A stretch of DNA of 64,000 nt from an uncultured Candidatus Rokubacteria bacterium (GCA_963708025.1 CAVPSB010000018.1:128001-192000), one strand, 5' to 3'; positions 1-64,000 are shown, counted from the first letter of the stretch. Numbers and translations are program-made. Notes: a model not told the origin generated them from the sequence alone.

Positions 1-408
1 GAGTTCTACGTGACGCGGGGTCTCCTCACGCGCGCCAACGACGAGCAGCTCGCCGCGGTTCTGGCCCACGAGATCGCGCACGACGACCTCGGCCACGTGG
101 CGAAGGCACAGGCCTTGGGCGCCGGGGTCCAGATCGGGGCCGCCATCCTCGATCAGATCTTTCCCGGCGTCGGCCAGATCGCGCCGGTGGCCGGCACCCT
201 GATCACCCGTGCCTACAGCCGGCAGGAAGAGCTGGAGGCCGATCGCCACGGGGTGGAGATCCTCCAACGGGCGGGCCTGCCCAAGGAGGCGATGGAGCGG
301 ACCCTCGTCTGGCTCGAGTCGCAGACCGGCGGCAGCAGCGGTGGCGGGTTCTTCTCCACGCACCCCGGCACGGACGAGCGCATCGCCGCCCTCCGCAAGC
401 TCCGCTAA
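1..408 (+). CDS. M48 family zinc metallopeptidase (5'-partial)
   Basis: LAAVLAHEIAH (HExxH), YSRQEELEAD and FFSTHP..ERI motifs typical of M48; runs off the window start. Confidence 0.9.
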   Translation, partial: EFYVTRGLLTRANDEQLAAVLAHEIAHDDLGHVAKAQALGAGVQIGAAILDQIFPGVGQIAPVAGTLITRAYSRQEELEADRHGVEILQRAGLPKEAMERTLVWLESQTGGSSGGGFFSTHPGTDERIAALRKLR

Positions 409-411
409 ATC

Positions 412-445
412 CTCGGGGGTTTCGGAAGACCCCCCGATCCCCCCC
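412..445. repeat. Palindromic element/hairpin after the M48 stop codon
   Basis: GGGGGTTTC-GG-AAGACCCCC inverted repeat followed by further GC stems up to ~530. Confidence 0.45.
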
Positions 446-600
446 TCGGAGGCCGCGGCGCGGAGTGGAACGCCATGGCCGCGAGGTCTGCGGTCGGCGC
501 GTCGCGAGAAGCCGACGGACAGCCGCGTTCGTGAAGAGGACCCGGGCGGAGTCGGTCCAATCGGTCGAGTCGAGGAGTTTTGCCGGCCTGGCCCGACGCT

Positions 601-629
601 TGGACACTCCGCCGGCGGTGGAGTAGACT
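601..629 (+). promoter_or_regulatory. Putative sigma70 promoter with palindromic spacer
   Basis: TGGACA-17nt-TAGACT; the spacer ACTCCGCCGGCGGTGGAGT is an imperfect palindrome. Confidence 0.45.
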
Positions 630-681
630 GCGTCCCAGGGAGGCCGACGACGCGAAGGCGGGCTGCCCAGGGAGGTGCGCA

Positions 682-1314
682 GTGGTCGCACGAACGATCC
701 TCCGAGTCGTGGCCGGCGGCCTCGCCCTGGTCCTGCTGGCCGGCTGTGCCGAGCAGACCGCTCAGGGCACCATCGTCGGGGCCGGAAGCGGCGCCCTCAT
801 TGGTGCCATGGCGGGCAAGGGGACCGGTGCGCTTCTCGGAGCGGTGATCGGCGGCCTCGCCGGCGCGCTCGTGGGGGAGACGGTGGCCCATCGTCAGACC
901 GCTGCCGCCGCGACGCCGGCGCCACCCCCGCCTCCGCCGCCCGCGGCCTTCCCGGGCCCACCACCTCCACCGCCGGGCGGGCAATGGTCGGTGGTGACCT
1001 CACCGGCGCCGGTGGGCGGTCCGGTGGCTCCGCCGGGGCCGCCGCCCGATCCCACGCGGGGCGTGATCACCAACGCGACCCCGTGGGAGATCCAGGTCTT
1101 CATCGATGCGCCGCCCGGCACCCCAGGCCCGCTCGTTCTCAGGCGGGGTGACAGCGTACCCGTCATCCTCGACGTCGGACAGCACCGCATCGTCGCGCAG
1201 GCGTTCGTCGACACCCAGCTCGGCCGCCGGCTGGTGGGCACGTTCGACCAGATCCTGAGCGTGGATCCACGCGCTCCCGGCTGGACCATCCACTTCTTCC
1301 CGACCAACTTCTAG
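682..1314 (+). CDS. Glycine-zipper lipoprotein with Pro-rich linker
   Basis: GGAGG RBS at 671-675, GTG start, lipobox LLAGC, GAxxGAxxG glycine zipper, poly-Pro linker. Confidence 0.75.
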   Translation: MVARTILRVVAGGLALVLLAGCAEQTAQGTIVGAGSGALIGAMAGKGTGALLGAVIGGLAGALVGETVAHRQTAAAATPAPPPPPPPAAFPGPPPPPPGGQWSVVTSPAPVGGPVAPPGPPPDPTRGVITNATPWEIQVFIDAPPGTPGPLVLRRGDSVPVILDVGQHRIVAQAFVDTQLGRRLVGTFDQILSVDPRAPGWTIHFFPTNF

Positions 1315-1349
1315 CCCCAACCGGACAGACGCCCGGACCTGAGCCGTCT

Positions 1350-1423
1350 GTTCCCCTCCTCCCCGGGGGGGACGGGCCGGTCCCCACCCCGACCCTGTCT
1401 CCCTCCCCGCGGGGGCGAGGGAG
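1350..1423. repeat. Family C REP-like palindrome (CCCTC...GAGGG type)
   Basis: Two GC hairpins, e.g. CTCCCTCCCCGCGGGGGCGAGGGAG; similar to the elements at 3001, 27203 and 53903. Confidence 0.5.
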
Positions 1424-1539
1424 CGGAGTGCCGCCCTCGATCGCGAAGAGACACGGCCCGTGCTCCGTCCTAGGGGGCAGACCGATGGTGTGTCAGCACC
1501 CCACCCACACGTGGTGAACATTCACCAGGAGGCCCTAGC

Positions 1540-2994
1540 ATGATCGCTGCGAAGCCATGGCGAGTCAGGGCCGGCTATGCCCTGCTCGCCGTACTGCTCG
1601 TCCTCTCGGCAGGTGTTCTGATGACCCGGGTCCTGGCGGCCACCCCCGCCGCGCCCGACTCGAGTGCCACGACCGCGCCGGCCATCCCGGGCGCGCTCCC
1701 CGAGTCCTACCCGTGGATGCGTCTGGCCGAGACCCTCACGCCGGCCGTGGTCAACGTCCGGACGGTTGGCGAGACTCCCCGCGGGCGGGACCGCGTCGAG
1801 GAGATGCTGCCGGAGCCGTTCCGCCGCCACCTGCCGCCAGAGCTCCGCGGACAGGCTCCCGACCGGCCCCGCCCGATGCGAGGGCTCGGGTCCGGGTTCA
1901 TCATCGACGCCGGCGGCTACATCGTCACCAACCACCACGTGGTGGACGGCGCCAAGTCCATCGAGGTGACCCTCAGCGACGGCCGGAAACTCGCGGCGAA
2001 GCTGGTGGGGAGCGACCCCGAGACCGACATCGCGCTCCTGAAGGTGGAGGCCACCGGCCTGCCGACGATCCCGCTCGGCAGCTCGGCGGCGCTGCGCGTG
2101 GCCGAGCCGGTCATGGCGATGGGCAACCCGTTCGGCCTCGATCACACGGTGACCGTGGGGATCATCAGCGGCACCGGCCGGGTGATCGGCGCCGGCCGCT
2201 ACGACGACTTCCTGCAGACCGACGCCGCGATCAACCCCGGCAACTCCGGGGGCCCGATCATCAACACCCGCGGGGAGGCCGTCGGCATCGCCAGCGCGAT
2301 CGCGAGCCGGAGCGGCGGCTTCCAGGGCGTCGGGTTCGCCATCCCGATCGATCTGGCCAAGCCGGTCGTGCAGCAGCTCCGGACGGCCGGGCGGGTGACC
2401 CGCGGCTGGCTCGGCGTGTCGATCCAGCCGGTCACTCCCGAGCTGGCCAAGTCGTTCAGCCTCACCGAGACGAAGGGCGTGCTGGTGGCCTCGGTGGCCG
2501 ACGGCTCGCCCGCCGAGAAGGCGGGGCTCAAGGCCGGCGACGTCATCGTCCGGTACGATGGCAAGGGCGTCGACGGCCCCCGCGTGCTGCCGGCGCTGGT
2601 GGCCAACACCGAGATCGGCAAGACCGTGGAGCTGTCGGTCGTCCGCGACGGGAGCCTCCGGCCCCTGAAGGTCACCGTCGGCAACCTCGCCGATTCCCGT
2701 CAGGCGAGCGCGACGGGGGAGCCGGTCAAGCCGAGCCGGCTCGCCGAGCGGCTCGGCCTCGAGCTGCAGCAGGGCGACAAGGGCGTCGTGGTGACCGACG
2801 TTCGGCCTTCGTCCCCGGCCGACCAGGCCGGGATCGTCGAGGGCGACGTGATCCGCGAGGTCAACCGGACCCCCGTCTCGAGGATCGAGGACGTCCAGAA
2901 AGGGATGGACCGGCCGGTCGGAGCGGCGAACCAGGTCCTGCTCCGCGTCGAGCGGCAGGGCTCGGAGCGCTACGTCGTCGTGGACGTCGGCTAG
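1540..2994 (+). CDS. degP: DegP/DegQ (HtrA) serine endoprotease with two PDZ domains
   Basis: GSGFII, TNHHV, DIALLK, QTDAAINPGNSGGP, two PDZ domains, N-terminal signal/TM; AGGAGG RBS. Confidence 0.93.
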   Translation: MIAAKPWRVRAGYALLAVLLVLSAGVLMTRVLAATPAAPDSSATTAPAIPGALPESYPWMRLAETLTPAVVNVRTVGETPRGRDRVEEMLPEPFRRHLPPELRGQAPDRPRPMRGLGSGFIIDAGGYIVTNHHVVDGAKSIEVTLSDGRKLAAKLVGSDPETDIALLKVEATGLPTIPLGSSAALRVAEPVMAMGNPFGLDHTVTVGIISGTGRVIGAGRYDDFLQTDAAINPGNSGGPIINTRGEAVGIASAIASRSGGFQGVGFAIPIDLAKPVVQQLRTAGRVTRGWLGVSIQPVTPELAKSFSLTETKGVLVASVADGSPAEKAGLKAGDVIVRYDGKGVDGPRVLPALVANTEIGKTVELSVVRDGSLRPLKVTVGNLADSRQASATGEPVKPSRLAERLGLELQQGDKGVVVTDVRPSSPADQAGIVEGDVIREVNRTPVSRIEDVQKGMDRPVGAANQVLLRVERQGSERYVVVDVG

Positions 2995-3003
2995 GAGTTT
3001 CCC

Positions 3004-5946
<2,943 letters not shown>

Positions 5947-6097
5947 GCTCGCCAGGACTCCATCAATGCGGCCCGACCTGCGCGCGCAGCCCGTGGGCCT
6001 CTCTTCACTATATCCCGTCTGCCGCCGGTCCGCCTCCCCGCCTCCCCGCCTCCCCGCCTTGGCCCCGGTTCCCGCTGCGTGCTAGAGTGGCCGGGCC

Positions 6098-6460
6098 ATG
6101 CCGATCCTGTTCGTGGTGAGGCGATCCCGCCCCCGGCTGTTCGCCGCCCTCCGCCGTCTGGTGGCGCGACCGGGCCTGGTCGGGGTCATGCTCGAGCGCC
6201 GGGACCCGCCGGCCCGCCGGAAGGGGCCGACCGACGTGGCCGACCAGCCCCGACGCCCGGTGCGCCAGCCGCTCGACCACGACGGCCTCCGGACCTTGGC
6301 CGAGATCGGCTTCATGGTCGTGAGCGTGCGCACGCTCCCGGAGGGCGCCGACCCCCGGCGGGCCAGGCGGGCGGCCCCGGCGGCCTCCGGGCCGGCGCGT
6401 CGCTCCAAGGCCCGCGTGCGCTCGAGGCGCCGCCCCGGCCCGGCCCGCCGCTCCGGATGA
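6098..6460 (+). CDS. Hypothetical small Arg-rich protein
   Basis: 120-aa ORF whose stop overlaps the next start (ATGA). Confidence 0.5.
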   Translation: MPILFVVRRSRPRLFAALRRLVARPGLVGVMLERRDPPARRKGPTDVADQPRRPVRQPLDHDGLRTLAEIGFMVVSVRTLPEGADPRRARRAAPAASGPARRSKARVRSRRRPGPARRSG

Positions 6461-8202
6461 CGGTCAGCGTCCCCGGCTTCCGCGTCCGGACGCGGCTCGG
6501 CGTCCCGGTGGCGATGCGCGACGGCGTCCGCCTCTCCACCGACGTCTACCTCCCCGACGCCCCGGGACCCTTCCCGGTCATTCTGATCCGCACCCCGTAC
6601 AGCAACAACGTAGAGTACCTGGTCGAGGACGGCGTGCACTTCGCCCAGCGCGGGTACGCGGTCGCGATCCAGGACGTCCGCGGGCGCTTCGACTCGGACG
6701 GGGAGTGGTCGCCGTTCGCCCACGAGGCCACGGACGGCTACGACGCCCAGGAGTGGTGCGGGACCCAGCCCTGGTCCACCGGCAAGCTGGGGACCAGCGG
6801 CGGCTCCTACCTCGCGCTGACCCAGTGGCTGCCGGCGCCCCTTCGCAACCGCCACCTGGCGGCCATGGCGCCCCGCGTCGGGTTCTCGAACCTCTACCAC
6901 AACTGGGTCTACACGGGCGGCGCGTTCCAGCTCGGCTTCAATCTCCGCTGGGGCGCCATCCAGATGCACACGCGGACGAACCAGACCCAGTACCTCTGGA
7001 TGCCGCCCGAGCAGCACCTGTCCTCGCTCTTCTGGCACCTCCCCCTCGTGACCGGTGACGAGAACGCGGGGCGGACCTGCGAGTTCTACAAGGAGTGGAT
7101 CCGCCACCCGGCCTATGACTCGTACTGGGAGAAGCTCGGCAACGTCGAGAAGGACTACGACCAGATCGACGTCCCGGCCTACGGGCTGGGCGGCTGGTAC
7201 GACGTCTTCCTCCAGTCCACCTTGAACAACTTCATGGGCGTCCGGGGGCGTGGGTACTCGGAGCGGGCCCGACGCGGCCAGAAGGTCCTGATCGGGCCCT
7301 GGGTCCACTCACTCGGCGAGCGCGGGACCTGCCCCCGGACCGGCGACCTCGACTTCGGGGCGGCCTCGCTGGTCGACCTGCGGGGCGAGGAGCTGCGCTG
7401 GTTCGACTACTGGCTCAAGGGCCTCGACAACGGGATCCTGCGCGAGCCGCCGGTCCGGGTCTTCGTCATGGGGACGAACCGGTGGCGGACGGCCGACGAC
7501 TGGCCGATCCCCGGCACCCGCTTCGTCGAGCACTACTTCCACAGCGGCGGCCGGGCCAACTCGCTCTTCGGCGACGGCCGCCTGGACCGCCGGCGTCCGG
7601 AGACCGAGCCGCCCGACAGCTTCGTCTACGATCCCCGCGAGCCGGTCCCGACGCTCGGCGGCAGCACGTGCTGCGGCGAGGATGTCACGCCGATCACCAT
7701 GGGGCCGCGCGACCAGCGCCCGGCCGAGTGGCGGCCCGACGTCCTCTGCTACACCACGCCGCCGCTCGAGGCCGACGTCGAGGTGACCGGCCCGATCGAG
7801 GCCGCGCTGTGGGCGGCGTCCACCGCCCCCGACACCGACTTCACGGCCAAGCTGGTGGACGTCTTTCCCTCGGGTTACGCGATGAACGTGGCCCAGGGCA
7901 TCATCCGGGCCCGCTTCCGCGACTCCTGGGAATCGCCGGCGCCGCTCGAGCCCGGCCGGATTTACCGCTTCCGGATCGACTGCTGGTCCTCGTCGAACTG
8001 CTTCCAGAAGGGCCACCGGATCCGCGTCGAGATCGCCTCGTCGAACTTCCCGCAGTTCGACCGGAACCCGAACACCGGCCACCCCTTCGGACAGGACGCC
8101 GAGCTGCGCCCGGCCACGCAGACGATCTACCACGACGCGGTGCACCCGTCGCACATCGTGCTGCCCGTCGTGGATGCCGGCGGGCCGTCGCCTTCGTCCT
8201 GA
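6457..8202 (+). CDS. CocE/NonD family hydrolase
   Basis: MRDGVRLSTDVYLP, RTPY, QDVRGRFDSDG, GGSY nucleophile motif, GPWVH, SSNFPQFDRNPNTG. Confidence 0.93.
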   Translation: MTVSVPGFRVRTRLGVPVAMRDGVRLSTDVYLPDAPGPFPVILIRTPYSNNVEYLVEDGVHFAQRGYAVAIQDVRGRFDSDGEWSPFAHEATDGYDAQEWCGTQPWSTGKLGTSGGSYLALTQWLPAPLRNRHLAAMAPRVGFSNLYHNWVYTGGAFQLGFNLRWGAIQMHTRTNQTQYLWMPPEQHLSSLFWHLPLVTGDENAGRTCEFYKEWIRHPAYDSYWEKLGNVEKDYDQIDVPAYGLGGWYDVFLQSTLNNFMGVRGRGYSERARRGQKVLIGPWVHSLGERGTCPRTGDLDFGAASLVDLRGEELRWFDYWLKGLDNGILREPPVRVFVMGTNRWRTADDWPIPGTRFVEHYFHSGGRANSLFGDGRLDRRRPETEPPDSFVYDPREPVPTLGGSTCCGEDVTPITMGPRDQRPAEWRPDVLCYTTPPLEADVEVTGPIEAALWAASTAPDTDFTAKLVDVFPSGYAMNVAQGIIRARFRDSWESPAPLEPGRIYRFRIDCWSSSNCFQKGHRIRVEIASSNFPQFDRNPNTGHPFGQDAELRPATQTIYHDAVHPSHIVLPVVDAGGPSPSS

Positions 8203-8224
8203 CCGCGTCCGCGGGGTGGCATCG

Positions 8225-9010
8225 ATGGATCTGGGGCTGAACGGCAAGGTGGCGGTCGTCACCGGGGCCAGCGATGGCCTCGGCCGGGCCACCGCGGAGC
8301 GGCTGGCCGAAGAGGGCGCGGCGGTCGCCCTGTGCGCGCGGGGCGCCGAGCGGCTGCGGGCGGTGGCCGAGGACATCCGCCGGAAGGGCGGCCAGGCCCT
8401 CGACCTGCCGGCCGACGTGACCCGCCCGCCGGAGCTCGAGCGCTTCGTCGGCGCCACCCTCGACCGCCTCGGCCGGATCGACATCCTCGTCAACAACGCG
8501 GGGAGCTCGGCGGCCCGCGCGTTCGACACCGTGGACGACGCCGCCTGGCAGGCCGACCTCGAGCTCAAGCTCTTCGCGGCCATCCGCTGCATCCGGCTCT
8601 GCGTTCCCGCGATGCGGCGGGCCGGGGGCGGGCGGATCATCAACATCCTGAACACGGGGGCCAAGGCGCCGGCGGCCCGCTCGGTGCCGACCTCGGTGAG
8701 CCGGGCCGGCGGCCTGGCGCTCACCAAGGCCCTGTCCAAGGAGCTGGCGGCCGACCGCATCCTAGTGAACGCCGTCTGCATCGGGCTCGTCAAGAGCGGC
8801 CAGTGGGAGCGCCGCTGGGAGCGCGAGGGGCGCCCGGGGACGCTGGAGGAGTTCTACGCCCGCCTGGCCCGGGAGCGGGACGTGCCGCTGGGGCGGATCG
8901 GGGAGGCGAGCGAGCTGGCGGCCCTGGTCGTGTTCCTGGCCTCCGCCCAGGCGGCCTACGTCACCGGCGTCGCGATCAACTTCGACGGCGGGCTCGTCAA
9001 CGTCGTCTGA
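8225..9010 (+). CDS. SDR family oxidoreductase
   Basis: MDLGLNGKVAVVTGASDGLG, DILVNNAG, C-terminal YVTG..INFDGG. Confidence 0.92.
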   Translation: MDLGLNGKVAVVTGASDGLGRATAERLAEEGAAVALCARGAERLRAVAEDIRRKGGQALDLPADVTRPPELERFVGATLDRLGRIDILVNNAGSSAARAFDTVDDAAWQADLELKLFAAIRCIRLCVPAMRRAGGGRIINILNTGAKAPAARSVPTSVSRAGGLALTKALSKELAADRILVNAVCIGLVKSGQWERRWEREGRPGTLEEFYARLARERDVPLGRIGEASELAALVVFLASAQAAYVTGVAINFDGGLVNVV

Positions 9011-9040
9011 TCGGCGGGCGAGGGGCCGCCTCGGCGCGCC

Positions 9041-9361
9041 TCAGGGCTTGGTCGCGCGCCGGAGGACCCGGATCTCGGTAGCGACCGCCCGGCTGCCGGC
9101 GACGATGCACTCCCCCCGGATCTCGTCACCGGCGCGGAGGCCGGCCGGGGGAATCTTCCGCCCCGTCTCGTCGACGATCCGGGTCTGCCCGTGCAGGATC
9201 AGGACGTGCCGGCACTGGGCGCCGTACGTCACCACGAGCCGTCCGGCCTTGTCGTCGACCGACAGGAGTACGCCGTCCCCGGCGTGGAAGGCCGCGGTGT
9301 CCGAGCCACCGGGCTGGGTGAGGTCGCTCAGGGGGGGTAACCGGCCGTCTCTTTCCATCAT
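9041..9361 (-). CDS. Hypothetical small beta-rich protein
   Basis: MMERDG... preceded by GGAGG and a sigma54 promoter; 'TRIVDETGRKIPPAGLRAGDEIR' resembles OB-fold/DUF5666-like repeats. Confidence 0.55.
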   Translation of the reverse strand: MMERDGRLPPLSDLTQPGGSDTAAFHAGDGVLLSVDDKAGRLVVTYGAQCRHVLILHGQTRIVDETGRKIPPAGLRAGDEIRGECIVAGSRAVATEIRVLRRATKP

Positions 9362-9406
9362 GGTCGCCTCCGTCGCCTTTGGCTTCCGTCCTCCCGGAGT
9401 AGAGTG

Positions 9407-9421
9407 GCAAGCGACGTGCCA
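9407..9421 (-). promoter_or_regulatory. Sigma54 (-24/-12) promoter
   Basis: Minus strand reads TGGCACG-TCGC-TTGC, an exact match to TGGCACG-N4-TTGC. Confidence 0.7.
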
Positions 9422-9527
9422 GCGGAAAGGATCGATATGGCGCGGATCTGGCTCACCGAGGCGCGGCGTTCGACAGTGGTGGTGACGAAAACTCGGCCGA
9501 GGTTCGTCGGCCGGGAGGGCTGAGGAC

Positions 9528-10691
9528 GTGGAGTTACCCCGGACGGCAGGTGTGGTGGTGGTCGGCGGGGGCGTGGTGGGCTGCAGCATCGCCTACCACC
9601 TCGCCCGGCGCGGGATGCGGGACGTGGTGGTGCTGGAGCGGGATGCGGTCGGCGCCGGCACGACCAGCAAGGCGGCCGGCGGCATCCGCGCCCAGTTCCC
9701 CACCGAGACCGAGATCCGCTTCTCGCTGGAAAGCCGCCGCGTCTTCGAGTCGTTCCGGGAGGAGTTCGGCGTCGATCCCGGCTACACCCGGATCGGGTAC
9801 CTCTTCCTCGTCTCCGACGAGGCGGACCGTCGGGGCTTCGAAGCCCGCATCGCCCTCCAGCGGCGGCTGGGGGTCGACGTCCGCCTCATCAGCCCGCGGG
9901 AGGCGCAGGCGCTGGTGCCCGCCCTCCGGACCGACGACCTGATCGCCGCCGTCTGGGGGCCGGAGGACGGCATGGCCGGGCCCTCCGAGGTGACGCAGGG
10001 CTTCGCCCGGCGGGCCCGGGACCTGGGCGCCCGCATCGTCGAGGGGGTGGACGTGACCGGACTGGAGATCGGGGGCGGTCGCGTGCGCGCCGTCCGGACC
10101 TCCGCGGGGACGATCGCCACGCCGTGGGCCGTCAACGCCGCCGGGCCGGCGGCCGCCCGGGTCGGCCGGCTGGCAGGCCTGGACCTGCCGGTCGCCCCCC
10201 GCCGCCGCCACATCTTCTACACCGACCCCTTTCCGGACATCCCGGGACCGGTGCCGCTGACCACCGATCGGGCCAGCGGGTTCTACTTCCGCAAGGAGCT
10301 GGACGCCCTGCTGCTGAGCCCGGGCGACGTTCAGGACGTGGGCGACGACCTGGTGGCGCCGGTGGACTGGGGCATGGTCAACGAGGTGGTGGAGAAGGCG
10401 GTCCACCGACTGCCAGTCCTCGAGCGGGCCCGCATCGCCGGGGGCTGGGCCGGCCTGCGGCCCCTCACCCCCGACGACCACGCCATCATCGGGCCGGCGC
10501 CGGGGATCGAGGGCTTTTTCCTTGCCGTCGGCTTCGGCGGCCACGGCTTCCAGCACTCGCCGGCGACCGGCCGGGTCGTCGCCGAGTGGCTCACCGAGGG
10601 CCGGCCGTCCACGGACTGCGCCCTCTTCGATCCCGGACGCTTCGCCCGGGGCGGCCCCCGGCCCCACGACCGCGGCCCCGACGCCGAGTAA
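9528..10691 (+). CDS. FAD-dependent oxidoreductase, DAO/sarcosine oxidase beta-like
   Basis: GGGVVG Rossmann motif, GTTSKAAGGIR, WAGLRPLTPD, GFGGHGFQHSPATG. Confidence 0.9.
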   Translation: MELPRTAGVVVVGGGVVGCSIAYHLARRGMRDVVVLERDAVGAGTTSKAAGGIRAQFPTETEIRFSLESRRVFESFREEFGVDPGYTRIGYLFLVSDEADRRGFEARIALQRRLGVDVRLISPREAQALVPALRTDDLIAAVWGPEDGMAGPSEVTQGFARRARDLGARIVEGVDVTGLEIGGGRVRAVRTSAGTIATPWAVNAAGPAAARVGRLAGLDLPVAPRRRHIFYTDPFPDIPGPVPLTTDRASGFYFRKELDALLLSPGDVQDVGDDLVAPVDWGMVNEVVEKAVHRLPVLERARIAGGWAGLRPLTPDDHAIIGPAPGIEGFFLAVGFGGHGFQHSPATGRVVAEWLTEGRPSTDCALFDPGRFARGGPRPHDRGPDAE

Positions 10692-10794
10692 CCGCGCCCC
10701 CCGTGTCGTCGCTGCGGTCCTGGTCTTGGCTTGCTGATGCGGCGGCGGACCTGTCGTGACGTTCACGAAGCGCTTCCGTACAGTCAGCGCCGGC

Positions 10795-11131
10795 ATGAGG
10801 CAGGCTGAGCCACGAGTCGAGGGCGGTTCTGGCCAACTTGAGAACGAGCCATCGGTCGAGTGTCCTGGGTGCTGGTCCCGCTCGTGGTTGTGGGTTGCGT
10901 TGCCAGCTACGGGAGGAATCTCCCACCCGGGACGGGAGGGCGTCCTCGCGTGGCGGAGCCCCGGATGATGTCCACACGCATGAAGCCGTCCTGATTGCCC
11001 GGAGGCTCTTGCGGGCGAAGCCGCTGCCGGTTGACGCCCTCTACCTCGTCTATGTAGATTGGACCCGGGGTGAACGGCACGCGATCATCAACCCGTCGGG
11101 CGAGGTGGTCGAGGACAGGCCCGGGCCGTGA
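10795..11131 (+). CDS. Hypothetical protein with CxxC, possibly frameshifted near 10965
   Basis: Two overlapping short ORFs (..VECPGCW.. and ..DDVHTHEAVLIARRLL..) appear to form one gene. Confidence 0.3.
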
Positions 11132-11224
11132 AAGTCTCCGTACCACAACGGGTGCGCCATGCTCCTGTGCCACGAGCTCCTCGAGCCGGTGATGCTGTAG
11201 GACCCATTGGGGAGAGACGGGGTC

Positions 11225-11917
11225 ATGCGGGGCGTGGCGGTCAGCTGCATCGTACCGGTCTTCAACGGCGAGCGGTTTCTCCGGGAGGCCATCGAGAGCG
11301 TGCTCGCCCAGACCCGACCACCGGACGAGATCATCGTGGTGGACGACGGCTCGAGCGACGGCAGCGCCGCGATCGCGCGATCGTTCGGCGACGCGGTCAT
11401 CTACATGCACCAGAACAATGCCGGAGCGTCCGCGGCCCGGAATGCTGGAATCAGACGGGCCAGGGGAAGCCTCGTCGCGTTGCAGGATGCCGACGACCTG
11501 TGGCTACCGGAGAAGCTCGAAAGACAACTCGCTTGCTTGTCCCGACGCCCCGAGCTGGGTTTTTGCGTGGTCCACTCCCAGAACTTCTGGATGCCCGAGC
11601 TGGAGGCCGAGGCCCGGGCATTTGCGGATCAGCCATTCGTGGGGCCGCTTCCCGCCTTCACCTTCCAGAGCCTTCTGGCCCGGCACGGGCTGTTCGAAAC
11701 GGTGGGCCCGATCAACGAGTCGCTTCGCACGGGGGGCGACGTGGACTGGTTCCTTCGGGCCCGGGAAGCGGGCGTGCGCCACGAGCTCTTGCCGGAGGTG
11801 CTGCTTCGTCGACGCCTGCATTCCAACAACCTCACCCGCGCCGACCTGGCCAGCCGCGAGGCGCTGGTCTGGAGCCTCAAGTCCTCACTGGACCGTCGTC
11901 GCCGAGGGGCTTCCTGA
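11225..11917 (+). CDS. Glycosyltransferase family 2
   Basis: VSCIVPVFNGERFLREAIESVLAQT, VVDDGSSD, DADD, RRRLH. Confidence 0.92.
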   Translation: MRGVAVSCIVPVFNGERFLREAIESVLAQTRPPDEIIVVDDGSSDGSAAIARSFGDAVIYMHQNNAGASAARNAGIRRARGSLVALQDADDLWLPEKLERQLACLSRRPELGFCVVHSQNFWMPELEAEARAFADQPFVGPLPAFTFQSLLARHGLFETVGPINESLRTGGDVDWFLRAREAGVRHELLPEVLLRRRLHSNNLTRADLASREALVWSLKSSLDRRRRGAS

Positions 11918-12311
11918 AGACGCCGGCGGCAGCCGGCCCAGCAAGACGTGGAGGCCGTAGGCCAGCAGCCGCCGAACGTAGATGACCTGCAGGCGGCGCC
12001 CATGCTTCAGCTAGTAGGCCGCCCGGAGGTAGGCGGCCGACGGCAGCAGTAGCCGTCACCCTCGCCCGTACGAAGGAGCCGCGTCGGTGAGGGCCGCGAG
12101 CGCCGAGGCCGGAAGCGGCGCTTCCAACTCGGCGGCTAGATTCGCGGCGACCGAAATCGGCGCGGAAGAGCTTCGCAAATCTCCGGCTTCACGCTCGAAG
12201 GCCACCCAGGCGTCGCCGTCGCGCCGCCCCTCCAGAGACAGGCGCGGAGCAGGTGGGTTTCCTCCGGGGTGGGAGGAGCGCCTCGAGGGCCTCCCGAAGG
12301 GCATCGCTCAC
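11910..12311 (-). pseudogene. Collapsed nucleotidyltransferase-family gene remnant
   Basis: Across frames: ..PEETHLLRACLWRG..DAWVAF (N-term-like), then LAAELEAPLPASALAAL and SAAYLRAAY*..YVRRLLAYG (C-term-like); the middle is missing and there are frameshifts and stops. Confidence 0.5.
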
Positions 12312-12967
12312 CACCCTTCGGCCCGCTTCTTGTCGAGAGTCATCTTGACGAGCTGAAGGAGGCGGTCCTGCGAGGGCGGGCGACGTTTGGTGAGGTTGTC
12401 GGCATGCTGCCGCCGGCGCACCAGAATCTCCGGCAGCACTTCGTAGGGGATTCTCCGCATCATCACCCGAAGGAACCACTCCGTATCCTCACCGCTTTGG
12501 AGCGACGGATTGAAGAGTCCCACGTCATCGAAGAGCACCCGTCGCGCGAGCAAGGTGCAAGGGGAAAATGGCCTCTGGGGCCACTCGGCGGGCAGCCCCG
12601 TCGGAACCGGCTCCTCGCGGAAGTTCACGATTCCGGAGAAGCAGAGCATGGCTTCGGAGCGGTCATCGAGACGGGCCACCTGGCGGGCGAGCTTGTCGGG
12701 AAGCCAGATGTCGTCGGCATCGAGAAATGCCACCAGGTCTCCCCCGACCAACCCCAACCCGGTGTTCCTGGCGGTAGCCGGCCCGGCGTTCTCCTGTCGC
12801 GTTGCGCGAATGCGGTCACTGTAGGCGGCGATCACGGAGGGGGTATCATCGGTCGAACCGTCGTCCACCACCACGATCTCCGCCACCGGGTGGGTCTGGC
12901 CCAGGATGCTGTCCAGCGCCTCAGCGAGATAGCGGGCGCCGTTGTACACGGGGACGATGCAACTCAC
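12308..12967 (-). CDS. Glycosyltransferase family 2
   Basis: SCIVPVYNGARYLAEALDSILGQT, VVDDGSTD, FLDADD, GEDTEW, RRRQH. Confidence 0.92.
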   Translation of the reverse strand: MSCIVPVYNGARYLAEALDSILGQTHPVAEIVVVDDGSTDDTPSVIAAYSDRIRATRQENAGPATARNTGLGLVGGDLVAFLDADDIWLPDKLARQVARLDDRSEAMLCFSGIVNFREEPVPTGLPAEWPQRPFSPCTLLARRVLFDDVGLFNPSLQSGEDTEWFLRVMMRRIPYEVLPEILVRRRQHADNLTKRRPPSQDRLLQLVKMTLDKKRAEGW

Positions 12968-12980
12968 CCGGGCCAGGAGG

Positions 12981-13100
12981 TCACTCCGGAGCCGGACTGT
13001 ACCACCGGTCGAGCGAGACTTTGAGCATGGTGAGGAGGAACTCGTCCCGGCTGTTCTCCGCCAAGGTGCGGCACGATGCAGCTGACCGCGGTCCGCTCAC
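12981..13100 (-). pseudogene. Collapsed GT2 gene (only start and end retained)
   Basis: GTG start overlapping the kinase stop; +1 frame AVSCIVP directly followed by ..NSRDEFLLTMLKVSLDRW, which matches the C-termini of both neighbouring GT2s. Confidence 0.65.
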
Positions 13101-14167
13101 CCGGCGACCTCATCGAGCAGGACCCGTATGACGGAGGGGATCTGCTCCAGATCGCGTCCCAGCTCCAGCCAGAACACCGGCAGTTCTTGCACCAGGGAAG
13201 CGAGCTGCTCGAAGCGGGGGCCCAGCATACCGGGAAAGGGCAGGAGCAGGAGGGAACTCGGCGCCAGCCGCATCAACGCCTGGGCCCGCGACGCCGGGCG
13301 GAACGTCGTCCTCGGCGCGTCCACCACCCGGGGGAACGCCAGGGCCCGGATCCGGGCCGAGGGTGGAAGCACCGCCCAGGGCAGATCGGACAGGAGGACC
13401 AGGGACTTGTCCTCCCGGGCCAGGCGACCCGGAATGGCGTGTGGCCGCAGGGCTGGGAAGTGCTCGAGGTGTTTCGGCTCAACGTGGGTCGAGCAGTAGA
13501 CGCTGTGGCCCACCACGCCGCGCTCGCCGTCGTGTCCGAGAGCGACGTAGTCGTCAGCCAGGTAGGCGAGCCCGGCCATGAGACAGGTGAGAGCCGTGGT
13601 GGACTTCCCGGAGCCACCCGGACCCCCCAAGAGCACGGCGTCGCCCTCCTTCCCCACCAGACCGGCATGGAGGGCTTGCAAGCCGCGGTCGCGGTGCCAG
13701 AGGAGCAGCTCGGAGTGGAGCGGGCGGCCGATCTCGTACTGGGTGAGACGATCTACATCCCCGATCCAGCCGACCATGCGCTGGCCGATCCGGTCAAAGC
13801 AGGTTCGGGTTTGGGCTCGGGTGACGGTGACGTAACGGCCCCGAGGGGAAACCTCGGTTTTCGCGGGGACCTCCAGGTCGTCATGGATGGCGCAGCCCTC
13901 GCAGCCGATCCCGGTCGCCCGTTCATCCCACAGCTCGATGGTCAGCTCGTCAGGTTGGACCGGTCGGTCTTTGGTCCGAAGGTGGGCCAGCGCGCGGGGC
14001 ACCGTGGCCGCCAGCCGGTCACCCACCAGCCGAAGGCGCGCTGGTCGACCGGCGAAGAGGAAGCAGGACTCCGCGACCTCCCAGACTCCCGCGGCCCGGT
14101 TGAACCCGCCCTGGAGGGCGTCGAAGGCCTCGCTGGGTTCCTGCCCGACCGCGGGGCTAGCCGTCAT
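13097..14167 (-). CDS. HPr kinase-like P-loop serine kinase
   Basis: LHAGLVG...LLGGPGGSGKST and LADDYVAL motifs of the HprK-related family. Confidence 0.8.
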   Translation of the reverse strand: MTASPAVGQEPSEAFDALQGGFNRAAGVWEVAESCFLFAGRPARLRLVGDRLAATVPRALAHLRTKDRPVQPDELTIELWDERATGIGCEGCAIHDDLEVPAKTEVSPRGRYVTVTRAQTRTCFDRIGQRMVGWIGDVDRLTQYEIGRPLHSELLLWHRDRGLQALHAGLVGKEGDAVLLGGPGGSGKSTTALTCLMAGLAYLADDYVALGHDGERGVVGHSVYCSTHVEPKHLEHFPALRPHAIPGRLAREDKSLVLLSDLPWAVLPPSARIRALAFPRVVDAPRTTFRPASRAQALMRLAPSSLLLLPFPGMLGPRFEQLASLVQELPVFWLELGRDLEQIPSVIRVLLDEVAG

Positions 14168-14441
14168 GCACCTCGCCGATGGCCGGCTCGGCGGATCGAG
14201 ACCGTAGGAACGCCGAGGCATTCGTGGTGCTATCGCAACATGGAGTTCCGGGGCCCCCTGGGTCGAGAAAGCCCGCCCCCGGCTCGAGGCCTTTACGAGC
14301 AGCTCCTAGGTCGTCCAAAGCACCTTTCGGTTCCTCCCGCTCCTCCAGCCGGCGCCGGGCATCACCGCGGCAGTGCGTCCCGGGGGTGTTCGGATTGTAG
14401 CGCGCCCTGGACGGAACCCGCAACGGCCCGTATCGAGCCAT
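14157..14441 (-). pseudogene. Degraded PqqD-family (RRE-like) gene remnant
   Basis: RYNPNTP near the start and IGEVHDG*P at the end resemble the termini of PqqD-like proteins that precede HprK-like kinases (..HEVD.xGWP), with TAG in place of W. Confidence 0.35.
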
Positions 14442-14487
14442 CTAGCGGGAGCAACGACGTCAAGCCTTTTCCCATAGGTAGTTCGAC

Positions 14488-15189
14488 CTAGCCCAGGAGC
14501 GTGACTGCGCCGGTGGCCAGGTCGTAGTACGCCGCGACCACCTTCAGCCGTCCCTGGGCGACGGCACCAGCGATCACGGGGGAGGCGTCCCGGAGGAGCC
14601 GGGCGTGGATCCGGGCGTTGGCCCTGATGACGGCATCGAGATCCGAGCCGGCCTGGTCCACGGCCGGCCGGATGTGCCGGTACAGCGCACTGATCTGCCC
14701 CGGCACGTCCTTGGCCGTGATCGCCGCGCTCACCGCCCCGCACGACCCGTGCCCGAGCACCATGATGACGCGGGTCCCGAGGACGGCCACGCCGTACTCG
14801 AGGCTCCCGATGATCTCGGGCGTGACGATGTTGCCCGCCACCCGCGTGACGAATACGTGCCCGATCGTCTGGTCGAAGGCGATCTCGACCGGCACCCGGG
14901 AGTCCGCGCACGAGAGCACCGCCGCGAACGGCTCCTGCTTCTCGGCCGTCTTCTGCTTGAGGAGCTGGAGGTCCTCCTGGAACGAGGTCAGCTGACCGGC
15001 CGCGAAGCGGGCGTTGCCCTCCATCAGCCGCTTCAGGGCGTCGTCGGGACTGAGGCTGGTCTGGGCGGCCGCGCTCCGGGGCCGCCCCATCCACGACGCA
15101 AGGCCCAGCGCGGTGGCGGCGGCCGCGGCTACCGAGCTCCCCAGGACCGCTCGACGCGACACGTTCCCTGCGTCCCTGACCTGCTCCAT
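14488..15189 (-). CDS. Beta-class carbonic anhydrase with Tat signal
   Basis: SRRAVL twin-Arg leader; CADSRV, RVAGN and GHGSCGAV zinc ligands; GGAGG RBS. Confidence 0.93.
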   Translation of the reverse strand: MEQVRDAGNVSRRAVLGSSVAAAAATALGLASWMGRPRSAAAQTSLSPDDALKRLMEGNARFAAGQLTSFQEDLQLLKQKTAEKQEPFAAVLSCADSRVPVEIAFDQTIGHVFVTRVAGNIVTPEIIGSLEYGVAVLGTRVIMVLGHGSCGAVSAAITAKDVPGQISALYRHIRPAVDQAGSDLDAVIRANARIHARLLRDASPVIAGAVAQGRLKVVAAYYDLATGAVTLLG

Positions 15190-15202
15190 GTCGTCCTCCT
15201 CC

Positions 15203-15339
15203 GTTCGGAACCTCCCGCCCACCCGATTCGTTCGACGGCCTTCGGCCTTTGGCCCCCCTTCCCCACCGTTCGACGGCCTTCGGCCTGTGGCCGTGGGGGG
15301 AGGGGGGAGTCGGAGCCATCCATTCCTCACACGCTCTCA
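15203..15339 (-). repeat. Family A junction element (2 hairpin modules)
   Basis: Minus strand: TGAGAGCGTGTGAGGAAT...CTCCGACTCCCCCCTCCCC...GGGAGGTTCCGAAC; modules at 15234-15248 and 15272-15286. Confidence 0.85.
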
Positions 15340-16164
15340 GGTCACCCGGCCCGGGCCCGCCGCCGGGAGCCGCCGCTCGATCATCCGCACGATCCACCAG
15401 GCTCCGACCGCCGAGGCCAGGTGCTTGAGCGTGTGCCCGCTCACCCCGATCGCATGAAAGATTCCGTGGTCGAAGAACTCGAAGACCTTCGCCAGCGCGT
15501 ACCAGCCTAGCACGCGGACGAGGTCCGCCGTCCCCGTGTAACGGGCCGGGAACAGCCACATGATCAGCGGGATGGCCACCAGCGTGCCGAACTGGACGAG
15601 GGCGTACGGGCGCAGGTCCCCGGTGCCCCGCTGCTCGCCGACGTGCCAGTAGAGCGTGCTCACTACGCCGACCGCCAGGAGGGGCACCAGGAGCCGGAGC
15701 CCGGCGGTGAGGTCGATCCGCTCGGCGATCACGCTCGACAGAAGCGCCATGAACGCGATCGTCATGGGCAGCCGGTCCCAGAAGAGCGTCGCGTTGTCCG
15801 GCATCCAGTGATAGTAGGCCGAGCCGACGCCGGTCAGCGCGATCCCCGCGAACACGAGCCAGTACGGCTGTCGCTCGGCCGGCGTGATGAAGGCCAGACG
15901 GGCGCCGGTGGACCGATCGCGGGCCAGGAACGCGAGGCCCGCGGCGCCGACCACCAGGAACGGAAGGTTCGAGAGCACGTTGAGGCCATTCGGCACGCCG
16001 AGCAGTCCCCGGCGATCGGCGAAGTCGTGGTAGGCGGGATCCTGGGGGATCGGCGGCACGATGAAGGTGACCCCGACCATGAGGGCCCCGAGCCCGGCGA
16101 GGAGCCAGAGGCGTCCCCGCGGCGGGCTGGCGGGCGAGCCCTCCGGTCCGAGCCCGCGAGTCAT
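15337..16164 (-). CDS. Ceramidase-like (CREST superfamily) membrane protein
   Basis: PIPQDPAYHDFADRR, NVLSNLPF, GSAYYHW.PDNATLFWDRLPMT, SGHTLKHL. Confidence 0.82.
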   Translation of the reverse strand: MTRGLGPEGSPASPPRGRLWLLAGLGALMVGVTFIVPPIPQDPAYHDFADRRGLLGVPNGLNVLSNLPFLVVGAAGLAFLARDRSTGARLAFITPAERQPYWLVFAGIALTGVGSAYYHWMPDNATLFWDRLPMTIAFMALLSSVIAERIDLTAGLRLLVPLLAVGVVSTLYWHVGEQRGTGDLRPYALVQFGTLVAIPLIMWLFPARYTGTADLVRVLGWYALAKVFEFFDHGIFHAIGVSGHTLKHLASAVGAWWIVRMIERRLPAAGPGRVT

Positions 16165-16203
16165 GCCGGGGACGGACCGGGTGGCGGCATGGCGGGCTCC
16201 AGG

Positions 16204-16614
16204 CTATCGGCCCGGCGTGACCCTGGGAAGGATGTCCGCCACCCGCAGCACGAAGCGAGCCTCCCCTCCGGCCGGGCGGATCCGGATCGTGAACGGCCAC
16301 GGCGTGGTTCCCGCGAAGTCCCGTGGGGTGGCGATCGTCCGCCCCCGGGACACGACGGATCCGCTGGCGTCCAGCCCCACCAGCTCCACCGTGACCTGGG
16401 AATAGCGATCCAGCCGCGCGGCCTCCAGCACGCCCTCCGCGACGACGGCCTCCGCCGTCTCGTCGAGCCGCCAGTGGAGCGTGACGCCCCTCGGGTCGGA
16501 CGTGTGGAGCGGCAGCTCTCCCGGCTGGGGCACCGGCCGCGGAACGCCGCAGCCGGCCAGCGCCAGGACGACCAGGGCGGCGATGCAGCGCCGCCGTGTC
16601 TGCCACCATCGCAT
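16204..16614 (-). CDS. Hypothetical lipoprotein
   Basis: MRWWQTRRRCIAALVVLALAGC lipobox; small beta-sandwich-like body. Confidence 0.65.
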   Translation of the reverse strand: MRWWQTRRRCIAALVVLALAGCGVPRPVPQPGELPLHTSDPRGVTLHWRLDETAEAVVAEGVLEAARLDRYSQVTVELVGLDASGSVVSRGRTIATPRDFAGTTPWPFTIRIRPAGGEARFVLRVADILPRVTPGR

Positions 16615-16655
16615 GGTTCTGATGCCTCGCGCGCCCGGGCGTGGTCCCGAGCGCC

Positions 16656-18191
16656 TCACCGGATCAGCAGGAAGCACGCCGCCATCACGAGGGTCGGCAG
16701 CGCGGCCCCGGCCAGGAGCCCGAGCGGGGAGATGCCCCCGTCGAAATAGCGCCCCAGGATGGCCTGCCCCGCCGGGTTGGGCGCGTTGGCGATCACCGTC
16801 AGGCCGCCGCCGGTGACGGCCCCCGCCACCACCGCGTAGCGCAGCTCGGGGGTGAACCCCGGTACGAGCGCAGCCAGGTAGGTGATGGCCGCATTGTCGT
16901 TGAAGGCGGTGAGCACGATCGACCCGGCGAACAGCGGGACGGCCGGGAGCCGGCCCAGCACCGGCTCGATCCACCACTGCTGGAGGGCCCCGTGGACGAT
17001 CAGCCCGCCCAGGAAGAAGCCCACCAGGAGCGCGGGGCGCAGGTTGAGCGGGCTCTGGTAGGGCGCGGTCGCGAGGGTGAAGGCGAGGAAGACGAGGAAG
17101 CCGCCGACGAAGAGCACCGGCGTATGGCTGGCGAACACCGTCCACGCGAGGAAGCCGAGGTGCACGGCGACGATCCACGCGGGGACGGGCGCCGCCTCCC
17201 GGGCCGCGGCGGGCGCGGTCCCGCCCGGTCGGCGGAGCGTGGCCAGCTCGCCCCGGAGCCACACCGCGTAGAGGGCGCTGGCGATCAGGATCCCGACGAT
17301 CGCCTTCCAGCCGAAGGTGCGCAGCATGAAGCCGGAGTCCCAGCCCCACCGCGTGGCGACCATCACCACCGGCGGGGCGGCGAAGTGGGTCAGCGTCCCG
17401 CCGACCGAGATGTTGACGAAGAGCAGCCCGAGCGTCGCGTAGCGGAGCCGGAGGCTCGGCCCCCGCTCGAACACCTGGCGGCCCAGGAGGAGTGCGCCGA
17501 TGATCATCGCCGCGGGCTCGGTGATGAAGGAGCCGAGGACCGGCGCGACCGTCAGGATCGACAGCCACCACGCCAGCGGGGTCCGTCCGCCGAGCGCTGC
17601 CACGCGGCCGATCACGGCCTCGGCGAACTGGAGGACGGGTCGCGTCGAGGCGAGCGCCATGATCACCGTCACGAAGACGGGCTCGGTGAAGTCGACGCCG
17701 TGGCCGATGAACGCCTCCGCCGTCTCCCATCCCCTGGCGAGGGCGATGGCGGCGAGCAGGGGGATCACCCAGACGCCAAAGACCGCCTCGACCTCACCGA
17801 GGAAATGGAGCAGCTCGGCCCTGAAGTTGAGCGCGTGACTCGGCTCGGCCTCGAGAGCCTCGCCGGGGGCCTCGGGGCCGCCGCCCGGCCCCGGCTCGTG
17901 CTGTTCCCCCCGGAGCCGGTGGGACCACGCCGTGATCCGGGCCGCGGCGAAGGTGTGGAGGATCGCCAGGCCGAACAGGACCGTCGCGACCAGGTTCAGC
18001 GGCTCGACCCGGATCCGGTGCGCCAGCACCGCCGGAAGCGACAGGCCCGCCTCGCCCTGGTAGCGATCGAGCGGAGGCGGAAACGACAGCGCGGGATCCG
18101 CGCCCGGGCCCGCGGCGAGCAGGGCGCCCGGGAGCGCCACCAGAGCCAGGACGCCGAGCGCGGCCCTGAGCCGTTGACGAGCCACTGTCAT
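16656..18191 (-). CDS. Putative Na+/H+ antiporter (DUF1504-type)
   Basis: HFLGEVEAVFG, FTEPVFV, GSFITEPAAM, NISVGGTLTHFAAPP, TGGGLTVIANAPNPAG. Confidence 0.85.
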   Translation of the reverse strand: MTVARQRLRAALGVLALVALPGALLAAGPGADPALSFPPPLDRYQGEAGLSLPAVLAHRIRVEPLNLVATVLFGLAILHTFAAARITAWSHRLRGEQHEPGPGGGPEAPGEALEAEPSHALNFRAELLHFLGEVEAVFGVWVIPLLAAIALARGWETAEAFIGHGVDFTEPVFVTVIMALASTRPVLQFAEAVIGRVAALGGRTPLAWWLSILTVAPVLGSFITEPAAMIIGALLLGRQVFERGPSLRLRYATLGLLFVNISVGGTLTHFAAPPVVMVATRWGWDSGFMLRTFGWKAIVGILIASALYAVWLRGELATLRRPGGTAPAAAREAAPVPAWIVAVHLGFLAWTVFASHTPVLFVGGFLVFLAFTLATAPYQSPLNLRPALLVGFFLGGLIVHGALQQWWIEPVLGRLPAVPLFAGSIVLTAFNDNAAITYLAALVPGFTPELRYAVVAGAVTGGGLTVIANAPNPAGQAILGRYFDGGISPLGLLAGAALPTLVMAACFLLIR

Positions 18192-18994
18192 CAGTGCTTC
18201 CGGAAGAAGGCGTGGGCGCCGGCCCCGGCGACCAGCACCGTCATCTGCTCGGGCTTGCCCCGCAGGAACTCGTCGCAGGCCGTCTTCACGCCGGGCAGGA
18301 TGTTGTTCACGTCGTGGCGGGCCGGATCGCAGTAGTCGTCCACCACGACGATCGCGTCCCTGGTCAGCCGGGGGTAGAGGTGCTCCAGGCTCTCGCGGAC
18401 CGAGCTGTAGAAGTCGCCATCGACGTGCGCGAAGCAGATCTGGCGGGGGAGCTCACGCGGCAGGGTGTCCTCGAACCAGCCCTTGTGGACGACCGGCGGC
18501 GCGGCCCCGGCCCGCCGGAAGTTCTCCACCAGCGCCTCCTCCGTCGTCCGGCAGTCGCCCGGCTCGAAGCGCGTGACCCCGTCCTCGGGAGACTTCGCCG
18601 GCAGCCCCTCGAACGAGTCGTAGACGTGGAGCCGCCGGTCGGCCCCGAGCTGGTCGAGCGTCTTCCGGAGCACGATGGCCGTCGTGCCGGCGTGGCAGCC
18701 GAGCTCGACGACGTCGCCGGGGACGTCCATGACCAGGACCTGGCTCAGCAGGTGGTAGATGTTCACGGCCTGCTCGACGGTGACCATGCCGCCCTGGAGG
18801 AGGTTCTCGTTGGGGTCGTAGCGCGAGTACTTGATCCCGAAGTGGCGGTTGAGGTCGTCGCGCTTGAACTTGAGCGCGAAGCGCCGATTGTGCCGGTTGA
18901 AGAACTTGATCGCCCGGGCCGCGAGCCGCATGCCCCGGGTCGCCTTCCGGCCGTCGTCGCGCCGGAGCGCGAGGATGAATGTGTTGTCGTTCAT
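18191..18994 (-). CDS. TylF/MycF/NovP-family O-methyltransferase
   Basis: VPGDVVELGC, YDSFEGLP, HKGWFEDTLP, HVDGDFYSS, VVDDY. Confidence 0.88.
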   Translation of the reverse strand: MNDNTFILALRRDDGRKATRGMRLAARAIKFFNRHNRRFALKFKRDDLNRHFGIKYSRYDPNENLLQGGMVTVEQAVNIYHLLSQVLVMDVPGDVVELGCHAGTTAIVLRKTLDQLGADRRLHVYDSFEGLPAKSPEDGVTRFEPGDCRTTEEALVENFRRAGAAPPVVHKGWFEDTLPRELPRQICFAHVDGDFYSSVRESLEHLYPRLTRDAIVVVDDYCDPARHDVNNILPGVKTACDEFLRGKPEQMTVLVAGAGAHAFFRKH

Positions 18995-19001
18995 CGGCGG
19001 C

Positions 19002-19715
19002 TCAGCCGCCGCCCGGGCCGCGGAGGAGTGGGACGAGGGTCCCGTACCACGCCGCGGCGATCTTCGCGTGGCCGCTCTCGTTGGGGTGGACGCCGTCTCC
19101 GATATCGGCCAGCGTGAGCCCGGCGGCGACATCGACCAGGCGGACGCGCCGGCCGGCGGCCGCCCGGGCCTGCACGACGGCGGGCAGCGCCCGGTTGAAG
19201 GCGGCCACCCGCCGGTTGGCCTCGGCGCCGGCCAGCGGCGGCAGCGTCGCGACCAGCACCGTGGCCGCCGGGAGCTGGCGTGTGATTCGGTCCAGCAGCT
19301 CGCCGAGACGAGCCGGGGCGGCGACCGCGTGGTTCTGCAGCACGTCGTTGGTCCCGATCATCAGGAGCACGATCTCGGGCCGGTGCCGCGCGAGCCAGCC
19401 GTCCACGCTCGCGGCCACCTCGTCGATCCGCCACCCCGAGTGGCCCTCGTGGTCGCGGTCACCCAGCTCGGGAGGGCCGTTCTGGAGCGAGCCGACGAAG
19501 TCGATGCGCCGCTGGTCCTGGCCCACGAGCCGGCGCCACAGCTCGATCCGGTAGCCGCCGGGGACCTGCGCGCCGTCGGTGATGGAGTCGCCGAGGGGCA
19601 TGATGCGGACCCCGGCCGCGCCGGCCGGCCCGGCGCCGGCCACCAGCACCGCCAGCACGGCGAGCCAGACGGCCCGGAGACTCAATCGACTCGAGGCCTC
19701 GGAGGAGCTGGGCAC
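19002..19715 (-). CDS. SGNH/GDSL hydrolase, secreted (start uncertain: 19715 or 19685)
   Basis: RIMPLGDSIT, HEGHSG, IGTND, DGVHPN. Confidence 0.85.
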   Translation of the reverse strand: MPSSSEASSRLSLRAVWLAVLAVLVAGAGPAGAAGVRIMPLGDSITDGAQVPGGYRIELWRRLVGQDQRRIDFVGSLQNGPPELGDRDHEGHSGWRIDEVAASVDGWLARHRPEIVLLMIGTNDVLQNHAVAAPARLGELLDRITRQLPAATVLVATLPPLAGAEANRRVAAFNRALPAVVQARAAAGRRVRLVDVAAGLTLADIGDGVHPNESGHAKIAAAWYGTLVPLLRGPGGG

Positions 19716-21199
19716 TCCGGCTCCCCCCTCCCCCCCGCCACAGGCCGAAGGCCGTCCAACGGGCGGGGGAGGGGGGTGGGGGGGGTAGGAGGGAGGTCTC
19801 GAAGATCGGGGCGACGCCGCCACCAGCCGGTGGCCTGCTCGTAGGCGTGGCCGGCGCGCAGCACGGTCGCCTCGTCGAATGGCCGCCCGACGACCGTGAG
19901 CCCGAGGGGCAGGCCGGTGGCGGAGAACCCGCACGGGACGCTGAGGGCCGGGAGCCCCAGCGCGTTCCACGGGCGCGTGAGCCGCGAGAAGCGTCCCATG
20001 CGCCGCACGATCTCCTCGGTGGTCCCGGCCTTGACGGCCTCGAGCGCCGGCGCCGGCTCGGGGATCGTCGGCATGACGAGGAGGTCCGCGTCGGGGAAGA
20101 CCTCGCGGATGAAGCTCCGGGCCAGGCGCGCGCGCAGCCGGGCCGCCTGCAGGTAGTCGTAGGCGCTCACGTGCAAGCCGACCTCGAGCCGCGCCCGCAC
20201 CGCCGGCTGGAGGACGTGCGGCTGCTCGCGGACGACCCGTCCGTGGATGGCCGCGCTCTCGCAGCGGGCGACGATGTTGGCGACGTCGGCGAGGATCTGC
20301 GGGTCCGGCAGCGGCCGCTCTCCGACGCGGGCGCCCAGCTCGGCCAGGACGGCGACCGCCGCGCGCACGCCGGCCGCGACCTCCCCGTCGAGCCCCTCCC
20401 AGTAGTAGCCTTGGGGCACCACGACGCGGAGCCCGGCGATCGGCCGGTCCAGCGCCGCGGTGTAGTCGGGGACGGGACGGCGGCTGGAGGTGGCGTCGAG
20501 GGGATCGTGGCCGGCGATGACCGCGAGGAGCAGGGCTGCATCGCGGACGGTCCGGGCCATGGGGCCGACGTGGTCGAGCGACCACGAGAGTGGCATCGCG
20601 CCGGCCCGGCTCACGCGCCCGTAGGTCGGCTTGAGCCCGACGATCCCGCAGCAGGCGGCGGGGAGCCGGATGGAGCCGCCGGTGTCGCTGCCGAGGGCGC
20701 CCGGCACGAGCCCGGCGGCGACGGCCGCCCCGGAGCCGCTCGAGGAGCCGCCGGCGGCGTGGCCAGGCCGCCAGGGCGTCTGGGCGTCGCCCCGGTGGGC
20801 GTTGTCGCCGAACGGGCCGAGAGCCAGCTCGCTCAGGTTGAGCTTGCCGAGCGTGATCGCGCCGGCCGCCGCCAGCCGCGCCACGACGGTGGCGTCGCCC
20901 TCCGCCACGAAGTACTCATCGGTCTTGGTGCCGCAGGAGGTCGGCAGCCCCCGGACCGCGAAGAGGTCCTTGTAGGCGAGCGGGACCCCGTGGAGCGGAC
21001 CCCGGAGCCGGCCGGCGCGCGCCTCGGCCTCCCGCGCCTTTGCCGTCTCACGCGCGCGCTCGCCGTCCACCGTGATGAAGGCGTGGAGCCGCCCGTCGAG
21101 GCGCTCGATCCGCTGCAGGCACGCCTCGGTCAGCTCGACGGGCGAGAGGCGGCCGGCACGGATCCCGGCGGCCAGCTCGGTCAGGGTCGCGTCAGTCAT
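19682..21199 (-). CDS. Amidase-signature family protein (GatA/AtzE-like)
   Basis: GPLHGVPLAYKD, GGSSSGS, GSDTGGSIRLPA, GLKPTYGRVS; last ~40 aa derive from a repeat element. Confidence 0.92.
   Translation of the reverse strand: MTDATLTELAAGIRAGRLSPVELTEACLQRIERLDGRLHAFITVDGERARETAKAREAEARAGRLRGPLHGVPLAYKDLFAVRGLPTSCGTKTDEYFVAEGDATVVARLAAAGAITLGKLNLSELALGPFGDNAHRGDAQTPWRPGHAAGGSSSGSGAAVAAGLVPGALGSDTGGSIRLPAACCGIVGLKPTYGRVSRAGAMPLSWSLDHVGPMARTVRDAALLLAVIAGHDPLDATSSRRPVPDYTAALDRPIAGLRVVVPQGYYWEGLDGEVAAGVRAAVAVLAELGARVGERPLPDPQILADVANIVARCESAAIHGRVVREQPHVLQPAVRARLEVGLHVSAYDYLQAARLRARLARSFIREVFPDADLLVMPTIPEPAPALEAVKAGTTEEIVRRMGRFSRLTRPWNALGLPALSVPCGFSATGLPLGLTVVGRPFDEATVLRAGHAYEQATGWWRRRPDLRDLPPTPPTPLPRPLDGLRPVAGGRGEPECPAPPRPRVD
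19715..19803 (+). repeat. Family A element (1 module), antisense to the genes, inside the amidase 3' end
   Basis: CTCCGGCTCCCCCCTCCCC..AGGCCGAAGGCCGTC(19742-19756)..GGGAGGTCTCGAA. Confidence 0.8.
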
Positions 21200-21359
21200 G
21201 CGGGCGCTCGGGGGGGAGGGCCTCGGGCTCGGGAGCGCCGGCCTCCAGCGCGGCCAGGAAGCGCGCCGGCTCCTCGGCGAGGGCGAGGTCCCCGGCCGCG
21301 CGCTCGATCACCGCGGCGAAATCGGCGAGCGGACCCTGGAGCGCGCGCTCAGCGGGCAT
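21192..21359 (-). CDS. 55-aa protein coupled to the amidase (possible AtzG/GatC-like partner)
   Basis: MPAERALQGPLADFAAVIERAAGDLALAEEPARFLAALE...; overlaps the CBS gene stop and the amidase start; below the ORF-track length cutoff. Confidence 0.55.
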   Translation of the reverse strand: MPAERALQGPLADFAAVIERAAGDLALAEEPARFLAALEAGAPEPEALPPERPHD

Positions 21360-21993
21360 CGTGGGGGTTCACCGGAGTCGAGGCGGGCTCGGCGTCCGGC
21401 GCCGATACGATCGTGAGCCCGGCCGCCCGCAACACCTCGAGCACCCGGCCCAGGTCGCGCGTCTCGATGGACAGCTGCACCCGCTCGGGTCGGACCCCGC
21501 GGCCGAGGGGCTCGAGGGTCGCCACGAGCAGGCGGGCGACCTCGAGCCCGAGCGAGCGGACGGCGGAGTGGGCCTGGGCCATCGCGTCCGGCCGGTATAC
21601 CACCACCACCTCGCTCATGCGTCCGCCGACCTGGACCCGCATCATGTTGACGAGGGCCGCCACCGCGTCGGTCTGGGTGAGGATCCCGACCAGCTTGCCC
21701 TCCTCGATCACCGGCAGGCAGCCGATGCGCCGGTCGAAGAGGAGCCGCGCCGCCTTGTCCATCGCGGTGCGCGGACTGACCACGACGACCGGGTGGCTCA
21801 TGATGGCGTCCACCCGCGTGCCGGGATCCACGCCCCGGAGGTCCCGATCGGTGACGACGCCCACGACGCGGTCCCCCTCCATCACCGGGAGGTGGCGGAT
21901 GCCGTGGCCGCGCAGGAGGGCCACGGCGTCGGCCGCCGTCGTCCGGGGCCGGACCGTGTGCACGGGACTCGACATCCAGGAAGAGACCTGCAT
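21349..21993 (-). CDS. CBS-pair protein with C-terminal ACT-like domain (AcuB-like)
   Basis: IRHLPV..VGVVTDRDLR and IGCLPV..LVGILTQTD. Confidence 0.85.
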   Translation of the reverse strand: MQVSSWMSSPVHTVRPRTTAADAVALLRGHGIRHLPVMEGDRVVGVVTDRDLRGVDPGTRVDAIMSHPVVVVSPRTAMDKAARLLFDRRIGCLPVIEEGKLVGILTQTDAVAALVNMMRVQVGGRMSEVVVVYRPDAMAQAHSAVRSLGLEVARLLVATLEPLGRGVRPERVQLSIETRDLGRVLEVLRAAGLTIVSAPDAEPASTPVNPHDAR

Positions 21994-22066
21994 GCTCAGT
22001 CCCAAGAATGCCCGAGGGCCATCCGGACGCGCAAGGGGACGCCGGGCACCGAGGACAGTTTCGAGT

Positions 22067-22082
22067 TGGCACGCGTCTCGCT
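22067..22082 (+). promoter_or_regulatory. Putative sigma54 promoter
   Basis: TGGCACG-CGTC-TCGCT, 25 nt upstream of the 22108 ATG. Confidence 0.5.
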
Positions 22083-22107
22083 ATGGCTTCCGGTGGAGGT
22101 GCGAATC

Positions 22108-22308
22108 ATGGAGGTCCGGCGATACCTGGGGGCGCTGCTCGTGGTCGGGGTCCTGGCCGCCGGGGTCCTGGCGGGCTGTGACTAGGGCCCGGCGCAGCGA
22201 ACCGGCGAGAAGATCGACAACGCCATGGACAAGCTGACCGGCAAGGGTCCCGCAGAGAAGGCGGGCGAGAAGATCGACGAGGCGATCGACGCCGTCAAGA
22301 AGAAGTAG
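22108..22308 (+). pseudogene. Small stress-type lipoprotein with in-frame TAG at 22183-22185
   Basis: GGAGG RBS; MEVRRYLGALLVVGVLAAGVLAGCD*GPAQRTGEKIDNAMDKLTGKGPAEKAGEKIDEAIDAVKKK; the duplicated GPAxxxGEKID motif continues past the stop. Confidence 0.7.
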
Positions 22309-22459
22309 CGGCGATCGCCCACCGGCGTCGGGGCCGGACGGCCCTCCGTCGGTGGGCTCACGCCGGGCTCCGCGGGGGCCCCATTGCCCGCGCGGCCCGA
22401 GTCGGTGACAATGGTAGGTGCCGGCGCCGGAGGGTCGGGTCCCGGCGAGGGGGGTCGGT

Positions 22460-22690
22460 ATGGTGCTCGCGGTGGATTGCAGCCGTCTTTGCCCTGATTG
22501 TGACATCCTCACCGAGTCGCTTGTCTGCCCCGTCTGCGGGCGTGACCGGACGTTTCCCGTGGCCGCGTGGCTGAGCCCCCTGAAGGCCGCCCGCCCACCC
22601 GCGGTGGCTCATGCGACACTCCATCTCCGGCGTGACCTGATCCGGCGTCGTGCCGCGGGGGATCGCCGCCCCCTCGGTCGCGCCTCTTGA
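22460..22690 (+). CDS. Small zinc-ribbon protein
   Basis: CPDC-x8-CPVC. Confidence 0.55.
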   Translation: MVLAVDCSRLCPDCDILTESLVCPVCGRDRTFPVAAWLSPLKAARPPAVAHATLHLRRDLIRRRAAGDRRPLGRAS

Positions 22691-22742
22691 CCGACTGCGA
22701 CGCCATCATCCTTCGCGCTCCCAGCACGCGCTCCCGGCCGGC

Positions 22743-22771
22743 TTGACTCGGACCCAGTGAGCCGATAGGCT
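22743..22771 (+). promoter_or_regulatory. Putative sigma70 promoter of the hem operon
   Basis: TTGACT-17nt-TAGGCT. Confidence 0.55.
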
Positions 22772-22817
22772 CGCGGCGTCCGCCTGTCTCATCGCCACAC
22801 TCACCCCGGGGGGATCC

Positions 22818-23840
22818 GTGCACCCGTTCCTGGCCGCGTGTCGTCGACACGAGACCGGCTTCACGCCGGTCTGGCTGATGCGCCAGGCGGGGCGCTATCT
22901 GCCGGAGTACCGGGCGCTGCGGAGCCGGTTCGGCTTCCTGGAGCTGTGCAAGAACCCCGAGGCGGCGGCGGAGGTGACGCTCCTGCCGGTGGAGCGCCTC
23001 GCGGTGGACGCGGCGATTCTCTTCGCCGACATCCTGCTCGTCGCGGAGCCCATGGGCGTCGGGCTCGAGTTCGCGCGCGGCGAGGGGCCGGCGATCCACC
23101 GGCCGGTCCGCTCGGCCGCGGACGTGGGGCGGCTGGCCGAGCCGGACCCGACCGAGACGCTTTCTTTCGTCTTCGAGACCGTGCGTCGGGTCCGGGCGGC
23201 CCTGGCGGACCGGATTCCCCTGATCGGCTTCGCCGGCGCGCCCTTCACGGTTGCCTCCTACCTGATCGAGGGCGGCGCCTCCCGCGACTACCTGGAGACC
23301 AAGCGCCTGATGTACGCCGACCCCGACGCCTGGCACGCGCTGCTGGCGCTCCTCGCCCGCACGACGGCCCGCTACCTGAACGGCCAGATCGCGGCCGGCG
23401 CCCAGGCGGTCCAGCTCTTCGATTCCTGGGTCGGGTGCCTGGCGCCCGACGACTACCGCGCGTACGTGCTGCCGCACAGCCGGGCGGTGATCCAGGCCCT
23501 GACGCCGGGCGTCCCGGTGATCCATTTCGGGACGGGCACCGCCGGGCTGCTCGAGGCGTTCCGAGAGGCGGGGGGCGACGTGATCGGCCTCGACTGGCGC
23601 GTGGATCTGGGCCAGGCCTGGGCCCGGGTCGGCCACGACGTCGCGGTGCAGGGCAACCTCGATCCCGTCGCGCTGCTGGCACCGCCGGAGGCGATCCGCC
23701 AGCGGGTCCGGGCGATCCTGGACCGCGCCGGCGGCCGACCCGGCCACGTCTTCAACCTGGGCCATGGGGTGTTGCCCCAGACGCCCGTGGATCACGTCCG
23801 CACGATGGTGGATGCCGTCCACGAGCTCTCGGCGCGGTAA
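22818..23840 (+). CDS. hemE: Uroporphyrinogen decarboxylase
   Basis: PVWLMRQAGRYLPEY, IGFAGAPFTVASY, VFNLGHG. Confidence 0.97.
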   Translation: MHPFLAACRRHETGFTPVWLMRQAGRYLPEYRALRSRFGFLELCKNPEAAAEVTLLPVERLAVDAAILFADILLVAEPMGVGLEFARGEGPAIHRPVRSAADVGRLAEPDPTETLSFVFETVRRVRAALADRIPLIGFAGAPFTVASYLIEGGASRDYLETKRLMYADPDAWHALLALLARTTARYLNGQIAAGAQAVQLFDSWVGCLAPDDYRAYVLPHSRAVIQALTPGVPVIHFGTGTAGLLEAFREAGGDVIGLDWRVDLGQAWARVGHDVAVQGNLDPVALLAPPEAIRQRVRAILDRAGGRPGHVFNLGHGVLPQTPVDHVRTMVDAVHELSAR

Positions 23841-23849
23841 ACTCGTCGC

Positions 23850-24794
23850 ATGGCCGCGCAGGTCGACGCCGTCCTCCTGATCGCCTTCGGAGGGCCGGAG
23901 AAGCCTGACGACATCCGGCCCTTCCTGGCCAACGTGACGCGGGGCCGCGCCATCCCGGCGGCCCGCCTGGAGGAGGTGGCGCATCACTACGAGCTGATCG
24001 GCGGGCGCTCGCCGCTGAACGAGCTGACCTTTCGCCAGGCCGACGCCCTCCACGCCCGCCTGGCGGCGGCCGGCGCCGAGCTGGCGGTGTACGTCGGGAT
24101 GCGGAACTGGACGCCGTACCTCCACGAGACGCTGGCCGCGATGGCCGCCGCCGGCGTCCGCACGGCCCTCGGCGTGATCCTCTCCGCGCACCAGACCGAG
24201 GCCTCGTGGGAGCGCTACCAGGCCAGCGTCGACGAGGCGCGGAGCCGCGTGGGTCCGGCGGCGCCGGCGGTGCGCTACACCTCGGTCTGGTTCGACCGGC
24301 CGGGGTTCGTCGAGGCGATGGCCGACCGCGTCCGCGAGGCGTTCCGGGGGATCCCGGCCACCGAGCGCGCGGCGACCCCACTCGTCTTCACCGCCCACAG
24401 CGTGCCGGTGCCGATGGCCGAGGCCTCGCCGTACGTCGCCCAGATCGCGGAGTCGTCCCGGCTGGTGGCCGCGCGCCTGGGCCACGAGCGCTGGTCGGTG
24501 GCGTACCAGAGTCGGAGCGGCCGGCCGCAGGACCCGTGGCTCGAGCCCGACGTCGGGGACGAGATCCGGCGGCTCCACGCGGGGGGAGCCCGCGACGTCG
24601 TCGTGGCGCCGATCGGCTTCGTCTGCGATCACGTGGAGGTGCTCTACGACCTCGACGTGGAGGCGAGGGGGATCGCCGAGGCCTGCGGGATCGGCTTCCA
24701 CCGGGCGGTCACGGTCACGGATCACCCGGCCTTCATCGACACGCTGGCCGACCTCGTCCGCGACGAGCTCGCGCGGCACCCCGACGGTGGCTAG
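23850..24794 (+). CDS. hemH: Ferrochelatase
   Basis: FGGPE, GGRSPL, VFTAHS, YQSRSG..PWLEPD, GFVCDHVEVLYDLD. Confidence 0.95.
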   Translation: MAAQVDAVLLIAFGGPEKPDDIRPFLANVTRGRAIPAARLEEVAHHYELIGGRSPLNELTFRQADALHARLAAAGAELAVYVGMRNWTPYLHETLAAMAAAGVRTALGVILSAHQTEASWERYQASVDEARSRVGPAAPAVRYTSVWFDRPGFVEAMADRVREAFRGIPATERAATPLVFTAHSVPVPMAEASPYVAQIAESSRLVAARLGHERWSVAYQSRSGRPQDPWLEPDVGDEIRRLHAGGARDVVVAPIGFVCDHVEVLYDLDVEARGIAEACGIGFHRAVTVTDHPAFIDTLADLVRDELARHPDGG

Positions 24795-26304
24795 CGCGAA
24801 CGACCCCAGCGCGAACGACCCCCAGGTGGGGGGGTCCAGGGGGGGAGTGGTTGGGACTCCCCCCCTGCAGGTCGTTGTCGTGGGTGGTGGGATCACCGGC
24901 CTCGCCGCGGCGCATCGGCTCGTGGAGCTGGCCCGGGAGCGCGGGCTTGCGGCCGATGTCACGGTGGTGGAAGCGGCCGGGCGGCTCGGCGGGACCATCC
25001 AGACCGAGCGCGTGGACGGGTTCCTCGTCGAGGCCGGCCCCGACTCCTTCATCTCCGAGAAGCCGTGGGCGCTGGCCCTCGCCGAGCGGATCGGCCTCGG
25101 TCCTCGCCTGTGCCGGACCGACGACCGGCATCGCCGGACCTACGTGGCGCGCGCCGGCCGGCTCCACCCCTTGCCGGACGGCTTCCTCTTGCTGGCCCCG
25201 GCCCGCCTCGTGCCCTTCGTCGCCTCGTCTCTCTTCTCCTGGCCGGGCAAGCTCCGGATGGCGCTCGACCTCGTGCTGCCGCGCCGGGCCGGGACCGGCG
25301 ACGAGAGCCTGGCGAGCTTCGTGACGCGGCGGCTCGGCCGGGAGGCGCTGGAGCGCGTCGCCGAGCCGCTGGTGGCGGGCATCTACACCGCGGTGCCCGA
25401 GCGGCTCAGCCTGGCGGCCACCATGCCCCGGTTCCTCGCGCTCGAGCGCCAGCACCGGAGCCTGATCCTCGGCCTCCGGAAGAGCGCCGCCGCGGGGGAG
25501 GTGCGCGGGGCGAGCGGCGCGCGCTGGAGCCTCTTCGTCACGCTGGCGGGCGGGATGGGTGAGCTGGTGGAGGCGCTGGCGGGGCGGCTGCCGCCCGGTG
25601 CGGTCCGGCTCGGCGCCCGGGTGACCGGTCTCGCGCGCGAGGCGGGAGGAGCGGCCTGGCAGGTCCGGCTCGCCGACGGCGGCGTGCTGCCGGCCGACGC
25701 CGTGGTGCTGGCCGGCCCGGCGCCCCGCATGGCACCCCTCGTCGAGGGGTTCGATCCGGAGCTGGCCCGCGGGCTCGGCGCCATTGGCTACGCCTCCTCG
25801 GCCACCGTGAGCCTGGCCTACCCCCGCGCGGCGATCCGCCACCCGCTGGATGGCTTCGGGGTCGTGATCCCGCGATCCGAGGGCCGGGCGACCCTGGCCT
25901 GCACGTTCTCCAGCGTGAAGTACCCCGGCCGCGCGCCGGAGGGCGCCGTCCTGCTGCGCGCGTTCCTCCGCGACCGGGGGGGCGAGATCCTCGAGCGGGA
26001 CGACGCCACGCTGGCGGGGCTGGCCGAGCAGGACCTCGGCGCCTACCTCGGGATCGAGGGCCGGCCGGTGCTGACCCGGGTGTCCCGCCATCCGGCCGCG
26101 ATGCCCCAGTACGAGGTCGGTCACCTCGAGCGCGTCACGGCCCTGGAAGCGCGGCTCGCGGCCTGGCCGGGCCTGGCGCTGGCGGGCGCTGCCTACCGGG
26201 GCGTCGGGATCTCCGACTGCGTCCGATCGGGCGAGGAGAGCGCCGAGCGGCTGCTCGCCGCGCTGGCCGGATCGGCCTTGACAGCGCCGGCCGGGCGCTC
26301 GTAG
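24787..26304 (+). CDS. hemY: Copro/protoporphyrinogen oxidase (HemY type)
   Basis: VVGGGITGLAAA, EAGPDSF, EPLVAGIY, MPQYEVGH, YRGVGISDC. Confidence 0.93.
   Translation: MASANDPSANDPQVGGSRGGVVGTPPLQVVVVGGGITGLAAAHRLVELARERGLAADVTVVEAAGRLGGTIQTERVDGFLVEAGPDSFISEKPWALALAERIGLGPRLCRTDDRHRRTYVARAGRLHPLPDGFLLLAPARLVPFVASSLFSWPGKLRMALDLVLPRRAGTGDESLASFVTRRLGREALERVAEPLVAGIYTAVPERLSLAATMPRFLALERQHRSLILGLRKSAAAGEVRGASGARWSLFVTLAGGMGELVEALAGRLPPGAVRLGARVTGLAREAGGAAWQVRLADGGVLPADAVVLAGPAPRMAPLVEGFDPELARGLGAIGYASSATVSLAYPRAAIRHPLDGFGVVIPRSEGRATLACTFSSVKYPGRAPEGAVLLRAFLRDRGGEILERDDATLAGLAEQDLGAYLGIEGRPVLTRVSRHPAAMPQYEVGHLERVTALEARLAAWPGLALAGAAYRGVGISDCVRSGEESAERLLAALAGSALTAPAGRS
24793..24867. repeat. 15-bp tandem duplication plus hairpin inside the hemY 5' end
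   Basis: (AGCGCGAACGACCCC)x2 at 24793-24822; CAGGGGGGGAGT/ACTCCCCCCCTG perfect 12-bp stem at 24837-24867. Confidence 0.75.
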
Positions 26305-26316
26305 AGTTCGGCCACG

Positions 26317-27195
26317 ATGAGGCCGACAGCGCTGGCGTGCCTGGTGCTGGTCGCTCTGACCGGGGTCGCGGAGGTGGCCGCGCAGCCGGCGTCGGTGAGC
26401 CGCGTCTTCGCGGGCCCCCTGGACAAGGTCTGGAGCGCCGCCGAGGCCACGCTGAGGAGCCTGGGCTGGAGGATCGACCAGAGGAACAAGGCGATCGGAT
26501 CGATCGTGACCGACTCCCGGTCCCTCGACTTCAAGGAGTTCGGCGTCTACGGCGAGGGCACCCGCCACAAGCTGCGGCTGTCGGTGAACGCGGCCGGAGC
26601 CGCACAGACGAGCGTGACGGTCGAGCGCGAGCTGTACAAGGAGGAGCGCATCCTCTGGATGCCCAACCGGAAGGTGATCGAGACGTCCGACCGGAGCGTG
26701 GAGACCGCCGTGCTCGACGCCCTCGAGCGGGCGGTCCCCGCCGCCGTCGTCGAGGCCCCGGCACCGCGCCCCGTCCCGGGCGGGCCGTCACCGGGCGCCC
26801 CGCCGGTCGCCGCCCCCCCGCCGGTCGCCGTCCCCGCCCCGATCGCCGCTCCCCCACCGGTTTCCACCCCCGCCCCGGTCGTCGCCGTCCCCCCTGGCTC
26901 CAGCCGGGGCGAGTTCACCTTCAAGGTGACCTACCGCGTCAAGGGGACGGCCGGCAGCGCGGTCCTCACCTACCGGAACGCGCGGGGGGGCACCGAGCAG
27001 TCGAGCGCGCGGCTGCCGTGGGAGCTCTCCTTCGACGCCAAGGGCGGGCTCTTCCTGTACGTTTCCGCCCAGAACGAGAGCACGACCGGCTCGGTGACGT
27101 GCGAGATCCTGCTCGACGACGAGAGCCGCACCAGCTCGACCTCCAGCGGGGCGTACGTGATCGCGGAGTGCAGCAACGCCGCGGAGCGGAACTAG
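26317..27195 (+). CDS. Secreted protein: N-terminal alpha/beta domain, Pro-rich linker, MmpS-like C-terminal domain
   Basis: Signal peptide; C-term VTYRVKG..TY..LPW..VSAQ..VTCEI..AECS with a Cys pair. Confidence 0.65.
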   Translation: MRPTALACLVLVALTGVAEVAAQPASVSRVFAGPLDKVWSAAEATLRSLGWRIDQRNKAIGSIVTDSRSLDFKEFGVYGEGTRHKLRLSVNAAGAAQTSVTVERELYKEERILWMPNRKVIETSDRSVETAVLDALERAVPAAVVEAPAPRPVPGGPSPGAPPVAAPPPVAVPAPIAAPPPVSTPAPVVAVPPGSSRGEFTFKVTYRVKGTAGSAVLTYRNARGGTEQSSARLPWELSFDAKGGLFLYVSAQNESTTGSVTCEILLDDESRTSSTSSGAYVIAECSNAAERN

Positions 27196-27202
27196 CCGGA
27201 CC

Positions 27203-27240
27203 CCCTTCACCCTGGCCCTCTCCCCCAAGGGGGGAGAGGA
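27203..27240. repeat. Family C palindrome
   Basis: CCCTTCACCCTGGCCCTCTCCCCCAAGGGGGGAGAGG. Confidence 0.65.
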
Positions 27241-27465
27241 AATCGGAGGCCGCCGATCAGGGTGAAACGAGCCCGGGAACCCTGGGCCCCGGTGCCGAGT
27301 ATACCTATTGATTTTGACCGGCCGCCCACCCAGAATAGCCGCACCGATTTGCCGGGTTCGAGGCCGGGCAGGGGAGGTGATCGGGGACCCGTCAGGCCTG
27401 CCGCCATCTCGGATTCACCGCGAGGATTTCACGACATCCACGCTCTTCACCCTGGAGGTCACACG

Positions 27466-28674
27466 ATGAGGCTCCGAACGCTCGCTGCTCCTCTCGCCCT
27501 GCTGCTCGTCCTGGGGCTGGCCCTGGCCCTGCCCGGCGGCGGGGTCGCCCAGCAGAAGGTCATCAAGATCGGCCTGTCGCTCCCGCTCACCGGGGCCGAC
27601 GCCGACGGGTCCGACGCCACCCTGAAGGGCGCCCAGATGGCGATCCAGGAGATCAACGCCAAGGGCGGGGTCGCCGGTCACAAGCTCGAGGGGGTCGTCT
27701 ACGACAGCGCCACCCCGGCGGCTGGCCAGTACGACCCGGCCCAGGCGGCCACCAACCACAGGAAGTTCATTGCGGACAGCCTGGTGCTGGCCGCGGTCGG
27801 CCCGTCGATGAGCGGCGAGGGCAAGGCCATCTCGCCGATCCTCAGCGAGGCCGACATGGCCACCATCACCCCCAGCTCCACCAACCCCGACATCACCGAC
27901 CCGAAGTTCAAGAGCCAGTACCGGCCCAAGGGGAAGGCCGTCTACTTCCGGAACGTGACGACCGACGCCTATCAGGGCCCGAACATGGCCAACTACCTCT
28001 TCCACCAGGTCAAGGTGAAGAGCGTCTACGTCCTCGACGACAGCGGCGCGTTCGGGGTGGGGATCGCCGACAGCTTCGAGCGGCGGGCCAAGGAGCTGGG
28101 CGTGAAGGTGCTCGGCCGAGACCGGCTCGACCCCAAGGAGGCCGACTACAAGACCATCCTCACCAAGATCAAGGGGCTGAACCCGGACGCGATCTACTAC
28201 GGCGGCGTCATGCAGGCGGCCGCCAAGCTGGCGCCCCAGGCCTACGAGATCGTGCCCAAGGTCGTCAAGGCCGGGCCAGACGGCGTCTACGACCTCTCCT
28301 GGCCGCAGCAGTCCGGCAAGGAGGCGGTCGAGGGCTGGTACTGCTCGCAGGCGTCGCCGGAGCTGGTGACGGACCCCAAGGTCGAGGCCTGGGTGACGAA
28401 GTTCAAGACGACCATGAAGCGCGACCCCACGAACTACGCGATCACCGCCTACACCGCCGTCTACGTCATCGCGGACGCGGCGGAGCGGACCGTCAAGGCC
28501 AAGAAGCCCCTGACCCGCTCGAACCTCCGCGACGCGATCCAGGCGACGAAGCTGAGCACGATCCAGGGCGCGATCGCCTACGACGAGAACGGCGACATCA
28601 CGAACCGGACGGTCTCCATCTACCAGTGGCTGGACGGCAAGATCAAGTACATCGGGGTCGCCCCCCAGAAGTAA
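27466..28674 (+). CDS. livK: Branched-chain amino acid ABC transporter substrate-binding protein
   Basis: GGAGG RBS, signal peptide, IKIGLSLPLTG, EINAKGGV, STNPDIT. Confidence 0.9.
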   Translation: MRLRTLAAPLALLLVLGLALALPGGGVAQQKVIKIGLSLPLTGADADGSDATLKGAQMAIQEINAKGGVAGHKLEGVVYDSATPAAGQYDPAQAATNHRKFIADSLVLAAVGPSMSGEGKAISPILSEADMATITPSSTNPDITDPKFKSQYRPKGKAVYFRNVTTDAYQGPNMANYLFHQVKVKSVYVLDDSGAFGVGIADSFERRAKELGVKVLGRDRLDPKEADYKTILTKIKGLNPDAIYYGGVMQAAAKLAPQAYEIVPKVVKAGPDGVYDLSWPQQSGKEAVEGWYCSQASPELVTDPKVEAWVTKFKTTMKRDPTNYAITAYTAVYVIADAAERTVKAKKPLTRSNLRDAIQATKLSTIQGAIAYDENGDITNRTVSIYQWLDGKIKYIGVAPQK

Positions 28675-28734
28675 GAGCGAATCCGAGGTGATTCCGGGCA
28701 GGCGCCGGCGGCGCCTGCCCGGGCGCCGCTGCCG

Positions 28735-29664
28735 ATGAGCTTCTTCGAAGTCCTCCTCCAGCAGGTGATCAACGGGCTCGCCCTGGGCATGATGTACGCA
28801 CTGCTGGCCCTCGGCTTCACCATGGTCTACGGCATCATCGAGCTGATCAACTTCGCCCACTTCAGCGTGTTCATGAGCGGGACCTTCATCGGTCTCGTCG
28901 TGCTCGAGCTGATGGGGCTCGGTGGGGCCTCGAAGGCGCTCACCGGCTTCCCCCTGGTGGGCGCGCTGGTCGTCCTGTTCGCGGTGACCATGACGGCGAC
29001 CGGGCTCCTCGGCGTGCTCATCGAGCGAGTCTGTCTGCGCCCCGTCCGGGGCGTCTCCGGGACGGCGCCCATGATCACGACCATCGGCGTGGCGTTCATC
29101 CTGATCAACATCGCGCTCCTCACCTGGGGCCCCCAGACCAAGCGCTTTCCGCCGCTCCTGCCGAACTGGCGGTGGGAGATCGGCCAGGCCGACGTCACCT
29201 TCAAGCAGCTATTGCTCTGCGCCACCGGCCTGATCCTCATGCTCGCGCTGAACTACCTCGTGAAGCGAACCGCGCTGGGGAAGGCGATGCGGGCCACCGC
29301 CCAGGACATGGACGCGGCGAAGATGATGGGCGTGGACGTGGACCGGATCGTCATGCTCACGTTCTTCCTGGGCTCCGCCCTGGCCGGGGCCGGGAGCCTC
29401 TTCTTCGGCCTGTACTACGGCTTCACCGGCTACTACATCGGCTACACCACCGGGCTGCGGGCCTTCACCTCCGCGGTCCTCGGCGGCATCGGCAACATCC
29501 CGGGCGCGGTCGTCGGCGGGCTCCTGATCGGGTTGATCCAGTCGCTCGGCGGTCAGTTCCTCGAGGTCAAGTGGACCGACGTGATCATCTTCTCGATCCT
29601 GATCACCGTCATGGTCTTTCGGCCGACCGGCCTCTTCGGCGTGCACGCGCCCCAGAAGGCGTGA
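28735..29664 (+). CDS. livH: BCAA ABC permease
   Basis: QQVINGLALG..YALLALGFTMVYGIIELINFAH, LGKAMRA, AVLGGIGNIPGA. Confidence 0.94.
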   Translation: MSFFEVLLQQVINGLALGMMYALLALGFTMVYGIIELINFAHFSVFMSGTFIGLVVLELMGLGGASKALTGFPLVGALVVLFAVTMTATGLLGVLIERVCLRPVRGVSGTAPMITTIGVAFILINIALLTWGPQTKRFPPLLPNWRWEIGQADVTFKQLLLCATGLILMLALNYLVKRTALGKAMRATAQDMDAAKMMGVDVDRIVMLTFFLGSALAGAGSLFFGLYYGFTGYYIGYTTGLRAFTSAVLGGIGNIPGAVVGGLLIGLIQSLGGQFLEVKWTDVIIFSILITVMVFRPTGLFGVHAPQKA

Positions 29665-31680
29665 TGCGCGCCCTGGCGGCGCGCCTCCCCGGCCTCGGCT
29701 GGGTCATCCGCTGGCGCGCGCTCCCCCTCGGCCGCCGCCGCCAGATCCTCGCGGTCGTCCTGCTCGCGGTCGGCCTCGCGTTTCCGCTGGTCGTGACCAA
29801 CGCCGGGAACGTGGACGCCGCCGCCAACGCCTACACCTACGTCCTGCTCGCCCTCGGCCTGAACATCGTCGTCGGCTTCGCGGGCCTCCTCGACCTCGGC
29901 TACGCGGCGTTCTTCGCCATCGGCGCCTACGGCTACGGGATCGCCGCCTCGTCGCAGCTCAAGCTGCCGTGGTCCGACGTGTGGACACCCCTCCTCTGGC
30001 TCGGCCAGGTGGCCCGCGTGTCCGTCGAGGGGCAGCCCGATCTGGTCAAGCTCCAGTTCTCGTTCTGGGGAATGCTGGCCGTGGGCGCGCTCGTCTGCGC
30101 CCTGTTCGGCGTCCTGTTCGGCGCGCCCACGCTGCGGCTCCGGGGCGATTACCTGGCCATCGTGACCCTCGGGTTCGGTGAGATCGTCCCGGTGGTCGCC
30201 CGCAACTGGGAGTGGCTGACCAACGGGGCGCAGGGGCTCGGCGGGATCAAGACGCCGACGCTGTTCGGCTACGAGTTCGGCTTCTCGCCCTACCCCTACT
30301 ACTTCCTCGGGCTCGGGCTGGTCGCCCTGGCCATCTTCTGCTCCCTCCGTCTCCAGGAGTCGCGGGTGGGACGGGCCTGGCGGGCGATCCGCGAGGACGA
30401 GCTGGCGGCCGGGGCGATGGGCGTCAACCCTGTCCATTACAAGCTCCTGGCGTTCGCGATCGGCGCGGCCGTGGGCGGACTGGGGGGAGTCTTCTACGTC
30501 GCCAAGCTGACGACCGCGACGCCGGACATGTTCACGTTCCCGGTGTCGGTCATGGTGCTCGTGATGGTGGTGCTCGGCGGGATGGGGTCGGTCCGCGGCG
30601 TGGTGCTGGCCGCGCTGATCCTCGCGTTCCTCCAGTCGGTGATCCTCCAGGAGCTGACGGAGTACGTCCACGCCCTCGGGCGGCTGGTGGGCAGCGACTT
30701 CCTCCAGAGGGTCCAGCTCATCACCTCGCTCGAGCTGATCTTCGGCCTGATCCTCGTGCTGATGATGCTCTTCCGCCGGGAGGGCCTGTTCCCGGCGGTG
30801 CGGCGGGTCACCGCGCTGAGCCTCGAGCAGCAGGCGGCGGTGCCGTCGCGCGGCGGGGCGGTCCGGCTGTCGTGGATGGAGGATCGGCCGGCCGCGCGCC
30901 CGGGTCCGCTCCTGGAGATCGAGGGCCTGACCAAGCGGTTCGGCGGCGTGGCGGCGGCGGATGGCATCGACCTCGTGGTGGCGCCCGGCGAGCTGGTGAG
31001 CGTGATCGGGCCGAACGGCTCGGGGAAGACGACCCTCTTCAACCTGATCACCGGCCTGGCCGAGCGGGACTCGGGCACGGTGCGGCTCGAGGGAGTCACC
31101 ATCGGCGGCCTCGCCGTCCCACGAGATCGTGGCCCGCGGCATCGCGCGGACGTTCCAGAACATCCGGCTGTTCAACAACCTGAGCGTGCTGGAGAACATG
31201 CTGGTCGGCGAGCACGCCCGCCTGACGTCGGGGGCGCTGGGCGCGATCGTCCGCCTGCCCGGCGTCCGGGCCGAGGAGCGGCGCGCGGTGGAGAGCGCGC
31301 TCGAGGTGCTCGGCCTGTTCGGCAACCGCCTACTGCCGCGGCTCGACCACCCGGTCTACGGGCTGTCGTACGCCAACCGGCGGCGGACGGAGATCGCCCG
31401 GGCGATCATGACCCGGCCGAAGCTCCTCCTGCTCGACGAGCCGGCCGCCGGGATGAACCCGGCCGAGACGCTCGAGCTGATGGACCTGGTCAAGGCGCTC
31501 CGCGGCCTGGGGGTCACGATCATCCTGATCGAGCACAAGCTGGACGTGGTCATGGACGTCTCGGACCGCGTCGTCGTGCTGGACCACGGCGTCAAGATCG
31601 CCGAGGGGAAGCCGGCCCTGGTGCGCAACGACGAGAAGGTGATCGAGGCGTACCTGGGAAGGCGGCGGCGAGTCGCGTGA
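29664..31680 (+). CDS. livM: Fused LivM permease-LivG ATPase, with +1 frameshift near 31113
   Basis: GLNIVVGFAGLLDLGY and LRLRGDYLAIVTLGFGEI run in frame into GPNGSGKTT; continues in another frame as RGIARTFQNIRLF..LLDEPAAG..VIEAYLG. Confidence 0.88.
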
Positions 31681-31921
31681 TGGCCGGGCCGATACCCGTC
31701 GCGATCTCCGTCTCGGCCGTGACGCGCTCGGCCTGCGTCGATCGGACGGCCTTCGGCCTGGGGGCGTCCGTCCCGGCCTATGGTCGTCGATCGGACGGCC
31801 TCCGGCCTCTGGGGTCGTCGCCGATCCTCGGCGTACTCGGAGTACGCCTGCGGTCAGCGACACCCTGCGTTCTTCGGACGGCCTTCGGCCTGCGGGGGCT
31901 GCTCGGGTCTCGGCCCGGCCA
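31681..31921. mobile_element. Family B MITE-like element, copy 1 (3 hairpin modules)
   Basis: 17-bp TIR TGGCCGGGCCGATACCC/GGGTCTCGGCCCGGCCA (1 mismatch); flanking direct repeat TGATGGCCGGG at 31678-31688 and 31932-31942. Confidence 0.8.
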
Positions 31922-31933
31922 AGGGGTCGGCTG

Positions 31934-32680
31934 ATGGCCGGGGCGGGGGCGAACGGAAAGCTGCTCCTCCAGTTCACCGACGTCCACACCTACTACGGAG
32001 CGCTCCACGTCCTGAAGGGGGTGTCGTACGAGATCTACGAGGGGGAGATCGTCTCCCTCCTCGGCGGGAACGCGTCCGGCAAGTCGACGACGATGAAGAC
32101 GGTGCTCGGCCTGGTGCGGCCGGCCGAGGGGACGGTGACCTTCCGGGGCCAGCCGATCCACACCCTGCGCACGGCCGAGATCGTCAGGCGCGGGATCGCC
32201 CCGGTGCCCGAGGCCCGGCGGGTCTTCCCGAGGATGACGGTGCTGGAAAATCTCGAGATGGGCCGCTACACTCGCCGGAACCAGCCCGGATGGGAGGCCG
32301 AGCTGGACCGCGTGTACGGCCTCTTCCCGGTGCTGAAGGACCGACGGACCCAGCTCGCCGGCACCATGTCGGGGGGCGAGCAGCAGATGCTCGCGATCGG
32401 GCGCGCGCTGATGGCCAACCCGACCCTGCTCTGCATGGACGAGCCGTCGATGGGGCTCTCCCCGGGGTACGTCGAGCAGGTCTTCGACATCATCCGGGCC
32501 ATCAACGAGCAGGGGACCACCATCTTCGTCGTCGAGCAGAACGTGAACATGGCGCTCTCGATCGCCCACCGGGGCTACGTGCTCCAGATGGGCGAGGTGG
32601 TGCTGGCCGGCACCGCCCGGGAGCTGCTGGAGAGCCCGCTGATCAGGAAGGCGTATCTAGGCGCCGCCGCCGAGGCATGA
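31934..32680 (+). CDS. livF: BCAA ABC ATPase
   Basis: GGNASGKST, VPEARRVF, AGTMSGGEQQMLAIGRALM, DEPSMGL, VEQN. Confidence 0.95.
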   Translation: MAGAGANGKLLLQFTDVHTYYGALHVLKGVSYEIYEGEIVSLLGGNASGKSTTMKTVLGLVRPAEGTVTFRGQPIHTLRTAEIVRRGIAPVPEARRVFPRMTVLENLEMGRYTRRNQPGWEAELDRVYGLFPVLKDRRTQLAGTMSGGEQQMLAIGRALMANPTLLCMDEPSMGLSPGYVEQVFDIIRAINEQGTTIFVVEQNVNMALSIAHRGYVLQMGEVVLAGTARELLESPLIRKAYLGAAAEA

Positions 32681-32682
32681 GC

Positions 32683-32829
32683 GGCGCCGGGCCGATACCC
32701 TTCGCATCGCGTCGTCGTTTGGACGGCCTTCGGCCTTTGGGGTCGTCGCCGATCCTCGGCGTACTCGGAGTACGCCTGCGGTCGGGGACTCCCTGCGTCC
32801 TAGCGCTGCTCGGGTCTCGGCCCGGCGCC
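32683..32829. mobile_element. Family B MITE-like element, copy 2 (1 module)
   Basis: 18-bp TIR GGCGCCGGGCCGATACCC/GGGTCTCGGCCCGGCGCC; shares TGGGGTCGTCGCCGATCCTCGGCGTACTCGGAGTACGCCTGCGGTC with copy 1. Confidence 0.8.
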
Positions 32830-32851
32830 CCGTAGTCGACGCGGACGTGCC

Positions 32852-33911
32852 GTGACCGCGCTGCCGCCTCGCGAGGTGCTCGGGTTTTATCCGACGCCGC
32901 TTCACGCGCTGACACGGCTGAGCGAGCATCTCGGCGGCCCGCGGCTCTACATCAAGCGCGATGACCTCACCGGGTTCGCCCTGGGCGGCAACAAGGTGCG
33001 GAAGCTCGAGTTCTTCCTGGGCGAGGCGCGGGCGACCGGCGCCGACGTCCTGGTGACCGCCGGGGGGCACCAGTCGAACCACGCCCGCATCACGGCGGCG
33101 GCCGCCGCCCGGGTGGGCCTCGGCTGCGTGCTGGTCCTCTCCGGGGGTCGCCCGGCGGCCTACGCGGGCAACCTCGCGCTGGACCGCCTCTTCGGCGCCG
33201 AGCTTCGCTTCGTCGGGACCGGGCCCGAGCGGATGCCGGCGGTCCACGCCCTCGCCGCCGAGCTGTCCGCCGCCGGGCGCCGGCCGCTCGTGATCCCGAT
33301 CGGCGGCTCGACCCCGCTCGGCGCCCTCGGCTACGTCGAGGCGGTCCGCGAGGCGGCGGCCCAGCTTCGCGACCTTCGGGGTCACGCCGGCGGCGATCGT
33401 CCACGGCTCCTCGTCGGGCGGAACCCAGGCCGGCCTCGTCGTCGGCTGCCGTGTCTCCAACCTGGACACGCGCGTCATCGGGATCAGCGCCGACGAGACC
33501 CGGGCGGACCTCGGCCGGATGGTCGCGGAAATCGTCGGACCGCTGGCCGAGCGGATCGGGCTGCCGGCACCCTTGCCGGGCGCCATCGAGGTGCTGGACG
33601 AGTACGTCGGCGTGGGGTACGGGATCCCGACCGCCTCCTCCGAGGAGGCCACCGAGCTCTTCGCCCGGCTGGAGGGCATTCCGCTCGACCCGAGCTACGG
33701 CGCGAAGGCCGGAGCCGGGCTGATCGACCTCGTCCGCCGGCGGGTCTTCGGCCCGCGAGACACCGTGTGCTTCTGGCACACCGGCGGCGCCACCTGGCAC
33801 CGGCCGCCGGGGCCCGACCGGCGCGTGAGGCTTCCTTCCACCGCGGGCTGGCGCAGATGGACCGTCAGCGAGTCGGACTCTGCTGGGACTGCCGCTGGGC
33901 GCGGCGCGTGA
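32852..33911 (+). CDS. D-cysteine desulfhydrase/ACC deaminase family PLP enzyme, frameshift near 33375
   Basis: YIKRDDLTG..GGNKVRKLEF, QSNH, GGSTPLGALGY; after the shift SSGGTQAG, LEGIPLDPSY, FWHTGG. Confidence 0.85.
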
Positions 33912-34030
33912 CGAGCGGGCGAGGATCGGTCTTCTTCCTGTGCCGCCGGGCGGAGACCGAGCCCGCCTATCCGAGGTACCCGCCACTGCCGCGGCTTTCC
34001 TGCGCGGGGTACGAGCCGTCCGATTCCTCC
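33857..34030 (+). CDS. Small Cys-rich protein (end uncertain, no nearby stop)
   Basis: MDRQRVGLCWDCRWARRVTSGRGSVFFLCRR..YPRYPPLPRLSCAGYEP: compact CxxC..C..C pattern. Confidence 0.5.
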
Positions 34031-35385
34031 GATCCCGGGGGAGGGAGACGCGGAGGATCAGCGGCGGGGAAGACCACCTTGAGGCAGTCGGCGAGCACGC
34101 TCAGCACGGTGTCGATCTCGGCCTCCTCGATGACGAGCGGCGGCTTGAGCTTGAGGACGTTCGGGAGCGCGGAGGCGGTCGCCAGGATCACGCCCCGCCG
34201 CATGGCCTCCTCCACGATCCGCTTCGCCTCGGCCGGCGCCGGCTCCTTGGTGACGGGATCCCGCACCATCTCGACCCCGATGAAGAGGCCCGGGCCCCGC
34301 ACGTCGCCGATCTGCGGGTACTCCTGCTGCAGGGCGCGCAGGCCGCGGGTGAGGAGCGCGCCCATGCGGGCCGCGCGCTCGGGGATGCGGTCCCGCTCGA
34401 GGATCTCGATGACCTTCAGCGCGACCGCCTGGGCCACCGGGTTCGAGCCGAAGGTGTAGACGTCCTCGCCGGTCGGCTCGAAGCGCTTGAGCCGGTCGTC
34501 GGCGACGACGGCGGCGATGGGGAAGCCGCCCCCCAGCGCCTTGGACAGCACCATCATGTCCGGCGTCACGCCGAGCCCCTCCGCGGCGAACATCCACCCC
34601 GTCCGGCCGAGGCCGGTCTGGATCTCGTCGAAGATCAGCAAGACCCCGAGCTCGTCGCAGATCCGGCGGACCTCCCGGACGAACGTGGCCGGGAACGGGA
34701 TCTGGCCCCCGCTCCCCTGGACCGGCTCCAGCAGCACCGCGGCCACCGGCCCGTCCACGCCGCGCTGGATCGTGTCACGGAGGGGCGCCGCGCACTCGGC
34801 GCCGGCGCACTCGCCCGAGGCCAGGCGGCGCGGGCAGCGGTAGCAGTAGGCGTTGGGGACGCGGACGAAGTTGTGGAGGAACGGCAGGAATTTCACCCCG
34901 GGTCCGAACGCGCCCGAGGTCTGGGTCCCGCTCCAGGAGGCGGCCATCGTCGCCAGCGTGTTGCCGTGGTAGGCGTGGTAGAAGGTCACGAAGCGGGCGG
35001 CCCCGGGCCGGTTGATCAGGGCGAGCTTGAGCGCCGTCTCGATCCCGAGCGAGCCGGTCGGCGCGAAGGTGACGGTGCCCAGCCGGCCCGGGCACAGGTC
35101 GGCCAGCCGCTTGGCCAGGAGCAGCCGGGGCAGGGTCGGGAACCCCGCCCGCGCGTGGGCGAGGATCCGGATCTGCGCCACCGCCGCCTCGATCACCTCG
35201 GGGTGGTTGTAGCCGAGCGCGAGGGTCCAGGCCTGGGCCGTGCAGTCGATGTACGACTTGCCGTCGATGTCGGTGACGCGGCTCCCCTGGCCGGAGACGA
35301 GCACCGGCCCCAGCCAGGCCGAGCCGTACCCGACGTGCTGCTGGAGCGCGGCGATCTCCCCGGGCGTCAGTCGTGGCGTGTCCAT
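33967..35385 (-). CDS. Class III PLP aminotransferase
   Basis: DIDGKSYID, YHGNT, EPVQGSGG, FDEIQTGLGRTG, SKALGGG, DVRGPGLFIG. Confidence 0.93.
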   Translation of the reverse strand: MDTPRLTPGEIAALQQHVGYGSAWLGPVLVSGQGSRVTDIDGKSYIDCTAQAWTLALGYNHPEVIEAAVAQIRILAHARAGFPTLPRLLLAKRLADLCPGRLGTVTFAPTGSLGIETALKLALINRPGAARFVTFYHAYHGNTLATMAASWSGTQTSGAFGPGVKFLPFLHNFVRVPNAYCYRCPRRLASGECAGAECAAPLRDTIQRGVDGPVAAVLLEPVQGSGGQIPFPATFVREVRRICDELGVLLIFDEIQTGLGRTGWMFAAEGLGVTPDMMVLSKALGGGFPIAAVVADDRLKRFEPTGEDVYTFGSNPVAQAVALKVIEILERDRIPERAARMGALLTRGLRALQQEYPQIGDVRGPGLFIGVEMVRDPVTKEPAPAEAKRIVEEAMRRGVILATASALPNVLKLKPPLVIEEAEIDTVLSVLADCLKVVFPAADPPRLPPPGSEESDGSYPAQESRGSGGYLG

Positions 35386-35396
35386 CGAGGCCTCCT

Positions 35397-35533
35397 CATT
35401 TCGGGACCTCCCGCCCTCCCGATCCTTCGACGGCCTTCGGCCTTTGGCCCCCCTCCCCCACCGCCCGACGGCCTTCGGCCTTTGGCTGGGGGGAGGGGGG
35501 AGTCGGAGGCCCTGATTCCTTCACACCCTCTCA
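35397..35533 (-). repeat. Family A junction element (2 modules)
   Basis: Minus strand: TGAGAGGGTGTGAAGGAAT..CTCCGACTCCCCCCTCCCC..GGGAGGTCCCGAAATG; modules at 35429-35443 and 35467-35481. Confidence 0.85.
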
Positions 35534-36355
35534 GCCCTTCAGGCCGGTGAGCGCGATGCCGCGGATCATGAACTTCTGGGAGACGGCGTAGGCCAGCAGC
35601 ATCGGCCCGGTGGCGATGACGGTGGCGGCCATCAACGGCCCGTAGTTGATGCTGCCGTACGGGTCCTTGAAGAGTGCGATGCCGACCGGCAGCGTCCGGA
35701 GCTCCTGCGAGTTGATGACGATGACCGGCCACAGGAAGTCGTTCCAGGAGCCCAGGAAGAGGATCATCGCCACGGTGGCCAGCGTCGTCTTGATGAGCGG
35801 GGTGATGATGGTGAGCACGATGCGGACCTCGCCGGCCCCGTCGATCCGGGCGGCCTCGATCAGGTCCACCGGGATGGCCTTGATCCCCTGGCGGATCATG
35901 AAGACGCCGAAGGCGCTGGCGAAGTTCGGGGCCAGGATGCCGAGATAGGTGTCCACCCACTCGATCCGGGCCAGGAGCACGTAGAGGGCGACCGAGGTCA
36001 CCTGGACCGGGACCATGAGCGTGCTCAGGATCAGCAGGAAGAGGACGGTCTGGAGCGGGAACCGGTAGACGGCGAAGGCGTAGCCGGCGAAGAGCCCGAA
36101 GGCGAGCGAGCAGCCGACCGAGACCACGGCGACGACCAGGCTGTTCCGGTAGTAGCTGAGCCAGGGCGCCTTGGCGAAGGCCGTCGCGAAGTGCTCGGCG
36201 GTCAGCCGGCTCGGGATCCACTTCGGCGGGAACGCGAGGATGTCCGAGGCCGGGCTGACCGCCGTCACCACCATCCAGTAGAAGGGCAGGATCATCAGGA
36301 CGGCGACCGCCGTCACCACGGTGAACAGCGCGATCCGGCCCGCGGCCCGGGTCAT
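35531..36355 (-). CDS. Carbohydrate ABC permease (MalG-like)
   Basis: IPVDLIEAARIDGA EAA loop, WNDFLWP; an in-frame upstream ATG at 36490 would include the repeat. Confidence 0.92.
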   Translation of the reverse strand: MTRAAGRIALFTVVTAVAVLMILPFYWMVVTAVSPASDILAFPPKWIPSRLTAEHFATAFAKAPWLSYYRNSLVVAVVSVGCSLAFGLFAGYAFAVYRFPLQTVLFLLILSTLMVPVQVTSVALYVLLARIEWVDTYLGILAPNFASAFGVFMIRQGIKAIPVDLIEAARIDGAGEVRIVLTIITPLIKTTLATVAMILFLGSWNDFLWPVIVINSQELRTLPVGIALFKDPYGSINYGPLMAATVIATGPMLLAYAVSQKFMIRGIALTGLKG

Positions 36356-36357
36356 CG

Positions 36358-36447
36358 AGCCCCCCCCCACCCATGGACGGCCTCGGCCTTTGCGACCCCT
36401 CCCCACCACTCGACGGCCTTCGGCCTTTGGCCGGGGGGAGGGGAGAT
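36358..36447 (-). repeat. Family A-related element (2 modules) between the permease genes
   Basis: GACGGCCTCGGCCT at 36376-36389 and GACGGCCTTCGGCCT at 36412-36426, inside CCCCTCCCC/GGGGAGGGG stems. Confidence 0.75.
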
Positions 36448-36489
36448 GCGCGTTGCACGGGCCCTGGGCGATCCGCTTCAGACGCCCCA

Positions 36490-37435
36490 TCAGTAGGCGA
36501 CCTCGAAGCGCTTGCTGTAGACGTACTGCACCACGGTGATGCCCAGGATCAGGGCGAAGAGCACGGTGGCCTCGGCCGCCGCGTAGCCCATGTTGTAGCG
36601 CTCGAAGGCCTGGCGGTAGAGGTCGAGCACGACGACGTTGGTGGCGTTGGCCGGGCCGCCTCCGGTCAGGACGAAGACCTGGTCGAAGACCTGGAAGGCC
36701 AGGATGCCGTTGTAGATGAGGAGGAAGGTGGTCGTGGGCGCCAGGAGGGGCACCGAGATCCGCCAGAACTGGCGGACGGCGCCGGCGCCGTCGATGGTCG
36801 CGGCCTCGTAGAGCTGCTGGGGGATGGACTGGAGGCCGGCCAGGTAGATGATCATGTTGTAGCCGAGGCTCTTCCAGACGCTGAAGATGATGATCGCGGT
36901 GAGGGCCGTCCGGCTCGACATGAGCCAGGGCTGATCGGGCAGCCCGACCAGCCGCAGCAGCACGTTGAAGAGCCCGAACTGCGGGTTGTAGAGCCACCAC
37001 CACACCATGGCGGCGGCCGCCGTGCTGGTGACCATGGGCGCGAAGTAGACGGCCTTGTACAGCTCGCGGAGCCGGAAGCGGGTGTTGAACAGCACCGCCA
37101 GCCCGAGCCCCAGCGCCGGCCGAGATCGGGACGATGGTCGCCACGTAGAGGAGCGTGTTCGTCATGGCCTTGTGGAACGTCGGATCGACGGCCATGTCGC
37201 GGAAGTTGTCGAGCCCGATGAAGGTGAAGCGGCCCCGCACCAGCTCGACCTTGTAGACCGAGTAGAGCAGGGTCTGGACGGCGGGGACGACGCGGAAGAT
37301 GGCGAAGAGGAGGATGACCGGGGCAATGAACGCGTAGGCGTGGAGGACGTGGCGGCTCCGGAGGCGCGCGAGGCGCCGCCGCCAGGAATGGGACTGCCCC
37401 GCGGGAGGGACCCCCCGCGGGGCAGCGCCGGTCAG
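36490..37435 (-). CDS. Carbohydrate ABC permease (MalF-like), frameshift near 37120, start uncertain
   Basis: AYAFIAP, FIGLDNF, LAGLQSIP..LYEAATIDGA, LTGGGP; the only plausible in-frame start is CTG at 37435. Confidence 0.85.
37394..37425. terminator. GC hairpin downstream of the SBP gene (possible terminator/mRNA stabiliser)
   Basis: CTGCCCCGCGGG..CCCGCGGGGCAG 12-bp stem, no U-tract. Confidence 0.4.
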
Positions 37436-37448
37436 CTCCGGAGCGACG

Positions 37449-38741
37449 CTACTTGGCGGCGTCGGCGATCGCCTTGTTGGCCTGCCGGTCGGCTTCCGCG
37501 AGCGCCGCCTCGAGCGGCGCCTCGTGGTGCCAGACCTTCTGGATGGCCCCGCCCATCGCGTCCATCACGCCGTTGAAGCCGAGGTTGATGGGGAGCTTCT
37601 TGCCGTAGGGGTACATGACCTTGAGGGCCTGGTCGTAGGGATCGGACTTGAACGGCTCCTTGTCCCAGTTGACCTTGTAGCGCGGGGACGCGTCGTACTT
37701 CTTGCACAGCTCGTAGTCCTTCTCCGCGCTGTTGAGCCACTCGATCAGCTCCCACGCCAGCGCCTTGTTCTTGGCCGGCTTGGGCACCGCGTAGACCCAG
37801 GCGCCGAGCAGCGAGACGGGGGGGTCGCCGGCCTTCGGCGCGGGCGGGAGCGCCATGCCCCACTTGAGGTCGGGGGCCTCCTTCGGCTGGCGCGCCTTGA
37901 TGCTCACGGTCTCGCTGATCTGCATCGAGGCGATGCCCTTCAGGAACGCCGCCCGCGGGTCCGGGAAGTTCAGGCTGGTGGACTTGTCGACGTCCAGCAT
38001 GTCGAGGACCAGCTTCAGCGCCGCCTTCCCGCCGTCGTTGTTGATGATGGCCTTTCCGCCCCGCAGGAGGAGCGGGTCGTCGACCAGGCGGACGCCGCCG
38101 CTGTAGAGGGCCCAGAAATGCTTGTGCACGATGCCGTGGGGATGGCCGACGTGCCGGATCGCGTAGCCGACCCGCGTGATGTTCCCCTGGGCGTCCCGCT
38201 TGGTGAGCTTCTTGGCGTACTCCCGGAACTCGGCCCACGTCTTGGGCGGCTTCTCGGGATCGAGCCCCACCTCCTTGAAGTGCTCCTTGTTCCAGGTCAG
38301 CCCGTAGACGTCGATGCCGTACTGGGGGTAGCCCCACATCCGGCCGTTGCCGTAGTCCGACAGCTCCTTGATCTCGGGGGAGACCGCATTGAGCCACGCC
38401 CTGGCCTTGGCATCGGCGACCGGCTCCAGCATCTCCTCCTTGAGGAAGCCGGGGATCCAGCCGTTGTCGACGAACAGGATGTCGCCGATGTTCCGGCCGG
38501 CGGCGGCCGCGAAGATCTTCTGCTGCATGGTGTCGTAATCGAGGCCGACCGCCTCGACCTTGACGTTGTGCTTGGCCTCGAACTCGGCGAACAGGCCCTT
38601 GTCCGCGAAGTGGGCGGCGCCAGACGTGATGTCGCCGGCCGGGTACCAGAGGGTGACGGTGGCCTTCGCCTGGGCCGCGGCGAGCGCCGGAGCCAGGACG
38701 AGGACCGCGAGGGTGGTGGCGAGCCAGGTGAGGCGTCTCAT
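37449..38741 (-). CDS. Carbohydrate ABC substrate-binding protein (family 1)
   Basis: Signal peptide, WNKEHFKEVGLDPEKPPKTWAEF, precedes two permeases. Confidence 0.9.
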   Translation of the reverse strand: MRRLTWLATTLAVLVLAPALAAAQAKATVTLWYPAGDITSGAAHFADKGLFAEFEAKHNVKVEAVGLDYDTMQQKIFAAAAGRNIGDILFVDNGWIPGFLKEEMLEPVADAKARAWLNAVSPEIKELSDYGNGRMWGYPQYGIDVYGLTWNKEHFKEVGLDPEKPPKTWAEFREYAKKLTKRDAQGNITRVGYAIRHVGHPHGIVHKHFWALYSGGVRLVDDPLLLRGGKAIINNDGGKAALKLVLDMLDVDKSTSLNFPDPRAAFLKGIASMQISETVSIKARQPKEAPDLKWGMALPPAPKAGDPPVSLLGAWVYAVPKPAKNKALAWELIEWLNSAEKDYELCKKYDASPRYKVNWDKEPFKSDPYDQALKVMYPYGKKLPINLGFNGVMDAMGGAIQKVWHHEAPLEAALAEADRQANKAIADAAK

Positions 38742-38780
38742 GGAAGGTTCCCCCTTTCGCGCTCTCGCGCGCTGGGACGG

Positions 38781-38810
38781 ACTCTATGCCCGCGCTTCCG
38801 GCGGTGTCAA
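38781..38810 (-). promoter_or_regulatory. Putative sigma70 promoter
   Basis: TTGACA-18nt-TAGAGT upstream of the SBP gene. Confidence 0.6.
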
Positions 38811-38844
38811 GGCCGGGGGCCCTGCGCCGGGGGTCCTCTGCGCG

Positions 38845-39724
38845 CTAGGCGAGGGGCAAAGTGGTGTCGGCGCGGGTCTCCTGGTCGTGGTAGCGGATCA
38901 GGGCCTCGAAGTCGGGACCGATGCGCGTGTCGCCGAAGGCCGCCAGGTAGCGGCACGTCGCGTAGCGGGCCGCGGTCGCGGCGTACTCCGACTCCCAGGC
39001 GCGGAACTGCGCCTCGGCCTGGGGCGTGTCGTAGGGAAAGCTGACCGGGGGCGGGCGGAGGCCGCAGCGCCACGGCTTGGGCGTCAGCCGGGCGCGGAAC
39101 GACTGCTGCATTCGACACAGCCGGACGTAGAGCGGGTCGGCGCCGAACTGCTGGAGCAGGGTCTCGCTCGCTCCGCTGCTGGCGTCGAGGCGAGAGCCGG
39201 TCACGATCGCCCGGTGTCCGGCGGCGGTGCGGTAGACGCGAGCGCCGAGCCCGTTGGCCTCGGCGACGCGCCGGACGTCGGCCAGCACCGGGCTCTCCCC
39301 CGTGGGCGGCGCCGGCGCGGCCTTGCCGAAGAGCGACAGGACGCTGGACACCAGGCCCATCGCGGCGGCCGCCCCGTCCGGCGTGTCGCCCCGGTCGATG
39401 TCGACGAACATCAGCTGGCGGGCGTTCAGGACGAGGGCACCGTACGCGTTCCGCGTGACCACCGCGCCGGCCTCGCCGCCGCCCCCGCCCGGGAACTCGC
39501 GCAGGATCGGCTCCGGCAGTGGCCGGTCGCCGTACGGGTATCGGCCGGTCCCGCCCGGACCCGAGAGCAGCCGCTGGGCCAGCCTGGCGCGCGGTGACGC
39601 GGGCCAGGTCGCGCGCGGCCGCGAGGCTGTCGTTCGACCAGCCCCGGGCGACGACGCGGATCCGCTGGCCGCCCGGTCCGATGGCCTCGCCCGGCTCCCG
39701 CGCCCAGAACCGCGCCAGCTTCAC
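38845..39724 (-). CDS. Conserved-looking hypothetical protein, frameshift near 39595
   Basis: VARGWSNDS.. joins YPYGDRPLPEP..VTRNAYGALVLN..MFVDID..DPLYVRLC..FRARLTPKPWR. Confidence 0.65.
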
Positions 39725-39788
39725 GGCCAGCAGCATACGACGAACGCCGCGCTCGCGCACCCGGGCCCGCGGCGGGCGGCAGGCCCGC

Positions 39789-40470
39789 TCAGCCGGCGCG
39801 GACCACGCGGAAGCCGTAGTCGGAGTAGCGGAGGTGGGGCGGGAGGCTCGAGCGGTGGGCGACGGCGCTCCACGGCACCTGGTGGCGCCAGGCGCCGCCG
39901 CGGGAGACGCGACGGGTCCCGTGGGGCGGGCCGGCGGGCTCCGCTCGGGGGCGACCGCGTAGTAGTCGTCGGCGTGCCAGTCGAGGCACCACTCGTGGAC
40001 GCAGCCGGAGAGGTCGGTGAGGCGGAAGCCGTTGGCGGGACCGCCTCCGACCGGCGGCGGCCCGGGGAGCGGGAAGCCGCGCGTCGGGGAAGACCGCGGC
40101 GGGCGGCGCGTCGCCCCACGGATAGCGCGCGCCGTCGAGCCCGCCGCGCGCCGCCTTCTCCCACTCCGCCTCGGTGGGCAGGCGGTGGCGGCGCCGGTGC
40201 GCTCGCTCGAGCCAGCGGCAGAAGGCGACGGCCTCGTCCCAGCCCACGCCGACGACGGGCTGGGCGGGATCGCCGAAGCGCGCGTCGGCCTGGAACGGCG
40301 GTGGCGCGGCCCCGGTCGCCGCCAGGTACTCGGCGTAGGCCGCGTTCGTCACCGGCGCTCGTCGCGATCGCGAAGGCGTCGAGCCACACGCGATGGCGGG
40401 GCCGCTCGCCCGGGACGCCGTCCTCCCGGCCCATCCAGAACCAGCCGGCGGGGATCTCGACCAGCTCCAC
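39789..40470 (-). CDS. Formylglycine-generating enzyme (SUMF1/EgtB-like) domain protein, frameshifted
   Basis: [48 protein letters not shown] spread over shifted frames. Confidence 0.8.
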
Positions 40471-40473
40471 GAC

Positions 40474-40916
40474 TCAGTCGGCAGGCGTCTTCTTCTCCAG
40501 CTCGGCCAGTCGCCGCCGGAGCGCTCTGCTCCTCCTCCCAGCGATGGGTCTCGTCGCGCACGATGGCGGCGATGCCGGTGACCCGCCCGTCGGCCGACTT
40601 CAGGAGCGCGACGGTGAAGGCGATCGAGATGCGCTGGCCGTCCTTCCGCAGGGCGGGCACGCGGAGGACGTCGGTGCCGTACCGCGTCACGCCGGTCTGC
40701 ATCACCTCGCGGTAGCCGTCCCAGTGGCGCGCCCGGTAGCGCTCCGGGATGATGAGGTCGAGCGACTGCCCGAGGACGTCGGCGGCCGGGTACCCGAAGA
40801 TTCGCTCGGACGCCGGGTTCCAGAGGCGGATGCGCCCGTCCGGGTCGGCGGCGACGATCGCGTCCCCGGCGGCCTCGACGAGCGCGGCGAAGTCGAGCGG
40901 TGCCGGCCTGGCTCAT
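40474..40916 (-). CDS. Single PAS-domain protein, frameshifted
   Basis: [52 protein letters not shown]. Confidence 0.8.
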
Positions 40917-40978
40917 GCCCTCATTCTACGTGGCTGCCGGCGGTCCTTGTCGGCGCCGGGCTACCGTCCGGCGCTTCC

Positions 40979-41007
40979 TTGACGTCGGAGGTAGAGCGTC
41001 CTACGCT
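40979..41007 (+). promoter_or_regulatory. Sigma70 promoter for a likely leaderless TA transcript
   Basis: TTGACG-17nt-TACGCT, ATG 6 nt downstream; overlapping GTAG-N6-CTAC inverted repeat (possible operator). Confidence 0.6.
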
Positions 41008-41013
41008 TGACGC

Positions 41014-41703
41014 ATGCAGAGCATCGTGTCCTCGAAGGGTCAGATCACCCTGCCGGTCGCCATCCGAGCCCGGCTCGGTCTGGTCACCGGTACGCCCGTC
41101 GATTTCGAGGTCCGCGACGGTGAGGTGATCCTGCGGAAAGGCGTCCGCGGCGCCCACCCGGTCGATCGGATCTTCGGACGGCTGCAGCTCGGCAGGCCGG
41201 TGGACGCGCTCCTCGACGAGATGCGCGGGCGCGACCGTCCCGGTCCTCGACCGTTGCCGCCGTCGGCCGTCGCCGCGCCGCAGTTCTTCTTGAAGACGGC
41301 GGTCGATTCCTCGGTGCTGCTCGACGTCCTGGGTGCCGACTCTCGCTTCGGCAAGTCGTCGCGAGAGGCCCTGCGGGCAGCCTACGATGGGGGCGCCCTC
41401 GTGGCCTGCGATGTGGTCTGGGCGGAGGTCCGGGCGCAGTTCGCCACCGATGCCGAGTTCGACCAGGCGCTCTCGCTTCTCGGAATCCGCTTCGAGGCGA
41501 TCACTTCCGAAGCGGCGGCGCTCGCGGGGCGGTTGTGGCGCCAGAGTCGGCGCGCGGGTCAGGCGAGGCGAGTGCGGGTCGTCGCCGATTTTCTCGTCGG
41601 CGCCCACGCTTCGATCCAGGCAGACGGGCTGCTGACCCGCGACCGGGGCTTCTATCGGCGGTACTTCCGGGTGAGGGTCATCGACCCAACTGCGAGCGGC
41701 TGA
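41014..41703 (+). CDS. AbrB/MazE antitoxin plus PIN (VapC) toxin in one reading frame
   Basis: [20 protein letters not shown] (AbrB); from TTG 41290: [29 protein letters not shown] (PIN). Confidence 0.85.
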
Positions 41704-41749
41704 GCCGCGGCGGCGCCGCCCGTACCGCGGGAGGCCCGCAGGTCCCGCT

Positions 41750-42626
41750 CTACCGTTTGCGCGCGCCGCGCCGGCCCCGTGCCGCCGGCCGGGCGGCGGC
41801 CGGCTTGGCGGCCGCGTCCCGCTGCCGCTCGTGCCAGCGGGCGATCTCCTCGCAGGTGGTGAACCACACGCGGCGGGACTTCCGGATGTAGGCGACCAGG
41901 TCCTCGATCAGCGCGATCCGGGACGCCCGCCCGCTGATGAACGGGTGGCAGGTGAGGACGAAGCAGCCGTTCTCCCGGTGCATCCCGGCGAACTCGCGGC
42001 TCCAGAGGTCGAACACGCGGGCCGGGTCCGCGATGGCGTTGCTGGCGCCGTAGACGTGGCGGAACAGGGGCGCGTCGTCGAGGATCCACTGGACGGGGAC
42101 CTCGGTGAGCGGCCCGTGCTCGGTCTCCACCTCGTACGGCACGTCGTTCCCCATGAGCGAGCTGTCGTAGAGGAAGCCGTGGGCCTTGAGGAGCCCGGGG
42201 GTCCACACGTTCACGTCCCACGACGGCGAGCGGTAGCCGGCCGGCCGGACGCCCAGGTGGTCCCGGAGGATGGCGAGCTGCTGGCGCATCACGGTCTCTT
42301 CCTGCTCGCGATCCAGGAAGTGCACGGCCTCGTGGACGTTGCCGTGGGCGCCGATCTCGTGGCCGGCGTCGCGGATCCGCTTGGACTCCGGCAGGTGGTT
42401 CTCGACGCGACCAGGCCGGGATGAAGAAGCTCGCGCGGAGCTTCAGGCGGTCCATCATGCGGAGGATGCGGTCCACGCCGACCCGCGGGCCGAACCGGCG
42501 CTCCTCCAGGCCGGCCAGGCTCTTCTTGGCCTTCTCCGGCTCCCGGAACAGGAAGCCCGACTCGGCGTCGAAGTCGAACGTCAGGGACACGGCGGACTGC
42601 TGGCCATCCGGCCATCGATAGCGCAT
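41750..42626 (-). CDS. Polysaccharide deacetylase (PuuE/HpPgdA-like CE4), frameshift near 42410
   Basis: SLTFDFDAES, GHEIGAHGNVHE, GYRSPSW, YDSSLM, CHPFISG. Confidence 0.85.
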
Positions 42627-42673
42627 GGGATCGCTCCTTTGCTGGTCGTGGTAGCGGGCCGGCCCGCCGGAGG

Positions 42674-45163
42674 TCATTCTCCGGCGGCCACGGTGATCGA
42701 CGCGAGGGGGACCCCCAGCCGCCGCGCGTCGCCGTTCGCCCGGGCCGCGCGCAGCGCGGGCGCGATCCAGTAGAGCCAGCTCGGCGCCGCGCCGCCCGGG
42801 TCGAGCGCCACCAACAGGCGGGTCCGGTCGTCCCGCTCGTCCACCTGGACGGCGTCGACGACCCGCCCCCGGTACATCAGGCAGATGCGCCGGGCGAAGG
42901 CGCGCCGCCGGAAGGGGAAGACCTCGAGCGTCACCCGGAGGGGGCCCGGGCCGGGGTCGAGCCGGAGCGCCGCCAGCGGCTGGGACCACCGGAACCGGGC
43001 GCCCGCGGCCACCTCCCAGCCGTAGACGTTCACCAGCCGGCCCGACCCGGCGCCGTCCTCCAGCAGGTTCCGCCCGCCGGCGGCCGGCCCGGGCGGCTGC
43101 GCCTCCCCGTGCGCCACGGCGAAGCGCACGCGAGCGAGCTCCGTCGTCCGGTCCCAGTAGGCGCGGAAGCGCCGGTAGCGCGCGTCCGCGCGCGCCAGCG
43201 GGGTGGCCGCGGCCGCCCTGGCCGCCAGGGCCGCCACGCGCGCGCGGAGGACGAGCCAGCGCTTGCCGAGGAGGGCCCGGGGCAGCAGGCGCCCCGCCGC
43301 CCCCAGCGCGGCCGGGCGGACGCCGGCGGCGAGGCGCGCGCGGGCGGCGCACGCCTGCAGGGCGGTCCGGAAGGCGGCCCGGTCGGATCGGGCGTCCAGG
43401 CTCGAGGCCTCGTCCCATTCCGGCGGCGCGCCGAAGAACTCGGCGCCGGCGCCCCCGGAGCCGACCTCGCGGCGGTACCGGCACTCGCCCTCGGTGAAGC
43501 TCTGGATGAACCGGTCCAGCACGGACAGCCGCCCGGGATAGAGGTGCGTGACCCCGACCCCCGGGGCGTACTCGAGCCAGAAGCCGCGCCGCTTCAGCTC
43601 GGCCGCGAGCAGCCACTCCGCGAAGCGGTCGTACCGGGGCTGGAGCCCGCCGGCCGCGAAGTAGGCCTCCCGCCTGAGCGCCACCGCCCGCATGATGACC
43701 TTTTCCCAGCGCCCGGGCTGGGACCACTCCCGGAAGCCGTCGTCGTACATGCGGGACTCCAGGGCGCCGATGGCGGACCGCCACTCGGGGATCGTCCGGC
43801 CGCAGAGGCCGTCGGCCCGGGAGTGCTCGAAGAAGCGGATGATCTCGGCCGCCGCCTCGGGCTCGGCCCGGCAGTGCGCCTCCGTGAAGAAGAGGATGTC
43901 CCCCCGCGCCAGGGTCGCGCCGTGGTGGTACGCCTCGATCTCGTTCGCGGCGTCAACCCGGACGAGGCGGTCGTGCGGCCGCAGCAGGCCCGCCAGCTCC
44001 GCTTCCAGGTCGCGGGTCCGGGCGTCGAGCAGGACGATCAGCTCGAACGCCTCCGGCTCGCAGCGCTGGCCGGAAGTCCAGCTCTCGACCGTGCGCCGCG
44101 CCATGCCGTAGTGCTCGTCCATGGTCAGGATCACGCTGACCACCGGCGCGCGGCGGCGGCAGGCCGCCGGGCGAGCCGGCGCCGCCGCGTCCTGGATCGC
44201 GGTCAGCACCCGCAGCGTCGCCAGGTCCCGGTCCGCCGCGCCCGGCGCCCCGGCCGGACCCCCGCTGTCGCGGTCGAGCGCGGACCGATAGAACCCGAGC
44301 AGCGCCCGCTCGTAGTGGGCCACGCTCGAGGTCACCCGCCGCGGCGCGGGGTCGCCGGCGATCCAGCCGGCGGCGTGCGAGGCCACGTGCGCCTCGGCCC
44401 GGCCGCTCGCCCCGGTGACGGCGATCCGCTTCTGGAGCCACGGGCCCAGCCCGGCGACGGGACGCGGGGCCAGCAGCCCGCAGCCCAGCCGGACCGTGAC
44501 GCCGGCGCCGGTGACGAGCTCGGCCCGGAGCCAGGCGCGGCCGCGATGGGCGGCGTCAACGTGGTACCGCGCGGGGACCGGGGCGTCCTTCGCCAGCGCC
44601 ACCAGGTCGTCGCTCGCCTCGCAGGCCGCGACCGACAGCGCCGCGCCGCCCAGGAGGCCGCCGACCAGGTCCAGCAGGTGAGAGCCCTGATCGAAGAGGC
44701 TGCCGGCGCAGCTCGCCTCGATCTCGCGCAGCTCCCCGAGGGCCCCCGCCTGGACCCAGTCGAGCAGCGCGGCGAACTCGGGCGTGAACGGGAGCTGGTG
44801 CGCCACCCTGAGGCATGCCCCGGCGGCGCGGCAGCGGGCGGCGAGGTCGGCGCCCTCGGCCCACTCGAGCGCCAGCGGCTTCTCGACGATCACCAGCCGG
44901 GGCTCGGCCGCGTCGAGGATGTCGGCGACCACGCGGCCGCGGACCGCCGGCGGCGTCGCCACCACGACCACGTCGGGGGCGACCTCGGCCAGCCCGGCCT
45001 GCAGGTCCCGGTAGACGCGGAGGCCGGTCGCCGACCACTGCTCCCGGGCGGGCGGCGCCGGATCGAAGCCGCCCCCGACCGCCACCCCCGGCAGCTGGGC
45101 CAGGGCCTCCCGGTGCGCGACCATCCGCCGGCCGAGCCCGACGAGGAAAACCCGCGCCGTCAC
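42674..45163 (-). CDS. Gfo/Idh/MocA oxidoreductase fused to a GT2-like domain
   Basis: VVVATPP, VEKPLA, DQGSHLLD in the N-half; VSVIL..FELIVL..ARGDILFFTEAHC in the C-half. Confidence 0.75.
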   Translation of the reverse strand: MTARVFLVGLGRRMVAHREALAQLPGVAVGGGFDPAPPAREQWSATGLRVYRDLQAGLAEVAPDVVVVATPPAVRGRVVADILDAAEPRLVIVEKPLALEWAEGADLAARCRAAGACLRVAHQLPFTPEFAALLDWVQAGALGELREIEASCAGSLFDQGSHLLDLVGGLLGGAALSVAACEASDDLVALAKDAPVPARYHVDAAHRGRAWLRAELVTGAGVTVRLGCGLLAPRPVAGLGPWLQKRIAVTGASGRAEAHVASHAAGWIAGDPAPRRVTSSVAHYERALLGFYRSALDRDSGGPAGAPGAADRDLATLRVLTAIQDAAAPARPAACRRRAPVVSVILTMDEHYGMARRTVESWTSGQRCEPEAFELIVLLDARTRDLEAELAGLLRPHDRLVRVDAANEIEAYHHGATLARGDILFFTEAHCRAEPEAAAEIIRFFEHSRADGLCGRTIPEWRSAIGALESRMYDDGFREWSQPGRWEKVIMRAVALRREAYFAAGGLQPRYDRFAEWLLAAELKRRGFWLEYAPGVGVTHLYPGRLSVLDRFIQSFTEGECRYRREVGSGGAGAEFFGAPPEWDEASSLDARSDRAAFRTALQACAARARLAAGVRPAALGAAGRLLPRALLGKRWLVLRARVAALAARAAAATPLARADARYRRFRAYWDRTTELARVRFAVAHGEAQPPGPAAGGRNLLEDGAGSGRLVNVYGWEVAAGARFRWSQPLAALRLDPGPGPLRVTLEVFPFRRRAFARRICLMYRGRVVDAVQVDERDDRTRLLVALDPGGAAPSWLYWIAPALRAARANGDARRLGVPLASITVAAGE

Positions 45164-45249
45164 GCCGGGATTCGCCCGAGGAGCGCCGCGGGGGCCACGG
45201 CCGGCAGTCTACCCGATCCGCCGCACGCCCGCGAGCCTCATTCGGTTTC

Positions 45250-46335
45250 ATGGTGCCGGAGGCGAACGGGCGTACCCTACCTGGACCGATGGGCGCCTGG
45301 GGCACCGGGATTCTCCAGCGCTGGATTCGCGGCCGCCCGGCGAAGCCGCGCCCGCGAGCCCCCGGGCGGCCGGCGGCGCCACCGGGTCCGCCGCTCGCGA
45401 TGCGGCGGGGCACCCGGCTGCCGATCGTGGACTGGGAGGCGATGGATGCCCATGCCCCGTCCACCGATGACCGCGAGGCCCTCGACACGTTCTGGTCCTC
45501 GGTCGCGCGCGGCTGGCTGGACGCGTTGCGGAGGAGGCTCGGCGCGCGCTAACGGGTCCGGGAGTCGGACCGCTTCCTGCTGCTGAGCCCGCTCGCAGCA
45601 TCCCGGGCGGAGGCCGCGCTCGACTACGTCGAGACCACCCGCAAACGCATCCTCGCCCTGCTCGACGGCATCGCGGCGGAGAGCGAGCTCGGCAAGGTGT
45701 GCGTGCTGATCTTCGCCGGCGTCAACCGCTACTACGAGTACGTGTCGCACTACTACCCGCGCGAGGGCGAGTTCGCGCAGTCCGGCGGCATGTTCATCCA
45801 CGAGGGGTACGGGCACTTCGTCTTCGTGGCCGACGACATGAGCACCATGGAGCCGACCATCGCGCACGAGCTGACGCACTGCCTGGTGCAGCACCTGCCC
45901 TTGCCCGCCTGGCTGAACGAGGGCATCGCGGTCAACGTCGAGGAGCGGCTCTTCCCGCCGTCGGCGAGCCGGCTGCGCGCCGCGGCCGAGCTGCGGCCGA
46001 AGCACGGCGAGTTCTGGGACCGGACGACCATCCAGGAGTTCTGGTCGGGGAAGTCCTGGCTGCGCCCCGGCGACGCGAACACGCTGAGCTACGACCTCGC
46101 CCGGCAGCTCGTCCGCCTGGCGGCCACCGACCCCGACGCGTTCCGCGCCTTCACCAACGCCGCGGATGCGGCCGACGGCGGCGCCGCCGCCGCCCGCGCG
46201 CACCTCGGCCACCCGGTGGCCAGCCTGGTGAAGACCGTGCTCGGCCGAGGCCCCTGGCGCCCCCGGCCGGACACGTGGACCGACGGCATCGAGCGAGGCG
46301 CGCACCATCCCGGTGCGCCGGCATCCTTCCGGTGA
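45250..46335 (+). pseudogene. Gluzincin/peptidase-MA-like protein with in-frame TAA at 45550-45552
   Basis: LGAR*RVRESDRFLLLS continues in frame to IAHELTH..PAWLNEGIA. Confidence 0.65.
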
Positions 46336-46343
46336 GCCGCTCG

Positions 46344-46991
46344 ATGGCCCGCGCGGCGATGCTGGTCGCCGCCATCGTCGTGGTGGGAGCGAGCGGATGC
46401 GCGCGGGGTGTCCGCCGGGACGACGGGGCCGCCTTCGAGGCCCGGGTGCTGCGGGAGATCGCCGCGGTCTTTCCCGGCGATCCGGGGCTGTTCCGGGTCG
46501 CCCATCCTCCCGAGACCGCCGTCGGCTTCTACGGCGACACGCTCGAGGAGGCCGCGGTCCAGTGCCGCCTCGCCGTCACGCTCGACATCGTCCAGGGCGG
46601 ACGGCAGCGGGGCAGCATGGTGGTCGCCCGGTGCCCCGAGCACCTCGCGGGACTGCGCGAGCGCCTGCGGCGCGTGCCGGACGGCATCCGGGCCGCGCTG
46701 GAGGACGAGGACGTCAAGGACTTCATCGAGGAAGCGAAGGTACTCGAAGCCGACTTGACCTACCAGCAGACGACCCTGCGCGATGGGGCGAGCCTGCACT
46801 ACTTCCCGCTGATCATGCCCGTCCATGGCATCCACATCGTGCCCACCGTCGTCCTGCTGGACGGAGACCGGGCCGTCGTTGTGCAGGCGCTGATGACCGG
46901 CGTCTGCGATGCCGAGCGAAGCCCTCTCCCTCTCTGCACGCAGACGAGAGACAGGCTGAGCGACCTCGCCCGCCGGCTTCTCCGGGAGTGA
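46344..46991 (+). CDS. Hypothetical lipoprotein
   Basis: MARAAMLVAAIVVVGASGC lipobox-like; 4 further Cys. Confidence 0.55.
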   Translation: MARAAMLVAAIVVVGASGCARGVRRDDGAAFEARVLREIAAVFPGDPGLFRVAHPPETAVGFYGDTLEEAAVQCRLAVTLDIVQGGRQRGSMVVARCPEHLAGLRERLRRVPDGIRAALEDEDVKDFIEEAKVLEADLTYQQTTLRDGASLHYFPLIMPVHGIHIVPTVVLLDGDRAVVVQALMTGVCDAERSPLPLCTQTRDRLSDLARRLLRE

Positions 46992-46996
46992 GGCAC

Positions 46997-47158
46997 TTGT
47001 CATTGGAGAGGCGAAACACGCTCGTCGTGTGGCTGCTCGTGCTGGCCGTGGCGGCGACGGCGGCCGCCCTGGGACGTTTCGTGTTCGGCGCGCCGTGGTG
47101 GCTGGCGATCATCATCGCCCTCGTCGCACTGCTCGTCAACGGATGGATCGCGGAGTAG
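46997..47158 (+). CDS. Small two-TM membrane protein
   Basis: 53 aa with two hydrophobic segments. Confidence 0.45.
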   Translation: MSLERRNTLVVWLLVLAVAATAAALGRFVFGAPWWLAIIIALVALLVNGWIAE

Positions 47159-47194
47159 GGATCGATTCGCCCTAAGACGGCGGGAGCGAGGCCG

Positions 47195-47967
47195 GTGACT
47201 GCGAAGCTGGATATACGGGTGTCCTCGGATGTCTGGCAAGATCCAGCGTGGCCATTGTTTTCCCGCTCGGCGAGTCGGCCGCGGACCCCCGATGCCGCTG
47301 CCGTCGCCGCAATGACGCTGAAGTGGACGGCGCCGTGGACCGAATCCCCCCTCACCCTGGATCTGGCTGCTGTCCAAATGCAGCGGATACTGCAAGGGGC
47401 CCTCGGCGAGCTGGTGATGACGGGCTGGCTGTTCCTCGGCCACGCGCCGTGGCAGCCTCGGTCGCGCCTCGTCGAATACAAGCGCATCTGGAAGAGTCTC
47501 GCAGGCCGCTTTGATCTGACGCAGCTCCAGACTGGCGAGGAGATCCGGATCGAGAGCGCTGACGGGATCCGGTTCGCGGCGCTCGCGCGGGTCGCCTCCG
47601 ACGGTGTGGCACCGGCGATCGCGATCTGCCGAGCGTTCCAGGACGGATGTCTGATTCTGGCCCCGGCCAGCCCTGGCTGGTCGCTCGCTTCGGAGCAGCT
47701 CTTTGCCGCGGCGTTCCCGAGTCCCCCGGGCGGCCGCCCGGAACGGATTTCGACTGGCCGTCGTTCGCGCTATCGGTCTGCCGAACTCGCGCGATCGTGG
47801 CGCGAGACAGGGGCCTGGAGGAGCCTCCCGGCGCGGTAGGCGTCAACTTCTTTCTGGAGGCCCGGGATCTCCGGGCGTTCCAGCGGGTCGTCAAGGGGGT
47901 CGTCAGCTCCGAAGGTGTCTGCCCCCTGCCGCCGCCCAGCGGGCGCGCGCATCGCCGGGGCGACTGA
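47195..47967 (+). CDS. Hypothetical protein, probable frameshift near 47740
   Basis: ORF 47195-47839 overlaps the frame ending at 47967 (..DFDWPSFALSVC..VGVNFF..). Confidence 0.45.
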
Positions 47968-48003
47968 CCTGGAAGAGCCGAATGGCCTTTCACTGAGGGG
48001 ATC

Positions 48004-48444
48004 GTGCCTATGGACCGGCTCGCGTCGAAGGTCGGTGCCGACAGTCTGAGCCTTGCTCTCGTCGAGTACGAGACGAACCCTCCGGACAAGGGTGACTACC
48101 TGTGTTTCGATGCGCAGGTGTCGTCAGCTGGGTTCAGTGGTGCGAGCCGTTTCTGGGTGGCCAGGTCCGACCTCGACGTGTTCCTCGCCGAAGTGGAGGC
48201 GTTCGACCGGTCGCTCCGCGGAAGCGCAGACATTCGCTGTGGATGGGGGCAGGAGGAGCTGTTCTCGGTCGAGTTCTTTCCGCACGATCGCCTGGGCCAC
48301 GTTGGCGTGAAGGTGCGGATCGGGGCGGCAAAGCCGGCTCGACGAACCAGTCAGCACTCCGTCTCCGTGGAGTTCGAAGTCGAGCCCATGGCACTCTCGG
48401 CATTCGCAGCGGCCCTCCGGGTCACGATCGAGAGGAGAGCCTGA
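48004..48444 (+). CDS. Hypothetical protein resembling WapI-type immunity proteins
   Basis: GFSGAS.FWV..DL..FLAE..L.GSA..F..DRLGHV.V.V..VEFEVE pattern, recognised by eye. Confidence 0.45.
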   Translation: MPMDRLASKVGADSLSLALVEYETNPPDKGDYLCFDAQVSSAGFSGASRFWVARSDLDVFLAEVEAFDRSLRGSADIRCGWGQEELFSVEFFPHDRLGHVGVKVRIGAAKPARRTSQHSVSVEFEVEPMALSAFAAALRVTIERRA

Positions 48445-48626
48445 TGAGGCCGGCAACGTCGATCGTCGTCCTGCTCGTCATCCTGCCGCTTGCCTCAGCG
48501 GCGCAGGGGTCATCGAGCGTTCGCACCTACGCGCTGCCCGGGCACGGCACGGTCGAGATGAGGGACGCACCGGATACCTATCGTGAGGAAGTCGCCAACA
48601 GCTTTTATCGTCGGCGAGACGAGTGA
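48444..48626 (+). pseudogene. Truncated secreted-protein fragment
   Basis: Signal peptide MRPATSIVVLLVILPLASAA followed by only ~40 aa. Confidence 0.3.
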
Positions 48627-48789
48627 CGAGATGCTCGTGATCCGCCGGGGTCCACATCGTAGGACGTGCCAGCCGAGCCCGTTGAGGAGGTCGTAGCCGC
48701 GCAAGCGGAAGCGAGAGTGGGAGGGGTCGGGCAGGCCCGGCCGGCTCGCGTTTGTCCGGGGGGCCTGTTACGATGAACGGGAGCAGCTG

Positions 48790-50313
48790 ATGGTCGCCAC
48801 CGGGCAGGCTCCCCAGGCTTCTCCGACCGCGCCCCTGATCGTCACGCTGGACGTCGGCTCCTCCTCGGTGCGGGCGCTCTGCTTCGACGCCGCCGGGCGC
48901 GCGCTGCCGGTCGAGCGGCAGCTCCGCTACGAGCTGGACACGACGCCGGACGGCGGGGTGGAGATCGATGCCGAGCGGCTCCTCGCGCTGACCGCCGAGG
49001 CGCTCGACGGCCTCCTGGCCGACCTCGGCGACCGGGCCGCGCGGCGTCGCCGCCGTGGCGATGAGCACCTTCTGGCACACGGTGCTCGGCGTGGGCGCCG
49101 ACGGCCGGGCCCGCACGCCCGTCTACTCGTGGGCCGACACGCGGAGCGCGGCGCGCCGTGGAGGTGCTGCGCGGGCGCCTCGACGAGAAGGCCTACCACG
49201 CGCGGACCGGCTGCGTGCTCCACACCTCGTACCTGCCGGCGCGGCTCCTCTGGCTCGCCGGCGCCGATCCGGCCGCGTTCGCCGCGAGCCGCAGCTTCAT
49301 GTCGTTCGGCGAGTACCTCCACCTCCGGCTCTTCGGCGAGACGCGCTGCAGCGTCTCGATGGCCTCGGGCGACCGGCCTCCTCGATCAGCACCGGCTGCG
49401 GTGGGACACCACGACCCTGGAGGCGCTCGGGCTGACGGCGGAGCGCCTCGTGCCCGCTGGCCGGGCTCGACGCGCCGCTCTCCGGGCTCCGCCCCGAGTG
49501 GGCCGGCCGCTGGCCGACGCTGGCTCGGGTGCCGTGGCTGCCGGCGCTCGGCGACGGCGCCTGCTCCAACGTCGGCGCCGGCTGCGTCGGCCCCGACCGG
49601 ATCGCGCTCATGGTCGGCACCTCGGGCGCGATGCGGGTCTGCTGGCCGACCGACGCCGTGACCGTCCCCCCCGGGCTCTGGTGCTACCGCGTGGACGGCC
49701 GCCGCGTCCTGCTGGGGGGCGCGCTCTCGAACGGCGGGAGCGTCTACGCCTGGCTCCGCGACACCCTCCGCGTCGGCGAGCCCGCGGCGCTCGAGCGCGA
49801 GATCGCCGCCATGGAGCCCGACACCCACGGCCTGACGATCCTCCCGTTTTTCGCGGGGGAGCGGAGCACCGGCTGGGTCGCCAGCGCCCGGGCGGCCATC
49901 GTGGGCGCCTCCCTGGACACCGGCCCGGTCGACATCGTCCGGGCCGCGCTGGAGACGGTGGCCTACCGCTTCGCCCTGATCCACGCGCTCCTCGCCGAGG
50001 CGTGCCCGCGGGCCGACGAGGTCGTGGCCACCGGCGGCGCCCTCGTGGCCTCCCCGGCCTGGACCCGGATCATGGCCGACGTGCTGGGCGTCCCGGTGCG
50101 GGCCTCGACGGAGCCCGAGGCCTCGAGCCGGGGGGCCGCGCTGCTCGCCCTCGAGGCGCTCGGCGTCCTGCCGTCGCTCGCCGCCGCCCCGGCCGGCTTC
50201 GGCGCCACCGTCGAGCCGGATCCCGCGCGTCACGCCCGCTACCGGGAGGGCCTGGCCCGCCACCGCCAGCTCTACGAGCTGCTGATCCCGTTCTACACAC
50301 GGAGGTCGCCCGC

Positions 50314-50317
<4 letters not shown>
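48790..50317 (+). CDS. gntK: FGGY-family gluconokinase, several frameshifts
   Basis: [59 protein letters not shown]. Confidence 0.85.
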
Positions 50318-52325
<2,008 letters not shown>

Positions 52326-52329
<4 letters not shown>

Positions 52330-53888
52330 GCGGCCCGGCGGCGACCAGCCCGGCGGCCCCCGAGGCGATGGAGGCGAACCCGCTCCGGGCCGGGCTCGGG
52401 GGCGAGCGGGCGCTGGATCCCTGCGTCGTGGTCATCTTCGGAGCGACCGGCGACCTGGCGCGCCGGAAGCTCCTGCCCGCCCTCTACGCCCTCGCCCTCG
52501 AGCATCGCCTCCCGGTCGGCCTGACCGTCCTCGGCGTGGCGCGCAAGCCCGTGGGCGACGCGGAGTTCCGGAAGCAGATGCGGGAAGCGGTGGCCGCCCA
52601 CGGCCGGTCCGGCGCGCCGGCCGACGTGGAGTGGGAGCCGTTCGCCGAGGGGCTCTTCTACCAGGACCTGGACTACAGCGACCCGCGGGCGTACGGCGCG
52701 CTCGCCGAGCGCCTGACCCGGCTCGACGCCGAGCGCGGCACCCGCGGCAACTACCTCTTCTACCTGGCGACCCCGCCGTCGGTCTTCCCGGTGGCGGTCA
52801 CCCAGCTCGGCGCGGCCGGGCTGGCGCGCTCGGGGACCGGCTGGCGCCGCGTCGTCATCGAGAAGCCGATCGGCCACGACCTGGCCTCGGCCCGCGCGCT
52901 GAACACGGTGATCGCGGAGTCGTTCGACGAGTCGCAGGTCTACCGGATCGACCACTACCTGGGCAAGGAGACCGTCCAGAACCTCCTGGTCTTCCGCTTC
53001 GCCAACGGGATCTTCGAGCCGCTCTGGAACCGGGCCCACGTGGACAACGTCCAGATCACGGTGGCCGAGTCGCTGGGCGTGGAGGGGCGCGGCGCCTACT
53101 ACGAGGAGGCCGGCGTCCTCCGCGACATGGTGCAGAACCATCTCCTCCAGCTCCTCTGCCTGGTCGCGATGGAGCCGCCGGCCACCTTCGCCGCCGACCA
53201 CGTGCGGGACGAGAAGACGAAGGTGCTCCGTGCCATCCGGCCGATCCGACCCGACGACGTCGAGCGCGTCGCCGTGCGCGCCCAGTACGAACGGGGCGCG
53301 ATCCTCGGGGAGCCGGTGCCCGGCTACCGGGAGGAGCCGGGCGTGGCGCCGGCCTCGACGACCGACACCTACACGGCGGTGCGGCTCGACGTGGACAACT
53401 GGCGCTGGTCCGGGGTGCCCTTCTACCTCCGCTCGGGCAAGCGGCTGACCCGGCGGCTGAGCGAGATCGCGCTCCAGTTCCGGCGGCCGCCCCAGCTCCT
53501 GTTCGGTCCCCACGTCGAGGAGCTCCAGCCGAATAGCCTGGTGGTGCGGATCCAGCCGGACGAGGGGATCGCCCTCCGGTTCGCGGCCAAGCTGCCCGTC
53601 CAGGAGTTCCAGCTCCGCCCGGTGACGATGGACTTCCGCTACGGCACCTCGTTCGGGATCGCGGCGCCGGAGGCCTACGAGCGCCTCTTGCTCGACGCGA
53701 TGCGCGGCGATCCGACGCTCTTCGCCCGGGCCGACTGGGTGGATGCGGCGTGGCAGGTGCTGGCGCCCATCCAGGCCGCCTGGGCCGCCGGGCCGCCGAA
53801 GCTTCCCACCTACGAGGCGGGGAGCGCGGGGCCTCGCGAGGCGGACGAGCTGCTGGAGCGGGAGGGGCGCCGGTGGCGCCGCCTGTGA
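52326..53888 (+). CDS. zwf: Glucose-6-phosphate 1-dehydrogenase
   Basis: [37 protein letters not shown]. Confidence 0.97.
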
Positions 53889-53902
53889 GCGGCCCGGTAT
53901 CT

Positions 53903-53995
53903 CCTCCGCTCCCTCTCCCTTCCAGGGAGAGGGTGGGGGTGAGGGTGTGCCGGTGCGCGTGGTCCTGGCCCTCTCCCCCGATGGGGGAGAGGGAA
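53903..53995. repeat. Family C double palindrome between zwf and opcA
   Basis: CCCTCTCCCTTCCAGGGAGAGGG-TGGGGGTGAGGG and CCCTCTCCCCCGATGGGGGAGAGGG. Confidence 0.7.
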
Positions 53996-54008
53996 ACGAG
54001 GTAGGTCT

Positions 54009-55124
54009 GTGAGCAGTCCGGGTGTCCCGGTCGTCCTGCACGACCTCGGCGCGGTCGAGGGCGAGCTGGAGCGGCTCTGGCAGGCCAACGCGGCGCCGGC
54101 GGACGGGCAGGCGGCGCGGGCCGTCATGCGGGCCGCGACGTTCAACCTGATCGCCATCGTGCCGAGTGAGCGCGACGCCGACCGGGCCTGTGCCGTCCTC
54201 GGGGGTGTCACCGCCCAGTACCCCGGGCGGGTGCTGATCGTGGACGTCGAGCCGGACGCCACCCCGCCGGGCCTGGTGGCATGGGTCGCGATGCACTGCC
54301 GCGGCATCGACGGCGCCGCCCAGATCTGCGGCGAGCAGATCGTCATCCGGGCGGCCGGCGACGCGGTGGATCGCCTCGGCGGCGCGCTGGCCGCGCTGCT
54401 CCTGCCCGATTGCCCGGTCGTCCTCTGGTGGCAGGGCGGACCGGGCCCGGCCGGCGTCCTGCTCGACCGGCTGGCGCCCATGGTGGATGCGGTGCTGCTC
54501 GACGGCGCCCGCTTCACGCCGGAGACCCTGCCCCGCTGGGTAGAACGCGCCCGGGGCCACGACGCGACTGCGGTGGGTGACTCTGCCTGGGAGCGGGGCG
54601 CGCCGTGGCGGGGCTGGACGGCGGACGGCTTCGAGCCGCGCGCGCTGCGCGCGAGCCTCGGCCGGATCCGCGCCGTGAGCGTCGAGTGCGGGGAGCGGGG
54701 CGAGATGACCGGGCTTCTCTACGTCGCCTGGCTGGCGAGCCGCCTGGGCTGGCGTCCGGACCCGGGCCTCGCCCGCTCCGACGGGACCGGGTGGGCGGGC
54801 ACGCTCGCCGGGCCCGAGGGGCCGGTCGCCGTCGCCCTGCGCGCGGAGGGGCCGGGGGCGGACCTGTGCGGCGCGACGCTCGAGGCCGACGGCCTGCGCT
54901 GCGCCCTGACGCGCGAGAGCCCGGAGTGCGGCGCGGTGACCGTCACCCGCGGGGCGGGCGTGGCGCTCCGCGGCGCCGCCCGCGTCCCGGCGACGGACGA
55001 GGTCCGGCTGGTCGGCCGGTGGCTCGAGGCGCCACGCTGGGACCCGCTCTACGGTGACGCGCTCGTGGCGCTGGCGGCGATCTGCCGCGCCGGCGCCGGC
55101 CCGGCGGTCACGCCCGGAACGTGA
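54009..55124 (+). CDS. opcA: G6PD assembly/activator protein OpcA
   Basis: Follows zwf; RAATFNL, PGRVL, ICGEQI, LLLPDCPVVLWW, WLASRLGW. Confidence 0.85.
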   Translation: MSSPGVPVVLHDLGAVEGELERLWQANAAPADGQAARAVMRAATFNLIAIVPSERDADRACAVLGGVTAQYPGRVLIVDVEPDATPPGLVAWVAMHCRGIDGAAQICGEQIVIRAAGDAVDRLGGALAALLLPDCPVVLWWQGGPGPAGVLLDRLAPMVDAVLLDGARFTPETLPRWVERARGHDATAVGDSAWERGAPWRGWTADGFEPRALRASLGRIRAVSVECGERGEMTGLLYVAWLASRLGWRPDPGLARSDGTGWAGTLAGPEGPVAVALRAEGPGADLCGATLEADGLRCALTRESPECGAVTVTRGAGVALRGAARVPATDEVRLVGRWLEAPRWDPLYGDALVALAAICRAGAGPAVTPGT

Positions 55125-56340
55125 ACGCCGGGTCGAGCGGGGGGAGCGGGGCGCCGAAGAAGAGTCGCCGCTGGAGGCGGGGCGCCAGCGGCGAGCGGAG
55201 CGCGAGCGGCAGCACCCACGGCAGGAGCGCGCGCACGAGCCGGCTCCCCCGGGCCTGGGCGAGGAGCAGCGCCTGGGCCCGGAGCTGGAGCTGGTGGAGC
55301 GTCCGCACGTCCCCCTCCCGCTGCGCCTGGACTCGGGCCAGGTCCGTCGCCCGGATCGGCCCGCGGCCGAGCCGCTGGTAGATCTCCTGGGCGGCCACCG
55401 CCGCCGTCGCCAGCGCCACGTTGACGCCGATCGCCCCGGCCGGGCTCATCGTGTGGGCGGCGTCCCCGATCAGCAGCAGACCGTCCCGAGCCCACTCCTT
55501 CACCAGCCGGATCAGCCCCTCCAGCGGGAAGAACGGGGTGAAGTCGCGCAGGCCGTCGGCGAAGCCGCCGAACACCGGGTCGAGGCGGCGGATGCGCGCG
55601 GCCACCGTGGCGACGCCCGTCTCGCGCCACCGCCGCCACTCGCCCTTCGGGAGGAAGATCCCCGCCTGGATGTGGCGCGGGTACTTCGGCAGCATCAGGC
55701 CCTGGACGTCCCGGCCCAGCGAGATGTAGATGGTGCTCGGCCAGTCGGCCGGCTGGTCGACGACGAACCAGATGATCTCGAAGTCGAGGTGCTCGTACTC
55801 GACGGCGAAGGCCCCCAGCCGGCGGAGCTGCGAGTACCGACCGTCGGCACCCACCACCAGGTCGGCCCGGACCTCGAACGGCTCCTTGCCGTGGCGCACG
55901 CCGCGTACGCCGACCACCACGCCGCCCTCCTCGACCAGCCCGGTGACCTTCGCGCCCATCCAGCACTGGAAGCTCGGGAACGGCTCGGCCTTGCGGAGGA
56001 GCGCCTCGAGGAAGATCGGCTGGGGCATCCAGATCGCGTAGGGGTATTCCGGGGCGATCCGGCTGAACCGGAACTCCCCCGCCGGCCGGCCGTTGACCCG
56101 GACGAGCCCGGAGGTCAGCGTGGAGTGCGGCTGAGCGCGCACGTACTCGAGGAGGCCCAGCTCGTCCAGGAGATGGGCCGTGCTCGGCTGGAGGACCTCG
56201 CCCCGGAACTCGCGGTCGAAGTTCTCGTGCCCCTCGAGCACGACGACCGGGGCACCGCGCTTGGCCAGCAAGAGCCCGAGCAGCAGGCCGGCCGGCCCCC
56301 CGCCGACGATGCAGACACCGGTCTTGATCGGGGCCATCAT
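55108..56340 (-). CDS. FAD-dependent monooxygenase (UbiH/PheA-like)
   Basis: GGGPAG, FDREFRGE, VGADGRYS, LIGDAAHTMSPAGAIGVN. Confidence 0.9.
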   Translation of the reverse strand: MMAPIKTGVCIVGGGPAGLLLGLLLAKRGAPVVVLEGHENFDREFRGEVLQPSTAHLLDELGLLEYVRAQPHSTLTSGLVRVNGRPAGEFRFSRIAPEYPYAIWMPQPIFLEALLRKAEPFPSFQCWMGAKVTGLVEEGGVVVGVRGVRHGKEPFEVRADLVVGADGRYSQLRRLGAFAVEYEHLDFEIIWFVVDQPADWPSTIYISLGRDVQGLMLPKYPRHIQAGIFLPKGEWRRWRETGVATVAARIRRLDPVFGGFADGLRDFTPFFPLEGLIRLVKEWARDGLLLIGDAAHTMSPAGAIGVNVALATAAVAAQEIYQRLGRGPIRATDLARVQAQREGDVRTLHQLQLRAQALLLAQARGSRLVRALLPWVLPLALRSPLAPRLQRRLFFGAPLPPLDPAFTFRA

Positions 56341-56490
56341 TTCGGGATCTCCCGCCTACCCCCCAACCCCCCTCCCGTCCGACGGGATCGTCGGGACGGC
56401 TTGGGCCTGCGGCCCTCGCGACGTCGACGGCCTTCGGTCGGCACGGGGGGGAGGGGGGGCCGGACGATTCCGTTCCTTCTCATGCCATCA
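56338..56490 (-). repeat. Family A element (1 near-intact and 1 degenerate module) supplying the downstream ATG
   Basis: Minus strand: TGA..GAGAAGGAA..CCCCCCCTCCCC..CCGAAGGCCGTC..GGCGGGAGATCCCGAAATG. Confidence 0.75.
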
Positions 56491-57438
56491 GGGCTCGGGC
56501 AGCGTGCCGATCCAGCGGGCGTGGGCGCGGAGGCCGGCCGAGGCGGCGCGGGCGGTGTCGCTCCGGAAGGCGGCCAGCTTCTCCCGCTTCGCCGCGGTCG
56601 CCTCGGGGATCGCCTCCTGGACCGCCCCGAGGTGCGTCTCGTAGTCGGCGCCCACCGGGCAGACGTCGTAGCAGCGCGTGCAGCCGGTGTAGACCCCGAC
56701 CCCGCGCAGCATGCTCTGCCAGATCATGAAGGTGTCCATGCTCTTGATCGGCTCCATCCGCTGGGCCGGCGGTGTTGCCAGGATGCGCTCGACGTGGCGC
56801 TCGACGAAGTGATAGCCGTACGGCGCGGAGTGCGGCGCGCAGCGCTCGAGCGAGAGCGTGAAGTGGCCGATGGCGTCCCCGGGGCAGGCGAGCAGACAGC
56901 GCCCGCACGCCTCGCCGAGACACAGCGCCGCCTCGCGTGGCCGGCCGGGCGCCAGCTCCGCCTGGGTGACCACCGCGCCCAGGATGACGCGCGGCCCGTA
57001 CTCGGGCGTCAGGAGCTGGAGGTCGAGCCCGAGGGTGCCGAGACCCGCCTCGACGGCCAGGTGGGGCAGCGAGAGCGTCTTGCCCGCGACCTCGACCTGG
57101 TGCGAGCGCGAGTAGGCCGACGGCGTGATGAGGGACGGGAAGCCGTGGTCCTCGAGGAAGCGGCCGACCTCGTAGGTGAGGTCCTCGACCTTGGTGAGCG
57201 CCAGCTCGCCGGCGTAGTGGACGTTCCGGTTGGCCGAGTCGGGCTCGCGCGACATCCCCCAGAGGAGCCGCCGGGCGACGACGACGACGCTGCGCGCCCC
57301 GCGCAGGATGTCCTCCGGGCCCTGGGGACAGCCGGGGACCGGGTACTCGGCCAGGACCCGCGCCGAGGCGATCCCGACGAGATCGGCGCCCAGCTCCCGC
57401 GCGCGGCGCTCGACGTCAGCCGCCTGGAGCGTTGACAA
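56488..57438 (-). CDS. QueG/reductive dehalogenase-like 2x[4Fe-4S] protein (paralog 2)
   Basis: ARELGADLVGIA, HLAVEAGLGTLG..LLTPEYGPRV, CX4CX2CX3CP and CX2CX3CP. Confidence 0.8.
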   Translation of the reverse strand: MSTLQAADVERRARELGADLVGIASARVLAEYPVPGCPQGPEDILRGARSVVVVARRLLWGMSREPDSANRNVHYAGELALTKVEDLTYEVGRFLEDHGFPSLITPSAYSRSHQVEVAGKTLSLPHLAVEAGLGTLGLDLQLLTPEYGPRVILGAVVTQAELAPGRPREAALCLGEACGRCLLACPGDAIGHFTLSLERCAPHSAPYGYHFVERHVERILATPPAQRMEPIKSMDTFMIWQSMLRGVGVYTGCTRCYDVCPVGADYETHLGAVQEAIPEATAAKREKLAAFRSDTARAASAGLRAHARWIGTLPEP

Positions 57439-58441
57439 CCGGCAGCCTCTTCAGTCCCTTGTAGCCGTCCTCGCCGAGCCAGCGCCGGGCGATGGGCGTG
57501 GCGTAGTGGGCCCGCCCGCCGGCCTTGACCGCCTCCCGCATGTCCTGGAGCTTCTCCGTCCGCTCGGCGTCCTTCTCCGGGATCGCCCGGTGCTCGCGGG
57601 CCAGGTACGGCTGGTAGTCGCCGCCGACCGGGCAGACCTCGAGGCAGCGCGGGCAGGCCGCGTAGGAGTTCGACAGCCGGACCAGCGCCGCCCACTTCTT
57701 CCGCATGGCGGGTCCCTGGACGACGCGCCGGACGTCGGCGTCGCTCCCGGCCCGCGCCAGCTCCCGGAGGGGCCCGTAGATGATGCTGGAGACCCCGTCC
57801 GGCTGGGCGGCCAGCGCGCACTTCCGCTTGTCCAGCCCCCAGTGGAGCACGGCGTTCGGCGGGCACGCCAGCAGACAGCGGCCGCACGGCTCGCCGATGC
57901 AGAGCTGGTCGGTGAGGCGGGCGTCGGGCGCCAGCTCCGCGTCGGTCAGCACCGCCCCCTGGTAAACGCGGGGACCGAACTCGGGGGTGAGGAGATTGAC
58001 CTCTAGCCCGAGCGTGCCCATGCCGGCCTCGACCCCGACGTGGCGGAGCGAGAGCCAGCCGTAGCTCCCGCGCTTGAGCGCGGGGTCGGTCTCCTCGGTG
58101 GCGACCTGGAAGGCGTGAGCGCCCTGTTCTTCCAGCCAGTACGACAGCTCGAGCGAGACCCTTTCAGTCTTCCGGAGGAGGAGCTGCGCCGCCAGCGAGA
58201 GGCAGGTCGCGTTCTCGGTGAGGAACATCCCCCACGGCATCCGGATCGCGGTGATGATGCAGCTCGTCATCCGCGCCGAGATGCGGGACGGGATCTGGGG
58301 CCAGGCCGGGTCCGGCGGCTGGGTCTCCAGCGTGGCGCAGGCGACCACGTTGACGAGGTCCGCCCCCAGCGCCCGGGCCTTCGCCTTGACGGCGGCGGTG
58401 GTGAGCGGCGTCGCCGCCGTCCCGCGGGATGACTGGCTCAC
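57416..58441 (-). CDS. QueG/reductive dehalogenase-like 2x[4Fe-4S] protein (paralog 1)
   Basis: ARALGADLV, SLRHVGVEAGMGTLG..LLTPEFGPRV..VLTD, CIGEPCGRCLLACP, CPRCLEVCPVG. Confidence 0.8.
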   Translation of the reverse strand: MSQSSRGTAATPLTTAAVKAKARALGADLVNVVACATLETQPPDPAWPQIPSRISARMTSCIITAIRMPWGMFLTENATCLSLAAQLLLRKTERVSLELSYWLEEQGAHAFQVATEETDPALKRGSYGWLSLRHVGVEAGMGTLGLEVNLLTPEFGPRVYQGAVLTDAELAPDARLTDQLCIGEPCGRCLLACPPNAVLHWGLDKRKCALAAQPDGVSSIIYGPLRELARAGSDADVRRVVQGPAMRKKWAALVRLSNSYAACPRCLEVCPVGGDYQPYLAREHRAIPEKDAERTEKLQDMREAVKAGGRAHYATPIARRWLGEDGYKGLKRLPVVNAPGG

Positions 58442-58481
58442 CCGGCCGCCGCCGCCTTCGGCCGCGGGCCGACGGCCCGGC

Positions 58482-59456
58482 TCACTGGATCACCTCGTCC
58501 GCCCGCTGGAGCACGGACTGGGGGATTGTGAGGCCGAGGGCTTTCGCAGCCCGGAGGTTGAGGACCAGCTCGAACTTGGTGGGCTGCTCGACGGGCAGGT
58601 CGGCCGGCTTCGTGCCCTTGAGGATCCTGTCCACGAAGACGGCGGCTCGTCGCCAGATTTCCGGGAAGTTCACGGCGTAGGCCATCAGACCACCTGCCTC
58701 GGCGTATTCCTTGAAGCCGATCGTCGGTAGTCGGTTCTTGGCGGCGAGATCCGCGACCCGTCGCGCATTCGCGATCAGCATCGCGTCGTCGAGCACCACG
58801 ACCCCGTCGACCCCCCTCTTGACCATCGCCGAGAAGGCCCCGGGAAAGTCCTCGGGTCCGCGGACCTCCACCACCTGAAGGTCCATCTTCAGGGACTGAG
58901 CGATCAGCTCCATTGCTCTGATCGCGCCCGGAATCGCGGGGTTGTCTGGATTCCCGAAGGCTGCCATCCGGCGGGCCCGTGGCACGACTTCCTTGAGGAG
59001 CTCCACCCGCTTCGCGTTGAGCTCGGGGAAGAAGAAGTTGGATCCCGTGAGGTTCCCGCCCGGGCGCGCGATGCTCGCGATCAGCCCGGTCGCCACGGCG
59101 TCTCCGCTGATCGCCATGACGATGGGGATCGTCGTGGTCGCTTGCTTGGCCGCCCGGCTCCCGGCCGTCCCGTGCGTGACGATCAGGTCGACCTTCAGCC
59201 GGACCAGCTCCGCCGCGAGGGCGGGAAGCCGGTCGTAATGGTCATCGGCCCAGCGGTACTCGATGGCGACGTTTCTGCCCTCCACGTAGCCGAGGTCGCG
59301 GAGCCCCTCCCGGAACGCCTCGACGAGGTGGGCGTAGTAGCCGGAAGGGGAGGCGGCGCCAAGGAAGCCGATGCGGTACATCTTCCCCGTCGGCTGGGCC
59401 TCGGCCGCGAGCGGTGTGGCGAGGAGCGCCAGAGCGAGCAGGGCAAACCGCTTCAT
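58482..59456 (-). CDS. Orphan ABC substrate-binding protein (ABC_sub_bind type)
   Basis: RIGFLG, GLRDLGYVEGRNVAIEYRWA, ARPGGNLTG, KPADLPVEQPTKFELVLNL. Confidence 0.9.
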   Translation of the reverse strand: MKRFALLALALLATPLAAEAQPTGKMYRIGFLGAASPSGYYAHLVEAFREGLRDLGYVEGRNVAIEYRWADDHYDRLPALAAELVRLKVDLIVTHGTAGSRAAKQATTTIPIVMAISGDAVATGLIASIARPGGNLTGSNFFFPELNAKRVELLKEVVPRARRMAAFGNPDNPAIPGAIRAMELIAQSLKMDLQVVEVRGPEDFPGAFSAMVKRGVDGVVVLDDAMLIANARRVADLAAKNRLPTIGFKEYAEAGGLMAYAVNFPEIWRRAAVFVDRILKGTKPADLPVEQPTKFELVLNLRAAKALGLTIPQSVLQRADEVIQ

Positions 59457-59479
59457 GGCGGGAACCTCCGATGGCCGGG

Positions 59480-59509
59480 ATGCTACGCCGAGTCCGGGGA
59501 GCAGGTCAA
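59480..59509 (-). promoter_or_regulatory. Putative sigma70 promoter
   Basis: TTGACC-18nt-TAGCAT, then GGAGG RBS. Confidence 0.5.
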
Positions 59510-59528
59510 CATCGCAGCGCGCGATGGT

Positions 59529-60767
59529 CTAGCCGGACGGGTGGGCGACCGGCCCGAAGCGCTCGCGGAACGCGGCTTCGCTCAGCCGGGCTTCCTGGGC
59601 GAGCGCGCGGAGCTGGACAGGGTCGGCCAGATCCTCGGGCTTGAGCCGGATCATGTAGGCGGAGAGCGTCTGGTACATCTCCGAGCTGACGTCGACCATG
59701 CGGACCCGGATGCGGCCCGTCGCCGGATCGAGCATGTCGGCGAAGGCCACCGGGATGAGCTTGCCGCCCTGGATCGTGACCATCGCGCCCCGTCCCCCCT
59801 CCAGCAGGTGGCGGGTCGCCCAGTAGCCGAGACTCCGGCAGTACTGGATGTCGTAGCCGCCGGGGGGAGCGCAGCGCAGCTCGTAGCCCAGGTCCTTGGC
59901 CACGATGGTCGTCCCGAGCCCGCGCGCCGCCAGGGAGGCCGTGACCCGCTCCTTGAGCAGCCGCCCGAGGTCCAGCTCCGACAGCCGGATGTTGCCGTAG
60001 CCGTCGCGCTCCACGGCGCCCAGCGTGGCGGGATCGAGCCCGTCGGCGATCCCCTCGGAGAGCAGCGCGACCCCGTGGTCGCGGCCCTGGGTCCGGCGCT
60101 TGACGATGGCGCCCTCCAGGATGTCGGCGACCCGGTCGAGCGAGACCGGGGTCTCGGCGAACTCCTCCCGGATCACGGTGACGGTGGCGCCGGCGGAGCC
60201 GCCGATGCCGAGGGCCAGGTGGCCGGCCCGGCGGCCCATCACGGTGACGAAGAACCACCGCTCGGTCGTGGCCGCGTCCTCCATCAGGTTGCGGACGAGG
60301 TCCTTGCCGAGGTTGCAGGCGGTCGCGAACCCGAAGGTGATGACCTCCGGCGGCAGCGGCAGGTCGTTGTCGATCGTCTTCGGGACGTGGGCGACGCCGA
60401 CCTCGGCGCCGAGCGCGGCGGAGAGCCGGGAGGCGGCGAACGCAGTGTCGTCACCTCCGATGGTGAGGAGATAGGCGACGCCGAGCTGGCGGAGCGCGGT
60501 GACGACGTTGACCAGCGTCTGGTCCGACTTGGCGGGGTTCTCGCGCGAGGTGCGGAGGATCGAGCCGCCCTCGAAGTGAATGCGGGAGACGTCGGCGATC
60601 TCCAGCTCGCGGACGTGGGTCGTCTCGCCGCGGCTCAGCCACTTGAAGCCGTCGTAGATCCCGAGCACCCGGAGGCCGTGGTTGCGGGCCTCGATGGTGG
60701 CGGCGGCGATCACGCCGTTGATGCCGGGGGCGGGACCCCCACCGACCAGGATGGCCAGCGTCTTCAT
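59529..60767 (-). CDS. pfp: Pyrophosphate-dependent 6-phosphofructokinase
   Basis: GGGPAPGIN, GGDDT (Asp at the PPi-determining site), PKTIDND, MGR, LGYELRC. Confidence 0.88.
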   Translation of the reverse strand: MKTLAILVGGGPAPGINGVIAAATIEARNHGLRVLGIYDGFKWLSRGETTHVRELEIADVSRIHFEGGSILRTSRENPAKSDQTLVNVVTALRQLGVAYLLTIGGDDTAFAASRLSAALGAEVGVAHVPKTIDNDLPLPPEVITFGFATACNLGKDLVRNLMEDAATTERWFFVTVMGRRAGHLALGIGGSAGATVTVIREEFAETPVSLDRVADILEGAIVKRRTQGRDHGVALLSEGIADGLDPATLGAVERDGYGNIRLSELDLGRLLKERVTASLAARGLGTTIVAKDLGYELRCAPPGGYDIQYCRSLGYWATRHLLEGGRGAMVTIQGGKLIPVAFADMLDPATGRIRVRMVDVSSEMYQTLSAYMIRLKPEDLADPVQLRALAQEARLSEAAFRERFGPVAHPSG

Positions 60768-60918
60768 CCGGACCTCCCACACCATGGTACCGGTAGCGGG
60801 ACGAGAAGGCGAACGGAACGCGAGCCCCGGCCGGGAGGCCGAGGGGGCGAGGCTCCGTCCGGGGCCGCCTCATGACGAGTTGTAAATTCCCGGGACCCAT
60901 ACTAGGGTCCTATGGCGG

Positions 60919-61698
60919 ATGATGTTCGCATCGCCCGGGCCGATCGCCCTTTCCCTTGGGCCGTTCCACATCCGCTGGTATGGCCTGTTGCTGGGAACGG
61001 CCGCGCTCCTCGGATTCGCCCTCGCCCAGCGCGAAGCCGTGCGACGGGGCGAGCCGCTCGAGCCGTTCCTCACGGCCTGCTCGGTCACGCTGGCCGGGGC
61101 GATCGTCGGGGCGCGCCTCTATCACGTCGCCTTCCACCTCGACTACTTCAGTCGCTTTCCGCTGAAGGTGCTCGCCCTATGGGAAGGCGGCGCGGGGATC
61201 TTCGGCGGGGTCCTGGGCGGCCCCCTGGCGGCGGCGGTCTACACCTGGCGGCACCGCCTCCCCCTGGGACGGTATCTCGACATCATGGTGCCGTACCTCG
61301 CGCTGGGCCAGGCCATCGGCCGGTGGGGGAACTTCTTCAACGAGGAGGCGTTCGGGCCCCCGACGGACCTTCCCTGGGGGCTGTACATCTCGCCTGGCCG
61401 TCGCCCGGACGGCTTCACCAGCGTCGAGTCTTTTCATCCGACCTTCCTCTACGAGTCCCTGTGGAACCTGGCGGTGTTCGCGATCCTGTTCTTCGTCCTG
61501 CGCAAGCGGCTGGCCGCCCGACCCGGCACGCTCTTCTGCGCGTACCTCGCCCTCTACGCCGTCGGGCGGTTCGCGCTGGAGACGCTCCGGCTCGACAGCG
61601 AGCCGCTGGGGCCGTTCCGATCGGCCCAGGTCGTCGCCGCCGGCTGCCTGCTCGTCGCCGCGGTGGCGATCCCGTGGCTCTGGTCCCGGCGGCGATGA
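60919..61698 (+). CDS. lgt: Prolipoprotein diacylglyceryl transferase
   Basis: IRWYG, GARLYHV, GQAIGRWGNFFNEEAFG, HPTFLYES. Confidence 0.95.
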   Translation: MMFASPGPIALSLGPFHIRWYGLLLGTAALLGFALAQREAVRRGEPLEPFLTACSVTLAGAIVGARLYHVAFHLDYFSRFPLKVLALWEGGAGIFGGVLGGPLAAAVYTWRHRLPLGRYLDIMVPYLALGQAIGRWGNFFNEEAFGPPTDLPWGLYISPGRRPDGFTSVESFHPTFLYESLWNLAVFAILFFVLRKRLAARPGTLFCAYLALYAVGRFALETLRLDSEPLGPFRSAQVVAAGCLLVAAVAIPWLWSRRR

Positions 61699-63344
61699 GA
61701 GCGTGTGAAGGAATCGGGTCCTCCGACTCCCCCCTCCCCCCGGTGGGTGGGGGAGGGGGGCTGGGGGGGTGGGCGGGAGGTCCCGAACAGATACGCCGAA
61801 CGCTCCGCCAGCTCGCGCTGGCGTCGGGCGCCGGCGTCCTCTGCTTCCTCGGGTACGTCGGCTTCGGCATCGTTCCCCTGATCTTCGTCTGCCTGGTCCC
61901 GCTCTTCTTCGCGGTCGCCGACGCGACGCCGGGCCGGGCCTTCGGGCTCGGAGCCGTCTTCGGGCTGGTCGGGAACCTGGGCGCCCTGTACTGGATCGTC
62001 CATCTCCTCACGGTGTTCGCGGACCTGAGCCTCCCGCTGGCCCTGCTCGCCTGCGGGCTCCTCTGCCTCTACTGCGGGCTCGTCTTCGGCATCGCGATGT
62101 GGATCGTGCGGCGGCTCGCGCTCGACGGGGGCGTCGCCCCGGCCTTCGGGCTCGCGCTGGCGTTGCCGGCCATCGAGCTCGCGTATCCGCTCATCTTCCC
62201 CTACTTCCTCGGGAACGCCCTGTACTCGATCCCCGTGCTCACCCAGGTCGTGGAGGTGACGGGTGTCCCCGGGCTCACGGCGCTCGTCGCCGTCGTGAAC
62301 GGCGCCTGCTACGAGCTGGCCGAGGCCGGCCTCTGGCGCCGTCGGGTCGCCCGGGGCCCGGTGGCGGTGGCCCTGGCGGCGGTCGTCGCCTGCGCGGGCT
62401 TCGGGCTCGCGCGCATCCCGGCCGTCGACCGTGTCGCGGAGGGGGCGAGGAAGATCCGGGTGGCCGTCGTGCAGACGAACATCGGCGCCCGCGAGAAGGC
62501 CGACCGGGCCGTCGAGTTCGTCCGGCGGCATCAGCTCATGTCGAGGGAGGCCGAGGCCGAGCACGGGCCCTTCGACCTCATCGTCTGGCCGGAGTCGGCG
62601 TTCAACGCCCTCGTGCCGCGCGCCGTCCGGAACGTCCGGGCCCTCACCGAGGGGATCCAGGCCCCCGTCGTCCTCGGCACCCTGGTGACCGATCGCGGGC
62701 CCGGCGGCGAGCAGCGCGTGTACAACAGCGTCCTGCTCACGTCGGCCACCGGCGGCGTGCTCGGGATCTTCGACAAGGTCGAGCTGCTCGTGTTCGGCGA
62801 GACGCTGCCCTTCGTCGACACCTTCCCGTCGATCAAGGACTGGTTCCCGCGCAGCTCGACGTTCGACCGCGGGACCACATTCCGGCACCTGCGCATGGAG
62901 GACGGCACCGCCCTGCTGCCGATGATCTGCTACGAGGACATCATCCCCGCCTTCGTCCGCCGCATGTGGAGGGCGGACGGCCCCGCCGACGTGCTGGTCA
63001 ACGTGACCAACGACTCGTGGTACGGCGACACGCGGGAGCCGCGGATCCACCTCGCGCTCGCGTCGTTCCGGAGCATCGAGACCCGCCGGGCGATGATCCG
63101 CTCGACCAACACCGGGATCAGCGCCATCGTCGATCCGGTGGGGCGCATCGTGAAGCGGACCGGGCAGTGGACGCGGGAGACCCTGGTCGCGGAGGTGCCG
63201 GTCATCCGGGACGGCTCCAGCAGCCCGTACATGACCCTCGGGGACGCGTACGGCTGGCTGTCGGGTCTCGCCGCGCTCGGGCTCCTGGCCCGGGGCCGCG
63301 CGCGCCGCCGGGCCCTACCGTCTCCCCACCGGCCGAGCGAGTAG
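61695..63344 (+). CDS. lnt: Apolipoprotein N-acyltransferase
   Basis: Multi-TM N-half; VQTNI, WPES, YNS, K.EL..FGE, ICYE, NVTNDSWYG, RSTNTGIS; first ~31 aa come from a family A repeat. Confidence 0.92.
   Translation: MRACEGIGSSDSPLPPVGGGGGLGGWAGGPEQIRRTLRQLALASGAGVLCFLGYVGFGIVPLIFVCLVPLFFAVADATPGRAFGLGAVFGLVGNLGALYWIVHLLTVFADLSLPLALLACGLLCLYCGLVFGIAMWIVRRLALDGGVAPAFGLALALPAIELAYPLIFPYFLGNALYSIPVLTQVVEVTGVPGLTALVAVVNGACYELAEAGLWRRRVARGPVAVALAAVVACAGFGLARIPAVDRVAEGARKIRVAVVQTNIGAREKADRAVEFVRRHQLMSREAEAEHGPFDLIVWPESAFNALVPRAVRNVRALTEGIQAPVVLGTLVTDRGPGGEQRVYNSVLLTSATGGVLGIFDKVELLVFGETLPFVDTFPSIKDWFPRSSTFDRGTTFRHLRMEDGTALLPMICYEDIIPAFVRRMWRADGPADVLVNVTNDSWYGDTREPRIHLALASFRSIETRRAMIRSTNTGISAIVDPVGRIVKRTGQWTRETLVAEVPVIRDGSSSPYMTLGDAYGWLSGLAALGLLARGRARRRALPSPHRPSE
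61696..61788 (+). repeat. Family A element with no hairpin module (bare scaffold)
   Basis: TGAGAGCGTGTGAAGGAAT..CTCCGACTCCCCCCTCCCC..GGGCGGGAGGTCCCGAAC. Confidence 0.85.
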
Positions 63345-64000
63345 AGGGAGGGCGGGGGAGCCGACGACCTCGAGACCCATCCGGCCGTCCGGGCGGAGCC
63401 CGTAGTGGAGGGGCCCCTGGGGAACACGCTGCTCCACCTCCAGGGCTCCCGCATCCATGTGCTCCCAGATGACCTGGAAGGGCGCTTTCCCGGCCACCCA
63501 CTTCTCGACGAGGATGATGCCGTGGCCGGGGAGGACCGTGAACACCACCTGGCGGGGATCGTCCGGGCTCTGGAGCGCTTCGGAGCCCGCCAGCGCCCGG
63601 GTCACGCCGCGGGCCTGGGCCTCGGTGGCGCAGGAGACGGGGTAGTGCTGGTAGGCGGCGGGGAGCGGCGCGTACTCGACGCGCCGCGGGTCGTAGGCCG
63701 CGACGCCGCGATGGCCGTGGAGCTTCGACCGGGCGACGGGAACCCGGCCGCTGGTGCCCCCGGGCGGATCCAGCGCGATGGTGGGCAGGGCCTGGTCCAT
63801 CATCATCATCTCGACCGCCTCCGAGGATGGCGGGACATCGGCCCGGCCCTCCACGGAGCGCACCAGGGCGCCCTGCCCATCGGGCCGGACGCCGACGATG
63901 ACGGCCACCTCGTCCTCGCGAACGTTCCCCTTGTTGACGGGCCGCGCGCTCCCCGTCGCGGTCGCGACCAGCGCGCCCAGATCGGGATCCCAGGTGGCGA
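63315..64000 (-). CDS. Hypothetical protein (5'-partial), possibly class II aldolase-like fold
   Basis: Open to the window end; KLHGH and LPGHG motifs. Confidence 0.55.
   Translation of the reverse strand, partial: ATWDPDLGALVATATGSARPVNKGNVREDEVAVIVGVRPDGQGALVRSVEGRADVPPSSEAVEMMMMDQALPTIALDPPGGTSGRVPVARSKLHGHRGVAAYDPRRVEYAPLPAAYQHYPVSCATEAQARGVTRALAGSEALQSPDDPRQVVFTVLPGHGIILVEKWVAGKAPFQVIWEHMDAGALEVEQRVPQGPLHYGLRPDGRMGLEVVGSPALPLLARPVGRR

Follow-up and report, generated by a model that had tools for sequence, protein, structure and literature searches.

Occurrence of the module in the window

This locus raises the question of why one short hairpin sequence recurs, in varying copy number, inside repeats that are otherwise unrelated, and whether it belongs to these repeats or is a unit in its own right. 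The initial annotation of the window, i.e., the whole 64-kb stretch of DNA analyzed, placed a module with the core 15-mer GACGGCCTTCGGCCT at about 12 positions, and all 12 hold it or a decayed copy (nine exact, three variants). At no more than one mismatch, there are 10 matches in the window against 0.01 expected from shuffled sequences, and 0 of 100 shuffles reach 10. The copies and their host elements are the following.

15204..15340, minus strand: family A host element between carbonic-anhydrase and ceramidase-like genes (both minus strand); its right end, CTCTCA, contains the stop codon of the upstream gene
15234..15248, plus strand: module, exact, internal-loop site ("A_left") of the family A element
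15272..15286, plus strand: module, exact, apical loop of the family A C-run/G-run hairpin 15253-15307
19742..19756, minus strand: module, exact, apical loop of the family A hairpin 19723-19776; the sole module of that element
31681..31920, plus strand: family B host element copy 1, multi-armed, between livG-like and livF-like ABC ATPase genes; three modules (31745, 31794 and 31877)
31745..31759, plus strand: module, exact, apical loop of family B arm 1
31794..31808, plus strand: module with one substitution (TCC loop), junction preceding family B arm 2
31877..31891, plus strand: module, exact, junction between family B arm 2 and the closing stem
32681..32829, plus strand: family B host element copy 2, 3' of the livF-like stop codon; one exact module (32722-32736)
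35400..35534, minus strand: family A host element in the spacer between ABC permease and aminotransferase genes; exact modules at 35429-35443 and 35467-35481
36351..36485, minus strand: family A2 host element between two ABC permease genes; a module with a 1-nt deletion (36376-36389) and an exact module (36412-36426)
56341..56491, minus strand: family A-type element; within its hairpin loop lie an empty arm1-like (E) hairpin (56393-56414 plus a CTC loop) and a decayed module with two substitutions (56426-56440)
61697..61787, plus strand: family A element without module, between lgt and lnt

The number of modules differs between copies of the same scaffold, as had been proposed. Family A elements carry none (hairpin 61729-61760, with the empty 7-nt loop GGTGGGT), one (19723-19776) or two (15234/15272 and 35429/35467), and family B carries three in copy 1 versus one in copy 2. 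Copy 2 has no module between arm 2 and the closing stem (CGTCCTAGCGCTGC, about 32798-32811) and reads CCCTGCGTCCTAGCGCTGCTCG where copy 1 has CCCTGCGTTCTTCG-module-GCGGGGGCTGCTCG. Whole host elements are polymorphic: both family B copies are missing from the orthologous locus L095, and the whole 135 bp of the family A2 element is missing from contigs of four public runs.

Abundance and structure of the module

We searched the 8.17 Mb, 99.7%-complete source genome, which is Rokubacteria/Methylomirabilota-like, and found 501 exact occurrences of the 15-mer (253 plus, 248 minus), where composition predicts 0.08 and an order-3 Markov model 0.20. It ranks first in frequency among all 15-mers of the genome, so that the suspected over-representation is amply borne out. 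Allowing one mismatch brings the number to 627 copies (501 of them exact) spread over 433 loci, and 444 of 516 copies are intergenic according to a crude gene caller. Around the core, the cassette consensus is NN-TYS-GACGGCCTTCGGCCT-KTGG, a unit of 21-24 nt. The minus strand reads GGCC-GAA-GGCC, i.e., a 4-bp stem (GGCC) and a 3-nt loop, and a GACG/CGTC motif adjoins the stem. Nearest-neighbour folding gives this hairpin only -3 to -3.4 kcal/mol.

Host families and module sites

At least three unrelated families of intercistronic repeats host the module: A (about 285-377 copies), B (about 156) and C (about 100), in addition to minor ones. The picture of repeats nested within repeats is right. 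Its limitation to families A and B holds for the window but not for the genome, where family C and the minor arm types D/E also carry the module; in the sister genus it sits in yet another scaffold. Side observations on the hosts are that the family A1 element is bounded by (C)TCAG at both sides, and one family B copy by a 13-nt direct repeat.

Within these hosts, the module occupies fixed positions that are predicted to be unpaired (apical loops, internal loops and helix junctions), namely the A loop, the A internal loop, the B arm-1 loop, the B junctions on both sides of arm 2, and the C loop. As a point against a structural target, minimum free energy folding put the module within an enclosing stem at only 75 of 200 sampled sites, versus 38 of 200 random positions. 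The idea that it inserts into palindrome loops is not supported as it stands, since about half of the sites are internal loops or helix-helix junctions and not apical palindrome loops.

Occupied and empty sites

Alignments of occupied with empty copies give clean presence or absence: of 17155 flank pairs, 11893 (69%) differ by a net 21 nt, 1686 by 20 nt and 1625 by 22 nt, and 466 module sites have an empty counterpart. The same step recurs in each family. The hairpin loop of family A measures 7 nt in 485 of 754 two-strand hits and about 28 nt with the module in 111; at the right junction of family B, 72 copies have 23 nt and 65 have 44 nt; and in family C, 42 loops measure 5 nt and 24 measure 26 nt. 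Full-length family B copies from unlinked loci align end to end except for one 21-nt gap. In adjacent tandem family A copies on one contig (C12), the aligned element flanks match and the loop is CCA in one and TGTTT-core-TTGG in the other. About 24 nt stand in place of 3, which is more than the plain insertion originally imagined. No target duplication surrounds the module in any of seven contexts, and it lacks the combination of terminal inverted repeats and target-site duplication that defines MITEs. The module is a discrete unit, nested in unrelated hosts.

The edges of this unit speak in two directions. The core varies by 0.04-0.08 bits and empty sites are uniform, while junction nucleotides are hypervariable in two contexts, with 1.5-1.75 bits at positions -5/-4 of the B right junction. 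Other junctions are nearly uniform (TG in 28 of 32 C loops; GT in 36 of 49 copies before family B arm 2), which fits a single ancestral insertion per context, spread later by recombination. This leads to a reading that we hold possible, if doubtful, in which the module is a passive sub-motif of mosaic REP/BIME-like repeats, with no mobility of its own, serving as a functional piece such as a site for a nucleoid, repair or RNA-processing protein. It would have reached each host position in one or a few ancient events, and its patchiness would stem from sub-family amplification and short-tract gene conversion or template switching. In 71 of 72 family A scaffolds the module points the same way relative to its host; this fixed orientation and the uniform junctions in two contexts would also fit few ancient insertions followed by recombination. 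The core is also more uniform than many host positions, as expected for a constrained site; the occupancies of the two family A sites are associated (odds ratio 8.5); the genome has no transposase to move the module; and mosaic REP systems with extra motifs are described in PMC3733652. Against a passive origin, the module occurs in at least six unrelated contexts, so that one and the same stretch of 21-24 nt would have had to be transferred six times or more, and the left junction ACTGTTT, found in the otherwise matching tandem family A pair, is unique (1 of 111).

Occupancy and host lineage

Evidence bearing on the choice between a passive and a mobile module comes from family C, in which 33 of 100 copies are occupied. 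On a tree built from the left flank, occupancy requires 30 changes, versus 28.2 for shuffled labels (p 0.93). As controls, 18 of 21 polymorphic right-flank columns do cluster on this tree (p at most 0.03); one of them, only 5 nt away from the loop, follows the other flank closely (4 changes vs 26.4). Module presence in family C is independent of the lineage of the host copy, as predicted for a unit that moves separately. Since occupancy is unlinked even from the column 5 nt off the loop, every gene conversion tract would have to stop inside the 10-nt stems. The lineage signal is limited to family C, because in families A and B even the control characters show scarcely any clustering. Both families show all four occupancy combinations of two sites (184, 47, 17 and 37 of 285 in A; 65, 33, 18 and 40 of 156 in B).

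The proposal of a second-order mobile micro-element stands in part: the module is discrete, nested and, in family C, lineage-independent. Its fixed orientation and the lack of a RAYT speak against the proposal, as does the comparison of strains, where no 21-nt indel at a module site appears among the rows listed (short contigs from four public runs, with a further 101 indel rows and 583 joint rows beyond those listed).

Orientation and transcription

The hosts are strongly oriented to transcription (A 90 to 6, B 90 to 13, C 24 to 3) and fold well as RNA (z -3.7 and -2.1). These properties, and the intergenic position of most copies, would suit a sequence-specific RNA element, such as an RNase or RNA-binding-protein site or an mRNA-stabilizing hairpin, kept by selection in operon spacers. 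We consider this unlikely. Family A carries the module antisense to transcription, whereas families B and C carry it in the sense direction, so that the transcripts differ in sequence (GAA vs UUC loop), and any function is more likely to lie at the DNA level or to be purely structural. Moreover, convergence cannot yield 501 identical 15-mers, and Rfam covariance models gave 0 matches at gathering score within the 64-kb window.

Arrays and distribution in relatives

Tandem copies of the module have a period of 20-21 nt, and all copies are in direct orientation at 159 of 161 multi-copy loci. In relatives, full modules stand between left-half and right-half units whose numbers are correlated (Spearman 0.61, n = 76), a pattern that insertion of one copy into another's loop would produce; where any half is present, the two numbers are equal at 14 of 32 loci and unequal at 18. 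No such nested half-unit arrays were seen in the source genome. The module is restricted to one lineage: compared with the 501 copies here, there are 7-68 in 14 of 15 sister-genus genomes and 0-1 in all others searched, and a species-wide scan returned 64 loci, 43 of which are titled Rokubacteria/Methylomirabilota.

Search for a transposase

The initial annotation had also envisaged an HUH (RAYT-like) transposase flanked by the module, and this expectation failed. A search of the source genome for Y1_Tnp (RAYT/HUH, Pfam PF01797) gave 0 matches, while the same search was positive in 6 of 14 control genomes. Among seven searched sister-genus genomes, four have a Y1_Tnp gene, and 0 of 4 RAYT-like loci of relatives have a module within 1.5 kb; no candidate enzyme for the module was found. 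Although the module resembles REPs (20-40 bp) in being a short, palindromic, GC-rich, extragenic repeat of hundreds of copies with GACG/CGTC beside its stem, and although sister genomes possess Y1_Tnp genes, a classical REP/REPIN system mobilized by a RAYT (Y1/HUH) transposase is highly improbable, since the genome richest in copies has no such gene, the relatives' RAYT-like loci stand apart from the module, copies are direct and do not form inverted doublets, and stem and loop (4 bp and 3 nt vs 8-9 bp and 4-5 nt) as well as the mirrored order of tag and tail depart from the CGTC REPs (PMC3733652).

A candidate mobile cassette

On balance, we lean toward the module being an ultra-small, non-autonomous, structure-seeking mobile cassette that is gained and lost separately from its host repeats; it looks like one of the smallest known mobile DNA units. 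Such a cassette would move in its own right, with unpaired loops as its target, by a mechanism acting on folded single strands. Insertion would be strand-specific, with one orientation per host, would replace about 3 loop nucleotides and leave no target duplication, and would not need a RAYT transposase. More tentatively, we may picture a free-standing 21-nt element, among the smallest in bacteria, that targets tips and junctions left unpaired when single-stranded DNA folds, its own loop among them. It might be copied by a templated, strand-specific, RAYT-independent process, in which 3 loop nucleotides are replaced and sometimes two untemplated ones added, and may in this way have colonized three operon-splitting repeat families in Rokubacteria.

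The spread of very short repeats that have no transposase of their own (REP, BIME, SDR, organelle palindromes) is a long-standing problem. The module is a favorable case, with one sharp 21-nt unit and, in three unrelated hosts, hundreds of occupied and hundreds of empty sites whose structure is known. It also gives a clean statistical signal, in that presence of the unit is uncoupled from host descent and no RAYT accounts for the spread. In such a well-defined case, the target rule (an unpaired loop, a fixed strand, 24 nt for 3) becomes testable, and a comparison of module-rich with module-free genera within one family could lead to the enzyme. On the practical side, the host repeats split translationally coupled genes and break Rokubacteria assemblies, which matters for annotation and assembly.

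Comparison with known systems

The REP, BIME and REPIN sequences of E. coli and Pseudomonas are, like the module, GC-rich extragenic hairpins in hundreds of copies, located mostly between co-directional or convergent genes and forming mosaics with other motifs (PMC3733652, PMC3116915). The module differs in its direct arrays, its much shorter stem, the absence of a RAYT from the genome, and its position inside other repeats and not beside them. The CGTC-tagged REPs, including Neisseria dRS3, share with the module CGTC/GACG beside the stem and a CCA/TGG tail, and are reported to lack a dedicated transposase (PMC3733652). These consist of a 5' unpaired CGTC tag, a stem of 8-9 bp starting with A/T pairs, a loop of 4-5 nt and a 3' CCA tail, and units of dRS3 are assembled into mosaics (Di Nocera et al., 2013, PMC3733652). 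The module falls outside this super-family: on its CGTC strand, CGTC is 3' and CCA 5', so that tag and tail are mirrored (GACG-stem-loop-stem-TGG on one strand), and its copies run head-to-tail and not head-to-head.

In the organelle genomes of Volvox carteri, the short palindromic repeats (Smith and Lee, 2009, PMC2670323) are AT-rich and comprise one class nested in itself, whereas the module is one cassette at fixed structural positions of several unrelated bacterial host families. As to structure, the initial annotation had invoked the stability of C(GAA)G mini-hairpins, and a review backs this for d(GCGAAGC)-type DNA mini-hairpins (Hirao and co-workers), with CC..GG closing pairs acceptable (PMC13037366). 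The minus strand of the module contains CC-GAA-GG, and among the 67 empty copies of family C, 26 have precisely GCGAAGC as their loop; the review concerns physical chemistry and not genomic repeats, and the module's own value of about -3 kcal/mol is a nearest-neighbour estimate. Our literature search found no published account of the repeats of this phylum.

Nostocaceae are said to carry small dispersed repeats, SDR1-8. An SDR is a dispersed unit of 21-27 nt, recognized as a clean insertion when sequences that are otherwise similar are compared, also inside other repeats. The module behaves in this manner, with its clean net difference of 21 nt and its nesting in families A, B and C. SDRs share with it a dispersed unit of about 20 nt, in some cases a hairpin, located inside other repeats and sometimes in tandem, and they are thought to be mobile without a known transposase (see also PMC5861425, PMC2884548 and PMC3116915). 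They differ in sequence and hosts, and belong to Cyanobacteria and not Methylomirabilota. Given its distribution in Rokubacteria/Methylomirabilota, the module is at most an analogue of SDRs; compared with these by description only, it is set apart by its hosts, which are transcription-oriented, intercistronic structured repeats, and by its sites, which are their unpaired positions.

Abundance of the Module

The 15-nt hairpin GACGGCCTTCGGCCT, referred to here as the module or core, is matched 10 times in the window at ≤1 mismatch, against 0.01 expected from dinucleotide-preserving shuffles. Reading the sequence at each of the 12 places named in the initial annotation, we found the module or a decayed copy at every one; nine copies are exact and the rest are variants.

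Variant copies of the module in the window
31794: one substitution
36376: 1-nt deletion
56426: two substitutions

The copy numbers proposed in the same annotation also hold. Elements of family A, one of the larger intercistronic repeats that host the module, carry none (61729-61760), one (19723-19776), or two; copy 1 of family B has three modules and copy 2 has one, with an empty site at the exact position occupied in copy 1.

Across the 8.17-Mb assembly (71% G+C) there are 501 exact occurrences of the 15-mer (253 plus, 248 minus), compared with 0.08 expected by composition and 0.20 by an order-3 Markov model, and it ranks first in frequency among all 15-mers of the genome. Allowing ≤1 mismatch gives 627 copies at 433 loci genome-wide, the commonest single-mismatch variant accounting for just 30 copies, and conservation extends beyond the core to T-Y-S on the 5' side and K-T-G-G on the 3' side. 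The observation of a repeated module is confirmed. The assembly is 99.67% complete and 8.18% contaminated, and a few contigs may derive from another organism; because the module is dispersed across many contigs, this affects the counts little.

Host Repeat Families

Sorting all loci by their flanks showed that at least three unrelated structured repeats host the module. Signature motifs were used for this sorting; single-linkage BLAST clustering put 402 of the 433 loci in one cluster. In family A, a C-run/G-run hairpin, CCCCCCTCCCCC-loop-GGGGGGAGGGGGG, is set within an outer stem; about 377 such hairpins exist genome-wide (754 matches on two strands), both outer markers being present in 285. 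Family B (156 parsed copies) begins directly after stop codons and has a closing stem plus inner arms, which number one to three. Family C (100 copies) reads GAAGACCCCCCC...GGCCGCG, loop, GCCGCGGCTCGAAGCGGAACGCC. Two minor arm types, D and E, are similar to arm 1 of family B. Rfam gave zero family matches within the window.

A crude gene caller based on GC3 classes 444 of the 516 module copies as intergenic, and the window genes flanking the hosts are ordinary (Liv-type and sugar ABC transporter, aminotransferase, lgt/lnt, and others). Relative to co-directional flanking genes, every host family shows a strong preference for one orientation, which the module as a whole does not share: with respect to transcription it is antisense in 90 cases and sense in 6 in family A, but sense copies outnumber antisense ones in family B (90 to 13) and family C (24 to 3).

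Several individual copies deserve mention. A module-free family C copy with a shortened hairpin lies directly after a TAA stop codon at about 405-474 of the window. On contig C2 of the source genome (216084-216583), six family A hairpins with identical stems and an identical loop, AGTGGGT, recur with a period of about 100 nt, forming a tandem array of entire host elements. The family A copy at 19723-19776 has the rare orientation relative to its neighbouring genes. In the region 19682-19856, the open frame called for an amidase gene continues through this hairpin, extending 58 residues past the point where the Pfam amidase match stops; the element may lie inside the 3' end of the amidase gene, or else the crude gene call is overlong.

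Occupied and Empty Sites

Each module site with 45-nt flanks was BLASTed against the genome, and abutting left- and right-flank matches were paired. An empty counterpart was found for 466 module sites, and among the 17155 pairs of occupied and empty flanks the net difference was most often 21 nt (11893 pairs), followed by 20 nt (1686) and 22 nt (1625). One rule describes five contexts: about 24 nt (two junction nucleotides, TYS, core, KTGG) replace 3 nt, which at the empty sites are CCA, CTA, CTC, CTC, and GAA. The aligned occupied and empty sites show no target duplication.

Lengths of empty and occupied sites
Family A loop: empty 7 nt, occupied about 28 nt
Family C loop: empty 5 nt, occupied 26 nt
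Family B right junction: empty 23 nt, occupied 44 nt

Unlinked full-length copies of family B align end to end with a sole gap of 21 nt. Similarly, a pair of neighbouring tandem copies of family A on contig C12 match along the aligned element flanks and differ in the loop, which is CCA in one and TGTTT-core-TTGG in the other. It is established that the module is nested and is either present or absent at a site.

Independence From Host Descent

On a tree built from the left flanks of family C, 18 of 21 polymorphic right-flank columns group (p ≤ 0.03, label shuffling), showing that family C lineages hold together from one side of the loop to the other. Occupancy by the module (33 of 100 copies) needs 30 changes on this tree, where shuffled labels give 28.2 (p 0.93); among the control columns that are linked, one is just 5 nt away from the loop. 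Both families with two scored sites display all four occupancy combinations (184/47/17/37 of 285 in family A, 65/33/18/40 of 156 in family B), the two family A sites being associated with an odds ratio of 8.5. Occupancy in families A and B is also unlinked to their trees, a result of little weight because control characters barely cluster on the same trees.

The pair of nucleotides preceding TYS at the right junction of family B is hypervariable, with 1.5 and 1.75 bits against 0.08 bits for the core; the empty form of this junction is CGTCCTAGC in 58 copies. The family A loop has 40 distinct left junctions among 111. These variable junctions suggest many separate events. Near-uniform junctions are found in the C loop (TG in 28 of 32) and at the site before B arm 2 (GT in 36 of 49), suggesting one origin per context.

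The best-supported reading, which we consider somewhat probable, is that the module moves on its own, as the initial annotation had proposed; it is based on the module being shared by unrelated hosts and on the lineage test in family C. Its main rival is a passive, perhaps protein-bound sub-motif redistributed via very short conversion tracts, an explanation that we regard as possible but rather doubtful.

Distribution in Relatives

Among 41 genomes, the source genome has 501 module copies, and those of genera and families other than its own and the sister genus have 0-1. In the sister genus, 14 of 15 genomes carry 7-68 copies, the one without being 71% complete, and the usual host is yet another scaffold, with GCTCA at both boundaries. 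A one-genome-per-species scan returned at least 64 loci; among the matches listed, 43 have Rokubacteria/Methylomirabilota-type titles, three "uncultured bacterium" loci have the scaffold of Rokubacteria/Methylomirabilota loci, and most others look like chance matches in coding sequence.

At many loci of the sister genus the module forms arrays in which left-half units (GGACGGCCTT + GATC) precede a full module and right-half units (CGGCCTGTGG) succeed it. The numbers of left and right halves are correlated (Spearman 0.61, n = 76) and equal in 14 of 32 loci with any half. We take these arrays to reflect the insertion of new copies into the loops of existing ones; alternatively, independent slippage on both sides, with selection for pairing, may have produced them. 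A search for nested half-unit arrays in the source genome found none.

Position, Orientation, and Folding

The module occupies the apical loop in the family A hairpin, family B arm 1, family C, and D/E, an internal loop at the left site of family A, and helix junctions on both sides of family B arm 2. The proposed insertion into loops of palindromes thus describes about half of the copies, the others being in the internal loop or at helix junctions. By MFE folding, 75 of 200 module sites are enclosed by a stem compared with 38 of 200 random positions, a weak signal. Of 161 multi-copy loci, 159 contain only direct repeats of the module; the preferred spacings are 38, 83, 20-21, 49, and 111-112 nt. 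Orientation is also fixed with respect to the scaffold of family A (identical in 71 of the 72 hairpins that allow it to be determined), and for this reason we rejected the idea that a free fragment was captured by non-homologous end joining at the tips of broken hairpins.

According to a review of DNA mini-hairpins (PMC13037366), the melting temperature of GCGAAGC is 76.5 C, closure by CC..GG pairs is acceptable, TTC loops are ordinary, and standard folding parameters miss this stability. Judging from its sequence, the module strand with the GAA loop would fit this class; standard parameters give it about -3 kcal/mol. Genome-wide, 26 of 67 empty family C copies have the loop GCGAA within GCGAAGC, the classical DNA mini-hairpin.

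Host Elements as Insertions

In four public runs, each from a different study, contigs join positions 36350 and 36486, and one of 693 nt spans this joint at 9 mismatches. Close relatives therefore lack the entire 135-bp family A2 element, including both of its modules. In the form without this element (36351-36485), two ABC permease genes overlap as TGATG. The element brings its own ATG, and the downstream protein starts M-T-R instead of M-G-R. Among the rows listed for short contigs of the four public runs, none had a 21-nt indel at module sites.

In an orthologous metagenome locus (L095, 89% protein identity), livG/livF overlap as TAATG with a 19-nt spacer downstream, so that neither family B copy is present. 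The module was found in 0 of 80 livF-like orthologue loci from metagenomes, whose best proteins (89% and 83% identical) are too diverged to allow a comparison at the level of the module. On both sides of family B copy 1 lies a 13-nt direct repeat, TGATGGCCGGG[C/G]C (31678-31690 and 31932-31944), which spans the stop/start overlap and first codons of the livF-like gene.

Family A1 elements (e.g., 15204-15340 and 35400-35534) have (C)TCAG at both boundaries: of 198 elements, 79 carry NTCAG in the left flank and 83 carry CTCAG at the right end, and left and right agree 4/4 in 47 compared with 36.8 when shuffled. The right-hand TCA is the stop codon of the upstream gene, and the transcribed strand ends in the Shine-Dalgarno-like GGGAGGTCCCGAA just ahead of the downstream gene. 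These elements look like MITE-like inserts that divide coupled genes without disrupting them.

Transposases and Comparison With Known Systems

The RAYT-like HUH transposase flanked by the module that the initial annotation envisaged is absent in the source genome (99.7% complete), where the Pfam Y1_Tnp model has 0 matches. Such genes occur, one or two each, in four of seven searched sister-genus genomes, and 0 of 4 loci have a module within 1.5 kb. These loci (L175-L178, in relatives G010, G007, G004, and G009) are single Y1_Tnp (IS200/RAYT-like) genes with open frames of at least 313 aa; IS200 TnpA is usually shorter.

We rejected membership of the module among CGTC-tagged REPs on tag/tail order, stem, loop, and arrangement. 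Compared with these REPs, as defined in PMC3733652, the module has its tag and tail in mirror order, a stem of 4 bp rather than 8-9 bp, and an unlike loop (3 nt) and arrangement (head-to-tail). Our literature search found no published account of such repeats for Rokubacteria/Methylomirabilota. Precedents for tiny nested units reportedly include the cyanobacterial SDRs of Elhai et al. in 2008. Another is provided by the palindromes of Volvox organelles, described as "inserted into one another" (PMC2670323).
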